DNA from: a virus | Lineage: Duplodnaviria > Caudoviricetes | IMG/VR virus record: IMGVR_UViG_3300020045_004268 | Span: 1-55,768 of that record | Strand: one strand, 5' to 3' | Length of the DNA: 55,768 nucleotides | In this document: piece after piece, positions 1 through 55,768 of the stretch | Layout: the number at the start of each line of letters is the position of its first letter | Position numbering within the stretch: the first letter of the stretch is position 1 | Translations under genes and position numbers: made by a program | Notes under the pieces: generated by a model | Seen by the model: the letters and a program-made list of their open reading frames with translations, nothing else | The model's database searches: none | Told to the model about the DNA's origin: nothing

Positions 1-2032
1 AACCGTTAGCAAGATAGTACTGCTCACAGTTAATCATAAAATTGTCGAACTTTGACCATTCCGAATCATCCCAGTCAGAAAAAAGCATATGCCCAAATTC
101 ATCTAATGGAGTATGTTTAAAATTAAAGTATGAGGACATTTCTACTTCAAATTTACGCCTCTCAAATGATCCTCCAATACCTCCAATAGTGTAGTTAGTA
201 GTTATTAGTATCTTAGGGCTTTTCTCAACCGGAATAGATAAGGCATCCTGCCCTTTATATTCCAGGGTAATACCTTCGGTAATTAAACTGAATAGGTTTT
301 CAAAATTGAAGTTTTTCTTAACGTCGTCAAAAACTAATATTTGAGTATCGGTGCTTACTGTTTGGTACGGGAATGATTTAGTGAACTCAAAGGTTTTACC
401 ATCTATTGAAGACACTTTTTTCATGTTTTTTAAGGCATTCCAAAACAAACCTTTACCACTGCCGCCATTAGGGTTTTCAGATATAGTTTCATCGTTGAAT
501 ATAATAGCCTTGTTGTTAGCCGATGTTTTGAATGAGTGCAAAAGATAGCCTATAACCGATTTAAAGCTGTTATATTTACTTACATCCTGTCCTGAAATAA
601 GCCATAAGAATTTACGGAATACTGCTGTATGGTGGTCTGCCTTAGTAAAATTACGGTCAATAATTTGCCGTTTCCAAACATATCCATCAATATCAATATA
701 GTCGATTTCTTTAATGCCTGTTGCCGTAATCTCAACAACACAATTTTTGTAATACAAAAAGCAAACGTCTTTAGTGTCCTCTTTTATTTGAATATCCGTA
801 GTGCTAAGCATTGAAAGGAAATCAATCTTAAAATGAGAGGTATTAGAGGCCATGAAATCATACGGGGCATATCCAATATTGCTACGCTGCAAAATATCGC
901 TTAAAACGTAGTCTTTTATACGTTTATCGTTAGTTTCCTCTAATAGGTTCTGTTCTTTTTTTATAAAAGTAAAAGTATTACTCGTTGCTGAAGGATAGTA
1001 CTTAAAAAAGTTATTTTGCTCCAGCCAAAACTTGAATTTATGTGTTGATAGTATTATTTTGTTTTTATCATTGTAATACCAAAACTCATCAATATCTAAA
1101 CTTTCTTTTACCCGGCTTATGTCAACACCTTTAAATGCTGCTTCAACTTCTTTTTTACTTTTACCTGCCCTGATTTGTTTTTCTACACGTTCTTTAGTTT
1201 CGTAATCTTCAAAGAACTTATTAGCGGATAGTTTTTTATAAGCTGATTTAACAACGCTTTCAATTTCCTTACGGCTAAAACCATCAGAGGTAAATTTATA
1301 GCACTCATGTTCAGCATCAGTTTTTGATATTCCGAAGTCATTAAATGCCGCCGCTAATTTGTAAAGGTTATTATTACGGCTTCCTTTGTTTGCACCGTAT
1401 TTTTTGCCCCACCAGTCTAAAAGCCTTTGTATAATTTGGTTTGATGAGGTTAACGGTATTACAGGCTCAAAAACGCCTATGTCTTCAAGTTCCGGCGCTT
1501 CTAATTCAGTCCATATTGAACTTTCATAGTTTATATAAATATCGGGGTCATAGCTTTCAAAACAGAATCGGCTTACATCGCTACCGCTTTCATCCCAATT
1601 AGGGTGATTAAAGTGCGCTTCTAATGACTTGAAATAACCTTTGTGATTGTCTGCTATGGCTGGAACTTTAACTAACACCTTAATTCCCTTACCACTTGGG
1701 CTTAACCATGCTGAGAACACATACTCATCGCTGCTGATTGAATCTCTTAGTGAAACTGCATCCTCTGCGGTGGGGAACTTATCAAAATCCAACACAATGT
1801 AACCCGAATGCTCGATAAGCCCAGCTAACGAACGCTGACGAAATTTGCCATTGAAGCAGCACCCAGGCAAGGTAGATTTGTTTTTTGCATAGTCTTCATC
1901 GGACATTATTCGCAATTGCGTAATAAAGTCTTTTGAGGCACCCTCTTTTATTCTTTTTAAAGCGTAGTTAATATCTTTATTATAGGGGCTGTTGGCATCC
2001 TTTACCGATTTGAAAAATGATATAATGCTCAT
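1..2032 (-). CDS. Primase-helicase (BT4734/VirE_N primase domain plus SF3-like helicase), 3'-truncated by window edge
   Basis: Not in ORF track; both ends hand-translated from ATG at 2032: MSIISFFKSVKD...KSTLPGCCFNGKF...SGYIVLDFDK...AWLSPSGKGIKVLV...DVSRFCFESYDP; later GGSGKGLF (Walker A), ILVFDDV (Walker B), ILITTN, ERR. ATGA overlap with upstream ORF. Confidence 0.85.
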   Translation of the reverse strand, partial: MSIISFFKSVKDANSPYNKDINYALKRIKEGASKDFITQLRIMSDEDYAKNKSTLPGCCFNGKFRQRSLAGLIEHSGYIVLDFDKFPTAEDAVSLRDSISSDEYVFSAWLSPSGKGIKVLVKVPAIADNHKGYFKSLEAHFNHPNWDESGSDVSRFCFESYDPDIYINYESSIWTELEAPELEDIGVFEPVIPLTSSNQIIQRLLDWWGKKYGANKGSRNNNLYKLAAAFNDFGISKTDAEHECYKFTSDGFSRKEIESVVKSAYKKLSANKFFEDYETKERVEKQIRAGKSKKEVEAAFKGVDISRVKESLDIDEFWYYNDKNKIILSTHKFKFWLEQNNFFKYYPSATSNTFTFIKKEQNLLEETNDKRIKDYVLSDILQRSNIGYAPYDFMASNTSHFKIDFLSMLSTTDIQIKEDTKDVCFLYYKNCVVEITATGIKEIDYIDIDGYVWKRQIIDRNFTKADHHTAVFRKFLWLISGQDVSKYNSFKSVIGYLLHSFKTSANNKAIIFNDETISENPNGGSGKGLFWNALKNMKKVSSIDGKTFEFTKSFPYQTVSTDTQILVFDDVKKNFNFENLFSLITEGITLEYKGQDALSIPVEKSPKILITTNYTIGGIGGSFERRKFEVEMSSYFNFKHTPLDEFGHMLFSDWDDSEWSKFDNFMINCEQYYLANG

Positions 2033-2415
2033 GATATATTTAGTTCTAAGAACGGGTTCTTTGATTCATGTTTGGGTACTCCGTTTTCATAATAAAAAAC
2101 AACCCCATTGTAAAGTGCAATAAAGTTTTTAGAACGGTTGTTTTTATCAGATTTACTGAAAATCTTTATATTGTCAAATGAGTTGTTAACCCAGCACTCA
2201 TCAATATGCCCAAAAGATATAGTATAGCAGTTACAGCCTTCAAAACCAAATAAGTGTTTACCGATTGTTATGCACAAGTCTTCAGATACTCCTGATATTC
2301 TATAAAACAGCCCAGGGCGCTTAAAACTTAAATCATTAATTTCTTTATTGGTTTCTTTTTCGTAAACCTTGCCATCGGGGTTAATGTAATGGTTTTCAAA
2401 TTCTATTTTATCCAT
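2029..2415 (-). CDS. Hypothetical protein, translationally coupled to primase-helicase
   Basis: 128 aa ORF; N-terminal YINPDGKVY weakly NUMOD4-like. Confidence 0.65.
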   Translation of the reverse strand: MDKIEFENHYINPDGKVYEKETNKEINDLSFKRPGLFYRISGVSEDLCITIGKHLFGFEGCNCYTISFGHIDECWVNNSFDNIKIFSKSDKNNRSKNFIALYNGVVFYYENGVPKHESKNPFLELNIS

Positions 2416-2529
2416 AAAATAAAAAATCGTTTAGGTTTCTGAGGTGGTGGCTCATACTCCCTAAACGATTAAGTTATAATTTTTTCATTCATGCCAAACC
2501 CACCACGGATAACATGTTATGCAAATATA
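2416..2529 (-). ncRNA. Structured 5' leader copy 1 (promoter plus kissing-loop hairpins)
   Basis: TATATTTG at 2529-2522; hairpin 2490-2516 with GUGGUGG; hairpin 2425-2470 loop CCACCAC, GAGUA/GAAA internal loop, U-tract, then ATG. Confidence 0.7.
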
Positions 2530-2806
2530 GTAAATATATTTAATTTAAACATGTGTGTTATATGTTTTATTGAATTTTATAAAAAGCACCTTTTTAATAT
2601 GTTGATTGTTAGTGTATTAAAAAAACACATGTTTTATAACTATCTTATTTTCAGAGTTTTAAAAAAAGTGCGTCGTTGCGGCTAATTTTTGCCGACTTTT
2701 GAAAAAAAGATGAAAAATAGCCTTTTCTCAAAAAACGCGTTTTTCTTTAAGGGTAAACCGACCCCCTGTTTTGACACATACGACGCGCCTATAAAACACG
2801 CTCATA

Positions 2807-2830
2807 AAAAAACCCGCTATCTATAGCAGG
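2807..2830 (-). terminator. Rho-independent terminator
   Basis: CCTGCTAT-AG-ATAGCGGG followed by T7 at end of SF2 helicase. Confidence 0.6.
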
Positions 2831-4460
2831 CTTCTAATTTTGATTTTATTTTATCGTGTAAGTAGTGATAAGTACGTGGCACACCGTTAGTTAACATGTT
2901 TACATATCCGTAATTTTTCTCTAAATACTCCTGTATTCGTTGCTCTAAATAGCCTGTTTTGCATCGTTTTTCGTATATTTCGGATGTGACACGGTTAAGT
3001 TTCCAAAGGTCTACATATCTCTCAATAAGAATATTGTAGTAATCGTTTTTGTTATCAGTTGTACGCTTTACAAACTCGGCAATCTTTTTACCATTAGGTA
3101 TTGGCACAACTGATACAGCCGTAGTTTTAGTTGTTGCCCTTTCAGGTTCGTCTTCAAATAGCTTAGGCTGTACTACGCGTTGCTGTGACTGGTTTTTATA
3201 GCTACAATCAGGGCATTCATCTGAAGCACTCCCTATCCAGTTGTAAGCGCATTTTTCACACTGTATCAGTATTTCCTTTTTCTTTTTTGCAGGAACTAAG
3301 CCGTTATAAAAAATTTTACCCCAGTCAATATTATCCGACCACCCGTAATCTTTAAAGCGTTTTATATTGCCGCCTAAGTCAATAAGTGTGAAGAAGGGTT
3401 TATATATCTTATTACTTACACGTCCCCCACGACCTACTATTTGGTGAAATAATGAAAGCGATTTAGTTGGCCGATTAAGAATAATAGCCTCTACTTCTTT
3501 GTCATCAAATCCAGTTGTAAACGTGCCTGTGCTTACTAATATACCCTCTTGGGTATTCCTATACCATTCAAGTATTTTTGAACGCTCTGACGTGTCATTA
3601 TTCACGCTATCATAGCTTTTAATATCATATCCTTTTTCTGAAAACACATCTACCAAAGAAAGGTTTTGTTTTGTTGAGGCTGTAAAAATCATGGTTTTTT
3701 TCCCTAATAGCTTTTCTTCGTATTCGGCTAACACATCTAAATCATGCTTTGTACTTTCCTCTGCTATTTCATTCTCATCAAAATCATCATTTTCTTTAGC
3801 TTCTAAGTTCTCATAATAGTTATATGAAAAAATAACCTCACCAACTAATGCGCCCTCATCTATAAGGGTTTTAATCGGAACTCCTGGAATAAATCCATCA
3901 TACATTTGCGACATGGTAACCGGTACTGACCATTTTTCAGCCTTTTCATTATAACAGCATTCAATACGTGCATCATGTTTTTTTTCGCAATACTGGCACT
4001 TGTAAATTGTGTTACGCTTATTTATTATAGGCGTGGCCGTGAATGCTACCCGTTTTGCATTACTAAACAGGCTAAAGGTTTTCAAGAATACGCCCTCATG
4101 TGCCTCGTCAATAACATGTAGCCCAATAGGTAATGATAATTTACGGCTCCATATAGTTTGCGTCATACCAACGTAGACACGGGTTACAAAGTTATTTTTT
4201 GATTTAGCTGTAATCTTTTCGTTTAGTATTCCGAAATTAGCTAATGTATCTGAAGTTTGAGACACAAGCTCATCACGGTGTACTGAAATTAAAACCATCT
4301 TATCGGGGTTTAATTCTAACCATCTACGTATGAACTCAGACATTATAACGGTCTTGCCGCTGCCGGTAGCAGATTGACATAATACCGAATCATATAATTG
4401 TAGCTGCTCAAAAATAGAGGTTATCATATCCTCTTGGTAGTAGTACGGGGTTATTTTCAT
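2817..4460 (-). CDS. SF2 DEAH-box helicase (RadD/YejH-like) with Zn-finger motifs
   Basis: ATGSGKT, DEAH, TATP, TTGFD, QIVGRGGR, CxxC pairs. Confidence 0.9.
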   Translation of the reverse strand: MKITPYYYQEDMITSIFEQLQLYDSVLCQSATGSGKTVIMSEFIRRWLELNPDKMVLISVHRDELVSQTSDTLANFGILNEKITAKSKNNFVTRVYVGMTQTIWSRKLSLPIGLHVIDEAHEGVFLKTFSLFSNAKRVAFTATPIINKRNTIYKCQYCEKKHDARIECCYNEKAEKWSVPVTMSQMYDGFIPGVPIKTLIDEGALVGEVIFSYNYYENLEAKENDDFDENEIAEESTKHDLDVLAEYEEKLLGKKTMIFTASTKQNLSLVDVFSEKGYDIKSYDSVNNDTSERSKILEWYRNTQEGILVSTGTFTTGFDDKEVEAIILNRPTKSLSLFHQIVGRGGRVSNKIYKPFFTLIDLGGNIKRFKDYGWSDNIDWGKIFYNGLVPAKKKKEILIQCEKCAYNWIGSASDECPDCSYKNQSQQRVVQPKLFEDEPERATTKTTAVSVVPIPNGKKIAEFVKRTTDNKNDYYNILIERYVDLWKLNRVTSEIYEKRCKTGYLEQRIQEYLEKNYGYVNMLTNGVPRTYHYLHDKIKSKLEACYR

Positions 4461-5629
4461 ATCAATATCCTTAACCCTTTCGGAGTTCTAACCCTGCTCA
4501 ACGCCACATACATCTGCCCTGGTGCAAAGCACGGCATTTTTAAATCAATACTAACTTCATCAAATGTAAGACCTTGTGATTTGTGAATGCTGAGTGCGTA
4601 AGCTAATTTAATTGGCACCTGCGTAATGCTGCCAATTTCCGTTAGTTCAAGCTGACGTAATTTTGTGTTTAGAACATATTCTTTTTTAGTGAACTTAATA
4701 GGCTCAATAGCAAACTTAACACCATCCACTTCAATAAAGTATTTTTCACCATCGGTACGGAATATACCTAATGTGCCATTGAATAGATTATTGTTTTTTG
4801 AATTAGCCAAATACATAATTTTACACCCGTCTTTTACCTTTACAACCGGGTCTAAGTTGAAGTCAGTAAACTTAACATTTCCCTCAATTATTCCTGTGAA
4901 GGTGTGCAGTTCGTTTTCAACTGATGCCAGCCCCTCAATGTTATATTTTTCTACAGTTGAGTTATGCGGGGCTAATACAATACCTTTAGGAGTATCTGAA
5001 ACGAATTGCCTAAAGTATGATGCTTTACCACCCTCACGAACGATATTGAGAGCATCAATAAAATCAGCATCAGACTGCCTTAAGACTTCAGTAAGGTCAA
5101 TTTCAATACAGTTTAATTGCTTATAAACTTGTGAATGCCTAAACGTAGTGCCTTGGTATTTTTCAAGAATAACGCTCATCATATTGTCGTCGGCGACTAT
5201 ACCTAATTGTGCCATATCCCCAACTAATACAATTTGTATATCGTTCAGTCCTTTGCATTTGTTTTTTATCAGCGTCCAGTTTATAGCGTCCAGTATATCG
5301 GGGCGAACCATACTAACTTCATCAATAAAAAGCACATCAATATTTTGCAATACAGACCTTTTAGTAGGCTTCATATAATTGCATTCCTTATACGTTAATA
5401 CGCCGAATGGCGGCAAGATAAATGTGCTGTGCATCGTAGCACCGCCTACATTATTAGCAGCTATGCCGGTAGGTGCAACAACTAAAACGTTTTTGCCTTT
5501 ATCCTGTAGCTGTTTAATGGCTTTTTTGGTAACTGTAGATTTACCTGTTCCCGCCTTGCCTGTTAAGAATATATTTTTACCCTCATGCACGGCATTTAAA
5601 AAAAGTTCTTGTGATTTTGAATATTGCAT
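4457..5629 (-). CDS. Pif1/RecD-like SF1B helicase
   Basis: GKAGTGKS, APTGIAA, DEVSM, GDMAQL, LAYALSIHKSQGLT, YVALSR; start moved to ATG at 5629 because 5653 lies inside the leader hairpin. Confidence 0.9.
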   Translation of the reverse strand: MQYSKSQELFLNAVHEGKNIFLTGKAGTGKSTVTKKAIKQLQDKGKNVLVVAPTGIAANNVGGATMHSTFILPPFGVLTYKECNYMKPTKRSVLQNIDVLFIDEVSMVRPDILDAINWTLIKNKCKGLNDIQIVLVGDMAQLGIVADDNMMSVILEKYQGTTFRHSQVYKQLNCIEIDLTEVLRQSDADFIDALNIVREGGKASYFRQFVSDTPKGIVLAPHNSTVEKYNIEGLASVENELHTFTGIIEGNVKFTDFNLDPVVKVKDGCKIMYLANSKNNNLFNGTLGIFRTDGEKYFIEVDGVKFAIEPIKFTKKEYVLNTKLRQLELTEIGSITQVPIKLAYALSIHKSQGLTFDEVSIDLKMPCFAPGQMYVALSRVRTPKGLRILI

Positions 5630-5770
5630 AATGTAATAAAAAAACAAACCCATTAACTCGCCGTGTCTACTCGGCTTATTAATGGGTGTTTTTGGTTAAG
5701 GTTAACCAGTATCGTGATAGAGGTAGACATTCTCTATTGCAAATGTAGTAAAATATTTTGAATGAGCAAA
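5630..5770 (-). ncRNA. Structured 5' leader copy 2 (promoter plus kissing-loop hairpins)
   Basis: TTTG-N19-TACATTTG promoter; hairpin 5717-5737 loop UGUCUAC; hairpin ~5646-5692 loop GUAGACA, UAA/GAG internal loop, U-tract. Confidence 0.7.
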
Positions 5771-5802
5771 TTTTATTTTTCCTACAATTTTATTCTTACA
5801 CG

Positions 5803-6033
5803 TTATTTACTATAAAAAGTTAGTTTACCGCCGCTTCTCAGCTTTCGTACTATCTTATCCTGCTTTGTCGCCAGTACATCGGTCAGCAACTCAGAGGTGC
5901 GTTTCTTGCCTATTATTCTATTCAGGTACGGAATACCCACACTTGTACTAATACGGTTGCAAAGTTTTTGGCATCCAATATATACAGGCGGCACGTTTAG
6001 CTTAATGTTGAAGTGGCGGTAGATTGAGTTCAT
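5803..6033 (-). CDS. Hypothetical basic protein
   Basis: 76 aa ORF, ATGA-coupled. Confidence 0.6.
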   Translation of the reverse strand: MNSIYRHFNIKLNVPPVYIGCQKLCNRISTSVGIPYLNRIIGKKRTSELLTDVLATKQDKIVRKLRSGGKLTFYSK

Positions 6034-6596
6034 AACTGCTGGTAAATAACCTTAATACCTAAACTAATAGCGGTGTTAACTTCAATTATCGCTCCCTTAC
6101 TATCCTGCCAATTGCTAAGCGCATAAACATATTTGCAGTTCATAAGGGCTTTAATACATTCCCTCATATAAGACTGCCATGTTTTGTCATGCTTGTGTGA
6201 TAGCTTAGTAGGGTTAATCGGGTTAAGTTTAAGCTGTTTTAAATGCAACTCGGCAGCTTCAAACAATTTTTTGTAGTTTTCTAAACCAGTAATCTTGCCT
6301 GCAATGTAAATGTTTTTAGGTATGAATAAAGCCGTGCCAGGAACCATTGAAACAAAATTATTGTACATGGCTTTATAATGCTTATCTACATCCATTAGGT
6401 CGCTATGCTGTTTTAACCCATGCATAACAGAGGCGTGGTCTTTGTTCATTTCATCACCTATCTTCTGAAGGGAGAAACCCTCTTTGCGCATTATTTGATA
6501 AATGGCATATCTTGCATATACTGAATTGCGTTTCCTATACGTTGCAAGTGGGCTACTACCGTACACCTCGGTTGCTATTTCAATTATTTCTTCCAT
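6030..6596 (-). CDS. DnaA C-terminal (domain IV)-like HTH fused to DUF4406 (nucleoside deoxyribosyltransferase-like)
   Basis: RKRNSVYAR...SLQKIGDEMNKDHASVMHG then IYIAGKITG...INP...W..YM..CI..L..C...L.NW.DSKGA..E. Confidence 0.75.
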   Translation of the reverse strand: MEEIIEIATEVYGSSPLATYRKRNSVYARYAIYQIMRKEGFSLQKIGDEMNKDHASVMHGLKQHSDLMDVDKHYKAMYNNFVSMVPGTALFIPKNIYIAGKITGLENYKKLFEAAELHLKQLKLNPINPTKLSHKHDKTWQSYMRECIKALMNCKYVYALSNWQDSKGAIIEVNTAISLGIKVIYQQL

Positions 6597-6597
6597 C

Positions 6598-6678
6598 TTA
6601 GTATATTGGTTTAGGCAGTTCTGTTACGGGGCGGTAGGCCTCCTGTATGGCTTTCTGTTTTCGTTGTTGGTTTGTCAT
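6598..6678 (-). pseudogene. 26-aa mini-ORF, possible internally deleted gene remnant
   Basis: MTNQQRKQKAIQEAYRPVTELPKPIY; ATGA overlap with upstream ORF. Confidence 0.4.
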
Positions 6679-6875
6679 TTTAACAATTTAATTTTATGTG
6701 TTATGTAACAACACCAAGAGTTACTCATTGGATAATAATGTAGGTTTTTTGTGTTGCATCGTGTGCATACTTTTTGAGATTGTTCATTATCTATTTTTCG
6801 GTTTTGTTTTAAAAAATCGATTTCTTGCTCTCTTTGATTTATTTCTTTCAAAATAGCTTCATGTACTTTCATCAT
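6675..6875 (-). CDS. Hypothetical protein with CxxC
   Basis: 66 aa coupled ORF. Confidence 0.55.
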   Translation of the reverse strand: MMKVHEAILKEINQREQEIDFLKQNRKIDNEQSQKVCTRCNTKNLHYYPMSNSWCCYITHKIKLLK

Positions 6876-7138
6876 TCCTCAATTTTAAAGTGGTTATCGA
6901 ATAGGTGTAGGGGGAGTTCGTCTCTACTAAAAAAATCCCTATCTTGTTCTGGTGAATGCATAATTTCTTTGTTCTCCCAGTAGATAAACGGCTTATCAAC
7001 ATGGTCTAATTCAGGCTCCTCAATGAAAGCCCACGCATACCCCATTTTAAACAGTTCCTTTTGCAGTATTTCGCTCTGCTGTGGCGTTACCTCCATCTTA
7101 CCTGAAGACTGGAGGGGAAGGGTTAATTTAGTCGGCAT
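6872..7138 (-). CDS. Hypothetical protein
   Basis: 88 aa coupled ORF. Confidence 0.65.
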   Translation of the reverse strand: MPTKLTLPLQSSGKMEVTPQQSEILQKELFKMGYAWAFIEEPELDHVDKPFIYWENKEIMHSPEQDRDFFSRDELPLHLFDNHFKIEE

Positions 7139-7485
7139 TATTCTAATCCTAAAAAGTTCTTGTATTTTTCTAAAACATTAGAAATATCATCTATGTTTAT
7201 CTCTTTAGCCGCTTTTTTAAAGAGATAGTCGCTATCTTCTTCAACGTGCCAAAAAAGTTCTGTAATGTCTTTTTTAAGTTCACGGGCGGTATCTAAACCT
7301 CTGCTCCATTTGTTGTAAATTTGTAAGGCCTTTGCATAATCCTCTCCTACTTTTTTATCGATTTTATCGGCGAGTTCTGCAAAATCTTCACGGCTTAAAC
7401 CTATGGTTACTCCATTAATTTCTATTCTATGGTCAAAAGCAGGCATGCCGCCTAAATAATGTCCTTCTTTTATTTCTACACTCAT
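7138..7485 (-). CDS. Hypothetical protein
   Basis: 115 aa ORF in operon. Confidence 0.65.
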   Translation of the reverse strand: MSVEIKEGHYLGGMPAFDHRIEINGVTIGLSREDFAELADKIDKKVGEDYAKALQIYNKWSRGLDTARELKKDITELFWHVEEDSDYLFKKAAKEINIDDISNVLEKYKNFLGLE

Positions 7486-7492
7486 ACTATTT

Positions 7493-7990
7493 TTATTTTA
7501 AGTTTATCTCTTTACCTATTCCACGTTCAATGAGCTGCATCGTGTCGAAGTTCCAGGCTTCTAATTGCTTATCAATAGGCTTAGTATCGAATAGTATTCC
7601 ATCCAATGCGGCGTTAAGCAATGTAAAAAAACCTCCCTCATAGCTAAACTGAAAATAATGGTCGTAGCTGGTAACCGACACCTCCGTAGTTATCTCCCAC
7701 TCTGTTTTTTTAACCATGTTAGCCAGTTCCACAATTGGCACCCCTATCCCTTCTATTTCTGTAGTAAGGCGTGAAAGGGGGTGGCACGCTATCCAATGGG
7801 TAACGCCGATGTCAGATATTTTAATAGCCTCTTTATAAGGGCTTACTTGTCCAATTGGTAAAACATCCCTCACGGTAAATATATCTTCTATTGCGCCTAC
7901 CACTAAGCATTGCCTGCCGCCAGCATCCACCAGTCTATACCCGTTCCCCGCAATAAGGTGGGCTTCTTGTTTTGTGAGGTTAGTTGTCAT
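7493..7990 (-). CDS. Hypothetical protein
   Basis: 165 aa; HPLSRLT..I and WNFD...LIERG motifs recalled from Bacteroidota phage accessory genes. Confidence 0.65.
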   Translation of the reverse strand: MTTNLTKQEAHLIAGNGYRLVDAGGRQCLVVGAIEDIFTVRDVLPIGQVSPYKEAIKISDIGVTHWIACHPLSRLTTEIEGIGVPIVELANMVKKTEWEITTEVSVTSYDHYFQFSYEGGFFTLLNAALDGILFDTKPIDKQLEAWNFDTMQLIERGIGKEINLK

Positions 7991-8243
7991 TTTCAGGAGT
8001 TATTAAAACAATTTCTTTAAGATTACTGGATGCGTTTAAAAACATTTCGTAGTTAAAGTAAATGTTGTTTTTTGTTTGAAGTATTACCTCTTTTTGGGCA
8101 GGCTTTATCGATACTATTTTGAACACGTTAAAGCGATATGTTTTCGGATAATCGTGTATATTACTGTGGAACTCACACGCAACCGTATCGCCTTTTTTAA
8201 GTGCTTCAAAATCTGCTATTGTTTCAAGTTTTTTAAATTCCAT
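7980..8243 (-). CDS. Hypothetical protein
   Basis: 87 aa ORF. Confidence 0.65.
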   Translation of the reverse strand: MEFKKLETIADFEALKKGDTVACEFHSNIHDYPKTYRFNVFKIVSIKPAQKEVILQTKNNIYFNYEMFLNASSNLKEIVLITPENDN

Positions 8244-8282
8244 TCTCTTTTGTTTTAGCCTTTCGGCATAGGTTAGTTAATC

Positions 8283-9167
8283 TTAAGTTGCTTTGCAAAA
8301 ACAGTCTGTTTCAAACTCGAACAGGTCTTTTTGTTGTTGTGAAAGTTCGTGCATGTCTTCTGCTTTCGTGAAAGGACGTTTGGCCATATCTATAATTTGC
8401 CGAATGCTTTTGTTGGTTCTTAAGTCAAATCTTGGCACTTCTTCTGTAGCATTTATTTCTTCTTGTTCAAGCCACCATGTAGCTACATCGGGGTTTTCTT
8501 TTATAATTGTGAGCCTCTTTTTTAGAGACTTTTTAAAACATAAGTCACAATTACCCTCGTAGTCTTTTAATTGTAAATCAAAATCCTGCCTACTCCACCA
8601 ACTTCTGATAAATTTACTATCTACTTTAAATTCATCACATAGCGGATATATGGTTTTTAGGTCAGTTACCGACTTTCTATGAGCCTCATCCGCACGTATA
8701 CCTACAACACTGGTATAATTAAAACCTCTTAGAAAAGCCTCTTTAGGTCTTTGTTTCAACTCCCTTGTGCAATTAGAAGCCCTATTGTTAGGCATCGTAT
8801 ATTTTCTTAGCATTGCTGCAAAGGGTTGTCCTTTCCTTGAAGCGGTTTTGAAGTTTACAATTTTATAACCAGTGCCGGAACCCTTGATGCGATTTATTAC
8901 AGCTTCAAGCCATATTGTTTTGAAATTCCAACGCACATCACATTCATTAGCGAAAAATAAACTTTCTTCTTTCTCCTTACCCGTGTTCATAAATAACACA
9001 TAGCACCGATCTCCTTTGTTATTTGTGTGGTAGTGGTATTCCGGATTTCCTTTAGATAAATAAACTCCCACAGTCTTGTTAAATCCGTTTCTCTCTAAAA
9101 AGTATCTAACTAAAAAAGCTGATGTTCTCCCGCTTGAAAAAAGTAATACATATACTTTGTTCTCCAT
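8283..9167 (-). CDS. PAPS-reductase-like (PP-loop) protein with Fe-S-type cysteines
   Basis: FSSGRTS, FMNTGKE, CTRELK, GIRADE, YPL, GNCDLCFKK, C-terminal CFC. Confidence 0.8.
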   Translation of the reverse strand: MENKVYVLLFSSGRTSAFLVRYFLERNGFNKTVGVYLSKGNPEYHYHTNNKGDRCYVLFMNTGKEKEESLFFANECDVRWNFKTIWLEAVINRIKGSGTGYKIVNFKTASRKGQPFAAMLRKYTMPNNRASNCTRELKQRPKEAFLRGFNYTSVVGIRADEAHRKSVTDLKTIYPLCDEFKVDSKFIRSWWSRQDFDLQLKDYEGNCDLCFKKSLKKRLTIIKENPDVATWWLEQEEINATEEVPRFDLRTNKSIRQIIDMAKRPFTKAEDMHELSQQQKDLFEFETDCFCKAT

Positions 9168-9174
9168 CTTCTCT

Positions 9175-9531
9175 CTATTTTAAAGGTTCTTTTCTCACTG
9201 CAAGGCCGCTGTCAACAGTGTTTACTGCCAGTGGGGCGTTAAGTTTATCTTTCAAGTACATAAGCAATCCTGTTAAAGCGCCTACGTAGTTTTTATAAAC
9301 AACCCTTAACTTTTTGTCAGGGTTATTCTTGTGCTGTTTCCAATAGGCTGTATTAGCATTTTCAACGTGTTTTATGATGCCTTGTAGCTGCTCCTTACAC
9401 GCTTCTTCTGCGTATAGCTCGGCGGCTTCATTGATAATCCTCGATACATCAATTATTACTGATTTATAAAAGCCATCAGGATGACCATATTTCTTAGCCG
9501 TTTCATCTAAGTAAAATTGTAGGGTGTTCAT
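9175..9531 (-). CDS. Hypothetical protein
   Basis: 118 aa ORF. Confidence 0.6.
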   Translation of the reverse strand: MNTLQFYLDETAKKYGHPDGFYKSVIIDVSRIINEAAELYAEEACKEQLQGIIKHVENANTAYWKQHKNNPDKKLRVVYKNYVGALTGLLMYLKDKLNAPLAVNTVDSGLAVRKEPLK

Positions 9532-9905
9532 GGTTTAAGGTTTTTAGTTGATAGTTTTTTGCCGAGGGATAGCACGAAGTATTTTTTTCCTAATTCTGCA
9601 CCCCACGATGCTAAACCCATTTCTATTTGGATGCCTTGCAGTTCTACAATCATTTCGGGAGAATCGGCAGCATAACCGTTTTTGAAAGTTATAGTGTCGT
9701 ATTCTTTAAATTTTTTACAACTAAACGTTGGGTTTTTATCATTGTCAGGTATTATGCTTTCAAATAATGTAAGGTCATAATCATTAGGGCAAAGCCTTTT
9801 AATCCAATACGGCTTAATCTCCCGATACTCTTCTTTTTTTTCGCCTGATAGTATCATATCAAACCAAACTTTTTTTAGCGTTAAATGCAGTGTCTTAGCT
9901 CCCAT
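9528..9905 (-). CDS. ASCH domain protein
   Basis: LHLTLKKVWFDMILSGEKKEEYREIKPYW...F.NGY. Confidence 0.85.
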   Translation of the reverse strand: MGAKTLHLTLKKVWFDMILSGEKKEEYREIKPYWIKRLCPNDYDLTLFESIIPDNDKNPTFSCKKFKEYDTITFKNGYAADSPEMIVELQGIQIEMGLASWGAELGKKYFVLSLGKKLSTKNLKP

Positions 9906-10431
9906 ATATTTCTTTTTTGGCGGTTGGCGTGAGGGTTAAGGGAAAAATGTCATCGATTAATTGTTCAGCAGTAACCCCTTTTACCCACAGGTGATAAAAT
10001 CTGTTTACTCCAAATGGTTGGTCAGAATTAGGTGTAAAAATTGCGCCTTCTCTAAATTCAAACCCCTCAAACAAGCAACGGGCTTTGGCGGCTTGGTAAT
10101 CATTCATTTCAATGAAAAAGGCGTTGTTTACAAATCCTGTATTATCTGTAAAATCAGCTTCTTTAGGTTCGGTTACGATTTCGCCTTCCTCATCTATAGG
10201 CACGAACATAAATAGTTCCAGTGGGCGCTTTAGGAATTTGGCGTACTCACCAACTAAGCGCCATTTTATAGCATCTATAGCGAGCATGTCTTTTACCATT
10301 TCGCTTTGGCTCCCAGTCCACACGGGTGTTTTAAATATCTTTGGATATGTCTCGCAAAGTTCTGACGTGGTCATTGACCTGAAGTGCAGCACGAAATCAG
10401 CTGCCGGGGTAAGTTTAGTTATCTGTTGCAT
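9895..10431 (-). CDS. Hypothetical protein
   Basis: 178 aa; YAKFLKRPLEL.MFVP...YQAAK.R.LFEGF. Confidence 0.7.
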   Translation of the reverse strand: MQQITKLTPAADFVLHFRSMTTSELCETYPKIFKTPVWTGSQSEMVKDMLAIDAIKWRLVGEYAKFLKRPLELFMFVPIDEEGEIVTEPKEADFTDNTGFVNNAFFIEMNDYQAAKARCLFEGFEFREGAIFTPNSDQPFGVNRFYHLWVKGVTAEQLIDDIFPLTLTPTAKKEIYGS

Positions 10432-10865
10432 TTCCTAATAATTACAAGTTTCTCAATTACGTTGTGCCGGGCGGCTTGGTATTCCTCTACCTCTGCGCCA
10501 AAATCTTCAGTCCCTGATTCTGTTTCGTAGTCATCAGTCCAATGCGGCTCAGGTAATGGATTCTCAAAGTAGTAGCCCGCCGCTTCAATTGCTGAGCGTA
10601 TGAAATATTCATTGCTGGCTAAGTCCCTGAAGCTTTTTAAATCTGAAGCGTCAAAATCAATCACGTCTTTCGTGGCGGTGCCTAAACACTCGGTGCTGAT
10701 AATGTTTATATTGCAATACCCGCCTTTAATTTTGTGATTTAACCCTGATAGGCTTACATGGTATTGACTCCACTCAATGCAGTTATGTATCATTACGAAA
10801 TCATGCGCATCCATCGGCACCGGCACAGCCCACACCTCTGCTGTTGTTATTGGTAGTTGTTTCAT
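10419..10865 (-). CDS. Hypothetical protein
   Basis: 148 aa coupled ORF. Confidence 0.65.
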   Translation of the reverse strand: MKQLPITTAEVWAVPVPMDAHDFVMIHNCIEWSQYHVSLSGLNHKIKGGYCNINIISTECLGTATKDVIDFDASDLKSFRDLASNEYFIRSAIEAAGYYFENPLPEPHWTDDYETESGTEDFGAEVEEYQAARHNVIEKLVIIRKCNR

Positions 10866-11095
10866 AATTCAGGATATTCGGACTTCATAAATTCAAGAAA
10901 TCCAGCATCTTCATTGTTTCGATGCTCATTAATGTTTTGTAATTCAGCTTTTATTTTAGGCAGGGCTTTTTCGCAGCGCTTACATGTGATATATCGTTCA
11001 TCATTGCTGCTATTGTAGTCTTCGCCCAGAACAGTACCGCACCATGCTTTATCCGAATCGCTGTCCTCAAAAGGGTCATAATGTATTACTCCCAT
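10862..11095 (-). CDS. Small putative Zn-binding protein
   Basis: H...WCG...TCKRC. Confidence 0.6.
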   Translation of the reverse strand: MGVIHYDPFEDSDSDKAWCGTVLGEDYNSSNDERYITCKRCEKALPKIKAELQNINEHRNNEDAGFLEFMKSEYPEL

Positions 11096-11100
11096 AATCG

Positions 11101-11490
11101 TTATTTGTTTAGTAGTTCAGTAATCCAATGCACACCCTCTTTTCCCATAAATAATTCCTGAACATGCATTAATTCTTCAGGGTATTTTCCACGTTCAAAA
11201 AGAGAGTAAAACACATTTCTACAATGTGTAAGAGCATCTTCTAATTTCGCCTCACGTTCCAGCAACTCCCTCGCTGTTTTGCCGCTTTCGTTTAATACGT
11301 TGAAGCAGTCTTTGATGAATTCGGCGTTAGCTTCTATCTCAGGCGTTATTTTATGATCAGGCAGGTACATGTGTAGCAAAACATAATTGCTGCCCTCTGA
11401 GCCTATGCATACCTGTTTGTAGTCAGATAAGCCGAGCGTGATTACTTTAGCTTCGCCCCGTGTTATGTGTTCTTTGTTAATATTTTGCAT
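11101..11490 (-). CDS. Hypothetical protein
   Basis: 129 aa; EANAEFI...N motif common in phage accessory genes. Confidence 0.65.
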   Translation of the reverse strand: MQNINKEHITRGEAKVITLGLSDYKQVCIGSEGSNYVLLHMYLPDHKITPEIEANAEFIKDCFNVLNESGKTARELLEREAKLEDALTHCRNVFYSLFERGKYPEELMHVQELFMGKEGVHWITELLNK

Positions 11491-11665
11491 ACTGGATATT
11501 TTTAAATGTTATTGTTGAATCTCTCCAAAGAACTGCAAGCCTAACTAATTCACTTTGGTAACTTATAGCATCTGTAAACACTATTTGCGGCTCACCCATT
11601 ATTTTTTGCTGAATATAAATAGGTTTATTTTGAAACCAAGGCATAAGGTGGTCTATTTCTGCCAT
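11477..11665 (-). CDS. Hypothetical protein
   Basis: 62 aa ORF. Confidence 0.5.
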   Translation of the reverse strand: MAEIDHLMPWFQNKPIYIQQKIMGEPQIVFTDAISYQSELVRLAVLWRDSTITFKNIQYAKY

Positions 11666-11668
11666 ATC

Positions 11669-11815
11669 CTACCCTTTTAAAATTAAACACCCCAATACAC
11701 CTATTATTCCCAATGCAAACCCAACAGCGGCTAATGCCCTTAATGCCCATTTAGCAGGTGTGTAGTTCGGTTCTCGCCTGGCTTCGTTTAGGCGGTCAAT
11801 CGTTTCTTTGTTCAT
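11669..11815 (-). CDS. Small membrane protein (48 aa)
   Basis: Hand-translated MNKETIDRL...ALAAVGFALGIIGVLGCLILKG; ATGA overlap. Confidence 0.55.
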   Translation of the reverse strand: MNKETIDRLNEARREPNYTPAKWALRALAAVGFALGIIGVLGCLILKG

Positions 11816-12270
11816 GGCGTTATAGAATTAATAAGTGAATTATGCTCAACTTCCATAGCAGACAGTAAATCTTCTTTTTGCTTAAGACCTTGTTTCGCAT
11901 AAATTATAGCCTCTAACTGTTTATTTATTATTTTTTGAATATCCTCCTCATAGTACTTTAAGAAAAATGTTTTGCCCTCCGGTGTAAGAACATCAAAAAG
12001 ATAAAAAGGATTCACATAGTTGTTGTACTGGTTTTGAAGCCTATGTCCATATTGCAAGCTGTCTAAATAATGCTTATTAACTATACCTCCCCCTACCTCA
12101 AGTTTATACTCTTTGTTAAAAAAGCGTGTCCAACCAGTTGAAGCTCCTGGATGTTCAGTACTTTTTTCTACAGGAATAGTAAGGAACGATAAAAAATCAG
12201 CCATTAGTATTGGCTTTTTGTTCCAATTGATTTTTATTTTGTCGTGAGGTAGTTCTTTAATTAAAGTCAT
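11812..12270 (-). CDS. Hypothetical protein
   Basis: 152 aa ORF. Confidence 0.65.
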   Translation of the reverse strand: MTLIKELPHDKIKINWNKKPILMADFLSFLTIPVEKSTEHPGASTGWTRFFNKEYKLEVGGGIVNKHYLDSLQYGHRLQNQYNNYVNPFYLFDVLTPEGKTFFLKYYEEDIQKIINKQLEAIIYAKQGLKQKEDLLSAMEVEHNSLINSITP

Positions 12271-12379
12271 AGTCTTTATTCATTTCGGCATTAGCCATTA
12301 ATACTTTGTTTCTATTTTCCTCACTCGGGTTTTCGTAGTATGCTATAAGAGCCAATCCCCTTTGTTGTAGTAGTTCCAT
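12257..12379 (-). CDS. Small hypothetical protein (40 aa)
   Basis: Hand-translated MELLQQRGLALIAYYENP...; TAATG overlap. Confidence 0.5.
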   Translation of the reverse strand: MELLQQRGLALIAYYENPSEENRNKVLMANAEMNKDYDFN

Positions 12380-12627
12380 TACTCCGGTGCGCGTTCGGTT
12401 ACTATCCAGTCCAAATCCTGCATTTGTGAGTCCTGCTTTTCAAGGCAAAAATCCTCAACGCCGTTTTCACCATTTATACGTAAACCATAGCCAAACGTAT
12501 TATGGTTGGTTTCATCCCAGTAACTATCAACTACATATTCTATATCCTTTTTAAATATGTCTCGGTAATCGACTGGTGCCACCACCTTTAGCGGCTTACC
12601 TGTTCCTTCTATGTGTACGTGTTTCAT
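12379..12627 (-). CDS. Hypothetical protein
   Basis: 82 aa ORF. Confidence 0.6.
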   Translation of the reverse strand: MKHVHIEGTGKPLKVVAPVDYRDIFKKDIEYVVDSYWDETNHNTFGYGLRINGENGVEDFCLEKQDSQMQDLDWIVTERAPE

Positions 12628-12648
12628 AATTAAATTGTTATTTGTTGA

Positions 12649-12855
12649 TTAAACTGTAAATTTTGCTGTTTCCACAAAGTTCATCAAATTCCGGCTTTCA
12701 GATTTTGAATCGTAATCCTCGTAAGGCACGTAGCCCAATCGATGCTCACCTTTGTACTCTTCCATTTCAGGACTTTCAAAACCCTGAGTTGCTTCTTGCT
12801 CACTTCCTGAAAACATACACACGTTATTGTGTAAGTGCATCCAAATATTTTCCAT
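12649..12855 (-). CDS. Hypothetical acidic protein
   Basis: Likely start MENIW at 12855 after A-rich leader. Confidence 0.6.
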   Translation of the reverse strand: MENIWMHLHNNVCMFSGSEQEATQGFESPEMEEYKGEHRLGYVPYEDYDSKSESRNLMNFVETAKFTV

Positions 12856-12877
12856 TACGTAATTAATTTTGTTTTTG

Positions 12878-12930
12878 TAAAGGTATAAAACTTTTTTAAT
12901 TACAATACACATAATTAAAAAAGTTTTATA
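12878..12930. promoter_or_regulatory. Promoter-like site with perfect 19-bp inverted repeat (operator candidate)
   Basis: TATAAAACTTTTTTAATTA-N9-TAATTAAAAAAGTTTTATA at 12884-12930 overlapping a minus-strand TACCTTTA (-7-like). Confidence 0.55.
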
Positions 12931-12931
12931 A

Positions 12932-13390
12932 TTATATTTTCTTACCGTCGTGAAGTTTACTTAACTGGTATTGTTTGCTAAGAAGTGGGTTATTCTCAAA
13001 CTCTAAATTATGCTGTAGGCAACACGGTTTCCAAAAACGAATATCGTTTAGTAACCAAATATCGTTATCCCTTGCAAATTTATCAGCGTAACCATCCCTA
13101 CCTTTTTGATGCTCTATAGTTGTGGCTTTTTTTCCACAACCATCTACAAAGCAAAATTCATTTTCAGGCTGTTTTAAGAACTCTTTACGGTCAACGCTAT
13201 AATGTTTTAGCCTTGCGCCTTGTTTTTTGCTTACAGAGGCTATTTTGGCTTTAAAAGGCTTATTTACCTTTGGTTTTGCTTTTGCGTTACGTTCAGAAAC
13301 ACAAAAATCACAGGGGCATTTCTGTAAGCTGGTATATTGCCTCCATTCATGCCCTGTGATTTTGCAAACTTTTTGTTTGAAGTTAGCCAT
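12932..13390 (-). CDS. NinG/HNH-like Zn-binding nuclease-family protein
   Basis: CKITG...CPCDFC, CFVDGC...TTIEHQKGR...PCC..HN. Confidence 0.6.
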   Translation of the reverse strand: MANFKQKVCKITGHEWRQYTSLQKCPCDFCVSERNAKAKPKVNKPFKAKIASVSKKQGARLKHYSVDRKEFLKQPENEFCFVDGCGKKATTIEHQKGRDGYADKFARDNDIWLLNDIRFWKPCCLQHNLEFENNPLLSKQYQLSKLHDGKKI

Positions 13391-13940
13391 TGGCAACCCT
13401 CATTGTTGGTTCTTCAAAGTCAAGTTTTGTCTGCCCCATTTTATCCTTAAACAAATAACTCCAAACCTCGGCTTTTATCTTTTCTGCCCAGTCATTAGCC
13501 CTTTGCTTAATTTCTTCTGAAGCCTCATCAAATACAAACAACGGGCTTTCAATTTTAGGCTTTGAACTTTCACAATCCAATTTACCTTTTAGCCTTAGCC
13601 CGGTCGTTTCTTCATCCCCAACAAACTCAACCTCGGCAACCTCAAACCTTGTAACTTCTTCTGCCCATTTACGCCGGGCTATTTCCAAAGTTTCTAAGTT
13701 CTTTCGATTGTGCTCCCTGGCAAAATCCCACCCCTCTAACATGCCCAATGATGTAGCAAAAACCTCTTTGCCTACATTATCATTAAAAGCATTTAATAGG
13801 TCGTTGTGGGGTATGTCAATGCACTTAGGTCGCTGCTCTTTGTTAGGGCGGCTTTTTTCGTAATAGGTTGCCTCAACCTTTTTACCCTCGACTTTAACCT
13901 TTATCAGGTCAAAATCACCATACGCTACTGTTTTACTCAT
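13383..13940 (-). CDS. Hypothetical protein
   Basis: Likely start MSKTV at 13940. Confidence 0.7.
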   Translation of the reverse strand: MSKTVAYGDFDLIKVKVEGKKVEATYYEKSRPNKEQRPKCIDIPHNDLLNAFNDNVGKEVFATSLGMLEGWDFAREHNRKNLETLEIARRKWAEEVTRFEVAEVEFVGDEETTGLRLKGKLDCESSKPKIESPLFVFDEASEEIKQRANDWAEKIKAEVWSYLFKDKMGQTKLDFEEPTMRVANG

Positions 13941-14253
13941 TGTTTTTCGCTTTTTTAAGTTCGTGTAATTCCCGGTCAATTTGGGCGGCTATGAGCGCAC
14001 CGGCTTTCGTTAGTTCCTTTATCCGGTTTTTAGGTGTTGGCTTAAAGTCGCTTTCTTTCCAAGGCCAAAAAGCCACATCAATGGTTACACCTTCATTGTC
14101 CTCAATACCTCTGTCTTTCGGGCTTAATGCATAACACAAAGCAGCATTAGCCAACTCATTTTTTGAGTACAACTCATCGTTTTCCACATCGTAACCCAGT
14201 TCTTTAATTTGCCTTTCACGCTCCTTTGCGATTAGGCTGCATCCATTTTCCAT
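13933..14253 (-). CDS. Conserved phage hypothetical protein
   Basis: IAKERERQI...ELA.AA.CYA...WPW...KP...R..EL.KAGALIAA.IDR. Confidence 0.75.
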   Translation of the reverse strand: MENGCSLIAKERERQIKELGYDVENDELYSKNELANAALCYALSPKDRGIEDNEGVTIDVAFWPWKESDFKPTPKNRIKELTKAGALIAAQIDRELHELKKAKNNE

Positions 14254-14257
14254 AGTT

Positions 14258-14527
14258 TTAATGTTTAGGTGCATCACGGTTAACGCCGCCTGGATTTTCC
14301 AAATCAGCAACATCTGCTGGGTTGATACCCTCGCCTACATATTGCAATCGTTTTTCGTCAAAATACTCGTTACTTTGCACTTTTCCGTCTTTTACCGGAG
14401 GTGTAAGCCCGTACTGGGTACACCCTGTTAAATACTCCACTTTCGCAGTAACAATGCCCTCAAAGCCCGTTACTAAATCTTTGGCTTTCACTCCAAGCCT
14501 CACTGAATTAAAATCAATTACTGCCAT
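14258..14527 (-). CDS. Conserved phage hypothetical protein (SH3-like)
   Basis: LG.KAKDLVTGFEGIVTA...YLTGC.QY. Confidence 0.7.
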   Translation of the reverse strand: MAVIDFNSVRLGVKAKDLVTGFEGIVTAKVEYLTGCTQYGLTPPVKDGKVQSNEYFDEKRLQYVGEGINPADVADLENPGGVNRDAPKH

Positions 14528-14533
14528 TCTTGT

Positions 14534-14698
14534 TTATTTATTAATTGTTAAACGTTTCTTACTTATCCCCAAATTATGCGCTTTTTGGGTTATTGAAAAA
14601 ATGGAACGCCCCATTAATTTAGCTATGTACCTTTTACTGGTTATAGGATATAAATGCATTAGGTACAATACATCTATAAAATCCCATGGCTTATACAT
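14534..14698 (-). CDS. Small Myb/HTH-like protein (54 aa)
   Basis: Hand-translated MYKPWDFIDVLYLMHLYPITSKRYIAKLMGRSIFSITQKAHNLGISK. Confidence 0.55.
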   Translation of the reverse strand: MYKPWDFIDVLYLMHLYPITSKRYIAKLMGRSIFSITQKAHNLGISKKRLTINK

Positions 14699-15209
14699 TG
14701 TAAAATAGCTGCTCTTGCGTATCTCTTAGCCTCCCGTATATCCTGAAAATCATACAATGTTCACCTAATACGAATTTTGTATTTATCTCGGTTACGTGCT
14801 TTGTATTGTCATCAGGTATGCACCTAAGCGTTATAATATCCTTTTTTTTAAGGTTAGCATTTCGCTCTTGTAAAGGCGTTGGTGTCTTTAGTACATCAAG
14901 GAACAGCTTACACCAAAAGTTTGTTTTGTTATCCAAATCAATATGCTGCATCTTGTGATACTCAAAGTCTAAACGCATTTTTTCTATTTCAGGTAGCCTA
15001 CCTATTTGCTGCAACAAAAACCGCTTATTCTCAACGATTATTTTTGATGTAATGTGATAAGAAGTCCTGTCTGAATAAAACAAGTTCCCGGTAAGGTAAA
15101 ATTCCTGTTTGGTTATCAACTTACCATCCTTATCGTACTTAGGCTTTTTTAGATTGATAGTGTATTTAACTGGAGGGTCACGGATTATTATTTCTCTTAT
15201 TAATTCCAT
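14691..15209 (-). CDS. RusA-like Holliday junction resolvase
   Basis: DLDN....K.FLD.L...IPDDN. Confidence 0.7.
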   Translation of the reverse strand: MELIREIIIRDPPVKYTINLKKPKYDKDGKLITKQEFYLTGNLFYSDRTSYHITSKIIVENKRFLLQQIGRLPEIEKMRLDFEYHKMQHIDLDNKTNFWCKLFLDVLKTPTPLQERNANLKKKDIITLRCIPDDNTKHVTEINTKFVLGEHCMIFRIYGRLRDTQEQLFYNV

Positions 15210-15468
15210 TTTCTTTTTCCTTTAAAAGTTTATAGTAATAGTTTACTGTTTTAGCTGTAGCCTCATCAATTTCAGATTGTGAAACCGCTTTATCGTATCG
15301 CTTCAAATTCCCGTTGTTGTTCACCTCTATGTAGAATTTTCCATTAACCCCAACTGGGTAAATTACTATTCCGCTTTTACTTAAAAAGTAAACCTTTGCC
15401 GGGTCTGACTGCGATATTTTTTTTACCGCCTTAGCTGCCAAATTCCAACTGTTTTTTAAGTTTATCAA
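15178..15468 (-). CDS. Hypothetical protein (true start probably ~15441)
   Basis: ORF in operon. Confidence 0.55.
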   Translation of the reverse strand: MINLKNSWNLAAKAVKKISQSDPAKVYFLSKSGIVIYPVGVNGKFYIEVNNNGNLKRYDKAVSQSEIDEATAKTVNYYYKLLKEKENGINKRNNNP

Positions 15469-15871
15469 TCTCGGCCTGCAGCTTTTTAGGCTCGGCCTGC
15501 AACTTCATTATTTCAATATCCTTTGTCCTTAACTGGGATTTATACCCATTGACAATATTACGCTCTGTGATGTATTCAGCTACTGCGCTTTTACAGGTGC
15601 TTTCTATTGTAGTGCAATAAGCATTAATCCTGAGAACCGAAATAAGCATGTCCTCAAACTTTTTATGATTTTTACTTTCAGGCTTCAGCTGGCCTTTAAA
15701 CTCAATAAGCGCATCACTAAGGTAAATCAAATCATTTTCGTTTTGATTGCGCTGTAGCCATAAATGGGTATCTGCCTCATCAAACCTCTTTCGCCTTTCA
15801 GATAAAAACTTCAAATGTATCTTTACTTGGTCGTGTTCCTCTTTTGAATATTCAGCACGTTCGTTTTCCAT
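15431..15871 (-). CDS. Hypothetical coiled-coil protein
   Basis: 146 aa ORF. Confidence 0.65.
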   Translation of the reverse strand: MENERAEYSKEEHDQVKIHLKFLSERRKRFDEADTHLWLQRNQNENDLIYLSDALIEFKGQLKPESKNHKKFEDMLISVLRINAYCTTIESTCKSAVAEYITERNIVNGYKSQLRTKDIEIMKLQAEPKKLQAEIDKLKKQLEFGS

Positions 15872-15873
15872 AT

Positions 15874-16518
15874 TTAAAAAAGTTGAGTTTGTTTTTCATC
15901 TTTTTTGCTGTAAATGCCCATTACGGTATCAAGTATTGTTTTACCAGCTTCGTAGTCTACAAGGTTGCGGGCTATTTTGTCAATGCGCTGTTCACCTTTA
16001 TACTGAGTGAAATCATAGTCGTGGAATTTTGATAAACGCTTTACCTCATTAGCACCGGCTCCTATTTGTATTTGCCTTTCCCCTAAATCATTTGGCAATT
16101 TAAAGTTGCACCAATACAAATGCCTGCCTCTTTTGTGTGCCGGTCGTAAAGGCTCGTAGTAGGGTATTACGTTTTCCACAAGCCACTTACCTTTGAAGTA
16201 GTGTTCAAGAAATATTATCTCTTGGTACAAAGTCATATCTGGATAAATAGCCTCTGTTGTTGTATCATAATTGCTACTACTCCAATATCTGGCTCTGGAA
16301 TGACTTGGACACGGCGGGCTGCTCCAGATAAAATCAAATTCTTTGTAATGGTCAAGTAGATACTGTTGGGCATCGGCAACTATTACCGTATCGTTAGGGA
16401 AACGCTCTTGGTAAAGTTTTGCTAATTCAGGGTCAAGTTCAACGGCTGTTATCTCATGTTCGTCGCCCCATTTGTAGCGGTTGCCTCCTAAGCAGGCATA
16501 GAGATTTAGTATCTTCAT
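15874..16518 (-). CDS. Short C5-cytosine DNA methyltransferase
   Basis: ILNLYACLGG (motif I variant), SSPPC (IV), VENV (VI), R.HL.W. Confidence 0.85.
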   Translation of the reverse strand: MKILNLYACLGGNRYKWGDEHEITAVELDPELAKLYQERFPNDTVIVADAQQYLLDHYKEFDFIWSSPPCPSHSRARYWSSSNYDTTTEAIYPDMTLYQEIIFLEHYFKGKWLVENVIPYYEPLRPAHKRGRHLYWCNFKLPNDLGERQIQIGAGANEVKRLSKFHDYDFTQYKGEQRIDKIARNLVDYEAGKTILDTVMGIYSKKDEKQTQLF

Positions 16519-16521
16519 AAT

Positions 16522-17487
16522 CTAAAAAGGTAAAGTGTCATCTTCTTCATCGTTGCCACCTAAAAGCAATGCGGCCGGGGCTTTATATTCAGCATTGGCA
16601 AAAACCTTATTCCCGTTATTGTCCTCCCAATAAAAAGAGGCTGTTTTAAGGTCAAAAAACATCGGTACTGTACCCAGCTTTGCAACGCTTTTCGGTTTGG
16701 CCTTGGTTATCATTACGTCCACCCCGTTTGCCGTTCCATCCTGCCGGTGTACCGTTATCATTACTTTTCCGCTGTTAGCCCATTCCGTACCCCCTTTAAG
16801 GTCATACATTGTCGGGGCTTTGCGCTTACCATTGGCATCTTTTTCCGTTCGTGTAGGATGTATAATCGTATGAAAGTGCATTTTATGCGCCTCAGCCATT
16901 GCGTTACGGAAACTCAATACATCTTCTAAATACTGATCATCACGCCCAAAACCATGCCCGTTATGTTTCATGTCTTTCCAGCTGTCAATAGTAGCGGTTA
17001 AAAGCATTTTGTCTTCGCCTTTCATGTTAGCGGCAAACTCCCAAAACTCATACGGGGTTATCTTTGCTTTCATATCTTCTTTTACAAGTATCTTAAAATG
17101 CTCTAAAATCCAACCTAAATGCCGTTCCACTTCCTGCTCGGTAATGTAGTTTGAGTTTATAAATCGCTTATCAAATGTTTTACCTGAAAGTTTGTGCATC
17201 AATGTAGCAATAACCTCGTTTTTATCCCCAACATCCGGAACGTAAAGCAAATGTTTCCACCCGTAAAACTTTGTTGTGTTTAAAAGCAATTCTAAAAGAA
17301 GTTCACTTTTTCCACTACCCGGCGAGCCTGTGAAATCTGTACAGCTGCCCAGCGCCATTGTGTAATGCTCGTTTAGCATAGGGAAACCCAAATACACGCC
17401 CCGTAACGCTCCGTTTTCCCTATACTGTAGCAAATCATCACGGGTGTTTTGATATGTCAGTAAATCAAATCCTTTTGGTAAATTCAT
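16522..17487 (-). CDS. DnaB/Twinkle-like SF4 helicase domain
   Basis: TGSPGSGKS, IDSW, IIHP, YDLKGG.EW. Confidence 0.8.
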   Translation of the reverse strand: MNLPKGFDLLTYQNTRDDLLQYRENGALRGVYLGFPMLNEHYTMALGSCTDFTGSPGSGKSELLLELLLNTTKFYGWKHLLYVPDVGDKNEVIATLMHKLSGKTFDKRFINSNYITEQEVERHLGWILEHFKILVKEDMKAKITPYEFWEFAANMKGEDKMLLTATIDSWKDMKHNGHGFGRDDQYLEDVLSFRNAMAEAHKMHFHTIIHPTRTEKDANGKRKAPTMYDLKGGTEWANSGKVMITVHRQDGTANGVDVMITKAKPKSVAKLGTVPMFFDLKTASFYWEDNNGNKVFANAEYKAPAALLLGGNDEEDDTLPF

Positions 17488-17490
17488 GGC

Positions 17491-17634
17491 TTACCAATTA
17501 TGAATATCAAAAATTAATGCAACTATTAAAGTAAACCAAAAAACACTACTTATTGCATTAGCATGTTCCTTTTCCATTTTAGGGCGCAATTGTCCACATA
17601 TCATAAAAGCCGAAAACAATATTACTGTACACAT
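17491..17634 (-). CDS. Small membrane protein (47 aa)
   Basis: Hand-translated, two hydrophobic segments. Confidence 0.45.
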   Translation of the reverse strand: MCTVILFSAFMICGQLRPKMEKEHANAISSVFWFTLIVALIFDIHNW

Positions 17635-17639
17635 AATTT

Positions 17640-17993
17640 TTAATTTTTAAAAGTTAATTCCTCCCCCACAAAAAAGTAGAACACATTTTGCAGGTGGTGT
17701 ACGCTGGTTAATTTCAGCCATTTTATACCCGTCCATGTGTTGTAAGTGCCATCCTCAAACTTATGGATGGCTATCTCTTTTTGAAACATGGTTTTGTATT
17801 GCTGAAAGCCGAGATTAAGGCGTATTACTTCATCACTTAAAGTGAAATATCTCAACTCACCCAAAGAGTAAGCAACTTCATCACGCCCATCATTACACCA
17901 AATTATTTCGCCACGTATACCTACTACTTTTAGAACAACACCGCTTACATCGCAAACATTGTTTCCTTTTCTAAGTTCATTCGACTGTATCAT
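17640..17993 (-). CDS. YopX-like hypothetical protein
   Basis: NELRKGN...LGF...VHHLQN.FY...GEEL. Confidence 0.7.
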   Translation of the reverse strand: MIQSNELRKGNNVCDVSGVVLKVVGIRGEIIWCNDGRDEVAYSLGELRYFTLSDEVIRLNLGFQQYKTMFQKEIAIHKFEDGTYNTWTGIKWLKLTSVHHLQNVFYFFVGEELTFKN

Positions 17994-18312
17994 ACCTTTT
18001 GTTATAAATATTATTAGCTTCAGTTATGGCGTATGCCTGCGCTTTTTGCCTGTCCTCAAAATAAAACCCGTTAATGCCGTTAAGCGTATTGTTTTCCTGA
18101 ATGTTGTAATGAAAATCAGGATGGCCTTTTACGTGGCATATACCGCCTGTTTCTATGTATATGCCTACGCTGTCAAAAAAATCAATAATTAAAAAATTAA
18201 TTATTACATCAGGAATGTTGTTTAATTCTACAACTGAAAATAGGGTATGATATTTTTGCGTATCAATAAGCCATTTTGAGCAGTGCGTCCTTGCATGGTC
18301 TGTTAGTAACAT
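17977..18312 (-). CDS. Hypothetical protein
   Basis: IIDFFDSVGIYI...R..A...AI..AN.IYN. Confidence 0.7.
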   Translation of the reverse strand: MLLTDHARTHCSKWLIDTQKYHTLFSVVELNNIPDVIINFLIIDFFDSVGIYIETGGICHVKGHPDFHYNIQENNTLNGINGFYFEDRQKAQAYAITEANNIYNKRYDTVE

Positions 18313-18317
18313 TATTT

Positions 18318-18458
18318 TTAGGGTTTAAGGTTTTCGTTTTGACTAAAAATTTTTATGTAAATAGCTATAAGAAAAAAACTAACGTAATCTAATTTTAGCA
18401 GTTTACAAATTAATGACAATGCTACCGAACAAAAAACGGCTACTAAGTATTTTTTCAT
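18318..18458 (-). CDS. Small membrane protein (46 aa)
   Basis: Hand-translated MKKYLVAVFCSVALSLICK... Confidence 0.45.
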   Translation of the reverse strand: MKKYLVAVFCSVALSLICKLLKLDYVSFFLIAIYIKIFSQNENLKP

Positions 18459-18469
18459 TCTGTTTTGTT

Positions 18470-19249
18470 TTATTGGTTATAAAATTTACCATCGTTTATT
18501 GGGGCTGTATTGGGTTTTTCGGGCAGCTTAACCATAGTTCGAGTATTATTTGCCTCGGTTATCCAATCCCGGATGCTTAACAACCATCCACGCTCTGTAC
18601 GCCGCTTTTGAGGGTTGTTCTCGCTCCACATATCAGCTTTACGGATATAGTGCTTTAAATCCACTCCTTTGAACTTTTCTACAAATTCTTTATCCTTTGC
18701 TAAGTAATCTCTCAATGTTACATAATCTGACCATTTGCATTCAGCGAAAAAAATTGCAGCCGCCGCCTCTTTTTTATTTTTAGAAGAAGTTTTTAAGGTT
18801 TCAGTAGGTAAATCAGTTTCGGAAAAAAGTAAAGGCGTTTCTTCTATTTGGTTTATATTTGGTTTATTATATGGTATAGGTTGGCTATTATCATCTAATG
18901 TATTTGGCATTACTGACTTATCCATTTGCGATAAATAGCTAATCGTGTTTTCACTAACTGTATACCATTTTGTTCTATCGTATGGAGAAGCATTATAATT
19001 TCCAGATAAAATTAATTCGTGCTTTTCAAGTTTTGACAAACAGGTTTTAATTTGGCTTTCAGTAAGCCATGTAAATTGCTCTATAAACGCTTTGATGCTA
19101 TTATAAGTCCAGTATTTGCCATCGTGAAAATTCCTGTTATTGGCCTTATTTGTATCAACCCAAAAATCAATGTTTGAGTAGATAATTGCAGCATCAGTAC
19201 CAACTATTTTAGCCATATCAGGCTCAAATGTCATTTTAACTTTACTCAT
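18470..19249 (-). CDS. Phage replication initiator (winged-helix N-terminus)
   Basis: FEPDMAKIVG..AAII...FW..N......DGKYWTYNS...F.W...QI...L.KL...YDRTKWY; upstream of DnaB-like gene. Confidence 0.75.
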   Translation of the reverse strand: MSKVKMTFEPDMAKIVGTDAAIIYSNIDFWVDTNKANNRNFHDGKYWTYNSIKAFIEQFTWLTESQIKTCLSKLEKHELILSGNYNASPYDRTKWYTVSENTISYLSQMDKSVMPNTLDDNSQPIPYNKPNINQIEETPLLFSETDLPTETLKTSSKNKKEAAAAIFFAECKWSDYVTLRDYLAKDKEFVEKFKGVDLKHYIRKADMWSENNPQKRRTERGWLLSIRDWITEANNTRTMVKLPEKPNTAPINDGKFYNQ

Positions 19250-19766
19250 GGCCAAAGTCTGTTATATGTTGTTCAATAGTATTTAATTGAGTGTCGGTTA
19301 ACTCAAACCATTCGCCATCTACTCTAAACATAGCAAAAACAGAATGCAGATAAGCCTCGCAAAGAATATTATCAACCTTAAACTCTGAAAAAAGAGTTAT
19401 GCTTGGGTTTGATGTTTTCAATGTTTTCATTCTGTCGCTAATCTTGCCTCTTGTCATCCCTATTTTAAATAGGTTTGTTCTTTCGCATTTAGCAACATAA
19501 ATTATTCCCGGTGTTATTTTTTTTTCTTTTTTATTGCAAGGAGGCTCGTAACGATAATCAGCTTCTAAAGATTTGTTTTCTCTATCCATATAAGAAATTA
19601 CATTATCATAATTAGTTATTGAATTTTCTAAACATTCCTTTAAATGAATAAGGTCTTCTTTGGTGGGAATTTCATACCAATTTCCAGTAAAAAGACAAAG
19701 ATGCTCTTTTCCATCATCTGAACTTTTTATTCTTAATTGGAAAAATTTAAACACATTTGTTATCAT
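19242..19766 (-). CDS. T5orf172/Mug113 GIY-YIG domain protein
   Basis: IYV...FKIGMT...R...L.TSNP...E..LH..F...RVDGEWF.L. Confidence 0.85.
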   Translation of the reverse strand: MITNVFKFFQLRIKSSDDGKEHLCLFTGNWYEIPTKEDLIHLKECLENSITNYDNVISYMDRENKSLEADYRYEPPCNKKEKKITPGIIYVAKCERTNLFKIGMTRGKISDRMKTLKTSNPSITLFSEFKVDNILCEAYLHSVFAMFRVDGEWFELTDTQLNTIEQHITDFGHE

Positions 19767-19881
19767 AATAAAAAAAATCCATTTGGTTTCCCCGTGACGG
19801 CAGGTACTCCCAAATGGATTAAAATTAATAAAGTCTTTTGTTGTAATAAAGCCCGTCAGAATTATTACTTCGACAAATATA
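19767..19881 (-). ncRNA. Structured 5' leader copy 3 (promoter plus kissing-loop hairpins)
   Basis: TATATTTG at 19881-19874; hairpin 19843-19868 with UGACGG; hairpin 19776-19820 loop CCGUCA, GAGUA/GAAA internal loop, U-tract, ATG. Confidence 0.7.
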
Positions 19882-19886
19882 ATACT

Positions 19887-20126
19887 TTATTCGATATAAC
19901 TTATAGCCTCGCCAATTTCCTTAGCCTTTTGATTAAAGTTAACCGATTGTTCCTGAGCCTCACTTTTAAGGGTTTCAAGATGATCACACGCTTTACGCCT
20001 TACCATGTTTAAAATCTGCACCGTTTCAAGTTCTGTAAATTGGCAATCTACATCGCTAAATAGTTGCATTAAAACATTGGATGCACGCTTTGACATTTTT
20101 TCCTCTCGGGTCTTTTTCTTAAACAT
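19887..20126 (-). CDS. Hypothetical protein
   Basis: 79 aa ORF. Confidence 0.6.
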   Translation of the reverse strand: MFKKKTREEKMSKRASNVLMQLFSDVDCQFTELETVQILNMVRRKACDHLETLKSEAQEQSVNFNQKAKEIGEAISYIE

Positions 20127-20376
20127 CGCTTAAATTGTCAAATTCCTTTTTAAGGTCTTGAAGTTTTACATTGTACTTGTGTATTAATAACGCCCGTATT
20201 TCCTCAATAATTTCAGGATCATTACAAACTACACTCCTATCGCTACCATTGCCATGACTAAAATCAATCCACGTAGCTTTTTGGTTAGTTGTTTCTTCAA
20301 TCCTTTTTTTGGTTTGCTTAATAAGGCCATCTATTTTATTAGCCTCGTTTAATGTTTCTATTTTCATTTTATTCAA
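20119..20376 (-). CDS. Hypothetical protein
   Basis: 85 aa ORF. Confidence 0.6.
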   Translation of the reverse strand: MNKMKIETLNEANKIDGLIKQTKKRIEETTNQKATWIDFSHGNGSDRSVVCNDPEIIEEIRALLIHKYNVKLQDLKKEFDNLSDV

Positions 20377-20683
20377 ATTTTAAGGTTAAACTTTCTTTAT
20401 CGCCTTTAGCGTTATTTTGCTGTTTTACGCGCATTTCTTTGCTTATCCATACATTGATAGGCTTTAACTTGTTATTCGGCCTCCTGGTTACCGTAAATGG
20501 GTTTGTAGGGTGCTTAAAGATTAATTCCTCTCGCTGCAACCTTTGCAAAACAGCACCCCACATACTACCGTTACCCTCAACCTTACCACCAGCCATTAAA
20601 TAGGCCTGTTTTAGTTCCTCAACCGTAAAAGAAACAAATCGCTTCTTTACCCAGTCTTTTGAAAATGTGTAGGGGGTTTTCAT
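20369..20683 (-). CDS. Hypothetical protein (possible wHTH)
   Basis: FT.EEL...WGAV...L.R..LI...VW.S. Confidence 0.65.
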   Translation of the reverse strand: MKTPYTFSKDWVKKRFVSFTVEELKQAYLMAGGKVEGNGSMWGAVLQRLQREELIFKHPTNPFTVTRRPNNKLKPINVWISKEMRVKQQNNAKGDKESLTLKFE

Positions 20684-20684
20684 T

Positions 20685-22895
20685 CTAAAAAAGGGTTAGC
20701 GTTGCGTTTTTTTCTTCAACAAATGCCTTGTGATTTGCTGCATTTATTTTAAAGTAACTTTCTTTCAATTCTATTGAAATTGATTTACGGTTAAGTTTTA
20801 TGCCGGCACAACCCTCGCTACCAATACCACCAAAAGGGCTAAATACGGTTTCCCCCTCATTGCTGTATAAATGCAACACTCTTTCAATGGTGTCGAGCTG
20901 GAGCGGCGTGATATGTTTTTCATCATTATTATCACGGGCTGCACGATATTGCAAAGTGCGGCCATAATCAATATCATACCATACAGGGCTGGCATATTTC
21001 TGCCAAAGGTCAACCGGTAAATAATCTAATCCGGTTTCGTCTTTATCCTGGTGCGTAATAGGTATTTCGTTTTCTCCCTCATTCCTGAAAAACAAAACAT
21101 AATCGGGAATACCGACCCGGCTCATAACGCTATCCTTTTTAATAGTTTTATGCAGCAAACCTAATGCCTTTGTACGCTGCATTTCGGTAACTGGGTTTTT
21201 CCAAATAGTAACCCGGCTATGGTAAACCATGCCATGTTCCTGATGCCATTTAATAATATCCCCGCTAAAATCACGTAACCCGATATAACCGTGCTTACCT
21301 TTTTGTACCGGTAAATCCATACAATGAACAGCAACCATACGTCCCGGCTTTGTTATGCGTTTTATTTCAGGTAAGAGATAATTGTAATGCTCGGAAAACT
21401 GATTGTAATTTGCGCAATTATTCATATCCTTAGGGTTGTCGCTGTACACATAAAGCTCTGGGAAAGGCGGGCTATATATTGTAATACCAGCGGAATTATC
21501 GGCTATCTTTTTGCTTTCTTCAACGGCATCACCGCAATAAAGGGAATAGTTTTCAGTGTGTATCTCGTTTTCTTTAATCACTACTTTTGATTTATTAGTT
21601 GTGTAATCAGCCTCAGCACTATACTTAGCCATTTGGCTTATCATTTCTTTGTGCCTGGCCTCTTTTTCTAAAATGCTTTGCCTTACGTTTTGTTGGCTTT
21701 CAGGAACTAATAAATGTACCGTTACCTTACGTTTTTGCCCAAACCTGTAACACCGCCTTACAGCCTGGTAAAACTGCTCAAACTTGAAATCATAAGATAA
21801 AAATATCATTTGATTGCATTGTTGGTAGTTCATACCCATTGATGCAATTTTAGTTTTAGTAACCAACGTATTAAATTCTGATTTTGCAAAACCGTTTAAA
21901 TACTTTGCTTTACGTTCCGGCTTATCGCTACCCTGAACGTTTATAGCATCATTTACCAAGTTAACAACGCTATCAGTTTCCTGATTTTGTAAACCCCAAA
22001 TAATAAACTGGCCTGGGTTTTCTTCTACAATTTTTTGCGATTTTAAAAGGCGTTCCTGAATTGTTCGTCTTAAGTCTTTATGTATTTCAGTAGCACTTAC
22101 TGAAACGTCTGCAAATAGGCTATCTGTATTGTTTTCAACCGGTATTAAATGTTCGATATACTCAATTTCCGGCAATTCGTAACCAACATGATTAAACCCT
22201 AATGTTTTTGGATTATCAAGTGATATACTCCATGTGCAGACGTATTTCCAAAATGGGTCTGTAGCGTGTTTACGTAAACGCCATTTCGAAGTTTCCCCGC
22301 CATCATGTACAAAGAACATTGCCAGCATTTCCTGATAGCTCATACCTCCTAAAAACTCAGAATGCATCCCTAACTCCATGTGGTCATTGGGGCTTGGCGT
22401 GGCGGTGCAACAAAGTTTATAAGGCGTTTTTTTAAATGTAGACAAAAGCAGTTGTGATGTTTTACCATCACTATTTTTTAATATGCTGCTTTCATCCAAA
22501 ACAATACCCGAAAATATTGAACAATCAATGTTTTGTAATTGCTCATAATTTACGATTTGTACCGGTGCAAAGTGTGGATTATCTTTATCAAAACTTGTGT
22601 AAACAACCTTAACCCCAAACCTATCGCCCTCTTCAATTGTTTGCTGTATTATAGCCAATGGCGCCAATATCAAAACCGGCATGTTTGTGTGTTTACTAAC
22701 CTCATGAGCCCATACCAATTGCTGTAGTGTTTTACCAAGCCCACAATCTTCAAACAATGCAAACCTACCTTTGCGTAAAGCAATCCTAACAGTGTATTCC
22801 TGGAAGTCAAAAAGATGCTCGTTTAGCTTTCCGGCCTCAAATCCGCTTTCAATAAACGTCTTTTTTTTGTTTTCTAAAAATTGTTTGTATTCCAT
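20685..22895 (-). CDS. SNF2-like helicase fused to beta-class amino-methyltransferase (N4C/N6A)
   Basis: DCGLGKT, LDESS, TATP, QAVRRCYRFGQ; then YSPPF (motif IV) preceding SPFGGIGS (motif I). Confidence 0.88.
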   Translation of the reverse strand: MEYKQFLENKKKTFIESGFEAGKLNEHLFDFQEYTVRIALRKGRFALFEDCGLGKTLQQLVWAHEVSKHTNMPVLILAPLAIIQQTIEEGDRFGVKVVYTSFDKDNPHFAPVQIVNYEQLQNIDCSIFSGIVLDESSILKNSDGKTSQLLLSTFKKTPYKLCCTATPSPNDHMELGMHSEFLGGMSYQEMLAMFFVHDGGETSKWRLRKHATDPFWKYVCTWSISLDNPKTLGFNHVGYELPEIEYIEHLIPVENNTDSLFADVSVSATEIHKDLRRTIQERLLKSQKIVEENPGQFIIWGLQNQETDSVVNLVNDAINVQGSDKPERKAKYLNGFAKSEFNTLVTKTKIASMGMNYQQCNQMIFLSYDFKFEQFYQAVRRCYRFGQKRKVTVHLLVPESQQNVRQSILEKEARHKEMISQMAKYSAEADYTTNKSKVVIKENEIHTENYSLYCGDAVEESKKIADNSAGITIYSPPFPELYVYSDNPKDMNNCANYNQFSEHYNYLLPEIKRITKPGRMVAVHCMDLPVQKGKHGYIGLRDFSGDIIKWHQEHGMVYHSRVTIWKNPVTEMQRTKALGLLHKTIKKDSVMSRVGIPDYVLFFRNEGENEIPITHQDKDETGLDYLPVDLWQKYASPVWYDIDYGRTLQYRAARDNNDEKHITPLQLDTIERVLHLYSNEGETVFSPFGGIGSEGCAGIKLNRKSISIELKESYFKINAANHKAFVEEKNATLTLF

Positions 22896-23614
22896 TACGC
22901 TAATAGTTTCTCGGCTTCCAACACCCTTTTAGTTAAAAATATTACGTCATCTGCTGGTATCTCAAACTCAAAAATATTTAAGTTTTCAAATTTGCTATCG
23001 TTGGGCAAAACAGCCAATTGCGAGTTAGGTTTTTCATGTATGTAATACATATCTGATTTTAGCATACCGATTTCTTCAAGATAATCATCATCATGCATTA
23101 ATTCCCGGATTTCATCCATTTCGCTTTCATAAGGCATATAAAGAATAGCCTCGCCCTTTGGAACTTCATGTATTTGGGAGTTACATATTATCTGCCAATA
23201 CTCTTTAGGATGCTCTGCTTTAATTTTGTCTGTATCCTTGGTAAGCAACGCCGACGCATAGCTGGCAAAGTTTTTAGGCTCAAAACATTTAAGCTCTGAT
23301 ACTTTTACTTTAGGTACTAAAAAGTCAGTTGTACCCACAACGCTATTTATTTTTGGGTGTTGCTTTGTTGCTTTGTTTAGCATGACATACCCCATACCTA
23401 AATTATTAAAAACCCTTTTTTCAAGAAACTGCCCCCACGTCATTGACTGGGATTTAGCACCCATTTCGATACTCCTGTTTAAGTACCGTTCATGCTTCTT
23501 TTCCTCAATGTATGAGTAAAAAGTTGCATTTGGCTTTCCACTTGCAAGCGATGCGCATAGTTTGTAAATGTTGCTTGCTGTGAAATTACCTACCCTTAAT
23601 CTTTCCTCATTCAT
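22895..23614 (-). CDS. YqaJ/lambda exonuclease-like recombination nuclease
   Basis: R.GNFTAS, M.WG..LE, GTTD, ELKC, YWQ. Confidence 0.8.
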   Translation of the reverse strand: MNEERLRVGNFTASNIYKLCASLASGKPNATFYSYIEEKKHERYLNRSIEMGAKSQSMTWGQFLEKRVFNNLGMGYVMLNKATKQHPKINSVVGTTDFLVPKVKVSELKCFEPKNFASYASALLTKDTDKIKAEHPKEYWQIICNSQIHEVPKGEAILYMPYESEMDEIRELMHDDDYLEEIGMLKSDMYYIHEKPNSQLAVLPNDSKFENLNIFEFEIPADDVIFLTKRVLEAEKLLA

Positions 23615-24434
23615 TTGCCGGTAGTTTAGCGGTTAAGAATTTAATAGCCTTATCGTAACTGGCAGTTTCTTTGTTGTCAATCACACGCTTAATATCCGTG
23701 TTTTCATCTTCTGTTAGCCCCTGTGAAGAATCGTAAAGTTCCGAAAGAACCTTAAACCTGTCCTCATAATCGTTAACAACAATATGCGGTATATCGCTAA
23801 CATCGCCATCGCTAATATCGCTACCCTTAATCGTATTATAAAGCCACCTCTTAGCCTTTCTTTCGGCTTTACCTACAAGGGCATCATAAGACGTGTAATC
23901 GCTCGATTTAATAGGAAAATCAATAACCTGCTTTTTAGCCGTTTCCTCATTAAACTGCCAATCTATTTGAACAACGACGTTTGCCGTTTTAGAGCCTGGA
24001 TGCTGAACAATATTTTTGTATGTAAAGTTTTTTCTTAGCCCTGTCATTTTGTCAAGCAAAGAACCAAACCCCTCCCGTGTTGGGTACATATTCCCCCCGA
24101 TTATATTAAACTGGTTACCTGTAACTTCAAGCCCCAATAAAACGGCATCAATTACGCAGTCCTTAACAACGTTTTCAGGGTAACCAGTACCTTTTTGTTT
24201 TGTTTTGGGGTCAATGTCTTTATCAGTTAAAAAACCCAGCCTTGAACCTTGCAACGCCATTATTGGCTGCATATATTCAGGGCTTAATTTCTCCCGTAAG
24301 AAACCAATTGCGCTACTGGTTACAAATGCCTTTTCAAAGCCCTGAACATTGTTAGACACTACCGCCAATATCTTAGCATCAATTTCCTTTGATACTAATG
24401 AAAATTCATTCTCTGTTTTTGAAATATTTGCCAT
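23607..24434 (-). CDS. Putative single-strand annealing protein (RecT-like)
   Basis: Adjacent to exonuclease; GLEVTGNQFNII...Y.T.EG, KAERKA. Confidence 0.5.
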   Translation of the reverse strand: MANISKTENEFSLVSKEIDAKILAVVSNNVQGFEKAFVTSSAIGFLREKLSPEYMQPIMALQGSRLGFLTDKDIDPKTKQKGTGYPENVVKDCVIDAVLLGLEVTGNQFNIIGGNMYPTREGFGSLLDKMTGLRKNFTYKNIVQHPGSKTANVVVQIDWQFNEETAKKQVIDFPIKSSDYTSYDALVGKAERKAKRWLYNTIKGSDISDGDVSDIPHIVVNDYEDRFKVLSELYDSSQGLTEDENTDIKRVIDNKETASYDKAIKFLTAKLPANE

Positions 24435-24436
24435 AA

Positions 24437-25795
24437 TTACAGGTTTTTAAGGTCGGTTAATAGTTTTGTTTTTAGCGTTACCATTTGAGCCATAACGCCA
24501 TCTAAAAAAGTATCGGCCTCTTTGTTTTCAAGTTCAGGTATTGCGCCGGAAAACTCCAATGTGTCGATAAATTCAGAAATAGCCGTTACATCAGGTTTAA
24601 GGCGTTTAACACGTTCCTTGTTTTCTTTTTCGGCTTTTTTAATATCTGCCTTGCGTTGGTTTTCGGCGGCTTCATCCGCTTCTTTTTGGGCTTGTATGCG
24701 TTGTACCTCTGCAAGTTTTTCAGCCTCAAAATCTGCAATTGATTTTTTAGCATCCGAGATTATATTTTCAAAATCAACAACGCCAGTATTTTCAACGCTT
24801 TCAACATGGATAGTTAAATCAGAATTGTTCGATTTATTGCTTTCATGTTTGTAAAAGAAGTAAGCACCTCCCTTATAGATAAAGCCAATTTCGGAAAGCC
24901 GATTTTTTCGTACATAAAAAACCTGTTGTTTTTCTTCACGCTCTTTTTGCTCACGTTCCAAACGTTCAGCATCGGCGGCGGCTTGTTTTTCGCTTGCCTC
25001 TTTATCGGAGGCATCTTTCAAACCTTTGGCAGCATCCAAAATAGCAGTAAAATGGTCTTCTTCATATTTATGAAGTTCAACTACATTTAAGTCCTGAGTA
25101 TAGGGGATGTACTGGGCTATTTTTGCCAGCCGGTCATTCTGTAGTTTTGTTTGGGCTTCACGTTCTTTTTCCTCCGCTTTTAAACGCTCGTTTTCGGCTC
25201 TCTGTGCCTCTTTTTCTTTCAGGTCAGATACTTTGTTATCCATAGCGGTTATAACCCGGCTACGGGCTTGTGTAAACAAAACGTCGTATTCCTCAAAGTC
25301 ATACTCTGTATTCAGCAACTCCAAAACATCAGTATGGTTAGCCGAAATTGTATCAAACGTCATTTTTTGGATAATCTCATATCCCGATGTTTCAATATCT
25401 GAAATCTTTTGCTTAATGCCGTTGATACGTTCGGATTCTAAACGCTCACGCTCGACACGCTCTGTTTCCTTAATAGCCTCATAGCGCTTAACCTCGGCCT
25501 GTTGCTTTTCCTCATGTGGCAGGGTGATGGCTACAAGTTTGTCGCTTTCATCTTTAACCAGCTTTCTAAATGCTGCTAATTTAGAAGCAATTGTTTTATC
25601 CTGCCCCTCAATAGTGGCACGGGCTTTTAACAGGGCTGTGCGCCTCTTTTTACCTACCTCATAGCTGGTATTGTCGGTTATCTCAATAAAGGGGTTTTCC
25701 TCAACTATTGCAAGTTGTTTCTGCTCCCACCCGGCCAGCTCCGGCAATGATTGAACGTTTAAATTGTCAAGATTTAAAATTTCTGTTGTACTCAT
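24437..25795 (-). CDS. Long coiled-coil protein (DUF1351/Gam-like context)
   Basis: E/K/R-rich heptads, upstream of recombination genes. Confidence 0.65.
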   Translation of the reverse strand: MSTTEILNLDNLNVQSLPELAGWEQKQLAIVEENPFIEITDNTSYEVGKKRRTALLKARATIEGQDKTIASKLAAFRKLVKDESDKLVAITLPHEEKQQAEVKRYEAIKETERVERERLESERINGIKQKISDIETSGYEIIQKMTFDTISANHTDVLELLNTEYDFEEYDVLFTQARSRVITAMDNKVSDLKEKEAQRAENERLKAEEKEREAQTKLQNDRLAKIAQYIPYTQDLNVVELHKYEEDHFTAILDAAKGLKDASDKEASEKQAAADAERLEREQKEREEKQQVFYVRKNRLSEIGFIYKGGAYFFYKHESNKSNNSDLTIHVESVENTGVVDFENIISDAKKSIADFEAEKLAEVQRIQAQKEADEAAENQRKADIKKAEKENKERVKRLKPDVTAISEFIDTLEFSGAIPELENKEADTFLDGVMAQMVTLKTKLLTDLKNL

Positions 25796-25816
25796 TTTAT
25801 AATTATTTGTTGATTC

Positions 25817-26020
25817 CTATTTTGCTACTCCAAACCCGATTAATTTTTTCTCATCGAAAACCTCAAACATGTAACTCCGCTTTACACGGGCTGCTTCCGA
25901 TGCTTTTATTCTTTCAGTGAAAAAAGATATTGAGCCATCATCTACCGACTTTGTAATGTTCTTTCCAAACTCATTGAAATACTGAACATTCATTTTTGAT
26001 TGCTTTGCCATTGCCGCCAT
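25817..26020 (-). CDS. Hypothetical protein
   Basis: 67 aa ORF. Confidence 0.6.
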   Translation of the reverse strand: MAAMAKQSKMNVQYFNEFGKNITKSVDDGSISFFTERIKASEAARVKRSYMFEVFDEKKLIGFGVAK

Positions 26021-26022
26021 AA

Positions 26023-26340
26023 TTAAACCTCCTTTACTACTTCTTTAAACGTTAAACCCGTTGTGTTACAAAAGTCAAGTATAAAGTTTAACGCTTTATC
26101 AGGACTGCATTTCTCCTTAAAACCCTCCATTATTTCAGGGAAAGTCTTTTTACTGTTCTTTAAGCAAAAGTTCATAAGGCTTACCGTCATAGGAGCGCTT
26201 TTCCCCCAATCATTTAAAACCGGTGCTGAAACCTTAAACTCTTCAACTACCATACCCTGGTTGTAGTTTATACCCCTTAGCTTTAAAGTAGCCAATGCCA
26301 TCTTTAAATCTATAACCGTTCTTTTTGTTTGCTCTGCCAT
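26023..26340 (-). CDS. Putative Cro-like HTH regulator
   Basis: NQGMVVEEFKVSAPVLNDW resembles an HTH; duplicated C-terminal helix pair. Confidence 0.5.
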   Translation of the reverse strand: MAEQTKRTVIDLKMALATLKLRGINYNQGMVVEEFKVSAPVLNDWGKSAPMTVSLMNFCLKNSKKTFPEIMEGFKEKCSPDKALNFILDFCNTTGLTFKEVVKEV

Positions 26341-26342
26341 TA

Positions 26343-26504
26343 TTACAAAACTCCTTTCATTTTTAATTGTTCATACTCATTTATTGTGATGTTAAAAAGT
26401 TCATCCCGTGGGTCTTCAAACATAGCTACAGTTGGCACGTTATCGTTAATCAAACGCTCGGCCTTAGCCACCATGTTTACGTTGTTTATTCTTTCGTATG
26501 GCAT
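26343..26504 (-). CDS. Small hypothetical protein (53 aa)
   Basis: Hand-translated MPYERINNVNMVAKAERL... Confidence 0.5.
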   Translation of the reverse strand: MPYERINNVNMVAKAERLINDNVPTVAMFEDPRDELFNITINEYEQLKMKGVL

Positions 26505-26656
26505 AATTCCTCTACTTTAAAAATTCGTTTATAAACCCTAACCTTTACCTTAAACCTGATAACCGAATCATCAAAATCAACGGCCTCTAAAATCAGCTCC
26601 CTGTCAACGCATTCGTCGTTAATTTCTACGTAATAATGAATGATGTATTTTCGCAT
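26486..26656 (-). CDS. Small hypothetical protein (56 aa), first gene of early operon
   Basis: Hand-translated MRKYIIHYYVEINDECVDREL... Confidence 0.55.
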   Translation of the reverse strand: MRKYIIHYYVEINDECVDRELILEAVDFDDSVIRFKVKVRVYKRIFKVEELCHTKE

Positions 26657-26754
26657 TTAATTAATTTTGTTTTGTTATTTGATACCGCAATATTATAAAA
26701 TAAATTTTAAACAACCTAAATTTTATTTTAAAAAGATTAAAATAAAATTTAAAA

Positions 26755-26789
26755 TAAAAAAAAGCCCCACCAAATTAATGGCGGGGCTA
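26755..26789 (-). terminator. Terminator ending tail operon
   Basis: AGCCCCGCCA...TGGTGGGGCT followed by T run. Confidence 0.75.
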
Positions 26790-26827
26790 ACAAGTAGAAA
26801 AAAACACTAACCATCGCAAAGGTTAGG

Positions 26828-27325
26828 CTACTTAATTTTTACGGTTGGGCTTTCGGCGGTTGCTATGTTTAAGGTAACAGGAACAGCAACGTATGTACCA
26901 CCTATTGGCGTTGTACCTGCCTGTATTGCTGTTAGCTGTGCGTTTATTAATGTTACAAGATTTTGCAATTGAGTATTTAAAACCTGATACCTTACAGCCG
27001 AATAATCAAGTCCATTTATTTCTACAGTCCCATTAGCATGACACCACACATAGCCTGCTACTTCATTTTTAACAGGGTCAACGGCATACATACGGCTTTC
27101 TCCTTCTAAAGCCTCCTGAAACGTATTTACATAGCCTGTAACAACCCTTTCAGATGCATTAGTAGTGTATGATAGTATTGCGGTTGTTCCTGCTATAGGG
27201 TTTCCGTCAAAGCCATAAGGCATAGCCTCTTTTGCGGTTACCGTTGTGCCGCCGATGCTTTTTAGCTTAAAAGTGCGCTTTCCAGCGTTATTAAGCAACT
27301 CTTTAAATTTTGTAAATACGTTCAT
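26828..27325 (-). CDS. Baseplate spike/assembly protein (Mu gp45-like)
   Basis: PYGFDGNP...GESRMY; follows hub gene. Confidence 0.7.
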   Translation of the reverse strand: MNVFTKFKELLNNAGKRTFKLKSIGGTTVTAKEAMPYGFDGNPIAGTTAILSYTTNASERVVTGYVNTFQEALEGESRMYAVDPVKNEVAGYVWCHANGTVEINGLDYSAVRYQVLNTQLQNLVTLINAQLTAIQAGTTPIGGTYVAVPVTLNIATAESPTVKIK

Positions 27326-28389
27326 TATATGCCATGTTTATGGGTCTTGTAAAAGAACAAAATATCTTTTGGTAATTTTCCCGTGTACGTCTCAGGAAGC
27401 ACAAGCCCCAGTGTTGTAATATCTTCTTTTTCGTCAAAACTAAGTGATACAGTTGAAACCATATAACGGCTATAGGCAAATGAATAAACTTCATGTAAAT
27501 GCAGGTTTATAATGTCCCCTGGAAAAATATCATCAAAATAACCCAATAGTTTAACGCTGTGGGTTATGTTTTTCAACTCCGCTGCCAGTTCGTTATTTGC
27601 TGCATTTGCCGTATCAGTATCTTCGCCGCTGCTCAACGTTTTTGTAGTTGGCCTGTATTTAGGTATAAGCGGATTTTTTATCGTGTCTGCGGTCTCGGAA
27701 CCCTCATTATCATCGCTTGGCTGTCTAACCACGTTGATTTCGCTATGCATCCCCTGACCATTAAAAGCAGCCCCTGAGCTTAACACGTTATCCTTATTGA
27801 AAAAATAACGGGGTTTCATTTCATCATTAGGCTTAAACATAACTACATTTCCTTTTGCATCGTGGCTAAGAACTATGTTTTTTTGGCTCGTTAACTTTGA
27901 CAAATAACCTTTAACCGTATCGGTGGGACTGCACTCGGTTGTAGCAAACACCTGAGCCGCTAAATCTGAAACGGAACTGTGAACTACTAAGCCAATGCCG
28001 TAAAGCCCACACAAACGCTGCGCAATGTCTTTTAAGGAACGATTAAGGCTTTCAAGGGGGTAATGTTCTACAGGGATTGTTACGTCCTCTAAAACGCCTG
28101 ATTTTGAATAACCCGAAATTGCCACTAAATTGTTTTTGCTGTCACTTTGAAATGCGGTGTTTAAAATAGTGCCGGTAAGTATTAATTTATTACCGGTGTT
28201 GTATATTTTAACCTCATGGTATTGCAGCGGCTTAAACAGTTCTTTGTGGTCGTCGTTTTCAGGGTTAAACCTTGTTTTAAAGCTGAACGTTGATGCAATG
28301 CTATCCAAAGATAAATCAATGTTTACCGCTGTAAAGAAGTTTACATTTTTACCGTTTATCAATATTTTACCTTTAAATTCTTTTGGCAT
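27325..28389 (-). CDS. Baseplate hub (Mu gp44-like)
   Basis: SLDSIASTFSF, SGYSKSG.L.D, IA..LC..YGI, DAKGN. Confidence 0.75.
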   Translation of the reverse strand: MPKEFKGKILINGKNVNFFTAVNIDLSLDSIASTFSFKTRFNPENDDHKELFKPLQYHEVKIYNTGNKLILTGTILNTAFQSDSKNNLVAISGYSKSGVLEDVTIPVEHYPLESLNRSLKDIAQRLCGLYGIGLVVHSSVSDLAAQVFATTECSPTDTVKGYLSKLTSQKNIVLSHDAKGNVVMFKPNDEMKPRYFFNKDNVLSSGAAFNGQGMHSEINVVRQPSDDNEGSETADTIKNPLIPKYRPTTKTLSSGEDTDTANAANNELAAELKNITHSVKLLGYFDDIFPGDIINLHLHEVYSFAYSRYMVSTVSLSFDEKEDITTLGLVLPETYTGKLPKDILFFYKTHKHGI

Positions 28390-28391
28390 GG

Positions 28392-29624
28392 TTACACGTA
28401 ATAAATTATTCGCCTGTCTTTTTTAATATTGAAAAGCTCGTTTAGCTTTATGTTGTTGATAAGCCTAAACCTATCAATATTTTCATCTGCCACATCCATA
28501 CCCAAATAACGATGCACAAGCAAAATTATATTTGTATCTGAATCAGTGTAAACAACCCGCTCCTGCTGAGCATTAAAAGCAGTTTCATAAAGGTTGGCTA
28601 CGGTGTACATAACCAAATCATAAATTTGAGTTTGCACCGTAGGGTCGGGCTGGTATGTGTTCTCTGTATCGTAAATCCCTACCGAAGCATTATCTAAAGT
28701 AGAAACATAGTCATTGTACATTACAATCAAATCGGTAGCGGCTTGTTGTACTTCCGGCATCGTTGTATAATCTGTATCGGTAGGATTTACAGCGGCATCT
28801 GCATAATTAGCGATTATAGCCCCCCCGTGGCTTTCAAACCCCAACTTATCGGCTATGGTGTCCAATATGCCTTTTATCTTACTGTAGGCGCTTTTATACC
28901 CGTTTAACCTAACTGTAATTGATGTGTCAATACGTGACGGCAAATTAAGTAAAGCCTGTGTAGCGGTAATATACCCAAAAGCATCCGTAAGTAAATTATC
29001 ACTTGCTTTTAAGGCAACGGCATTTGTATATTGATACTCGGTATACAAGGAATCGGCATATAACGGATTTGACGTAATAACAGGCTCTATGCTGGCTGAA
29101 AATTGCTTAACAGTGTCTTTACTTGAAACTATATCTTCCGGGGCAAATACGGGCTTATTTGAGAATGATTCCGCACAACTATCTAACACATTTGTTTTTT
29201 TAAACAGGGTGTTATCTTTAACGCTAAAATTGGAATTAGGATAATCTACATCTATGCTTTCCCAAAAATCTACGTTTATAGCCACGAAATTAAGGCTATC
29301 CACACGCCCCAATGATGTAGGCTGTCCCTTTATTGAGCCATACATCGGGTGCAAAACAGTCCACGGCCTTTTATCCCTTGCTGATATTTCAAATTCTAAA
29401 GCCACATCCAGGCAATCAGAACCATCAAAAAAGAATTGCAACGGGTAATTACTGCCACGGTATTGTTTACGCTCATACAAAGTGCCGGGTACGTCAATGA
29501 AATCAAACCCTGTTGTATTAAACTCAGTATTCTTTGCCGATTCACGCCATAGGGGAAAAAATGATTTTCCATCCCCCGTTGTTATTGTGAATTTTATATT
29601 CTCTATGTTATCATTCCATGCCAT
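28392..29624 (-). CDS. DNA circularisation/tail tube initiator protein (Mu gp43-like)
   Basis: N-terminal W...F, LHPMYG; C-terminal LysM-like segment. Confidence 0.7.
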   Translation of the reverse strand: MAWNDNIENIKFTITTGDGKSFFPLWRESAKNTEFNTTGFDFIDVPGTLYERKQYRGSNYPLQFFFDGSDCLDVALEFEISARDKRPWTVLHPMYGSIKGQPTSLGRVDSLNFVAINVDFWESIDVDYPNSNFSVKDNTLFKKTNVLDSCAESFSNKPVFAPEDIVSSKDTVKQFSASIEPVITSNPLYADSLYTEYQYTNAVALKASDNLLTDAFGYITATQALLNLPSRIDTSITVRLNGYKSAYSKIKGILDTIADKLGFESHGGAIIANYADAAVNPTDTDYTTMPEVQQAATDLIVMYNDYVSTLDNASVGIYDTENTYQPDPTVQTQIYDLVMYTVANLYETAFNAQQERVVYTDSDTNIILLVHRYLGMDVADENIDRFRLINNIKLNELFNIKKDRRIIYYV

Positions 29625-30349
29625 TATTTTAGTGCTTTTTGAAATTGATACTGTGCATTCTTTTCATAAAAACCCTCTATTTTTTTTGTGGTTTTGTCGG
29701 CGGCTTCTTCAGCAAAATGAGTAGCTTTTATTTTTGATGGCTTAACTTTCCTTTCCATCATTAATGGGGTTGTAGATATATTCAATCCCCTGCCTGAGTT
29801 TGATTTTATGCTATTTACCTTTATTAAAAAACGTCCTTTGTTTGTTTCTAAAAAGAAAGGGTTACCAGTCTTTAAAGCACTGTAAGCCGTTGCGATGTAA
29901 TTAGCTTTACTACCCCCCTTTTTAACGCTTTTGGTTACCCGTGATTTATTATAATAGCTTTTCTTCTGCACAAGCCGGTTTAATGAGCCACTACGTGCGC
30001 CTTTAAGATACCTTAACCCGTTAGATATGCTGCTTCCTGTTTCCTGCTTTTCAAGTCCATCAATAGCTGTTTTGGCTTTTATGTCGGATGGAACAGGAAA
30101 CCCGGCCGTAGCCTTCATGCTTTTTAAATCAAAACCGCTTGCTTTTTCAACCCCGGAAAACTTTTTAAAGAACGTTTTGTTCTTAACCTTAAAATTTGAA
30201 TTAGCCGAATCAATAAGCGTTTTTCGCTTCATGTCAAAAGCAGCATCGTTTAATGTGTTACGTACGGCGCTGGGAAAAGCCGACCTATGCAGTTTTTCCA
30301 GCTTTGCCGTTAGCGCTATCGTTGCTTTTGTGTTTACATCGAGTTTCAT
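29624..30349 (-). CDS. Basic tail-completion/neck protein (lambda Z-like)
   Basis: FPSAVRNTLND.AF, very Lys-rich; likely start MKLDV at 30349. Confidence 0.55.
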   Translation of the reverse strand: MKLDVNTKATIALTAKLEKLHRSAFPSAVRNTLNDAAFDMKRKTLIDSANSNFKVKNKTFFKKFSGVEKASGFDLKSMKATAGFPVPSDIKAKTAIDGLEKQETGSSISNGLRYLKGARSGSLNRLVQKKSYYNKSRVTKSVKKGGSKANYIATAYSALKTGNPFFLETNKGRFLIKVNSIKSNSGRGLNISTTPLMMERKVKPSKIKATHFAEEAADKTTKKIEGFYEKNAQYQFQKALK

Positions 30350-30350
30350 T

Positions 30351-31493
30351 CTAAAACCATTTAAGGGCGACCTCTCCCGATGTAAAATAAATATCATCCT
30401 TGTAGCTGAATATCTGTCCTAACACCCCGCTAAACTGCCCTATGGTTGTTTTAACACCGGTATTAATATCAAAATAGCAAAGTAACCCATTAACAAACGT
30501 ATATATTTTTTTATCCTTAATTGCGGCATTTGTTGTTTTAACAAAAGAATTATCCATAGTAAGCAAAGCACCAAAAGCCAATGCGCCAGGGGAATAAATA
30601 TTAATACAAATTTCGTTATCATCTGTTGATGTACCGTTGTTGTTTGATATATACAGATTATTTTCATCAGCATAAAAATATGGCGCAAAATCCACACCTA
30701 CGTTTACAGAAAAACCCGAAGGAGTTATCAGCGTAGGGTCTGTTAAATCCCCTAACGAGAAGTCGTAAAACCTATACGTAATTTCTATAGGGAAATAAAC
30801 GACACACAAAAGCATACCCTGCATTATAAACATGTCGGTAACTATAACGCTGTTATCTGATACAAAAGCCCTTATAGTTTCCTCTATAACTTCTACACGT
30901 GGCACACCGCTAACCAGCTCGCCGTATTCGTGATAGTATACCGTATTGCTTGTGTTATATTGCAAAGGAATACCCATAACGGTAAATATCTCATTAACGG
31001 AATTACCTGTTATCGAACTCAAAGAATAAGCCCGTACCTCGGTTACATCAATTACAACTAATAGCTCATCATTTGCCGCAAAACCTGAACTTGTAAAGGA
31101 GTATGACGGGCTGGCATTTAAACCCTTAAAAGTACCGGGCGTGTACGCATCGCTTGCACGGGCAAAAAACACATATTTTGTAGGTATATAAGTAAGATTG
31201 AAAGGAACACTCCACACGCCCCCTGAAAGCGTTAAAACCTGCTCAATATCGTTGAGCAGGTTTGGTAGTTTCCGTATGGCTTCTACAAGCTGGTATTTTC
31301 CTTCTTTGTCCTCTGTTCCATCAAAAACAACCCCGGCTAAATCCAGTATTTTATACAGGTTAACCAATGGGTCATTGTATATTTCACGAACTACAGGAGT
31401 ACCCTCGTTTATGTCAGTTTCATTTTTTATTGCGCCGTTAGGAAAATCACTATCTACCTGCTTAACTACCGGCAATTGGCTTAATTTTCTCAT
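30351..31493 (-). CDS. Tail fibre/receptor-binding protein 2
   Basis: N-terminus FPNGAIKN...EGTP paralogous to neighbour; beta-rich C-terminus. Confidence 0.65.
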   Translation of the reverse strand: MRKLSQLPVVKQVDSDFPNGAIKNETDINEGTPVVREIYNDPLVNLYKILDLAGVVFDGTEDKEGKYQLVEAIRKLPNLLNDIEQVLTLSGGVWSVPFNLTYIPTKYVFFARASDAYTPGTFKGLNASPSYSFTSSGFAANDELLVVIDVTEVRAYSLSSITGNSVNEIFTVMGIPLQYNTSNTVYYHEYGELVSGVPRVEVIEETIRAFVSDNSVIVTDMFIMQGMLLCVVYFPIEITYRFYDFSLGDLTDPTLITPSGFSVNVGVDFAPYFYADENNLYISNNNGTSTDDNEICINIYSPGALAFGALLTMDNSFVKTTNAAIKDKKIYTFVNGLLCYFDINTGVKTTIGQFSGVLGQIFSYKDDIYFTSGEVALKWF

Positions 31494-31497
31494 GTTT

Positions 31498-32562
31498 TTA
31501 TAGTTTTACAGTTTCAATAAAAATATTTATGTTTTGGGTAGACCCGCTAATTTCAGCTATGCAAATATCAAAAGTAGTAGCGTTTACTACTTTAAAAACA
31601 GGGGTTCTTAAATTTGAATCTGATATCATACTAGATGATGCTGATTGCACGGAAATCCTAACAAAATAATCTAACCCACCCAGCGTATTATCAACAACAA
31701 CACGAATAACAGAAGCACTTGAACCCGACGATTGAACGGTAGCACTTACTATATCACCGGTAACCGTATATGTACTGCCAGTCGAGCCTGAAGCTACCTC
31801 AACACCGACTATTGAGCCGATGTTTTTAACGCTGCTTTCAAAATTGTCGAGCTTAAATTTGTCCTCTTTCGACATTAAACCATTTTGCTCTCCAGCCCCG
31901 GTTGGCACTGCTAAATACGTAGGGCTATCATCACCGTTTACCCGTTTTGCAAAAGTAACTTTATCAACTAAAGGAGTAACGGCAACCGTGTCTAAAGTTC
32001 CTTCATCACTTTCAGACTGGGAGGCTTTTTTTAAGTAGCCATTTTCCCCCGCAACCAAATCAGCATTAACTGCATCCACAAGCCTAACAAGCGTTGCAGT
32101 TAGTTCGCCTGTTTTTATTAACCTAACATACTCATTAGCTTTAAAATTACCTACAAAAGTAACCGTATGCGCTGCGCCTACTGAGCCTATAATAGTTGTT
32201 TGTGCCGCTTTATCTACAGCAGATTTGCAAACAATTTGCTCCCCTACAAGCATAAACGGTAATTTTACAGGTACATTTAAAACGCCTGAAACTTCTGTAA
32301 TGCTTAATATAAAATCATTTTTGGAAGCCAAAGCAATAAAACCTTCTAACATTTGAAACCCGTTCGTTTCATTGTCAGGTAGCCCATTTTCTGTTATACC
32401 GTAAAGCCTTTTGGCTTTCATAACCGTTTGGTGTATATCCCCTTTTGTGAACTCATTTACCGGAGTTCCATCACCCGCCCCTGTATTATCTTTTATACGC
32501 CCGTCGGGGTAATCTGCCGGATTTGAATTATCAACATTTCCAGCATCTAATAACTTTCTCAT
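31498..32562 (-). CDS. Tail fibre protein 1
   Basis: YPDGRIKDNTGAGDGTP; ASQSE..EG....AVTP; NGLMSKEDK.KLD fibre repeats. Confidence 0.75.
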   Translation of the reverse strand: MRKLLDAGNVDNSNPADYPDGRIKDNTGAGDGTPVNEFTKGDIHQTVMKAKRLYGITENGLPDNETNGFQMLEGFIALASKNDFILSITEVSGVLNVPVKLPFMLVGEQIVCKSAVDKAAQTTIIGSVGAAHTVTFVGNFKANEYVRLIKTGELTATLVRLVDAVNADLVAGENGYLKKASQSESDEGTLDTVAVTPLVDKVTFAKRVNGDDSPTYLAVPTGAGEQNGLMSKEDKFKLDNFESSVKNIGSIVGVEVASGSTGSTYTVTGDIVSATVQSSGSSASVIRVVVDNTLGGLDYFVRISVQSASSSMISDSNLRTPVFKVVNATTFDICIAEISGSTQNINIFIETVKL

Positions 32563-32580
32563 TGTACTTTTTGTTTATAA

Positions 32581-33369
32581 TTAAACGTATGCTATAAAAG
32601 TATAAGCCACGGTATGTGCTGGCTTTAACTTTAAAACTAATTCCCTAAACTCCCGCTGTCTTGTTTCAGGTATTTGCGTAGCCTCCCCCAAAACCTCACC
32701 GCCTAAAAAGAACGTAGCCCACAAATTGCCGCCTACTGAATAACTCTCATTTGGCGCAACTTGGTTCGCTATCACATCAAAACCTGAAAAGCCGTGCTGT
32801 ACACCGTTACCATGCTGGGTATCCCCGCCGTGCTGCGTTCCGGTTAAAGATGTTTCCCCTATTTCGTTGGGTGTTTTGTAAACCCATTCGCCGCCCTCAA
32901 AAAACCTGTTTTCATGCACCCAAACATTAAACCCCGCTGCCTGTAACTGGCTTTGAATAAATAAAGGGTGCTGCCTGGCTTTTACGTTATTTGGATATGC
33001 CATTTTGCGCAATATTGCAGCCCTGCGTACTTCAACGGTTAACGATGTGTTTGTAATTAATCCTAAGCGATACTCCCACAACGCACAATCATTAGCATCA
33101 AAGTTTTCGTTATCAGGAAACACACTATCTACAGTTGCTTTACAATCTTCAATGAAACGTATAAAACTAACGCTTAATGCCCTGTGAAGCCTGTCCGATG
33201 TTCCGCTTCGTGGCATATACCATGCCCGGCCGGTTGGGTATAATTTACGTATAAGGTTGGCGAATAAATCAGTATAATTAACCCCGGTCGATGGGTAACG
33301 GTGCGGTGTCTTACTGCCGTATGGCGTTCTTAAACCGTGCTGCGTACTTTTATCTGTAGTCTCATACAT
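32581..33369 (-). CDS. Baseplate wedge protein (Mu gp48/DUF2313-like)
   Basis: LYPTGRAW, WE.RLGL, RR.AI..K, KLKPAHT. Confidence 0.8.
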   Translation of the reverse strand: MYETTDKSTQHGLRTPYGSKTPHRYPSTGVNYTDLFANLIRKLYPTGRAWYMPRSGTSDRLHRALSVSFIRFIEDCKATVDSVFPDNENFDANDCALWEYRLGLITNTSLTVEVRRAAILRKMAYPNNVKARQHPLFIQSQLQAAGFNVWVHENRFFEGGEWVYKTPNEIGETSLTGTQHGGDTQHGNGVQHGFSGFDVIANQVAPNESYSVGGNLWATFFLGGEVLGEATQIPETRQREFRELVLKLKPAHTVAYTFIAYV

Positions 33370-33372
33370 AAT

Positions 33373-34560
33373 TTACACGATTGAACCGTTAATACTAACA
33401 TTCCTTAAATACGGTATATTACCCAAATCAAACAAATATGATGAAACTGAATTACCGTCTACCTGCATATCAAAGCCTATAAAATAATTGCCATTATCCA
33501 AAACATTTGTAATAACACTTTGCAACCTGGCAGAATATAAAATATCGTTCTTATTTCGCTGTAAATCTGCACCGCCTATGAACGGCCTTACCTTGTATAA
33601 ATCGGCTGTTAAATTGCTTTTAATGGCGCTTTGTATTGCTACGGTGTCTATGTCCAAACCCGTTACAAAAACATCTACAGGAACAATGTCAATGGGTAAA
33701 ACGGTAACAATAGCGGTCATTGGCCTGCGCCCACGGTCATTAAGCGGTCTTGTTTCGTCGGGGTCAAATTCTATAACAGCGGCAACCTCTGTTAAAAGCC
33801 CACCCGATGGCGTTCCGTTTCCGTCTGTGCTATCTATTGGCGTGGCTTCAACATACACGTCAACAAGCCCGGCGCTTCCGTTTCTAACATAAGGGTACAC
33901 TTTACGCACGCCCTGCGCATCTGAAGCCCATAGCCTATAATCAGTTTTAGCGCCTCCCTGCGGCTCTAACTGTATAGCATCAATAACCAATTGCCTGTAT
34001 ACTTCCAAATCTTCTGCCGCCGTTGGCTGGGTTGTTGTTTCATCAACAGTTACAGTTTGGTTTATGCCTAAAACTGGCTCGGTAATAGTCAGGTTATCCC
34101 CATTGTTCAAAACAAAATCAGCACCACCACCCAACGAACGAGCCTCAATTATGTCATCAGTGCCGGTTAAAGTATATTCCGTATCAGTAACATATAATTG
34201 CCCTGGGTTGCGGCTGTCATCATTTGATTTAAAAGTAAGCCCTGAACGAATAACAGCCCCAGCATTACCCGTTACTGAAAGATTAAAAACCCCACTCGAT
34301 GCCGGGAACGGATTTCTCCCCAAATAAATACGCCCCTGCCTTTCCAAAGTACCGCCTACGCTTTCACTATCGGCAGTATCAGGAAAAACATTATTCTGAA
34401 CATCAGAAAGAAAGTAGTATAGCAGTTTAAACAATGCTGCAAAAACGATACTCAAAGCCTTAAAAACCTTTTTAAGCACGTTGCTTGAAAGATTAAATTT
34501 GTTCTTTATATCATTGCTTATCCGTTGTTCTAACTCAACTATTGTAGGTATCGGCCTCAT
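33373..34560 (-). CDS. Baseplate J-like protein (Mu gp47-like)
   Basis: FPDTAD, E..E.YR, PQGGA..DY..WA...GV, G.VDVY. Confidence 0.88.
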   Translation of the reverse strand: MRPIPTIVELEQRISNDIKNKFNLSSNVLKKVFKALSIVFAALFKLLYYFLSDVQNNVFPDTADSESVGGTLERQGRIYLGRNPFPASSGVFNLSVTGNAGAVIRSGLTFKSNDDSRNPGQLYVTDTEYTLTGTDDIIEARSLGGGADFVLNNGDNLTITEPVLGINQTVTVDETTTQPTAAEDLEVYRQLVIDAIQLEPQGGAKTDYRLWASDAQGVRKVYPYVRNGSAGLVDVYVEATPIDSTDGNGTPSGGLLTEVAAVIEFDPDETRPLNDRGRRPMTAIVTVLPIDIVPVDVFVTGLDIDTVAIQSAIKSNLTADLYKVRPFIGGADLQRNKNDILYSARLQSVITNVLDNGNYFIGFDMQVDGNSVSSYLFDLGNIPYLRNVSINGSIV

Positions 34561-35036
34561 ATCGTTTGCTCTATTATTAATTCATTTTTGGCATTATCGT
34601 ATACCAAAACTAACACTTTATTTTGTTGCGTACCTTTTGGTGTAAAATTAATTGATATGCGCAATCTGTTTACGCTTATCAACTCTACACCTACACTGTA
34701 ATCTAAAAGCTCCGTAAGGTAGCTTAAATCGCTTTGTACGGCCGCTAATATGCTTTGCCTGCCTGCGCTATTTAACGCCACATCGTTAATTGTGCGTTCC
34801 GTATCGCTATTAAATTGAGTACTTGGCGTATCTGCCATTATAAGCAGGTTACCCCACCAATCTAAACGCTGTTCAGTTGGCAGGGTATCTGTTTTTGTAT
34901 TGGCTTCTAAATTACCCCCAAACAAGGCTAAATAAACTTGCTGGTAAAGGGTTTGGGTAAGCAATAAGTCAGCATTTATTACCGACATATCCCCGCCGTC
35001 CCCCGTTTCATATAACAATAAGTCTGTTGTTTCCAT
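34557..35036 (-). CDS. Baseplate protein (Mu gp46-like)
   Basis: L.Q.VYLALF...WWGN. Confidence 0.7.
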   Translation of the reverse strand: METTDLLLYETGDGGDMSVINADLLLTQTLYQQVYLALFGGNLEANTKTDTLPTEQRLDWWGNLLIMADTPSTQFNSDTERTINDVALNSAGRQSILAAVQSDLSYLTELLDYSVGVELISVNRLRISINFTPKGTQQNKVLVLVYDNAKNELIIEQTI

Positions 35037-35049
35037 GTTGTCTTATTTT

Positions 35050-36993
35050 TTAAAAGCCAAAGGCACCTTGTGTAGGCGTTACATTTACAGGTATACCGCC
35101 AAATCCGCTTGTTTGTGTACTTCCTATATTGCCGCCTTTATCATTAACATTAAGGTCAATTTGCCCCTTCATGCGGTTTTCTTTCTGCATGTTGTAATTT
35201 ACCTCCTGTGGGCTTTCAAGTTTCTTTTTTTCTTTAGTAGCTGCGGCATCTTCTGCAAGTTTGCTTTCACCTACAAGGCTAATACCCATTTTACCCGTCA
35301 TATCATTAACGCTGTCTAAAGCATTTTGAGCCATATCCCCAACTTTTCCAGGCAAGTACGAAAGAAGCTTTAACACGCCTCTTAGAGGTAACAGCATCCA
35401 GTCAATTATAGCTTTCCCTATGTTTTTAAAGAAATCGGCAAAGCTAAAGTTTTGAAACCATTCAACTAAATTATCCCACATGTCGCCAATCCATGAGGTA
35501 AACTTCTCCCATTGTTCACCAAACCATGTGCATATCTCATCCCAGTAAAGAAATATATATACCACAAGCAAAACGGCGGCTATTATGGCAAGAATAGGCC
35601 AAGTCGCCGCTAATACAGCCGCTGCTGTTGACCATAAGGCGGTGTTCATTAACCATGTCACCCCTGTCATTATAGCCGCTGTGATATTATATGAAGCCAT
35701 AGCAACGCTGCTGGAGCCTATTCCAACAGACGCAACCCCCGATGCAGCGCCCATAACACCCATAGCAACAGCGCTTAAGAACGTCCATACCGACGTAATC
35801 AAAGCAGCAGCTTTTAAAGAACCGTAAAACAATAGAACACCCGCCCCTACTTCAACAACTGTGTCCATGTTGTCGGCTAATAGAGACAAAGTGTCTTTTA
35901 CACGCCCTAAAGCTAAATTAGAATCATCACTTGAAACTATTATATTTATAAAACTGGCTTTTAGCTCATCAATTTTAGTAGACAAAGTGTCTGAGTTGAC
36001 ACGGGCTTGCTCCTGTGCTTTGTTTGTTTTTCTGATTTCTTCTTCCCACTTACTATAAGTGCCAATGTTTTGAAATATTACATTAGCAGCAGTCATATTT
36101 TCTTTTCCAAATACTTTTGTTACCGCAACGGCATCATTTTGTATTTTGCTTAACTCGGTTAAACGTTCGCCTAATGACTTGTTTTTATCCATCAAAAGCG
36201 TAGTGTTTACGCCGTGCTTCCTTAACGATTCGATTGCCTCTTTTGGCAAACCCTTTGCGCTACTCAAAACGCCTAATATATTACGTGCGCCTACTGCTAT
36301 TTTAGAGTGATCCATTTGCTTGCCTAAAGTCTCGAGTAAAGCAACCGATTCACTTAATTTCACATTGGCGCCATAAGCATTTGCACCAAACTCCTGCAAC
36401 CCCTCGGCTATTTTTGCAGTAGAAACGCTGCCCACAATCTCCCCCGCCGTAAGCTGGTTTATTACCCTGTCGGCATCTTCTGCCCCTAATTTAAACTGGT
36501 TCATTACCGACGTAAGGTTTTGCAGGGTAGGTGTTAGTTCTTGCCTTGATGCCTTTGCAAGCGTTATACCGGCCTGTGTAATTTTAGCCAAAGCCTCGGG
36601 GTTATCCAAATATTGAGACATCGCCGAGCCTATTACCTCAAAACTCCCCGCAACATCGATAGCACTCTTTTTGTTGTGCTTTGCTAATTGCTCAATTTGC
36701 TCCGTAAATTTAGAACTTGCCTGACCCGTAACCGCCTCCAGGCTATGTAAAGCTACCTCATAATCTTTTACGCTATTTATTGCTGTAGTTAGTAACAACG
36801 CAACACTTATTCCGGCTAAAGCTGATTTTACAGCACTTGTTAAACCTAACATACTGTCAAACTTTTTATTAACCCGGCTCAAAGCTGCATTTGTTGTTTT
36901 ACCGAATTTATCAACACTTGAAGCCATTCGCTGAACTACCGCCGTGAACTTATCTACTGCCGTAAATTCAGTAGGAACTCTCATTGTAGCCAT
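35050..36993 (-). CDS. Tape measure protein
   Basis: TP901-type core, Ala-rich hydrophobic segment, Trp-periodic repeats; follows chaperone. Confidence 0.9.
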   Translation of the reverse strand: MATMRVPTEFTAVDKFTAVVQRMASSVDKFGKTTNAALSRVNKKFDSMLGLTSAVKSALAGISVALLLTTAINSVKDYEVALHSLEAVTGQASSKFTEQIEQLAKHNKKSAIDVAGSFEVIGSAMSQYLDNPEALAKITQAGITLAKASRQELTPTLQNLTSVMNQFKLGAEDADRVINQLTAGEIVGSVSTAKIAEGLQEFGANAYGANVKLSESVALLETLGKQMDHSKIAVGARNILGVLSSAKGLPKEAIESLRKHGVNTTLLMDKNKSLGERLTELSKIQNDAVAVTKVFGKENMTAANVIFQNIGTYSKWEEEIRKTNKAQEQARVNSDTLSTKIDELKASFINIIVSSDDSNLALGRVKDTLSLLADNMDTVVEVGAGVLLFYGSLKAAALITSVWTFLSAVAMGVMGAASGVASVGIGSSSVAMASYNITAAIMTGVTWLMNTALWSTAAAVLAATWPILAIIAAVLLVVYIFLYWDEICTWFGEQWEKFTSWIGDMWDNLVEWFQNFSFADFFKNIGKAIIDWMLLPLRGVLKLLSYLPGKVGDMAQNALDSVNDMTGKMGISLVGESKLAEDAAATKEKKKLESPQEVNYNMQKENRMKGQIDLNVNDKGGNIGSTQTSGFGGIPVNVTPTQGAFGF

Positions 36994-37010
36994 ATACTTT
37001 TCTTTAAAAT

Positions 37011-37047
37011 TAAAGCCCCTACAATTATTTAAACTATAGAGGCTTTT
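37011..37047. terminator. Hairpin between chaperone and tape measure
   Basis: AAAGCCCCTA...TAGAGGCTTT inverted repeat. Confidence 0.4.
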
Positions 37048-37049
37048 AA

Positions 37050-37234
37050 TTATTTGTTCTTAGATTTCATTTTTTTGTTGATTTCTTCAACTTCATTGTA
37101 CCAATACATTAGCCCCATGTGGTCAAAGTCATCACAAAACATTTTGTTAATCTCACTCGGTGGCCATTGGTAGTTGTTTATAACGCTCTTTATAACGTTG
37201 TCCAACCCGACAATACACCACCCTAAGAAAAAAC
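37050..37234 (-). CDS. -1 frameshift extension of tail assembly chaperone
   Basis: GTT TTT TCT TAG; -1 frame reads FLGWCIVGLDNVIKSVINNYQWPPSEINKM...WY, resembling P2 gpE' W.PSE..M. Confidence 0.75.
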
Positions 37235-37639
37235 GGTAGTAAGCTCTTCTATCACTTCGTAGTCGAACTTATGCAGGTCTTTTAGTTCTGCCACGGTAGC
37301 AAATCCTGCTACGTGCGCCACCAATACAAGCTTATAACGTGCGATATTGTTTTTAACATCGATACCTTTTAAAAGCCCGTTTTTCGTAACGGGGTCGATA
37401 CGTGTTTTAAACTGTATTACCGTTTTTTCAGGTATAGGGTGTATCAATGTGTATTCAGGAACACCGTCCTTAAACACCAAAGTACCATCCATAACCGACA
37501 TTAAAATGTTAGGGTATTCATCCGGCACTTTATCAATCTCACACGGTTTCCTGATATACAACTTCAGAAAGTCGTAAATCTCTGTAATGGCGAGTTCTTC
37601 AGTCATTACGTTTTTTTTTTCTACTTGTTTTGTTCCCAT
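37223..37639 (-). CDS. Tail assembly chaperone
   Basis: Position; YTLIHPI, L.DL...DY, ends at T6 run. Confidence 0.75.
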   Translation of the reverse strand: MGTKQVEKKNVMTEELAITEIYDFLKLYIRKPCEIDKVPDEYPNILMSVMDGTLVFKDGVPEYTLIHPIPEKTVIQFKTRIDPVTKNGLLKGIDVKNNIARYKLVLVAHVAGFATVAELKDLHKFDYEVIEELTTVFS

Positions 37640-37663
37640 TGCGATGGATTTTAAAAATTATAC

Positions 37664-37858
37664 TTAATATGGGGTTTCAAGACGTATTGATATATCAATC
37701 TCAACCCCTACTGAGTTAAACGCTTCAATAGCCTTTTTAACATTCTCAAAGTGTATTGGAGAAACATTCCTTTTTTCTGAAATACCCACCAATTCATCTA
37801 TGAAATCATTCATACCAAATCTTTCAGGGTCTTGCGACATTGTAGTAAGTGCTGGCAT
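37664..37858 (-). CDS. Hypothetical protein between tube and chaperone
   Basis: 64 aa, ATG after A-rich leader. Confidence 0.5.
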   Translation of the reverse strand: MPALTTMSQDPERFGMNDFIDELVGISEKRNVSPIHFENVKKAIEAFNSVGVEIDISIRLETPY

Positions 37859-37865
37859 GGTTTAG

Positions 37866-38267
37866 TTATATTTTTTCAAGGTTTTCACACGCCACTTTAA
37901 GGGTAAAAGTACCGGCGTTGCTATCCTCCTGTATGTCCCCTACCGGACGGCCTTTGCCTTTAAGTATTTTGCCGTTAAGTAGTGAGAATGTCCAATTACC
38001 TAAATCGGGGTGTGCGGATAGTTTGGCGGCATCAATTAATGATTGCCCATCCGTGTCTATTGCTACAGGGCATTCAAAGCTGCCTCTAACACGGTTTAAC
38101 TGGCTCATCAATTGCCCATTTGTCGTTACCTGGTTTGCATCGTCATTGGCACGAACACCCCCCATATCAATAGTAGCACTTTCATTTGACTTAGGAAAGA
38201 ACCTGAAGTCTCCTAATGTGTGCTGACATACGATTTCATCAACATCACCAAAAGAAAAATTTGCCAT
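37866..38267 (-). CDS. Tail tube protein
   Basis: 133 aa directly after sheath. Confidence 0.75.
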   Translation of the reverse strand: MANFSFGDVDEIVCQHTLGDFRFFPKSNESATIDMGGVRANDDANQVTTNGQLMSQLNRVRGSFECPVAIDTDGQSLIDAAKLSAHPDLGNWTFSLLNGKILKGKGRPVGDIQEDSNAGTFTLKVACENLEKI

Positions 38268-38286
38268 AATCTGTTTTGTTTTTTAG

Positions 38287-39807
38287 TTAAAATCCGGCTT
38301 CTACATCGGTGCTTTCTATACGGGCAATACCTGTCCTCTTATACCTGAAGAAAGTTTCAAACCTGTTAGGGTTAGTAGTGCTTATTTGCACCTGTAAACT
38401 GTCTTTCGAGAATTGAGGGTCGTTGATTAACGCACTTTCAGCAAGTTCATCAAATATGCCGTTAACAATACCTTTCCATTCACGGGGCTTAATAGCACCG
38501 GATACGGATACGGTTTGGTTGTCCTGCACCAATGTCCTGTCCTTAAGGAATATCCTTTCGCTTGTAGAATAGTAGTCTTTTACATTCCAGTCAAGGTTAA
38601 GGTTACGCGCATAAGAATATTGCAACGGCACTTCTCCATCAGGGTGGTAAGTGGTTACTAAATCCTGTATCTTGTAAACACCGGCATCCAGTATAACAGT
38701 AGAACACCCGTCTTTTACAAGCGCATCACGGTCGTTATAATTCGCCATATCCCCAATATTGCCGCTGCTTGGCACTGGCATATCAGGATAAGACTTCCCA
38801 TTTACATCACGGTGTGGGCTATTTTGAGCCACAACAGAGAATAATGCAATAACGTTTGCCGCTGCCTCCCAGCTAAAACCTGCTGAGTTTGGAGCAGGGC
38901 AAAGAACGTTTGTCACTTGCTCCACACGTGCCGCTGCATCGGTTATTGCTACCAACCCTGTACGTGTGCTTAGTTTACTGCCGAAAAACGCCATAAACGG
39001 CTTAAAAATAAGCCCTGACCATCTTCCTGTAGGCGTGTCAGGGTCAGGATAACCATTAAACTGCTCGAAAGCGGCTAATTGTGATGTTCCGTATGGGTTT
39101 GTAACAAGCGTATACCAGTCATCGCCAAATTGGCTAAAGCTGTTTGCAAGGTCTACCGTACCCGCACCGTCTGTGCTTGTGGTTTGCGAATAGCTTAACC
39201 CTGCCGCATTGTTAGCAGTATCGATTGTAACGTTAAACTCAGCACTTGTAGCGCCTTTCCACTTTGTTGTGAATGTTGCTACTGCTACAGCCGCCGCCGC
39301 CGTTGCTGGTGCGCCTAATACAGCAGTCATAGCATCACGCATTTTTGCCGCTACAAGTGTAGGCGTGTCACCCACCACAACGTCAAATGAATATGATTTA
39401 AAATCCAGGCTTGTACGCCCATTTACAACAAGGTAATGTGTTGCGTTAGCCGTTGCCGTTCCTGTTACAGTCCACGCCCTTACAGTTGCGGTAGCTGCAC
39501 CATCGGTTACCTGCGGGAAAACGATAACCGGTATACCCCCTACACCATCACCACTAACAGGAAATAGTAATCGTAATTGATGGTCAATAGGGCTTCCGTA
39601 ACCCCAAATATTAGCCCCTTCTGACCTACTTGTCACTTGCCTTTTTGCAGCCGTTAGCCCTGACTGATTAGCCGTGTTTGCCTCGCCGAAAACGGCTATA
39701 AGCTGAGGCAGATAAACTATATCATTATTAAAGTTGCCTTTTTTAAGTTTATAGCCACTAACACGGGAAATACGGTCTAAGCCTACAGCCGTTGATATTG
39801 TTGCCAT
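38287..39807 (-). CDS. Tail sheath protein (Mu gpL-like)
   Basis: WGYGSP, TTKWKG, GAGT.D, R..L...G.ST, DLVTTY, NPNR. Confidence 0.88.
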   Translation of the reverse strand: MATISTAVGLDRISRVSGYKLKKGNFNNDIVYLPQLIAVFGEANTANQSGLTAAKRQVTSRSEGANIWGYGSPIDHQLRLLFPVSGDGVGGIPVIVFPQVTDGAATATVRAWTVTGTATANATHYLVVNGRTSLDFKSYSFDVVVGDTPTLVAAKMRDAMTAVLGAPATAAAAVAVATFTTKWKGATSAEFNVTIDTANNAAGLSYSQTTSTDGAGTVDLANSFSQFGDDWYTLVTNPYGTSQLAAFEQFNGYPDPDTPTGRWSGLIFKPFMAFFGSKLSTRTGLVAITDAAARVEQVTNVLCPAPNSAGFSWEAAANVIALFSVVAQNSPHRDVNGKSYPDMPVPSSGNIGDMANYNDRDALVKDGCSTVILDAGVYKIQDLVTTYHPDGEVPLQYSYARNLNLDWNVKDYYSTSERIFLKDRTLVQDNQTVSVSGAIKPREWKGIVNGIFDELAESALINDPQFSKDSLQVQISTTNPNRFETFFRYKRTGIARIESTDVEAGF

Positions 39808-39813
39808 GTTTTT

Positions 39814-40416
39814 TTAGTTATTAAAAGTTAATTTGAAACCTTTGTTTGTATTTTCAAGATTTACCATAGTGTCATTACCCATTAAAGGTATGCCATCCCA
39901 CAAGTCCTGAGCTTCATTTACGGCTACGTTTACGGTTATCCTACCAAATTTAAGGTAGGCCGCATCCATACGCCCTGAATTAGGGTCTTGTTGCAGGTTA
40001 TTTACAGATACACGCCCAACTAACGGTGATGTAAAGCCTAATTGTTTGTATTTGGTGCTACAAAGTATATACCTTATAATTCCCAAATACCTGTTTATCT
40101 TCATTTTGCTTGCCTCACTGCCTGTAGAAGCGTTTGTTTCTTCACCCCGGCAATAAACATCTACGTAATATGTAACATTTCCTTGTGTACCTCCCTGTGT
40201 TTGCCCCTGAAAGTCAATTGAATTTAGCGATACATTGATTAAAACGTCCTCGCTTTTGTCGTAAGGGTACATTCTTTCAACGTATACTTCAACCTCATCA
40301 GTAAAAGACTGTATTGTAACCTGATTTGTAATTTCCTCAAACAATATGGCTCCGAGCTTGTTTAATACAATCTCGAAGCCTTGTTGTGGAATTATTTCTG
40401 TTATCACTACCGCCAT
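39814..40416 (-). CDS. Tail terminator/neck protein
   Basis: Position upstream of sheath. Confidence 0.6.
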   Translation of the reverse strand: MAVVITEIIPQQGFEIVLNKLGAILFEEITNQVTIQSFTDEVEVYVERMYPYDKSEDVLINVSLNSIDFQGQTQGGTQGNVTYYVDVYCRGEETNASTGSEASKMKINRYLGIIRYILCSTKYKQLGFTSPLVGRVSVNNLQQDPNSGRMDAAYLKFGRITVNVAVNEAQDLWDGIPLMGNDTMVNLENTNKGFKLTFNN

Positions 40417-40419
40417 TTC

Positions 40420-40803
40420 TTAAGGTTTAAAGTCACCCAAAATAAGGGTTATTAAGCCTAAAGTTTCATCAGGCATATTCTCGGTTACAACATAGTTTTT
40501 AGAAACCCCTGTGCTGTCTGCATAAGCTACAAAGTGCCTTAATAGGTGTACTTCATTCTTAAGATTCCTAACAGGGTAACCAGCCTCAACTAAAATGTTT
40601 TCATCAATGGTAATATGTACCGTTTTTGAGTTAACAGGATTACCGTCAAGGTCAAAACCTAAGTTATGTTTTGAAGCCAAACCAGTAAGCGAAAGTGTGG
40701 TAGACTTATCAGGGGTCATTAAAACAATGCTTTCCTGAAAACCTAAACTTGTAGTGATACGCTTTGCGTCCCTTTTCGCTAATTCTAATATCGCTCCACC
40801 CAT
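40420..40803 (-). CDS. Head closure/head-tail adaptor (gpFII-like)
   Basis: Position; PDETLG.I.LIL. Confidence 0.6.
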   Translation of the reverse strand: MGGAILELAKRDAKRITTSLGFQESIVLMTPDKSTTLSLTGLASKHNLGFDLDGNPVNSKTVHITIDENILVEAGYPVRNLKNEVHLLRHFVAYADSTGVSKNYVVTENMPDETLGLITLILGDFKP

Positions 40804-40806
40804 AAC

Positions 40807-41052
40807 TTACTTTTCTTTACGTTGAGTTTTAGACTTAGGCAAAATAACACCTTTAACGTCCTCTTCTTCTTCCTGCCCTTCATCAACAACGTCTGCCGCT
40901 TCTTCTTCATCAAAAGGAACTATAAAGCCCTGGTTAACGAGTTCAAAAGCATTTCCGTTCAACTGCCCTTCATCAACAACGTCGCCGAATTTAGCAACGA
41001 CGTTGTTTTTAAGTTGATGGGCTATTACCTGTACTTTATACTTCTTTTCCAT
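40807..41052 (-). CDS. Small head-associated protein (gpFI-like position)
   Basis: Y.V.....GDVV......LV.QGFI; acidic then basic tail. Confidence 0.6.
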   Translation of the reverse strand: MEKKYKVQVIAHQLKNNVVAKFGDVVDEGQLNGNAFELVNQGFIVPFDEEEAADVVDEGQEEEEDVKGVILPKSKTQRKEK

Positions 41053-42137
41053 TATGCAAATACTTTCATGGTGTATATACGGTCAACGGTAGTCGGAAGC
41101 ACGATAGGAGCAGACGACATTTTAAGACCGCTTGAAAGCGTTCTATCGTCATAAAAAGCCCTTATCAAAAATTCAGCTTCAACGGCCGTAGGTATTTTTG
41201 TACCCTCGCCGCCGATAGTGGCATCTTTCATACCCGGCAATGCGCCGAATACTGTTTTGCCCTGGAAGTTAGCAGGAAGCAAAATAACGTTACCCTCATC
41301 AAGATAATATTGGTCTTCTTCGTTCTCATCTTCGTAAATCTCATCGTAAGACCATAGGTTTACCCTGAAATCCCCGGCAGCAATTTGCCCGTTAAATGTA
41401 AAGCCGGTAGCATCATTAAATTCAGGGAATCCAATATTTACCCTTTCAATCCAACGGTAATCACCGCCCTCTTTTATCTCATCAGAAGCCAATAGCGCCT
41501 GAATAGCGGTGCTACGCCCGATAAGGTTCATAACGTTGCCTGTAGCCGTGCCTGTTTGCCTAAGAAACACACCGCCCTTTGCTATATCGGCAAGCGGCGT
41601 AGCGGTTGTAGCGTTATTCCAGTAAGTACTGCCGCCTGTGGTTACGTCTACCATTGATGCGGCCTTACGACGGAAATCAATGTTATCGCCGTTTATAAGC
41701 GTTACGATGCCTGTCTGTAGAACCTGAGACTGTTGTAGGCGTATAGAACGCTCAATCATATTGCGCTGCTCACGTAGGTTGTCTACAGCGTTTTGGGCTA
41801 TCATTGCGTTACCCATTGCTGAGTTAAGTGTACCCATTTCAAGAGAACGCATGTAAATTTCATCCCGGTTAAAATAGTACTCGAGTTCGTAATATGGTGG
41901 CAGGTACTTGTTTTCTGTCATTTTAGACATTTTAGTAGCCTTACCCTCGGTAAAACGCTGTACGTCTACCGCTACTTTACGGCTACCCCTCCTTACACGA
42001 ATATCCACGTAAAAAGACGGTGTAGTCTCACGGGGAAACCATTGCGAAAAGCCTTCCGCTACCGTGATTGTTTCATCAAATGCCCCAACAACTTTTGAAG
42101 TCATTAAGCCGGTGTGTTCAATAATGCTAATTGCCAT
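41052..42137 (-). CDS. Major capsid protein (lambda gpE family)
   Basis: WFP, PPY, IDF.R, W.....PLADI, SAP..LP. Confidence 0.9.
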   Translation of the reverse strand: MAISIIEHTGLMTSKVVGAFDETITVAEGFSQWFPRETTPSFYVDIRVRRGSRKVAVDVQRFTEGKATKMSKMTENKYLPPYYELEYYFNRDEIYMRSLEMGTLNSAMGNAMIAQNAVDNLREQRNMIERSIRLQQSQVLQTGIVTLINGDNIDFRRKAASMVDVTTGGSTYWNNATTATPLADIAKGGVFLRQTGTATGNVMNLIGRSTAIQALLASDEIKEGGDYRWIERVNIGFPEFNDATGFTFNGQIAAGDFRVNLWSYDEIYEDENEEDQYYLDEGNVILLPANFQGKTVFGALPGMKDATIGGEGTKIPTAVEAEFLIRAFYDDRTLSSGLKMSSAPIVLPTTVDRIYTMKVFA

Positions 42138-42139
42138 GA

Positions 42140-42913
42140 TTAGTTTCCGTAGTTTGATAGCTCGGTTACGTTTTTAACAACGAAGCCTATGCCGGTTAAT
42201 ATATCTTTTACTGCTTTGCTGCCAATAATTGAATTAACAGTAAGTCCATCAGGCAAAATAAGCAACGTGGAATCAATATCCCCGCTTAAAGCATAGTTTG
42301 CCGGTAGTGTTGCGCCGTTTGCCATTTCGTTTATCCCTTCTATTTTAAGAAGTCCTATCGTGTTGGCTATGGTAGCCGCTGTTGCTGGGCTAAAACCGTT
42401 TACAGTACCGGCTGTACCGGCTGTAGTTGTAATTGTAGGCGCTGTGCCTGTGCCTGTGGCTGCAAGGTTTGTAACGTTACCTACGGCAGTAGCGGTAAAC
42501 ACTACAGTGTCATCAGAAGCGTCATCTAAAACAGCACTTGTAGACCATCCTGTAAGAGTACCTGAGTATGCACCCGTAGCTGTTCCTGCGCCTGTAGTTG
42601 CCCCGGCTGCAAGGTTAGCAAATGCGGCTGCAAGCTGAGCGGTTGTAGTTGCTCCTGTAGACGTGTATGTAAGACCGCCTAATATCATTGTTTGCCCGGC
42701 AGTAAGCGCCGTGCCAAACTCAACTGATGCTACTTCAAATGTTCCTGCGTTCCTTACTACAGGTATACCGTTTTTAGCATCAATTGTTTCGCCTATGTTG
42801 TTTACAAAAACACCTTCCTCATACCTGTTACCGTAAAGGAATATGTTTTCAACAGTGTAGTCAACCGTACTTTGGTTACGGGTGACACCTCTTTGTTTTG
42901 CGTATATTGCCAT
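42140..42913 (-). CDS. Head decoration protein (gpD-like) with Thr/Ala/Gly-rich insertion
   Basis: Between protease and MCP. Confidence 0.65.
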   Translation of the reverse strand: MAIYAKQRGVTRNQSTVDYTVENIFLYGNRYEEGVFVNNIGETIDAKNGIPVVRNAGTFEVASVEFGTALTAGQTMILGGLTYTSTGATTTAQLAAAFANLAAGATTGAGTATGAYSGTLTGWSTSAVLDDASDDTVVFTATAVGNVTNLAATGTGTAPTITTTAGTAGTVNGFSPATAATIANTIGLLKIEGINEMANGATLPANYALSGDIDSTLLILPDGLTVNSIIGSKAVKDILTGIGFVVKNVTELSNYGN

Positions 42914-42916
42914 TTC

Positions 42917-44176
42917 TTATTTAAGGTTAAAGTCAAAAGCGGCTACGGCTTCTGCGCTGGTTTCTTTTTCTTTTCCTACTACAACCGGGGCTGCGCCTGT
43001 TTGTAGTGCCGGTGCATTATCACCTTGCAGGGCTTGAAGCTGGTTAAATGACATCATTTTAATCATTAACCCCTCACGTTGAGACGGCGAAATATCTTTC
43101 CCGCTCGAAATACCCTCAGCAACCGCCTTAGCATCTGCTTCCTGGTATGCCATCCATGAAGCTACACGCTCCCTTTCGGCTGTTACACCCTCTGAATGAA
43201 CTTCCGAAAACAGTTCAGGGTGCGTACTTTTTAGTTCATTTCTGTTCATTTTTACACTATTTTGTGAGCTGCTAAAGCTCGGTTTAAAATTAATTTCATC
43301 AATCAAAAGGTTAACCACCTCATTAAAACTTGCGATGCCATCGATAAAAGTACCGATAGCATCCTTTGAAAAAACCGTATGGCCGTTATCGTAATTGCTT
43401 CCTAAAAGTTGCGGCCTGTCTTCTAACATTCCATTTAAGAAGTTCTCATTTATCGGGTCAAGAAGTTCATTTATTATAAGTTCGTAGTTATCGTTGTTCA
43501 AAGCCTCTTCAAAAGCCTTGTTCTTCATTGTTGACTTTGAGGCGTAAATACGTATATGCTTTGTTCCATCTTCTGCAACTGTATTGGCGGCACGTCCATC
43601 AAATTCAATCATTGTTCCGGCACTACCAACTACATTCATTTTATGCTCTGAATATATCTTACGGGTTGGGGTTAGAATACCGTAGGCAGCAGAAGCGGCC
43701 ATTCCACCTTTTTTTATAACTCCGTAAACCGGCTTTGTCTTATCTATTTCACGTATGGCATCTTTCATTGTATCGACCGCACCGCTTGCGCCACCCCCTG
43801 AATTAGTAAGAATGATAAAACCCTTAATACGGTCGTCAGAAGCCATTTGATACATTAACTGGCTCAATTGCTCCATCCCTACAGTTGAGTTTCCCCCGCT
43901 TAAAGTAATAGCGCCATTTATATTTATAAGCCCAATACCATCAAATTTGTCGTTATTATCAAGTTGCCCAGGAACCCACTCGTTGCCATAAGGACGGCTT
44001 ATAATTCGTGTTTCGCTGTTCACTTCAAGTATGCAAGGCGTATTGTATTTAATTTCAGGAACTTCCAGCATAACGCCACGGCTTAATGCTTTTTGTATTC
44101 CTAAAAGTCCGTTTATAGATGCTGCATCGACAAACCACGGATTACCATATATTTCCTTTGCAAGTGCGAAATTCAT
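42917..44176 (-). CDS. S49 prohead protease with C-terminal scaffold (gpC/Nu3-like)
   Basis: NSGGG, MAASAAY, VGSAG; internal MNRNELKSTHPEL...AERER. Confidence 0.88.
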   Translation of the reverse strand: MNFALAKEIYGNPWFVDAASINGLLGIQKALSRGVMLEVPEIKYNTPCILEVNSETRIISRPYGNEWVPGQLDNNDKFDGIGLININGAITLSGGNSTVGMEQLSQLMYQMASDDRIKGFIILTNSGGGASGAVDTMKDAIREIDKTKPVYGVIKKGGMAASAAYGILTPTRKIYSEHKMNVVGSAGTMIEFDGRAANTVAEDGTKHIRIYASKSTMKNKAFEEALNNDNYELIINELLDPINENFLNGMLEDRPQLLGSNYDNGHTVFSKDAIGTFIDGIASFNEVVNLLIDEINFKPSFSSSQNSVKMNRNELKSTHPELFSEVHSEGVTAERERVASWMAYQEADAKAVAEGISSGKDISPSQREGLMIKMMSFNQLQALQGDNAPALQTGAAPVVVGKEKETSAEAVAAFDFNLK

Positions 44177-44296
44177 TTATTGTCTGTTTAAGGTTAAAAC
44201 AAAAAAAGCACCTACCGCTTTATGCAGATAGGTGCCTTATTAATATTTTAGGGTGCTGTACATCTTCATACAGGTGTTTTGTTGATAGCAAATATA
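44177..44296 (-). promoter_or_regulatory. Late promoter with attenuator-like leader
   Basis: TATATTTG at 44296-44289; GGCACCTA...TAGGTGCT-T run before protease. Confidence 0.6.
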
Positions 44297-44324
44297 CAAT
44301 TATTTTCTATTGTTCAATACATTA

Positions 44325-44357
44325 CAAAAAAAAGCGTCCCTTTTTAAAGAAACGCTT
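44325..44357 (-). terminator. Terminator after lysis cassette
   Basis: AAGCGTTTCTTT-AA-AAAGGGACGCTT then T run. Confidence 0.65.
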
Positions 44358-44428
44358 CAATTTTCTAACCCAAATCAACAAAATAATTACTTATGAAATA
44401 CCTTTTACAGTTACAATAGTACGAAATA

Positions 44429-44899
44429 TTATTTAAGTTTTTCAACTATGGTATTAATAATTGCAGATTGCTTATTTATTGACCTGTATAGGAAAAACAA
44501 AAAAAGCCCACCTAATAAAACAATTACCCCGCCAATGGCATAAATAATAGTCGGGTCAAAACGATACTGTTCTACTTTTTCTTTCGTGCTGCTATCCTGC
44601 TGAATGTCTTTTGTATACTTCAAAATATCGCTTATAGCTGATGCAAAGCATTCCGTTTGGCTTATGTTACCGTTACTGTCATAAACGGTTTTCAGTGTTG
44701 TCCCCTGCCTGTTTACGGTGTATACAGTGGTGTCTTTAACGTGCAATACCGTCTTATATGCAACAGTGTCCCCTTTGCGGGTTGTAGTTCGCTCTAAGGC
44801 CTCCTGTGTATCGGTGCTGTCTTTTGTTTTTGATACTTCACGCTGTATGTCGCATGACCATATTGCCGACATCAGAAAAAAGGCTATTAAATACTTCAT
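44429..44899 (-). CDS. Probable unimolecular spanin
   Basis: Lipoprotein signal (MKYLIAFFLMSAIWS-C) plus C-terminal TM, downstream of endolysin. Confidence 0.7.
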   Translation of the reverse strand: MKYLIAFFLMSAIWSCDIQREVSKTKDSTDTQEALERTTTRKGDTVAYKTVLHVKDTTVYTVNRQGTTLKTVYDSNGNISQTECFASAISDILKYTKDIQQDSSTKEKVEQYRFDPTIIYAIGGVIVLLGGLFLFFLYRSINKQSAIINTIVEKLK

Positions 44900-45036
44900 G
44901 GTATGTATTTGCTTTTAGCGTTTATCCAACTCTTAGGATAAATATTTTTGTAGATATTAAAGTTCAACAAATCAGGAAGTCCAATTATTGTAACCCCAAT
45001 TTGCATGTATACGGTGGCAATTAGTTTTCTTATCAT
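44896..45036 (-). CDS. 46-aa peptide in lysis cassette
   Basis: MIRKLIATVYMQIGVTIIGLPDLL...; ATGA overlaps at both ends. Confidence 0.5.
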   Translation of the reverse strand: MIRKLIATVYMQIGVTIIGLPDLLNFNIYKNIYPKSWINAKSKYIP

Positions 45037-45449
45037 GCCAGTTCAAAGTGTGGCGGGTCATACGGTTTTTTCCAGTCAATGCCCCTGATTATTTTAATGC
45101 CTAACTCTTTGGCAACCGATGCCACATGGTCTGCCAGTTCCCGCTGTTTCATATTAAGCTCAGCGGCCTGTTTCCCCGTAATTCCTGAACCCGTCTGTAC
45201 TTTACCATTATAGTATGGGTAAATATCTACAGCGTGCCCTATTTGGTGCTTAGACTTCTTTATATACCCATCCTTAGTAGTTGCTTTAGGATTCGCTTTA
45301 TAAATGGCGTTTTGCTCGGCTGCAGTACGTAAACCATACACTACCGTAAAGTCTACAGGCGTTTCTTTAATCGCCTCTTTTATTAGCCTAACCATATCAG
45401 GGTGTACGCCTATTAGTTTATCCAGGCTTCGTGTGCTAAGTTGTGCCAT
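45033..45449 (-). CDS. Endolysin, M15 L-Ala-D-Glu peptidase (T5-like)
   Basis: S.RS...L.GVHPD, GLRT..EQ, SKH..GHAVD, D.PHFEL. Confidence 0.92.
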   Translation of the reverse strand: MAQLSTRSLDKLIGVHPDMVRLIKEAIKETPVDFTVVYGLRTAAEQNAIYKANPKATTKDGYIKKSKHQIGHAVDIYPYYNGKVQTGSGITGKQAAELNMKQRELADHVASVAKELGIKIIRGIDWKKPYDPPHFELA

Positions 45450-45535
45450 TATGCATAATATTTTATTAGTTCATCTACAATTTGGTAAGACAGCGAAACT
45501 ATCCACGCCTGTACCATGTAATATAATATTCTCAT
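45449..45535 (-). CDS. 28-aa hydrophobic peptide
   Basis: MRILYYMVQAWIVSLSYQIVDELIKYYA; coupled at both ends. Confidence 0.45.
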   Translation of the reverse strand: MRILYYMVQAWIVSLSYQIVDELIKYYA

Positions 45536-45843
45536 TTGAATATTGCTTTTAGTTTGATTAATGCCCAGTCTGCCATAAAGGCAAGGAACTGACCAACTTT
45601 AAATTTATAAATCATGTAGCTTACAATTTGGTCGCCAGTCCATACAACTACGCCTACCGATAGGCTTACCCATGCGGGCTTTACATTATCTAGTATTACG
45701 GGGTAAAACAGGTAGCTTATGCCGAGTGCAGATATAAACGACAAAACGACGTTTAGAAGTGTTATTTTATTCTTTTTGCTTTCCACGATTAGCCTAAGTG
45801 TTACGGCTATTGATGCCGCTACTATCATTGGTAGCAACTTCAT
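45532..45843 (-). CDS. Probable holin (3 TM)
   Basis: Likely start MKLLP at 45843; three hydrophobic segments before endolysin. Confidence 0.65.
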   Translation of the reverse strand: MKLLPMIVAASIAVTLRLIVESKKNKITLLNVVLSFISALGISYLFYPVILDNVKPAWVSLSVGVVVWTGDQIVSYMIYKFKVGQFLAFMADWALIKLKAIFK

Positions 45844-46213
45844 TAGCCCGGTTAGTAATTCGCTTAATACGTCTTTGCCTGTATAAAGCAAAGCTAACGA
45901 TAGCAATAGTAAAGAACAATTCATTTAACTGTAGTTTTGTAGGATTACCTAATGTTTCATCATATAGTTTATTTACCGATAAACACAAAGCAACTATTGG
46001 GGTAAAATCACTGCTTAAAGTAACTATTTTATTTTTTATTACAAGATACAGAAACAAAAGTATTAAAAAATAAACCAATGCCCAACTTGTGTAGTAGGCA
46101 TTAAAGGATAATCCATTATTCTCAGAAAATCCCTTTTGGGTAAAAAAAAGGTCGGCTAATACGCCTAAGCACATAGCCAACCATAAAATGAAGTATCTTT
46201 TTAATTCTCCCAT
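45794..46213 (-). CDS. Multi-pass membrane protein
   Basis: About 4 TM; LYDE..GNP..LQLNE. Confidence 0.7.
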   Translation of the reverse strand: MGELKRYFILWLAMCLGVLADLFFTQKGFSENNGLSFNAYYTSWALVYFLILLFLYLVIKNKIVTLSSDFTPIVALCLSVNKLYDETLGNPTKLQLNELFFTIAIVSFALYRQRRIKRITNRANEVATNDSSGINSRNT

Positions 46214-46371
46214 TATCCCCTGTCATTAGGACGGCCACCTATAAAATAGCCATTAAGGTAAACACTAACTGTTGAAAATGTAGGCGTATTTGCCATAGAT
46301 ATTAAAGCATTTTTTTGCGCTGGCGTTACATCGCCATCCGATGTAATGTCTAAGTGTTTTGCTGCTGCCAT
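46213..46371 (-). CDS. 52-aa peptide ending FIGGRPNDRG
   Basis: Hand-translated; TAATG coupling to downstream membrane gene. Confidence 0.6.
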   Translation of the reverse strand: MAAAKHLDITSDGDVTPAQKNALISMANTPTFSTVSVYLNGYFIGGRPNDRG

Positions 46372-46372
46372 T

Positions 46373-46600
46373 TTATTTCTGATTTTCTGTTAATTGTTGA
46401 ATAACCTCATCTTTTTTTGTCGTGCCTGTGCTTGCCCCAAAGTAGTAAGAGTTAACTACTGACATAGTACCGACTACCGCAATTATTATTTGCGGGTCAG
46501 GCTTAACGTGGGAGAACAAACAAACGAAGTAGTAAGCGAAGCCCATTATATTTACGAACGCCGCTAAAATTGGCTTAATGTTGTCTTGCAGTGTTTTCAT
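46373..46600 (-). CDS. Small 2-TM protein (holin-like)
   Basis: V.SYYFGAS.G..KKD motif. Confidence 0.65.
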   Translation of the reverse strand: MKTLQDNIKPILAAFVNIMGFAYYFVCLFSHVKPDPQIIIAVVGTMSVVNSYYFGASTGTTKKDEVIQQLTENQK

Positions 46601-46971
46601 TTACCGAATATTTTACCGCCCCATTTCCATAAGGCTAAATTAAACAATAGTATCAGTATGGATGCAATCCACATCCATCTGCCGACTGCTACAAACGAAA
46701 GCACAAAGGCAGCTACCACACCCGAAATAAGCGCACGTATTATCTCCTGCTTATCGTTAGCCCATGTATGCCCTGATTGTAGCCAGTTAAAGCCAAATTG
46801 CGGCAATGCGGCTAACACACCGAATAAGCTACATCCAACTGTGTATTGCCATTGTTCAACCCCCTGCATGCTTTCAGAACCCTTAAATACGAATACGATT
46901 AGCAGTGCCGCCCATAGCCCGTTAAGGCAGTTTATTATTTTTGTTCTCATAGTTTTTATATTAAGGCGCAA
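46597..46971 (-). CDS. 4-TM membrane protein
   Basis: Four hydrophobic segments. Confidence 0.6.
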   Translation of the reverse strand: MRLNIKTMRTKIINCLNGLWAALLIVFVFKGSESMQGVEQWQYTVGCSLFGVLAALPQFGFNWLQSGHTWANDKQEIIRALISGVVAAFVLSFVAVGRWMWIASILILLFNLALWKWGGKIFGK

Positions 46972-48571
46972 CCGCCGTTACTACCATATCCCAAACGTCG
47001 CTGCTTCCTGCTTCGGTACGCTTAATGTAGTTTATCCCGCCTGTAGCAATCAAAGGGCAGTGCACGGTATGAAATATAGTGACATTTGGGTACGTGCTAT
47101 TAAGTGTTGCTGAACTTAAGGCGGTGGTAGTAGTGTTAAGCGTATGCATATAGCTTGTTAACTGCCCCAACGTAGCTAATTCAGTAGATAAGGTAGCAGG
47201 AGAAGCCACAACGGTACTGGAAAAATCCCCCGCCACAAAATAACCTATTGACGGCCTAAGCGAAGATGTGCCGAAAGTATAAGTGTTATTTAAAACAGGC
47301 GCTAACACACCACCACTGGCTATACTCCACCTCGATACGCTGTTTGTAGCAAATCCCAGTGAGCTACTTGCTTGTGTGCCTATCATCATAGCCCCTGTAG
47401 GACGGTAAACGTTTTGCGTATAAACGTTCTCGTACGGTATTGAAGACGTCCCTACGGTACTACCTGATGTAGCGGCGGTGGCTACTACCGGCGTCGTTAT
47501 GCTTGTAGTAAATGTAGGAGACGTGCCAAAAACCGCCGCCCCTGTTCCCGTTTCGTCTGTAAGTGCCGCAGATAAATTAGCGCTTGTAGGCGTTGTTAGG
47601 AATGTTGCAACGTTAGTGCCTGGTGTTGTAGAAGAAAGCGTTGTAAGTGCGTTTATTTTAACCTTATCCGAAGCAATCAGCGCACCCGCGTTTGATGTCG
47701 TTGCTCCTGATATTACCGCCCCTGTGCCTGTACTGCTATTAATTGTGTAATCGGTAGCGGACGGTGTAGAAGATAGGTTGGTTGCGCCGCCTGTAATGTC
47801 AGATAGTAGAGCTATGGTGCCATCAGAAGCGGGAAGCTGCCACGTGTATAAGATAGTGTCGGAGCCAGGAGAAGTAAGGGTGTGCCGCCCTATTTCTGCC
47901 CCGCTATTTGTAAACTGCATACTTACGTTCGTTCTTAAAGCGCCAACTTCATCTGCGATAAGCCGGGTATCTGTTCCGTCGTTTGTAAAGTACCCGCCCG
48001 TAGTAATGCTGTTCGTAGTCGTAGCCCCGTTATCCGTAGCCCCCTGCAAATCTATACCCGTAGTAGCCGCTTCCAACTGGTCAAGCCTTACAGCGTGTTC
48101 CGGCTCGGTAGCTGGTGGTATGGTTAAAGGCAAATCGCTTTGTATCATAGTACCGTTACCACTAATGCCAGCATCAACCGCCGATATACTCCAAAAACCA
48201 TCTGTTAACGAAACATTGCTATAAGTTTCCGCTGCACCATGCGTTATTGATATGGGTGTTGATACCGTTGCTGTGCTGCCCGCCGTCATTGCAGATTGTA
48301 GCGTTGCGCCCCCTGCTCCAGGGTAATAAGTTTCCCAAGCACTACCGTTATAAGCCTGTAGCTTACCTAATGAGGGGTTATACCTTAAACACCCGCTTTC
48401 AGGTGTCCACGCATCGGAAGTGGCATTAGGAAGCTTAAAGCGCTTAATTACGTTAACCCCTCCTAAAAATTGTCTTATCTCGCTGGCAGTTCCTGCCGTA
48501 ATTGGCGTAGGCGGTGTAGTCTGCGCAAAAACAGATGCGCCAAAAAATAACAATAAAATTAATTTTCTCAT
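46961..48571 (-). CDS. Fibre-like protein with N-terminal Sec signal peptide
   Basis: MRKLILLLFFGASVFA-Q; LRYN...Q.YNGSAW, TLQSAMTAG/DLQGATDNG, LPASDGTIALLSDI, TDETGTGAAVFGTSPT. Confidence 0.75.
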   Translation of the reverse strand: MRKLILLLFFGASVFAQTTPPTPITAGTASEIRQFLGGVNVIKRFKLPNATSDAWTPESGCLRYNPSLGKLQAYNGSAWETYYPGAGGATLQSAMTAGSTATVSTPISITHGAAETYSNVSLTDGFWSISAVDAGISGNGTMIQSDLPLTIPPATEPEHAVRLDQLEAATTGIDLQGATDNGATTTNSITTGGYFTNDGTDTRLIADEVGALRTNVSMQFTNSGAEIGRHTLTSPGSDTILYTWQLPASDGTIALLSDITGGATNLSSTPSATDYTINSSTGTGAVISGATTSNAGALIASDKVKINALTTLSSTTPGTNVATFLTTPTSANLSAALTDETGTGAAVFGTSPTFTTSITTPVVATAATSGSTVGTSSIPYENVYTQNVYRPTGAMMIGTQASSSLGFATNSVSRWSIASGGVLAPVLNNTYTFGTSSLRPSIGYFVAGDFSSTVVASPATLSTELATLGQLTSYMHTLNTTTTALSSATLNSTYPNVTIFHTVHCPLIATGGINYIKRTEAGSSDVWDMVVTAVAP

Positions 48572-48978
48572 ATTGTATAATAAATTATGTATTTGTTTCC
48601 ATCAATAAAAAAATCCGTAATAGTAAGTTCGCCTGTTACAGGATTGAATGAATACCCATCTATCGTTTCTAAGTCCGTATAAGCCGTACCATTCCCAAGC
48701 ACCATGAATAATAATGTTGCCCCAATTAAAGCGGGTATTGTTGCTGTACTGCTATCCGAATCGGCTGTATAGAACGTCATTTTTTCAGTAGATGCATCCC
48801 CTACAGGCTCAACCAATCCTACATAAACCCAATCTGTACTACTATCTGATGGTGTAGAGTTTCGCCCAGTAGCATTTGCCCAGTAAGAACCTGAATAAAC
48901 AACTACCTGCTTAACCCTATACCTGCGTTTGGCTTCCCACGCCCGTCCCGCTATTGTCAACTGTAACAATGGTTGCAT
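48568..48978 (-). CDS. Small protein with CBM5/12-like N-terminal module
   Basis: AW.....Y....VV.YSG.YW....P......W. Confidence 0.6.
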   Translation of the reverse strand: MQPLLQLTIAGRAWEAKRRYRVKQVVVYSGSYWANATGRNSTPSDSSTDWVYVGLVEPVGDASTEKMTFYTADSDSSTATIPALIGATLLFMVLGNGTAYTDLETIDGYSFNPVTGELTITDFFIDGNKYIIYYTI

Positions 48979-50575
48979 CTTTTACATTTTTTTGATTAAT
49001 AATAGTTTGCTCTTCTTGACTTTCCTCATAGTTTTCCTGCCAGTTACCGTAGTTAAGCATTTCAGCGGCCTGTTCTAAGCTTATTAGCGGCGGCGTTCCG
49101 GTAAGTTTGTCTCCTAACGCCTCCCTTACAGCCTTAACCTCTTTAAGCGGGTCTATGTGCGGCATTTTACGGCCTACAAATCGGCAGTTACTATATGCCT
49201 CAACCACCATAAAGTCGTTGGTGTTTATCGCTTTAATATACCCCGGCGCTTCTATTTTGTTGCGTAGTATCTCGGTATACAGGAAAATACGGTAAATAGG
49301 CTTATAAAACTGGGTGGCTATATCGTCAATATCAATATCAATGATATATCCAAACCCATTTATTGCAGCCCGTGATGCCGAATAGTTTGAGTTATAAGAT
49401 TGTAATGCTACCTCATACGGTATGCCCATTGATGCGCATGCGTTTTTAAAATTGGCTTCAAAAAACTGCTCATAGTTTGTTTCTATATTCGTATTGAAGT
49501 CGTGAAGTTTTGCACCTGGAGGTAAGTTCAAAGCGATGCCGCTCGTTGTTTGCGCTACACGGTTGGCTATTCCATCAGCTAAGGCAAAACCATCTTTTTC
49601 CGTTCCATCGTCTAACTTTTTGGTAAACTTTTTTGCCACCATATCTGCTAACGGGTTTTCACCTGTTCCATACTGGGCATCGTGTTCTATGGAGTAAACT
49701 AAATTAGCGGCCTGTTCCGCTTTGCTTACCGCCGCTTCCGTGTACCTGTCTAACTTATTTACCTTTTCAAGAATTTGGGATATTTCGGGGACACCTCTTT
49801 TATGGTCTTGACTTAGTTTTTCGCCGTACACTAACCACGCCATACGCAACCCTGTTTTTTCACCATAGGCCGGTATTCTTTCATACTTGCCTAACAAATT
49901 GCTTTTATCGTTAGCATCTAAAACTTTTACGTGATATGCAACGTGTTCACCACGGTCGTTATATTCTACCCCGCACTCAATATAGTTTCCGTTGTCAAGT
50001 ATTGACGTAAGGTTGTTTATAGGAGTTCTAACAAACTCTCCTGATATTAACTGTATCGTTGGGTATCCGTTTTCTATACGCACTACAACAAGCGTATCAC
50101 CGCCTAAATATGTACCTTGTTTACAGTCCCATGCTAAACCCGTTAATCCTTGTTGTTTTGAAAAATCACAATGAACGCTACCGAAAAACGTTTTAAACCT
50201 GGCCTCTGTTATTTTGTAGAAATCATCAGGTAATATTATACCCTCCATTTCTAAAATTGTTTTGTTTGGCTCTGCCTCAAACTTTAAACCCGTGCCTATT
50301 ATCCATTGCAATTTACGGTCAACGATAATCTTTACAATATCCGTTTTAGTGTAGGCGTCTAAAGCCCGTAGCCTTAAACGATAAAAGTCGGGAACGTTTT
50401 TCACAACTGCCCCCAACTCACCGCCTGTTTTTTCACCGTCCCAAACTTTGCTAACTATAGGCTGATAACCGCCCCCATAAAAAACCCCGCCATTACCTGT
50501 AATAACTTCGCTTTTGGGTTCCTCAATTTTTGTTTCTGAATCAGCACCCTTTTTAAAAAAGTCAAATACTCCCAT
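48917..50575 (-). CDS. Portal protein (lambda gpB family)
   Basis: IGTGL, GVE....G..VAYH, RGVP, NYSASRA, HIDPLKEVKA. Confidence 0.92.
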   Translation of the reverse strand: MGVFDFFKKGADSETKIEEPKSEVITGNGGVFYGGGYQPIVSKVWDGEKTGGELGAVVKNVPDFYRLRLRALDAYTKTDIVKIIVDRKLQWIIGTGLKFEAEPNKTILEMEGIILPDDFYKITEARFKTFFGSVHCDFSKQQGLTGLAWDCKQGTYLGGDTLVVVRIENGYPTIQLISGEFVRTPINNLTSILDNGNYIECGVEYNDRGEHVAYHVKVLDANDKSNLLGKYERIPAYGEKTGLRMAWLVYGEKLSQDHKRGVPEISQILEKVNKLDRYTEAAVSKAEQAANLVYSIEHDAQYGTGENPLADMVAKKFTKKLDDGTEKDGFALADGIANRVAQTTSGIALNLPPGAKLHDFNTNIETNYEQFFEANFKNACASMGIPYEVALQSYNSNYSASRAAINGFGYIIDIDIDDIATQFYKPIYRIFLYTEILRNKIEAPGYIKAINTNDFMVVEAYSNCRFVGRKMPHIDPLKEVKAVREALGDKLTGTPPLISLEQAAEMLNYGNWQENYEESQEEQTIINQKNVKDATIVTVDNSGTGVGSQTQV

Positions 50576-50584
50576 ATATTTTAT

Positions 50585-50899
50585 TTAGCACCCACGAAAG
50601 GGTATTATATTGCCGCTTCTCAAAACAACGCTGCGCCCATCTCGGTCGGCTAAGTACATATTTTTAATTTTAGTTAATTGTAATATACCTTTGGCCACAT
50701 CCTCCACGCTCCTGTATTTTGCTCTAATGGTCATTTGCCCATCATTAAGCTGGTACTCGTCATAAATAGCACCATCAACTGCATCCAAAGTCTTTAATGT
50801 TAAAGCGGCTATTAACTGGTTAATAATATCTATCTTACCCTGTATTGTACTTTTAGATTCAATACACTGACTTACGGTATATATATTGTTGTCTAACAT
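50585..50899 (-). CDS. Head-tail joining protein (gpW-like)
   Basis: Position before portal; EY...DGQ......YRS. Confidence 0.65.
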   Translation of the reverse strand: MLDNNIYTVSQCIESKSTIQGKIDIINQLIAALTLKTLDAVDGAIYDEYQLNDGQMTIRAKYRSVEDVAKGILQLTKIKNMYLADRDGRSVVLRSGNIIPFRGC

Positions 50900-50919
50900 A
50901 TAGTTGTTTTTATTCTCAA

Positions 50920-50927
50920 CAAATTTA
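50920..50927 (-). promoter_or_regulatory. Bacteroidota -7 promoter element
   Basis: TAAATTTG upstream of gpW-like gene. Confidence 0.5.
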
Positions 50928-50930
50928 AAC

Positions 50931-50974
50931 AAAAAAAATTACCCTAAGCTACTATTATTCGCTTAGGGTAATTT
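50931..50974 (-). terminator. Strong terminator
   Basis: AAATTACCCTAAGC-N11-GCTTAGGGTAATTT plus T run. Confidence 0.75.
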
Positions 50975-51149
50975 GCAAGCTTTCGACGCTTTTTCTTTTC
51001 AGCATACTTACTTTTATTCAATATGCTGTTTTGTGCGGCGGGTATCCCTACCAAATGATGTTATCCATTTCTCAAAAGAGAACAAAACCAATTTTTGTAT
51101 TTATAAAACTAACATCAACTACCGCATCGGGTTTTACTGGCTACTTCAT

Positions 51150-51923
51150 TTAATTCAGTATTACAGGTGTTTTACCATCAGTGATTATAATTCTGTTTTT
51201 TGAATTCTTAATAGCATCAATCCATTTTTCTTGCAACACCTCTTTAGTAAGTCCGTTTGATTGTATGCGGTTTGTTTCAGCATCAATGCGGGCTTTTTCC
51301 TGAAGCATCTTAGACGTTTCTAATTGGTTTTTAACCTGATTAGCCTGCTGTATGGCGTTGTTACGTGCTTCAATAGCCTTACTCATGCTTTCAGGGGGCG
51401 TTAGTCCTGATGTAAGCGTATTCAGGGTAAAGCCTTTTTTAGAAAACTTAACCGTTAGTGTATCTTCTACCGACTTCTCAAATGCGCCTAAGTTATTCAT
51501 TAGGCTATCGGTGGTGTAGTTACGTGCCTGTTCCCTGAAACAGTCTGTAACAAGCTTATTAAGGGTGTTGTTCTCAATATTATCCAAGAACTCGCCGCCC
51601 GTGCCTAAGTGCTTATAGTTAAGAACAATTTTAGGAGCTTGCCCACGTGTAGCACTGTACGTATAACTCGGGTCAACCGAAAACTTACCAGCATCACCTG
51701 CGGTAACTTTTACGGCATCGCAATCCGCTTTTTGTTCATACATTGGTACCTGATAAAGCTCAGACCCTGGCCCCAAAATGCCCTGTGCGCCGGTAACTGT
51801 TTTAAAACTTTCAATACCGTTACGCCCGTAGTCGGTCATTAGCACCCCCTCATAGTTTGGCTCAGGGCGGTTACAAGATGCAAGAGATACAATAGCTAAT
51901 GCTAAAATGATTAATTTTTTCAT
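51150..51923 (-). CDS. SPFH/band-7 domain lipoprotein
   Basis: Lipobox LASC; PNYEGVL, coiled coil, IITDGKTP. Confidence 0.85.
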   Translation of the reverse strand: MKKLIILALAIVSLASCNRPEPNYEGVLMTDYGRNGIESFKTVTGAQGILGPGSELYQVPMYEQKADCDAVKVTAGDAGKFSVDPSYTYSATRGQAPKIVLNYKHLGTGGEFLDNIENNTLNKLVTDCFREQARNYTTDSLMNNLGAFEKSVEDTLTVKFSKKGFTLNTLTSGLTPPESMSKAIEARNNAIQQANQVKNQLETSKMLQEKARIDAETNRIQSNGLTKEVLQEKWIDAIKNSKNRIIITDGKTPVILN

Positions 51924-51925
51924 GT

Positions 51926-52108
51926 TTACTTTTTGTTTTTAATGTTAAAAAATGTTTGATAAGGGAAAAATATAAGCGAAATAATGCTTGCGGTTAATGA
52001 AACCCACCATGCTTGAGGGTAGTCACTCCTAAACACAAATAAATTGAACGCAAATAAAGCCGAAACTATTATTATAAAAATAATAACTCTTAATAAAATG
52101 TTTCTCAT
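51926..52108 (-). CDS. Small 2-TM protein preceding SPFH gene
   Basis: Two hydrophobic segments. Confidence 0.65.
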   Translation of the reverse strand: MRNILLRVIIFIIIVSALFAFNLFVFRSDYPQAWWVSLTASIISLIFFPYQTFFNIKNKK

Positions 52109-52113
52109 AAGTT

Positions 52114-54156
52114 TTAATCTTTAGGTATTAAGTCACAAAATAACTCCCATGTTAAGTTTCTGTTTTGGCTATGGGAACGCCTCAATATATCAATGTAAAT
52201 TTCACGTGCTGCCAATGTGTAAACAGCGGTATCAAAGTAATGGTTTTCTACGTGGCTGTTTTTCTTTTTCCACATGAATCCGGTCGCCACACCTGCAGTA
52301 CTTATTTGCTCTATCCTATGCTCACCCTCATAATGAATAAAGTAATTATTGTAGTTAAACAAACCGCCTTCAGGTTGAGGGAAATTCATAAAACCGCTGG
52401 GTTGAAATCCATCCATGCCGCTTTGCAATTTCATGTTTTGCGCCAAAATATCCTTAAGCTGGTTTACCTGCAATATGTACAACTTACCTAACAACTCCGC
52501 AGACCTTTTAATTATTGGCGTATCCCTGTTTAGCTTCCTGTATTCTTCCTCAGCATAACCACGAATACCTACAACAATATCACTTGTAAAGTTATCAATG
52601 TAGTTATATGCTAATTTGGTGAAAAACGCGGTGTCAATTACCGTAATATCTACATTGTAAACGTCGCCGCTTTGCCCTATATAATCTTTTTTAATAATGT
52701 CCGTTAAATAAGGCCATACGCTGTTTTTCATGCCGTGGGTATACGTATACTTATCTCTGTCGGAGTTCTTTGCCTTATCGGCTTTATTTTGCTTGTGTGA
52801 GCGTTTAAATGTACCAATACTGCCGTGGTTTATGCGATATGTAACCCCCGATGTAGTATGTGCCACCAATTCCCAGTCTAAACGTACATCCTCATTGTCT
52901 TTTTCCATTACACCACCTAAGTCACAGGCCAACGTAAGCAATACAATACGCCCGTTTTCATCATGCTTGCAAAGAACATCCGGAATATCACCAACATTGT
53001 AGCTGCTACGAATGTTCATCATTAACTCATTTGAGCGTGGGGTAGTCCCTAAGTCCTCCCACGTTTCCCCCAATTCAGTATTTTTAAACGACTTCAGCAA
53101 ATCCATGTTTACTGGCTGGTTAGGCTGGTTAGCATCTAACCATTTTTCAACCAGCTTTACCCACGTAATAGAACCAGGCGGCAAAACAAGGGAGTTTAAT
53201 TTATAGCTCCTGAAGTTTTCGTTTTTTGGCTTTGCAGTCGGAACCCATTTGCCTTTAAGATTTAAATTGTACTTGTCTTTGAAGTCAATTTTACCCCGGC
53301 AGTTTTGGCACTCATAATGCACACTTGACCTTATCAATTCTTTGTCGTCGTCAAGTTCATATTTGATGCCGCCAAAAGTTTCATCGTCACGTTTAACGCT
53401 CCACAAAATAGGTATGTACGTTTCACAGTGTGGACATTCCCAATTCCAATGCCGCTGGTCGCCATCTAAATAAACGTCCTCAATGTTTGATTGCCCTTTA
53501 ACCGTTGGCGTAGAAATAAACACCAGCTTTTTGATTCCCTCAAATGTTTTTGTCCTACCCTCCAAAAGTGAACGTGTCGAACCCTCTTTTTTATCGCTTC
53601 GTGGGGCTGCATCAAACTCATCGGCTATAATATGGCTTGCTGAGTGAAAACGTAGGTTAGATGCAGCGTATGTACCACATACGATACTACCACCGGCAAA
53701 CTCTTTGTTGAAATCCGTATCCCCTGATTTATTGTTACGATTCTTTTTTATGTTTGGCCTTAGCAAATGAGATAACCCTGAGTTGTGAATAACAGGGTCG
53801 AGCCTTTTTGTTATGGTGGCCTGTACAAGTTCACGTGTACCTGATAAGAACATTACCGCTGCGGGGTTAACGGATATAATCCAAGCCATGATGTTTATTA
53901 CAACGCCCTGTGTATACCCCGATTGCGAGCATTTCATAATTGCAGACATTTCGACGGGGGAGGTTGGGCTTAAGTTGTCTATAATCTCCCGTGTGTAAGG
54001 CGTAAAGTTGTACTCAAAAAATCCAGTCTTACGGCTTTCCCCCATCAGGTAAACATTTTTCTCTGCCCACTCGCTCGGTTCTAACCTTGTAGAACGATAG
54101 CTAAATATTTTTTCATGTATCGGGGCATAGGCTTTTTTGAATAGTTCATTTAGCAT
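52114..54156 (-). CDS. Terminase large subunit (lambda gpA family)
   Basis: PSEWAE, TPY.REI, KCSQSGYT, DEFD, ISTPT, CPHC/CQNC, N.ELGETW, NHYFD; likely start MLNEL at 54156. Confidence 0.92.
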   Translation of the reverse strand: MLNELFKKAYAPIHEKIFSYRSTRLEPSEWAEKNVYLMGESRKTGFFEYNFTPYTREIIDNLSPTSPVEMSAIMKCSQSGYTQGVVINIMAWIISVNPAAVMFLSGTRELVQATITKRLDPVIHNSGLSHLLRPNIKKNRNNKSGDTDFNKEFAGGSIVCGTYAASNLRFHSASHIIADEFDAAPRSDKKEGSTRSLLEGRTKTFEGIKKLVFISTPTVKGQSNIEDVYLDGDQRHWNWECPHCETYIPILWSVKRDDETFGGIKYELDDDKELIRSSVHYECQNCRGKIDFKDKYNLNLKGKWVPTAKPKNENFRSYKLNSLVLPPGSITWVKLVEKWLDANQPNQPVNMDLLKSFKNTELGETWEDLGTTPRSNELMMNIRSSYNVGDIPDVLCKHDENGRIVLLTLACDLGGVMEKDNEDVRLDWELVAHTTSGVTYRINHGSIGTFKRSHKQNKADKAKNSDRDKYTYTHGMKNSVWPYLTDIIKKDYIGQSGDVYNVDITVIDTAFFTKLAYNYIDNFTSDIVVGIRGYAEEEYRKLNRDTPIIKRSAELLGKLYILQVNQLKDILAQNMKLQSGMDGFQPSGFMNFPQPEGGLFNYNNYFIHYEGEHRIEQISTAGVATGFMWKKKNSHVENHYFDTAVYTLAAREIYIDILRRSHSQNRNLTWELFCDLIPKD

Positions 54157-54330
54157 AATTAAAAATGACTTAATATTCCCCAACCAACCAACGATATAAT
54201 CTTTAAAGTTTCTCGAATTGATTTCTCATTTATATTATCTTTAGGTAAGCAGTTTTTTACGTACATAACATCACTGAAACTAAAGATGGCAGTTCTTGAA
54301 ATACTTAATATATCTTCATCTGACATTGCC

Positions 54331-54603
54331 TTAAAAATTATGTTGTTCCTTTTTCAACTTACAAGCCGGTTTTTCTTTGCCTCGCTTCATAATACCTTTT
54401 TCAAGATAACAACCGCAATCACTCGAAGCATCTGTAACCGCTTCTTTTTCCTCCGGCACATAACCCACAGTAAAAGGCTTAATAACCGCCTCTACCGCCT
54501 CGATACACTTTTGTAGCGCATCCTTAGGAACTCGCCTCGCTGGCATCGTTACCGTTTCACCTATGTACTTTGGCTTTCGCCCCGCATTTCTTTCGTTTGC
54601 CAT
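54331..54603 (-). CDS. Small DNA-binding protein (RHH-like)
   Basis: RNAGRKPKY...T...RVP. Confidence 0.6.
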   Translation of the reverse strand: MANERNAGRKPKYIGETVTMPARRVPKDALQKCIEAVEAVIKPFTVGYVPEEKEAVTDASSDCGCYLEKGIMKRGKEKPACKLKKEQHNF

Positions 54604-54653
54604 TTTTATTTTAGTTTTTGTTTTTTCTGTTTAAAGGCTTTCGCCTGATTGGG

Positions 54654-54962
54654 TTAATACTTTAAGGCTAATACATCACTCAATAAATTTTCATCAAGCG
54701 TGTTATCGAAGCCATTGATAGGATAACACAAGTAACCAAGAATGCTAAAAGGCGAAGTTCTTAACCTTATTACATCGACAAATTTTCTTTGAAATACAGC
54801 ATCATTTTTATTCTCTAAGAAAATACCTATAGGTATAGCTATTTCTAATTTTTCACTCGTGGTTATTCCTTTTAGGTCGTGCCAATATTGGCTAACTTGC
54901 GTTTCAGAAATTATATGAGCATTTTTATTATCTCTGAATGTTATAATTATTTTGTCTAACAT
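54654..54962 (-). CDS. Hypothetical protein
   Basis: 102 aa ORF. Confidence 0.6.
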   Translation of the reverse strand: MLDKIIITFRDNKNAHIISETQVSQYWHDLKGITTSEKLEIAIPIGIFLENKNDAVFQRKFVDVIRLRTSPFSILGYLCYPINGFDNTLDENLLSDVLALKY

Positions 54963-55165
54963 GGTTTTACTTCTAAAGGTTTATATGATTTGGGTAATGT
55001 GTCTTTAATTTCATCCCAGTTAGAAACTTGTAAATGAGCGCCATATCTACCGCACTCAAAGCCTAAAAAAAGAACATCTTTAAAGTACTTATTAACGAAA
55101 GGCTTAAATTGCCCTTTTAAAAAAAGACTTCTCTCCTGTCGGTATATTAATATCGTTGTTGCCAT
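54956..55165 (-). CDS. Hypothetical protein
   Basis: 69 aa ORF. Confidence 0.55.
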   Translation of the reverse strand: MATTILIYRQERSLFLKGQFKPFVNKYFKDVLFLGFECGRYGAHLQVSNWDEIKDTLPKSYKPLEVKPC

Positions 55166-55208
55166 TACTATTTTTTTTAAAGGGCGGCGTTAACCGCCCG
55201 TGGTTAGT

Positions 55209-55478
55209 TTAATCTTCCAAAAAAGTGTTAAGTAGATTTATAAATGAATCGGGATTAATGCCTTGACTGTATGTTAAACCTTGACATGTAGTTTTTCCAT
55301 TTTTTATAAACTCTATTGCCAATTTTATAGCATAATCTTTTTGAGATAAATACATATCTACAGGCTTTTGTATCATGCTTATACACTCTTTTTTACTACA
55401 CGTATGTTTAGATGTCATGAAAGGCAAAACTGATGTAGCTAAAGTTGCACCTGATGTTTGTTTTTTAGTAGTTCCCAT
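55209..55478 (-). CDS. Hypothetical protein
   Basis: 89 aa ORF downstream of TAAGTTTG. Confidence 0.55.
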   Translation of the reverse strand: MGTTKKQTSGATLATSVLPFMTSKHTCSKKECISMIQKPVDMYLSQKDYAIKLAIEFIKNGKTTCQGLTYSQGINPDSFINLLNTFLED

Positions 55479-55533
55479 AATTTCTATTGCTTTATTGTTC
55501 CGTAATTTATTTTATTTAATTAATTTCGTTACG

Positions 55534-55583
55534 CAAACTTACAAAACAAAATTAAATAAACAACACAAAATTAAAAAAGTTTT
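55534..55583 (-). promoter_or_regulatory. Promoter (-7 TAAGTTTG) with shared operator-like 15-mer
   Basis: CAAACTTA at 55534-55541; AATTAAAAAAGTTTT at 55569-55583 identical to 12913-12927. Confidence 0.55.
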
Positions 55584-55768
55584 CTAACGGCTTCTTTCCC
55601 CAACACCACGCACTTCCTGAAATTCATTTATAGCCGTATCAATTTCATGTGCCGCATCATCTTTAGCCCGGCGTAACGCCACATCCAAAAATTGCCTTTG
55701 TTTGGCCGTAATATCCGCTATATCCTGACGTGATGCCCCAAAACGTTCCGCATAAATACTATTCAGGT
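55584..55768 (-). CDS. Probable terminase small subunit C-terminus (partial)
   Basis: Open frame LNSIYAERFG...AINEFQEVRGVGERSR*; helical, upstream of gpA-like terL. Confidence 0.55.
   Translation of the reverse strand, partial: LNSIYAERFGASRQDIADITAKQRQFLDVALRRAKDDAAHEIDTAINEFQEVRGVGERSR

What the first reader, a model, noticed from the sequence alone, without database searches (positions are those of the whole stretch)
2416..19881. Family of three kissing-loop RNA leaders, each with a different loop code, ahead of replication operons
Seen: three intergenic regions (2416-2529, 5630-5747, 19767-19881) share one minus-strand architecture: TAnnTTTG promoter, hairpin A, AU-rich linker, long hairpin B with an internal loop, U-tract, start codon. 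Primary sequence differs, yet loop A is the exact complement of loop B in each copy (GUGGUGG/CCACCAC; UGUCUAC/GUAGACA; UGACGG/CCGUCA). This is covariation within one genome. They precede the primase-helicase, Pif1/SF2 helicase and initiator/DnaB operons. Known: long-range pseudoknots control rep translation in IncI/IncB plasmids, and loop E plus kissing loops occur in lysine riboswitches. Inference: a cis-regulatory RNA switch (attenuation or translation) coordinating phage replication genes, with orthogonal loops preventing cross-pairing. I do not recognise it as a named family.
Basis: partly seen in the sequence, partly recalled or inferred. Interest (0 to 1): 0.88.

Follow-up and report, generated by a model that had tools for sequence, protein, structure and literature searches.

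The report
Kissing-loop terminator leader RNAs in phage
Three replication gene blocks of this Flavobacteria-type phage each start with a short folded RNA in which the tip of a first hairpin base-pairs with the tip of a transcription-stop hairpin. Related phages keep this design with many different letter pairs and no RNA catalogue lists it, so it is probably an undescribed gate on early gene expression.

Summary
At 2529-2413, 5747-5627 and 19881-19764 (minus strand) a Bacteroidota sigma-A -7 box (TAnnTTTG) is followed by a hairpin at about +2, an AU-rich linker and a long hairpin B (lower stem, purine-rich internal loop, 4-bp upper stem). A U run and the start codon follow. Loop A is the exact complement of loop B (7, 7 and 6 nt).

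This is a real RNA family:
- Type I relatives of copy 2 keep the 7-bp kiss in 8 of 8 sequences, with 3 compensated pairs.
- In phage contigs, 80 of 85 hairpins carrying the GGGAGUA/GAAACC core have a complementary upstream partner. At least 26 different codes are used.
- Non-cognate pairs match in about 5% of cases.
- Background pattern matches in prokaryote genomes gave 2 of 17.

Rfam 15 has no member. A weak sub-threshold resemblance to the trpB motif is generic. My literature searches found no description.

The leaders head helicase, primase, initiator and HNH/GIY-YIG genes. Function is untested. My best reading is a promoter-proximal intrinsic terminator braced by a tertiary kiss, which doses or gates read-through. 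No RNA data were available.

Earlier AI notes of this scan flag the same family in several other phage genomes.

The parts
2522..2529 (-). el1 sigma-A type -7 box TATATTTG; predicted +1 at about 2517
   Evidence: consensus and its position (-12 to -5) from PMC9723704 passages
2490..2516 (-). el1 hairpin A (7-bp stem, 13-nt loop) holding kiss segment GUGGUGG at 2500-2506
2425..2470 (-). el1 hairpin B: 11-bp lower stem, GAGUA/GAAA internal loop (loop-E-like by recall), 4-bp upper stem, loop CCACCAC at 2444-2450
   Evidence: arms 2425-2435 / 2460-2470, 100% complementary
2413..2424 (-). el1 U run (2416-2424) and ATG (2413-2415) of the 128-aa HNH-like ORF, which is followed by the primase
5740..5747 (-). 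el2 -7 box TACATTTG, with TTTG 19 nt upstream; predicted +1 at about 5735
5717..5737 (-). el2 hairpin A (6-bp stem, 9-nt loop) holding kiss segment UGUCUAC at 5723-5729
5693..5708 (-). el2 middle hairpin (UGGUUAA..UUAACCA), typical of subtype I
   Evidence: helix 3
5648..5687 (-). el2 hairpin B: 10-bp lower stem, AA/GA internal loop, 4-bp upper stem, loop with GUAGACA at 5664-5670
5627..5647 (-). el2 U-rich tract and ATG (5627-5629) of the Pif1/Dda-like helicase. The ATG at 5653 lies inside hairpin B.
19874..19881 (-). el3 -7 box TATATTTG; predicted +1 at about 19869
19843..19868 (-). el3 hairpin A (7-bp stem, 12-nt loop) holding kiss segment UGACGG at 19853-19858
19776..19820 (-). el3 hairpin B: 11-bp lower stem, GAGUA/GAAA internal loop, 4-bp upper stem, 6-nt loop CCGUCA at 19795-19800
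19764..19775 (-). el3 U run and ATG (19764-19766) of the T5orf172/MUG113 protein, followed by the DnaD-like initiator

Best explanation
Each element is the 5' leader of a transcript started by host RNA polymerase at a sigma-A promoter.

The RNA begins with a hairpin at its very 5' end. About 60-70 nt later comes an intrinsic-terminator-shaped hairpin with a U run. The terminator's apical loop forms a 6-7 bp helix with the loop of the 5' hairpin, or in some relatives with the single-stranded 5' end.

I read this as a promoter-proximal terminator whose fold is fixed by a tertiary kiss. It stops part of the transcripts, both those from the local promoter and those reading in from the gene upstream. 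It thereby sets how much RNA enters the replication or homing-nuclease genes behind it. The stopped product would be a compact leader RNA of roughly 90-105 nt, closed at both ends.

Shown: the structure, the kiss, its conservation through compensation, the promoter and start-codon context, and restriction to phage DNA in my samples.

Inferred: that hairpin B terminates, that the kiss changes how well it does so (the direction is unknown), and that read-through is constitutive rather than triggered.
For: Structure and kiss:
- Type I relatives: the kiss helix is paired in 100% of cells in 8 of 8 sequences. Three of its 7 pairs are changed on both sides and none on one side. The whole structure is 94.6% paired against 76.6% in shuffles (0 of 500 reach it). 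G-U variants occur in the stems.
- Gene strand of 103 related loci plus the window: 36 of 238 unique terminator-like hairpins have a >=7-nt loop complement within 90 nt upstream, against 2.75 expected. Opposite strand: 10 of 521 against 6.15.
- Pattern hits for the GGGAGUA..GAAACC..U5 core in viral contigs: 85 of 116 have a lower stem, and 80 of those 85 have the kiss.
- Of 39 distinct apical regions, 35 have a cognate match of >=6 nt. Among 1,400 non-cognate pairs the rate is 4.8%.

Terminator shape:
- A perfect 10-11 bp lower stem abuts a U run.
- In a search that did not ask for a U run, 23 of 32 unique promoter+kiss+hairpin units have >=4 T in the next 8 nt. In most of the rest the U's are absorbed into the predicted stem.
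- Spacing from the U run to the ATG varies from 0 to 27 nt.

First terminator after the upstream gene:
- 39 of 62 elements lie <=120 nt after a same-strand ORF. Only 1 of those 39 has another terminator-like hairpin in between.

5' leader position:
- 31 of 42 unique units have TAnnTTTG, mostly 8-16 nt before the kiss segment.
- The -7 box lies at -12..-5.

No competing antiterminator fold:
- Hairpin B pair probability is 0.87-0.98.

Genes behind the leaders:
- Helicases, primases, initiators and HNH/GIY-YIG nucleases. Dose control of such genes is plausible.
Against: - There are no RNA data: no 3' ends, no read-through measurements.
- Good terminators directly before essential replication genes argue that something must relieve them, which favours the factor-dependent rival.
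- The start codon lies only 0-27 nt after the U run, so the U tract could equally serve translation initiation in SD-less Bacteroidota.
- A 5'-terminal hairpin is also a classical mRNA stabiliser.
- The test for a geometric coupling between tether length and hairpin B length gave no positive correlation: Spearman -0.24 for all elements and -0.11 per code. It says nothing on whether the kiss helps or hinders stem completion.
Confidence: 0.45

Rival explanations
1. Factor-dependent antitermination unit (delayed-early timing). Hairpin B terminates efficiently until a phage or host protein recognises the shape of the kissing complex, not its letters, and lets the polymerase pass. In logic this resembles lambda N/nut-tR1 or PR'-tR'/Q.
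For: - Terminator-shaped hairpins sit before essential replication genes.
- The shape is conserved while the loop letters vary freely: at least 26 codes in one subtype.
- Conserved purine-rich internal loops (GAGUA/GAAA, UGAU/UGAU, sometimes flipped) look like protein or tertiary contact sites (reading by eye).
- No RNA-only alternative fold is evident.
Against: No candidate protein was identified. I did not scan all ORFs for antiterminator families. Different subtypes carry different internal loops, so a single binding site is not conserved.
Confidence: 0.2
2. Post-transcriptional element. The knot protects the mRNA 5' end and keeps the leader from mispairing. The U tract after hairpin B is the single-stranded landing pad for SD-independent translation initiation. 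Hairpin B does not release the polymerase to any useful degree.
For: - Hairpin A starts at about +2 of the predicted transcript.
- The ATG lies 0-27 nt after the U run in 38 of 42 units.
- The hosts are Bacteroidota, inferred from the promoter type and from cultured relatives.
Against: A simple 5' hairpin would protect the end without any kiss. The U run abuts a long perfect stem as in true terminators. Spacing to the ATG is variable.
Confidence: 0.2
3. Small-molecule or ion riboswitch of the guanidine-IV type. A ligand stabilises the kiss, which hinders completion of the terminator stem.
For: The overall layout is the same: two hairpins and a kiss involving the hairpin that extends into the terminator. 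In guanidine-IV the kiss competes with the terminator stem (PMC11611296 passages).
Against: - The loop letters are not conserved, whereas guanidine-IV has highly conserved nucleotides around the kiss.
- The kiss here is 6-7 Watson-Crick pairs and should form without a ligand.
- No Rfam hit to the mepA model even at E<=10.
- The gene context is replication and nucleases.
Confidence: 0.05
5. DNA-level signal: operator half-sites or an origin, not an RNA.
For: The kiss segments are an inverted repeat in the DNA, and the elements lie in the replication module.
Against: - There are three different repeats in one genome and dozens in relatives.
- The repeats always sit in the loops of hairpins whose stems covary and tolerate G-U on the sense strand only.
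- Enrichment is confined to the gene strand.
Confidence: 0.02

Closest known systems
Guanidine-IV riboswitch (mepA motif)
   Same: A 5' leader with two hairpins whose loops kiss. The second hairpin extends into an intrinsic terminator, and the state of the kiss is tied to the termination decision (PMC11611296, passages read).
   Different: There, conserved nucleotides around the kiss bind guanidinium, and the kiss competes with the terminator stem. Here the loop letters vary freely and the kiss is a plain 6-7 bp helix. There is no Rfam match. The genes are phage replication and nuclease genes.
Lambdoid promoter-proximal terminator units (PR'-6S RNA-tR' with Q; nut/tR1 with N). Recalled, not read here.
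   Same: A constitutive promoter is followed within about 100-200 nt by a terminator placed before the genes, including replication genes. A short terminated RNA is the default product.
   Different: No Q- or N-like factor is known here. In lambda the terminator loop does not pair with the 5' part of the RNA.
trpB motif, Rfam RF04312 (PMC11109978, passages read)
   Same: Hairpin, AU-rich linker, intrinsic terminator and U run in a 5' UTR. All three copies give a full-length but weak match (21.3, 16.0, 17.1 bits).
   Different: The gathering score is 59 bits. P1 is not matched, and the upper domain of hairpin B is a 20-nt insertion in the alignment. The trpB motif is found in Firmicutes and Fusobacteria before amino-acid transporter genes.
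IncI/IncB repZ leader pseudoknot, and the lysine riboswitch loop E plus L2-L3 kiss
   Same: Long-range loop pairing in a leader of a replication gene; co-occurrence of a loop-E-like internal loop with a kissing loop.
   Different: The Inc pseudoknot activates translation and is blocked by an antisense RNA, with no terminator involved. No lysine riboswitch model matches.
   Same: Phage RNA with two loops that are mutually complementary. The letters differ between phages while complementarity is kept.
   Different: pRNA loops pair between molecules to build a ring on the packaging motor. Here the partners lie in one leader before a gene and can pair within the molecule.

Membership tests
Guanidine-IV riboswitch (mepA motif) | Match to the Rfam covariance model | tested here: not met
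   No match at gathering score in the whole window. None listed at E<=10 in 1-24000 or in the three short stretches with permissive filters.
Guanidine-IV riboswitch (mepA motif) | Highly conserved nucleotides around the kissing loop (PMC11611296) | tested here: not met
   Three different codes in this genome. At least 26 codes among 85 units of one subtype. About 40 overall.
Guanidine-IV riboswitch (mepA motif) | Stands before guanidine export or detoxification genes | tested here: not met
   The first ORFs behind 67 distinct units are helicases, primases, initiators, HNH/GIY-YIG nucleases and methylases.
Guanidine-IV riboswitch (mepA motif) | Ligand-stabilised kiss that hinders completion of the terminator stem | not testable with these tools
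   Needs transcription assays or probing.
trpB motif (RF04312) | Score at or above the gathering threshold (59 bits) | tested here: not met
   21.3, 16.0 and 17.1 bits; E = 0.43, 4.6 and 2.8.
trpB motif (RF04312) | P1 hairpin with an anti-terminator shoulder; Firmicutes/Fusobacteria; amino-acid transporter context (PMC11109978) | tested here: not met
   P1 pairs are non-standard in the alignment, and only the linker, the lower stem of the terminator and the U run align. Phage context with Bacteroidota-type promoters.
Lysine riboswitch | Match to the Rfam model | tested here: not met
   Searches list no such match.
Intrinsic (Rho-independent) terminator | Stable stem directly followed by a U run | tested here: met
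   10-11 bp lower stems abut U runs in all three copies. The same holds in most relatives.
Intrinsic (Rho-independent) terminator | Release of the transcript at the U run | not testable with these tools
   No RNA run was listed.
Lambda-type antitermination unit | A dedicated antiterminator protein (N- or Q-like) in the same genome | not tested
   Only 20 of about 84 ORFs were scanned against family libraries. None of these is an antiterminator family.
IncI/IncB rep leader pseudoknot | Leader peptide coupling and an antisense RNA that blocks the pseudoknot | not tested
   No leader ORF is visible in the ~100-nt leaders. An antisense promoter was not looked for.

The most novel reading that the evidence does not exclude
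The kiss is a self-mark that lets one hairpin serve two opposite jobs. RNA made from the local promoter carries the 5' hairpin free at its end and forms the kiss in time to weaken or bypass the terminator. RNA reading in from the upstream gene terminates. If so, the element is an RNA-only insulator-plus-pass device. Each copy uses its own 6-7 letter code, so copies in one cell do not interfere, and phages would hold a natural library of orthogonal RNA transcription gates.
Probability: 0.1. Interest if true: 0.9.

Novelty: new variant of a known kind. Interest (0 to 1): 0.74.

Why it matters
If the reading holds, a large group of Bacteroidota phages controls entry into its replication and homing-nuclease genes with a leader RNA type that has not been described. 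The tertiary contact is supported by unusually rich natural compensation, with dozens of loop codes.

That makes the structure directly testable by loop swap and rescue. It offers a set of naturally orthogonal parts for RNA engineering. It also gives a handle on early gene timing in phages of Flavobacteriia and Bacteroidales, where almost nothing is known about transcription control.

A cultured phage-host pair carrying one copy exists: Flavobacterium phage vB_FspP_elemoF_6-3D on Flavobacterium sp. BAL314.

Tried and rejected
- RNA evidence: the look-up of sequencing runs (kind rna, window 1-6100) listed no RNA holder.
- Near-identical phage records: none.
- The sigma-70 type promoter and simple terminator scan was uninformative. 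It has the wrong promoter type, and hairpin B exceeds its loop limit.
- MAFFT alignment of the three copies plus L001 (A1) was out of register for hairpin A and was not used for counting.
- My first, strict lower-stem filter gave 57 of 116 for viral contigs and 0 of 118 for prokaryote genomes. It missed bulged stems, for example L281. I replaced it with a fold-based filter.
- Tether length against hairpin B half-length: no positive correlation, so inconclusive.
- Trans partner for the loops elsewhere in the genome: apart from the trivial antisense strand, there were only a few 10-mers, about what I estimate for chance.
It is not a general feature here.
- Cellulophaga phage phi46:1: no unit by my descriptor.
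- Model R1 was searched on the window and L001-L099. L100-L103 were left out because of the limit of 100 sources.
- Literature: searches found no description of this family.
  - The catalogue paper PMC10690425 (passages read) does not mention kissing loops, HNH or primase in its main text.
  - Its supplementary tables of 8,495 IMG/VR candidates, 1,241 of them with predicted terminators, could not be opened and may include members.


Full report
WHAT THE WINDOW IS. The window is the whole held record: one 55,768-base contig with 38.8% G+C. All long ORFs are on the minus strand. The packaging, lysis and head-tail genes run from about 55 kb down to 26.8 kb; the large terminase is at 52114-54156. 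A replication module runs from 26.6 kb to the end. The last ORF, a primase with BT4734-like N and PriCT domains, is cut by the contig end: relatives are 782-796 aa. The nearest cultured relatives of the primase are phages of Flavobacterium, Maribacter, Tenacibaculum, Polaribacter, Cellulophaga and Bacteroides, all below 60% identity. No near-identical record is in the phage collection.

THE OBSERVATION. On the minus strand, all three regions read as follows: TAnnTTTG, hairpin A, AU-rich linker, long hairpin B with an internal loop, U run, ATG. TAnnTTTG is the sigma-A -7 box of Flavobacterium and lies at -12 to -5 (PMC9723704, passages). The predicted starts are therefore about 2517, 5735 and 19869, and hairpin A begins at about +2.

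RNAfold recovers both hairpins in each copy. The z-scores against dinucleotide shuffles are -2.0, -5.5 and -3.0.

The loop pairs are exact complements: GUGGUGG/CCACCAC, UGUCUAC/GUAGACA and UGACGG/CCGUCA. They are predicted single-stranded in the secondary-structure ensemble, while hairpin B is solid. Cognate duplex energies are -11.1, -7.7 and -7.8 kcal/mol, and no non-cognate combination is better than -2.6.

el1 and el3 share the GGGAGUA/GAAACC internal loop. From recall, this fits the bulged-G (loop E) consensus AGUA/GAA. They differ by three compensated pairs in the lower stem. el2 is a different subtype, with a middle hairpin and an AA/GA internal loop.

Of the other TAnnTTTG sites in the genome, the one at 44296 has a hairpin and a terminator-like hairpin but no loop complement. 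The remaining sites, at 50927 and around 55541-55573, have no such leader.

IS IT MORE THAN CHANCE, AND IS IT CONSERVED? I fetched 103 related loci from viral contigs with the helicase, the primase and the initiator as queries.

The closest relative of el2 (L001, helicase 96% identical) has C-G where el2 has U-A in the kiss.

I then ran a descriptor scan that asks only for a hairpin of at least 10 pairs followed by T5.
- It found 238 unique hairpins with 5-10-nt loops on the gene strand.
- 36 of them have an exact complement of 7 nt or more to the loop within 90 nt upstream. Permuting the upstream regions gives 2.75.
- On the opposite strand the figures are 10 of 521 against 6.15.

For the el2 subtype I built a covariance model. 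It has 8 strong matches, with E at most 2e-13, among the window and L001-L099. On their model-based alignment, the kiss helix is paired in every sequence. Three of its 7 pairs are changed on both sides and none on one side only. The whole structure is 94.6% paired against 76.6% in shuffles (0 of 500), and slid controls fall to 34-45%.

For the el1/el3 subtype I scanned viral contigs for the core GGGAGTA-N12-18-GAAACC-N8-12-TTTTT.
- Of 116 matches analysed, 85 have a lower stem, and 80 of those 85 have the complementary upstream segment.
- Among 39 distinct apical regions, 35 have a cognate match of 6 nt or more. That compares with 4.8% of 1,400 non-cognate pairs. 26 different codes occur.
Of these, 17 had a stem-like flank and 2 had a kiss-like match. 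One is AT-only. The other is a true member on a contig of a MAG labelled Parabacteroides.

In these samples the element is therefore a phage feature, and the background rate of the kiss is low.

ANATOMY OF THE FAMILY. Of 42 unique core-pattern units that passed the strict stem filter, 31 have TAnnTTTG, mostly 8-16 nt before the kiss segment. The kiss segment starts mostly 28-36 nt before hairpin B. An ATG opening an ORF of at least 40 aa follows the U run by 0-27 nt in 38 of the 42.

By eye, several subtypes exist:
- with a middle hairpin (el2-like);
- with the loop-E-like core, sometimes with its two strands swapped;
- with UGAU/UGAU internal loops and a compact 4-bp hairpin A carrying an 8-nt loop;
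- with the 5' partner single-stranded right at the transcript start, pairing 8-10 nt.

In many el1/el3-type units the upper stem is 4 bp and the loop is 6 nt, all of it paired.

When I searched from promoters for a kiss plus a hairpin without asking for a U run, 32 unique units came out. In 23 of them at least 4 of the next 8 bases are T. In most of the others the U's are drawn into the predicted stem, and three look like chance hits.

CONTEXT. In this genome:
- el1 precedes a 128-aa ORF with an HNH-like motif (by eye; no Pfam or PHROG hit) and then the primase.
- el2 precedes a Pif1/Dda-like helicase and an SF2 helicase.
- el3 precedes a T5orf172/MUG113 protein, a DnaD-like initiator and, further on, a DnaB-like protein.

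Behind 67 distinct units, the first ORFs carry these families:
- ResIII/DEAD helicase domains (14);
- BT4734-like primase N domain (11);
- DUF6291 (6);
- HNH_3 (5), NUMOD4 (4), HNH (2) and GIY-YIG (2).

Of these 67 units, 37 came from loci fetched with replication proteins, so they are biased. In the 30 units from the pattern scan the picture is the same: replication initiators or DnaD-like proteins (4-5), HNH endonucleases (4), helicases (3) and primase/helicases (3).

Of 62 elements with a same-strand ORF ending within 400 nt upstream, 39 lie 120 nt or less behind it. Only 1 of those 39 has another terminator-like hairpin in the gap. Hairpin B is therefore usually the first terminator-shaped structure that upstream transcription meets.

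Leaders are exchanged as modules. Between the SF2 helicase and the primase, the window has 758 nt (intergenic region, el1, HNH-like ORF). These are unrelated to the 308 nt at the same place in L014, whose primase is 97% identical and which carries an el2-type leader directly before the primase.

HOW IT MOST LIKELY WORKS. Hairpin B has the form of an intrinsic terminator, and the ensemble shows no competing antiterminator fold. The loop of hairpin B is made about 27 nt before the end of the U run, so the kiss can form before the termination decision (inference).

My rough geometry puts the stacked helices at about 75-90 Å, to be spanned by a 17-22-nt linker that can reach about 100-130 Å. That suggests the kiss and the full hairpin B can coexist.

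I therefore read the element as a promoter-proximal terminator whose apical domain is pre-folded and held by the 5' hairpin. It would set the fraction of read-through and would also stop transcription coming from upstream.

The direction of the kiss effect is open. [quoted passage not shown]

Strong-looking terminators before essential genes make a factor-dependent version (delayed-early timing) a serious rival. The closeness of the start codon to the U run, together with the 5'-terminal hairpin, keeps a translational or stability role alive. No RNA data could be obtained.

COMPARISON WITH WHAT IS KNOWN. Rfam 15 gives no match at gathering scores, and none in the three regions at E<=10 over 24 kb.

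With the most permissive filters on the short stretches, all three copies give a full-length but weak match to the trpB motif RF04312: 21.3, 16.0 and 17.1 bits against a threshold of 59. The alignment shows that only the linker, the lower terminator stem and the U run fit, and the upper domain of hairpin B is a 20-nt insertion. The trpB motif is a two-hairpin terminator leader of Firmicutes and Fusobacteria (PMC11109978, passages). The resemblance is generic and membership fails.

Guanidine-IV membership also fails on the model match, on the conserved loop nucleotides and on the gene context.

My literature searches found no description. A catalogue of 8,495 candidate structured RNAs from IMG/VR (PMC10690425, passages) may contain members in supplements that I could not open.

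EARLIER NOTES OF THIS SCAN. AI notes, unchecked, describe the same kind of leader in a number of other phage genomes. I took two leads from them and tested both here.
- The link to homing-nuclease genes is supported.
- The third pairing site at the start codon is not general in my set: 6 of 70 against 1.5 expected, and none in this window.

VERDICT. The mechanism is inferred, not shown. A cultured Flavobacterium phage carries one copy before its initiator and primase/helicase genes, which makes the decisive experiments feasible.

Noticed in passing
window 44177-44296 (-): A fourth promoter (TATATTTG) is followed by a hairpin and a terminator-like hairpin with a U run before the head-tail operon. 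It has no loop-loop complement and may be a plain attenuator or a degenerate relative.
   Followed up: partly
window 2530-2816: The ORF-free stretch upstream of the el1 promoter has an inverted repeat (2547-2559 / 2622-2634, 92%) and ATGTTTTAT twice. Relatives show similar GCGTGTTTTAT-like words at the same place (by eye). It is possibly an operator or an origin.
   Followed up: partly
window 2037-2794 versus L014:2690-2997: The segment between the SF2 helicase and the primase (intergenic region, el1, 128-aa HNH-like ORF) is replaced in a 97%-identical relative. That relative has 308 unrelated bases carrying an el2-type leader and no nuclease ORF. The unit of promoter, leader and nuclease behaves as an exchangeable cassette.
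   Followed up: partly
window 2029-2415 (-): The 128-aa ORF has no Pfam or PHROG hit but carries an HNH-like motif (H..D....NN...N) by eye. It is probably a degenerate homing nuclease.
   Followed up: no
window 2-2032 (-): The primase ORF runs off the contig end. Full-length relatives are 782-796 aa, so the record is cut inside this gene or is circularly permuted.
   Followed up: no
window 5651-5653 (-): The longest-ORF start of the Pif1-like helicase (ATG at 5653) lies inside the 3' arm of hairpin B. The in-frame ATG at 5629, after the U run, is the likelier start.
   Followed up: no
L342 (NC_055853.1) about 9208-9320 (-): The cultured Flavobacterium phage vB_FspP_elemoF_6-3D has one member (kiss GUGGAGG/CCUCCAC). 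It stands before gp17, the replication initiation protein and the primase/helicase.
   Followed up: yes
L281 (contig of a MAG labelled Parabacteroides): A true member with an 8-nt kiss, a promoter-like box and the loop-E-like core. The contig may be a prophage or a phage contig binned with the MAG.
   Followed up: partly
L105, L029, L038, L144 and others: In a few relatives the kiss-A letters recur next to the start codon: 6 of 70 against 1.5 expected. This could give a second partner for loop B in some lineages.
   Followed up: partly
window 20685-22895 (-): A 736-aa protein matches both DNA helicase and DNA methyltransferase PHROGs, so it is a fused helicase-methylase.
   Followed up: no

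Follow-up and report, generated by a model that had tools for sequence, protein, structure and literature searches.

In phage lambda, the constitutive promoter PR' is followed at once by the terminator tR', and a short RNA (6S RNA) is made unless Q releases transcription. The CI RNA of P4 and the c4 RNAs of P1 and P7 (C4 in Rfam) are leader-derived RNAs in which short, complementary, phage-specific words control premature termination or translation. Kissing complexes of the ColE1 RNA I/RNA II and TAR types are built from fully paired loops of 6–7 nt, with the loop-loop helix stacked between two stems, and they join intermolecular antisense partners. To our knowledge, little is known about the timing of gene expression in phages of Bacteroidota. 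For the guanidine-IV riboswitch, a competition between kissing and complete closing of the terminator stem, exerted through a short linker, is proposed in the available portion of PMC11611296. In phage T4, mobE and segF are free-standing homing endonuclease genes whose 5' intrinsic terminators lower the level of the nuclease transcripts, with ~30% termination for mobE according to the available portion of PMC2988022.

The stretch of DNA analysed here (the window) spans an entire virus record from IMG/VR (55,768 bases), which carries nearly all of its long ORFs on the minus strand and whose nearest named relatives are Flavobacterium phages (~66% identity across one gene). Judged from its sequence, the segment 2416–2529 encodes a folded RNA leader of ~100 bases, placed between a predicted promoter and the phage replication operon. 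Similar to guanidine-IV (mepA motif), as far as the available description of that riboswitch goes, the loop of an upstream hairpin kisses the loop of a terminator hairpin, but the leaders show free variation in their loop words and imply no ligand, and the element belongs to a phage and begins where the transcript does, at its 5' end. The arrangement also resembles the lambda PR' unit in that a terminator follows the promoter immediately. Unlike lambda, which has one such unit and no kiss, this genome has three units with a conserved tertiary fold and no recognised release factor. In contrast to P4 CI and c4, the pairing is loop-to-loop within a single unit of ~100 nt, in which no processing signals were seen. 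The loop-loop helix (6–10 nt, mostly 7) is like those of ColE1 and TAR, except that both loops belong to one RNA. Two of the window's leaders, copies 1 and 2, precede an HNH-like ORF and a T5orf172 ORF, respectively, which is reminiscent of T4 mobE and segF; in the available portion of their description, the T4 terminators are plain hairpins inside a coding region, whereas the leader is upstream of the gene and carries a kiss.

The leader sits within an AT-rich gap of 400 nt (2416–2816). Upstream of it is the gene of an SF2 helicase with ResIII and Helicase_C domains (2817–4460), and downstream are a 128-aa ORF (2029–2415, minus strand, ATG at 2415) and the primase gene (2–2032; BT4734-like N-terminal and PriCT_1 domains). 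The stop codon of the ORF overlaps the primase ATG (ATGA), which bears out the coupling of the two genes proposed in an earlier, sequence-only reading of this locus, but the element itself is not specific to the primase operon.

The predicted promoter of the leader is represented by the −7 box TATATTTG (2529–2522, minus strand). It conforms to the Bacteroidota sigma-A element TAnnTTTG, from which its activity is predicted, and its extended form TTTACTATATTTGCA is common to the relatives. In the available portion of PMC6847099, this consensus has a G at −5 and is separated from the start by 4–5 nt, a spacing that puts the predicted transcription start at 2517/2516, in agreement with the start near 2515 expected in the sequence-only reading. 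The bases CAUAA lie between the box and hairpin A (2490–2516, minus strand), which begins at +2 of the predicted start. Hairpin A consists of a 7-bp stem, CAUGUUA/UUGGCAUG, with two G.U pairs, and a 13-nt loop, UCC-GUGGUGG-GUU, that presents the 5' kiss word GUGGUGG (2500–2506), as had been claimed. Alone, it is a weak hairpin (−7.9 kcal/mol, z −1.75; 15/200 shuffles are as good). A mini-ORF of 8 codons with its AUG at +3 was considered as a leader peptide and rejected, as it is not conserved in the relatives.

A G-poor, A/U-rich linker of 19 nt (2471–2489), with AUUAUA at 2480–2475, connects hairpin A to the terminator hairpin B (2425–2470, minus strand). The latter reads AAUCGUUUAGG-GAGUA-UGAG-CCACCAC-CUCA-GAAA-CCUAAACGAUU and is made up of an 11-bp lower stem (2470–2460/2435–2425), an internal loop formed by GAGUA (2459–2455) and GAAA (2439–2436), a 4-bp upper stem (2454–2451/2443–2440) and a 7-nt apical loop, all of which is the 3' kiss word CCACCAC (2444–2450). 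Hairpin B is followed by the U-run UUUUAUUUU (2416–2424), which is broken by one A, and by AUG at 2415–2413, so that the hairpin, the U-rich stretch and the start codon are all where the sequence-only reading had put them. Folded alone, hairpin B has an energy of −16.6 kcal/mol (z −5.91; 0/200 shuffles as good). Its stable stem runs directly into a U tract that, together with two U of the stem end, reads UUUUUUAUUUU, which is the form of an intrinsic terminator; a simple terminator scan nevertheless did not pick it up because the interior of the hairpin is large. Folding of all 131 nt together yields A and B (z −2.5). The kiss GUGGUGG/CCACCAC comprises exactly 7 bp with mismatched flanks (duplex energy −11.1 kcal/mol). 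The word GTGGTGG occurs six times in the window against 3.7 expected and is not rare in itself; it is the arrangement, and not the word, that exceeds chance. The A-rich linker (2479–2493) is also complementary to the U-run plus AUG (2413–2427) at 13 of 15 positions, one G.U counted, and in a read-through mRNA this pairing could make stem B longer and occlude the start codon.

The helicase gene upstream ends in a plain hairpin with a U-run (about 2806–2834, minus strand), which is outside the leader and is a stable terminator in its own right (2795–2860 folds at −18.2 kcal/mol; 0/200 shuffles as good). As the helicase operon has its own plain terminator, hairpin B would serve its own promoter, and the leader would be a self-contained unit.

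The fold of the leader was examined by covariation in two well-registered alignments. The first, A4, contains eight sequences of the window's subtype gathered from IMG/VR by a pattern scan. In A4, 90.8% of the cells are paired and 17 of 30 pairs are changed on both sides, a value reached in 0/500 shuffles, while slid controls are 36–53% paired. Hairpin A and both stems of B are found unaided by RNAalifold. The six shared pairs of the kiss are paired in 8/8 sequences and include two double changes (UGGUGG to UGACGG together with CCACCA to CCGUCA). Relative to the other A4 sequences, hairpin A of copy 1 is shifted by one base, and the covariance model inserts one base to realign it. The second alignment, A7, is made up of seven sequences of another subtype, including window positions 5739–5640; it is 95% paired, its kiss is paired in 7/7 sequences and 3/7 kiss pairs are changed on both sides. 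The matches of the covariance model at E<=1 all lie on the gene strand (22/22), which, along with the G.U pairs, indicates that the sense RNA is the one that folds. At E<=2, 3/29 matches are reverse strands of true hairpins. An attempt at one family-wide alignment from the model of the window's subtype, R1 (A5, A6), was abandoned, as hairpin A and the apical loop were too ragged for the pseudoknot to be counted. Because of this raggedness and of the reverse-strand matches, pair counts are restricted to A4 and A7, and scripts were used for the whole set.

The bulged-G consensus of the sarcin-ricin loop and of eukaryal loop E is AGUA opposite GAA. The GAGUA/GAAA internal loop of hairpin B has AGUA opposite GAA between Watson–Crick helices and in the same polarity, a likeness known here from the letters of the module. 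The sequences GGGAGUA and GAAACC are invariant in 8/8 A4 sequences, and the module, highlighted as a loop-E signature in the sequence-only reading, is indeed a conserved element between covarying helices. It is found in both copies of this subtype in the window (19872–19767 and 2520–2416), in 13/15 viral pattern-scan loci on which the model was run (the contig of L019 also yielded a sixteenth pattern-scan stretch, L089), and also in L019, the L050–L071 group, L064 and phage FCV-3, and it is flipped in L041, L043 and L074. Unlike the sarcin-ricin motif, it is exchangeable for tandem-GA loops in sister leaders: other leaders carry tandem GA of the UGAU/UGAU type, GGAA/AGAA, a U-rich loop or no internal loop at all. 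The AGUA/GAA element is thus a conserved module of the subtype and not a requirement of the family. A conserved AGUA/GAA hairpin is also present inside the primase coding region of L053, L055–L059 and L071 (about 4179–4217; 41%-identity group).

In the window, the R1 model recognises 19872–19767 (99.1 bits) and 2520–2416 (83.3 bits), with the next match at 16.7 bits, so the name copy 1, which implied a second copy, is apt. Copy 2 (19767–19881, minus strand) has the kiss UGACGG/CCGUCA and the same GAGUA/GAAA internal loop, and it precedes a T5orf172/MUG113 ORF (19242–19766) and the replication initiator. A third leader of the other subtype (5640–5747, minus strand, box at 5747) has the kiss UGUCUAC/GUAGACA and an extra middle hairpin, and it precedes the genes of PIF1-like and SF2 helicases. 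The ORF list places the start of the PIF1-like helicase at ATG 5653, within the terminator stem of this leader; ATG 5629, located 18 nt past the stem, is the more likely start. The three kisses are orthogonal: the cognate duplexes have energies of −11.1, −7.8 and −7.7 kcal/mol, and no cross duplex is better than −2.6 kcal/mol. A blastn search of the window found no sequence copies of the leader. Taken with the model matches, this makes the copies structural and not sequence repeats. At 44197–44304 (minus strand), a structural-module gene is preceded by a −7 box that fits the consensus, by a small hairpin and by a strong terminator, but the loops there are not complementary.

A search with the primase brought 80 related loci with 33–98% identity. 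The leader sequence is hardly conserved among them, and only L019 matches it (83% over 66 nt). The plan is nonetheless the same, and the same gap of relatives holds other words (CUUCCAC/GUGGAAG, UGUCUAC/GUAGACA, CAUCUAC/GUAGAUG and CUCUCUGA/UCAGAGAG). Leaders of the window phage and its relatives were selected blind to the kiss: each had to have a −7 box and a strong terminator whose interior measured 12–55 nt, to lie outside long ORFs and to be followed by an ATG-initiated ORF within 45 nt. This gave 66 candidates, of which 30 remained without near-duplicates. A match of at least 7 nt between a leader's own loops is present in 23/30, as opposed to 39/870 (4.5%) mismatched pairs; for matches of at least 6 nt, the counts are 27/30 and 113/870. 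The three leaders with no match are L008:9650, window 44296 and window 26424. Among the raw candidates (n=250), 61 have a kiss and 13.75 are expected to. The loop-loop pairing is not due to chance, and the contact postulated in the sequence-only reading is backed by compensatory changes in the relatives.

For description, 43 unique leaders were curated, after visual inspection had removed 34 rows that were coding, of low complexity or parsed in duplicate. They carry 29 distinct pairs of kiss words with a length of 6–10 nt (most commonly 7), all end in a U-run (43/43), G is nearly absent from the last nine positions of their linkers, and few of their unpaired positions are conserved. The genes downstream encode primase, helicases, DNA methylase, HNH/NUMOD4 nucleases and small ORFs of unknown function, and in relatives the leader directly precedes the primase.

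By their sequences, these leaders appear to constitute an uncatalogued family of phage RNAs, widespread and with a function that we infer. Copy 1 has its hallmarks, namely a position near the predicted +1, a kiss kept through two-sided changes, and a U-run with an ATG close behind it. An exact 24-nt word had 0 matches in IMG/VR. In representative cellular genomes the subtype pattern had 16 matches, 0 of which were recognised by the covariance model. No description of such a leader was found in a search of article texts. A family member with the kiss GUAGUGC/GCACUAC and the AGUA/GAA module is present in Flavobacterium phage FCV-3 (L115 10357–10460; KY951963.1 about 40356–40459), and 65 records of cultured Flavobacterium columnare phages carry the stretch with an identity of at least 99%, which makes the mechanism testable at the bench. 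A covarying fold between promoter and first gene in several operons per genome would amount to a new class of cis-regulatory RNA and would give the kissing-loop riboswitch platforms a natural relative that works without a ligand. To this the window adds the bulged-G (loop-E type) subtype, three orthogonal copies in one genome and the link to cultured F. columnare phages; the word pairs could serve as orthogonal parts for engineered control of termination.

The leader is, with moderate probability, a promoter-proximal attenuator or gate of the replication operon, whose terminator is either braced or opposed by the kiss. Host RNA polymerase would start at about 2517, and hairpin A would form at the extreme 5' end of the RNA. 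After some 60 nt more, hairpin B would emerge with its upper part, whose 7-nt loop would pair with loop A into a 7-bp kissing helix, with the GAGUA/GAAA module (bulged-G/loop-E type) acting as a structured spacer in the arm. The 11-bp lower stem and the U-run would then terminate transcription intrinsically, 9 nt before the ATG, and the unit would set the amount of transcription that enters the 128-aa ORF and the primase operon. Bracing of the terminator arm is one possible effect of the kiss; the other, as in guanidine-IV, is that it opposes closure of the lower stem. Opposition is conceivable because the 19-nt linker barely spans the stacked helices: the coaxial stack of A, kiss and B amounts to 34 bp (~95 Å) here, with a reach-to-length ratio of 1.2. 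Across the leaders, linkers of 15–22 nt face stacks of 26–35 bp, the ratio is about 1.0–1.4 in many, and the two lengths do not correlate (rho −0.16, p 0.37), which favours neither bracing nor opposition. As the kiss is in the loop and not in the stem, it might just exist side by side with the terminator, and the leader showed no alternative pairing that would act as an antiterminator. Essential replication genes behind a strong terminator require some means of release, and a PHROGs scan of 30 ORFs recognised no antiterminator-like protein; this counts against the attenuator, as do the A within the U-run and the weakness and register shift of hairpin A. A broader interpretation, doubtful but worth stating, is that such leaders serve Bacteroidota phages as a general timing switch without a ligand, with each early or replication operon behind its own terminator and the copy-specific kiss as a code for read-through or termination. 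This code may be read by a phage or host factor or by accumulated short leader RNA, and the loop-E or GA module would set the stiffness of the arm and, hence, how much the kiss resists the closing of the terminator.

Start codons in the host phylum reportedly have an A-rich context, whereas the bases in front of the copy 1 ATG are U-rich. This speaks against a reading that we regard as unlikely, in which stabilising the 5' end and offering a platform for translation are the element's main roles: the fold would hide the 5' end from end-dependent RNases, the U-rich single strand would be left for Shine–Dalgarno-independent loading of ribosomes, and termination would be weak or incidental. Bacteroidota do initiate without Shine–Dalgarno pairing and in a manner sensitive to mRNA structure (as stated in the available portion of PMC6847099), which suits such a role, as does the start codon that is always close downstream. 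In 39/43 leaders, pairing begins between −2 and +4 of the predicted start, and in L007, L009, L015 and L020 the kiss is made by the RNA's own first bases. A local hairpin alone would shield the 5' end, though, and the kiss and the canonical stem with U-run in 43/43 leaders are left unexplained. An equally improbable alternative makes the terminated RNA of ~100 nt the product, either a compact trans-acting small RNA in an immunity akin to P4 CI and P1/P7 c4 or a decoy, with the loop words as an identity code. The numerous short RNAs that a strong promoter with an immediate terminator would yield, the orthogonal word pairs of the three window copies and the variety of pairs among relatives would all fit. 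Both loops are, however, occupied in cis, and the element is always 8–40 nt before a start codon, as expected for a cis leader. Kiss positions evolve only slightly faster than other stems (15.8% vs 12.4% changed in 36 related, non-independent pairs), which is not convincing, and the relatives look lytic (Ficleduovirus-like), so immunity would be less useful to them.

Rfam gave 0 matches at the gathering score and seven weak ones at E<=5, none of them at a leader. The missing match to C4 or any other family bears on the small RNA just described and equally on a small-molecule riboswitch, in which the kiss would form a ligand pocket as in guanidine-IV. The architecture, with an upstream hairpin loop that kisses the loop of a terminator hairpin, is that of the mepA motif, but the leaders, with their variable words, are not recognised by the curated guanidine-IV model and lack its conserved loop nucleotides. 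With 29 freely varying word pairs, an internal loop that is either missing or takes any of at least three interchangeable forms, few conserved unpaired positions and functionally unrelated genes downstream (primase, helicases, methylase, HNH nucleases), a ligand is very improbable. Least credible of all is chance complementarity beside an ordinary terminator with no tertiary contact. The frequency of GTGGTGG in the window and the weakness of hairpin A alone would allow it, but the pairing recurs with other letters in nearly all comparable leaders and is unbroken in two aligned subtypes.

The 128-aa ORF behind copy 1 is 30% identical to a 133-aa ORF that occupies the same slot in L018. It belongs to no Pfam and no PHROG family, has no usable match in Protein Atlas and, as bait in IMG/VR, retrieved one weak locus. 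Its stretch H-x-D...NN...DN is suggestive of HNH_3 nucleases, and a degenerate homing endonuclease is a possible identity of the ORF. In the relatives compared (L005, L008, L018 and L029), the number of variable small ORFs between leader and primase ranges from 0 to 4. The record stops inside the primase gene (1–2032): ~105 C-terminal residues present in relatives are absent, also from the other end of the record, which is therefore not quite complete. No tRNA or tmRNA was found in a search for these genes. Upstream of the promoter is a 13-nt inverted repeat (2547–2559/2622–2634, 92% complementary) with the core ACACATGT. Boxes resembling GCGTGTCACAT occur in both orientations in the same gap of relatives, and the repeat and these boxes may be operator or iteron sites.

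Two variants of the plan were seen among the relatives. In L061 (3725), L062 (3590) and L065 (1329), the 5' word UUCUCUG is complementary to CAGAGAA only beyond a GC-rich terminator, outside the terminator loop. L019 has a tandem arrangement at 2868–3043, in which a promoter, a first hairpin and a U-run are followed by a near copy of the window leader that has no box of its own.
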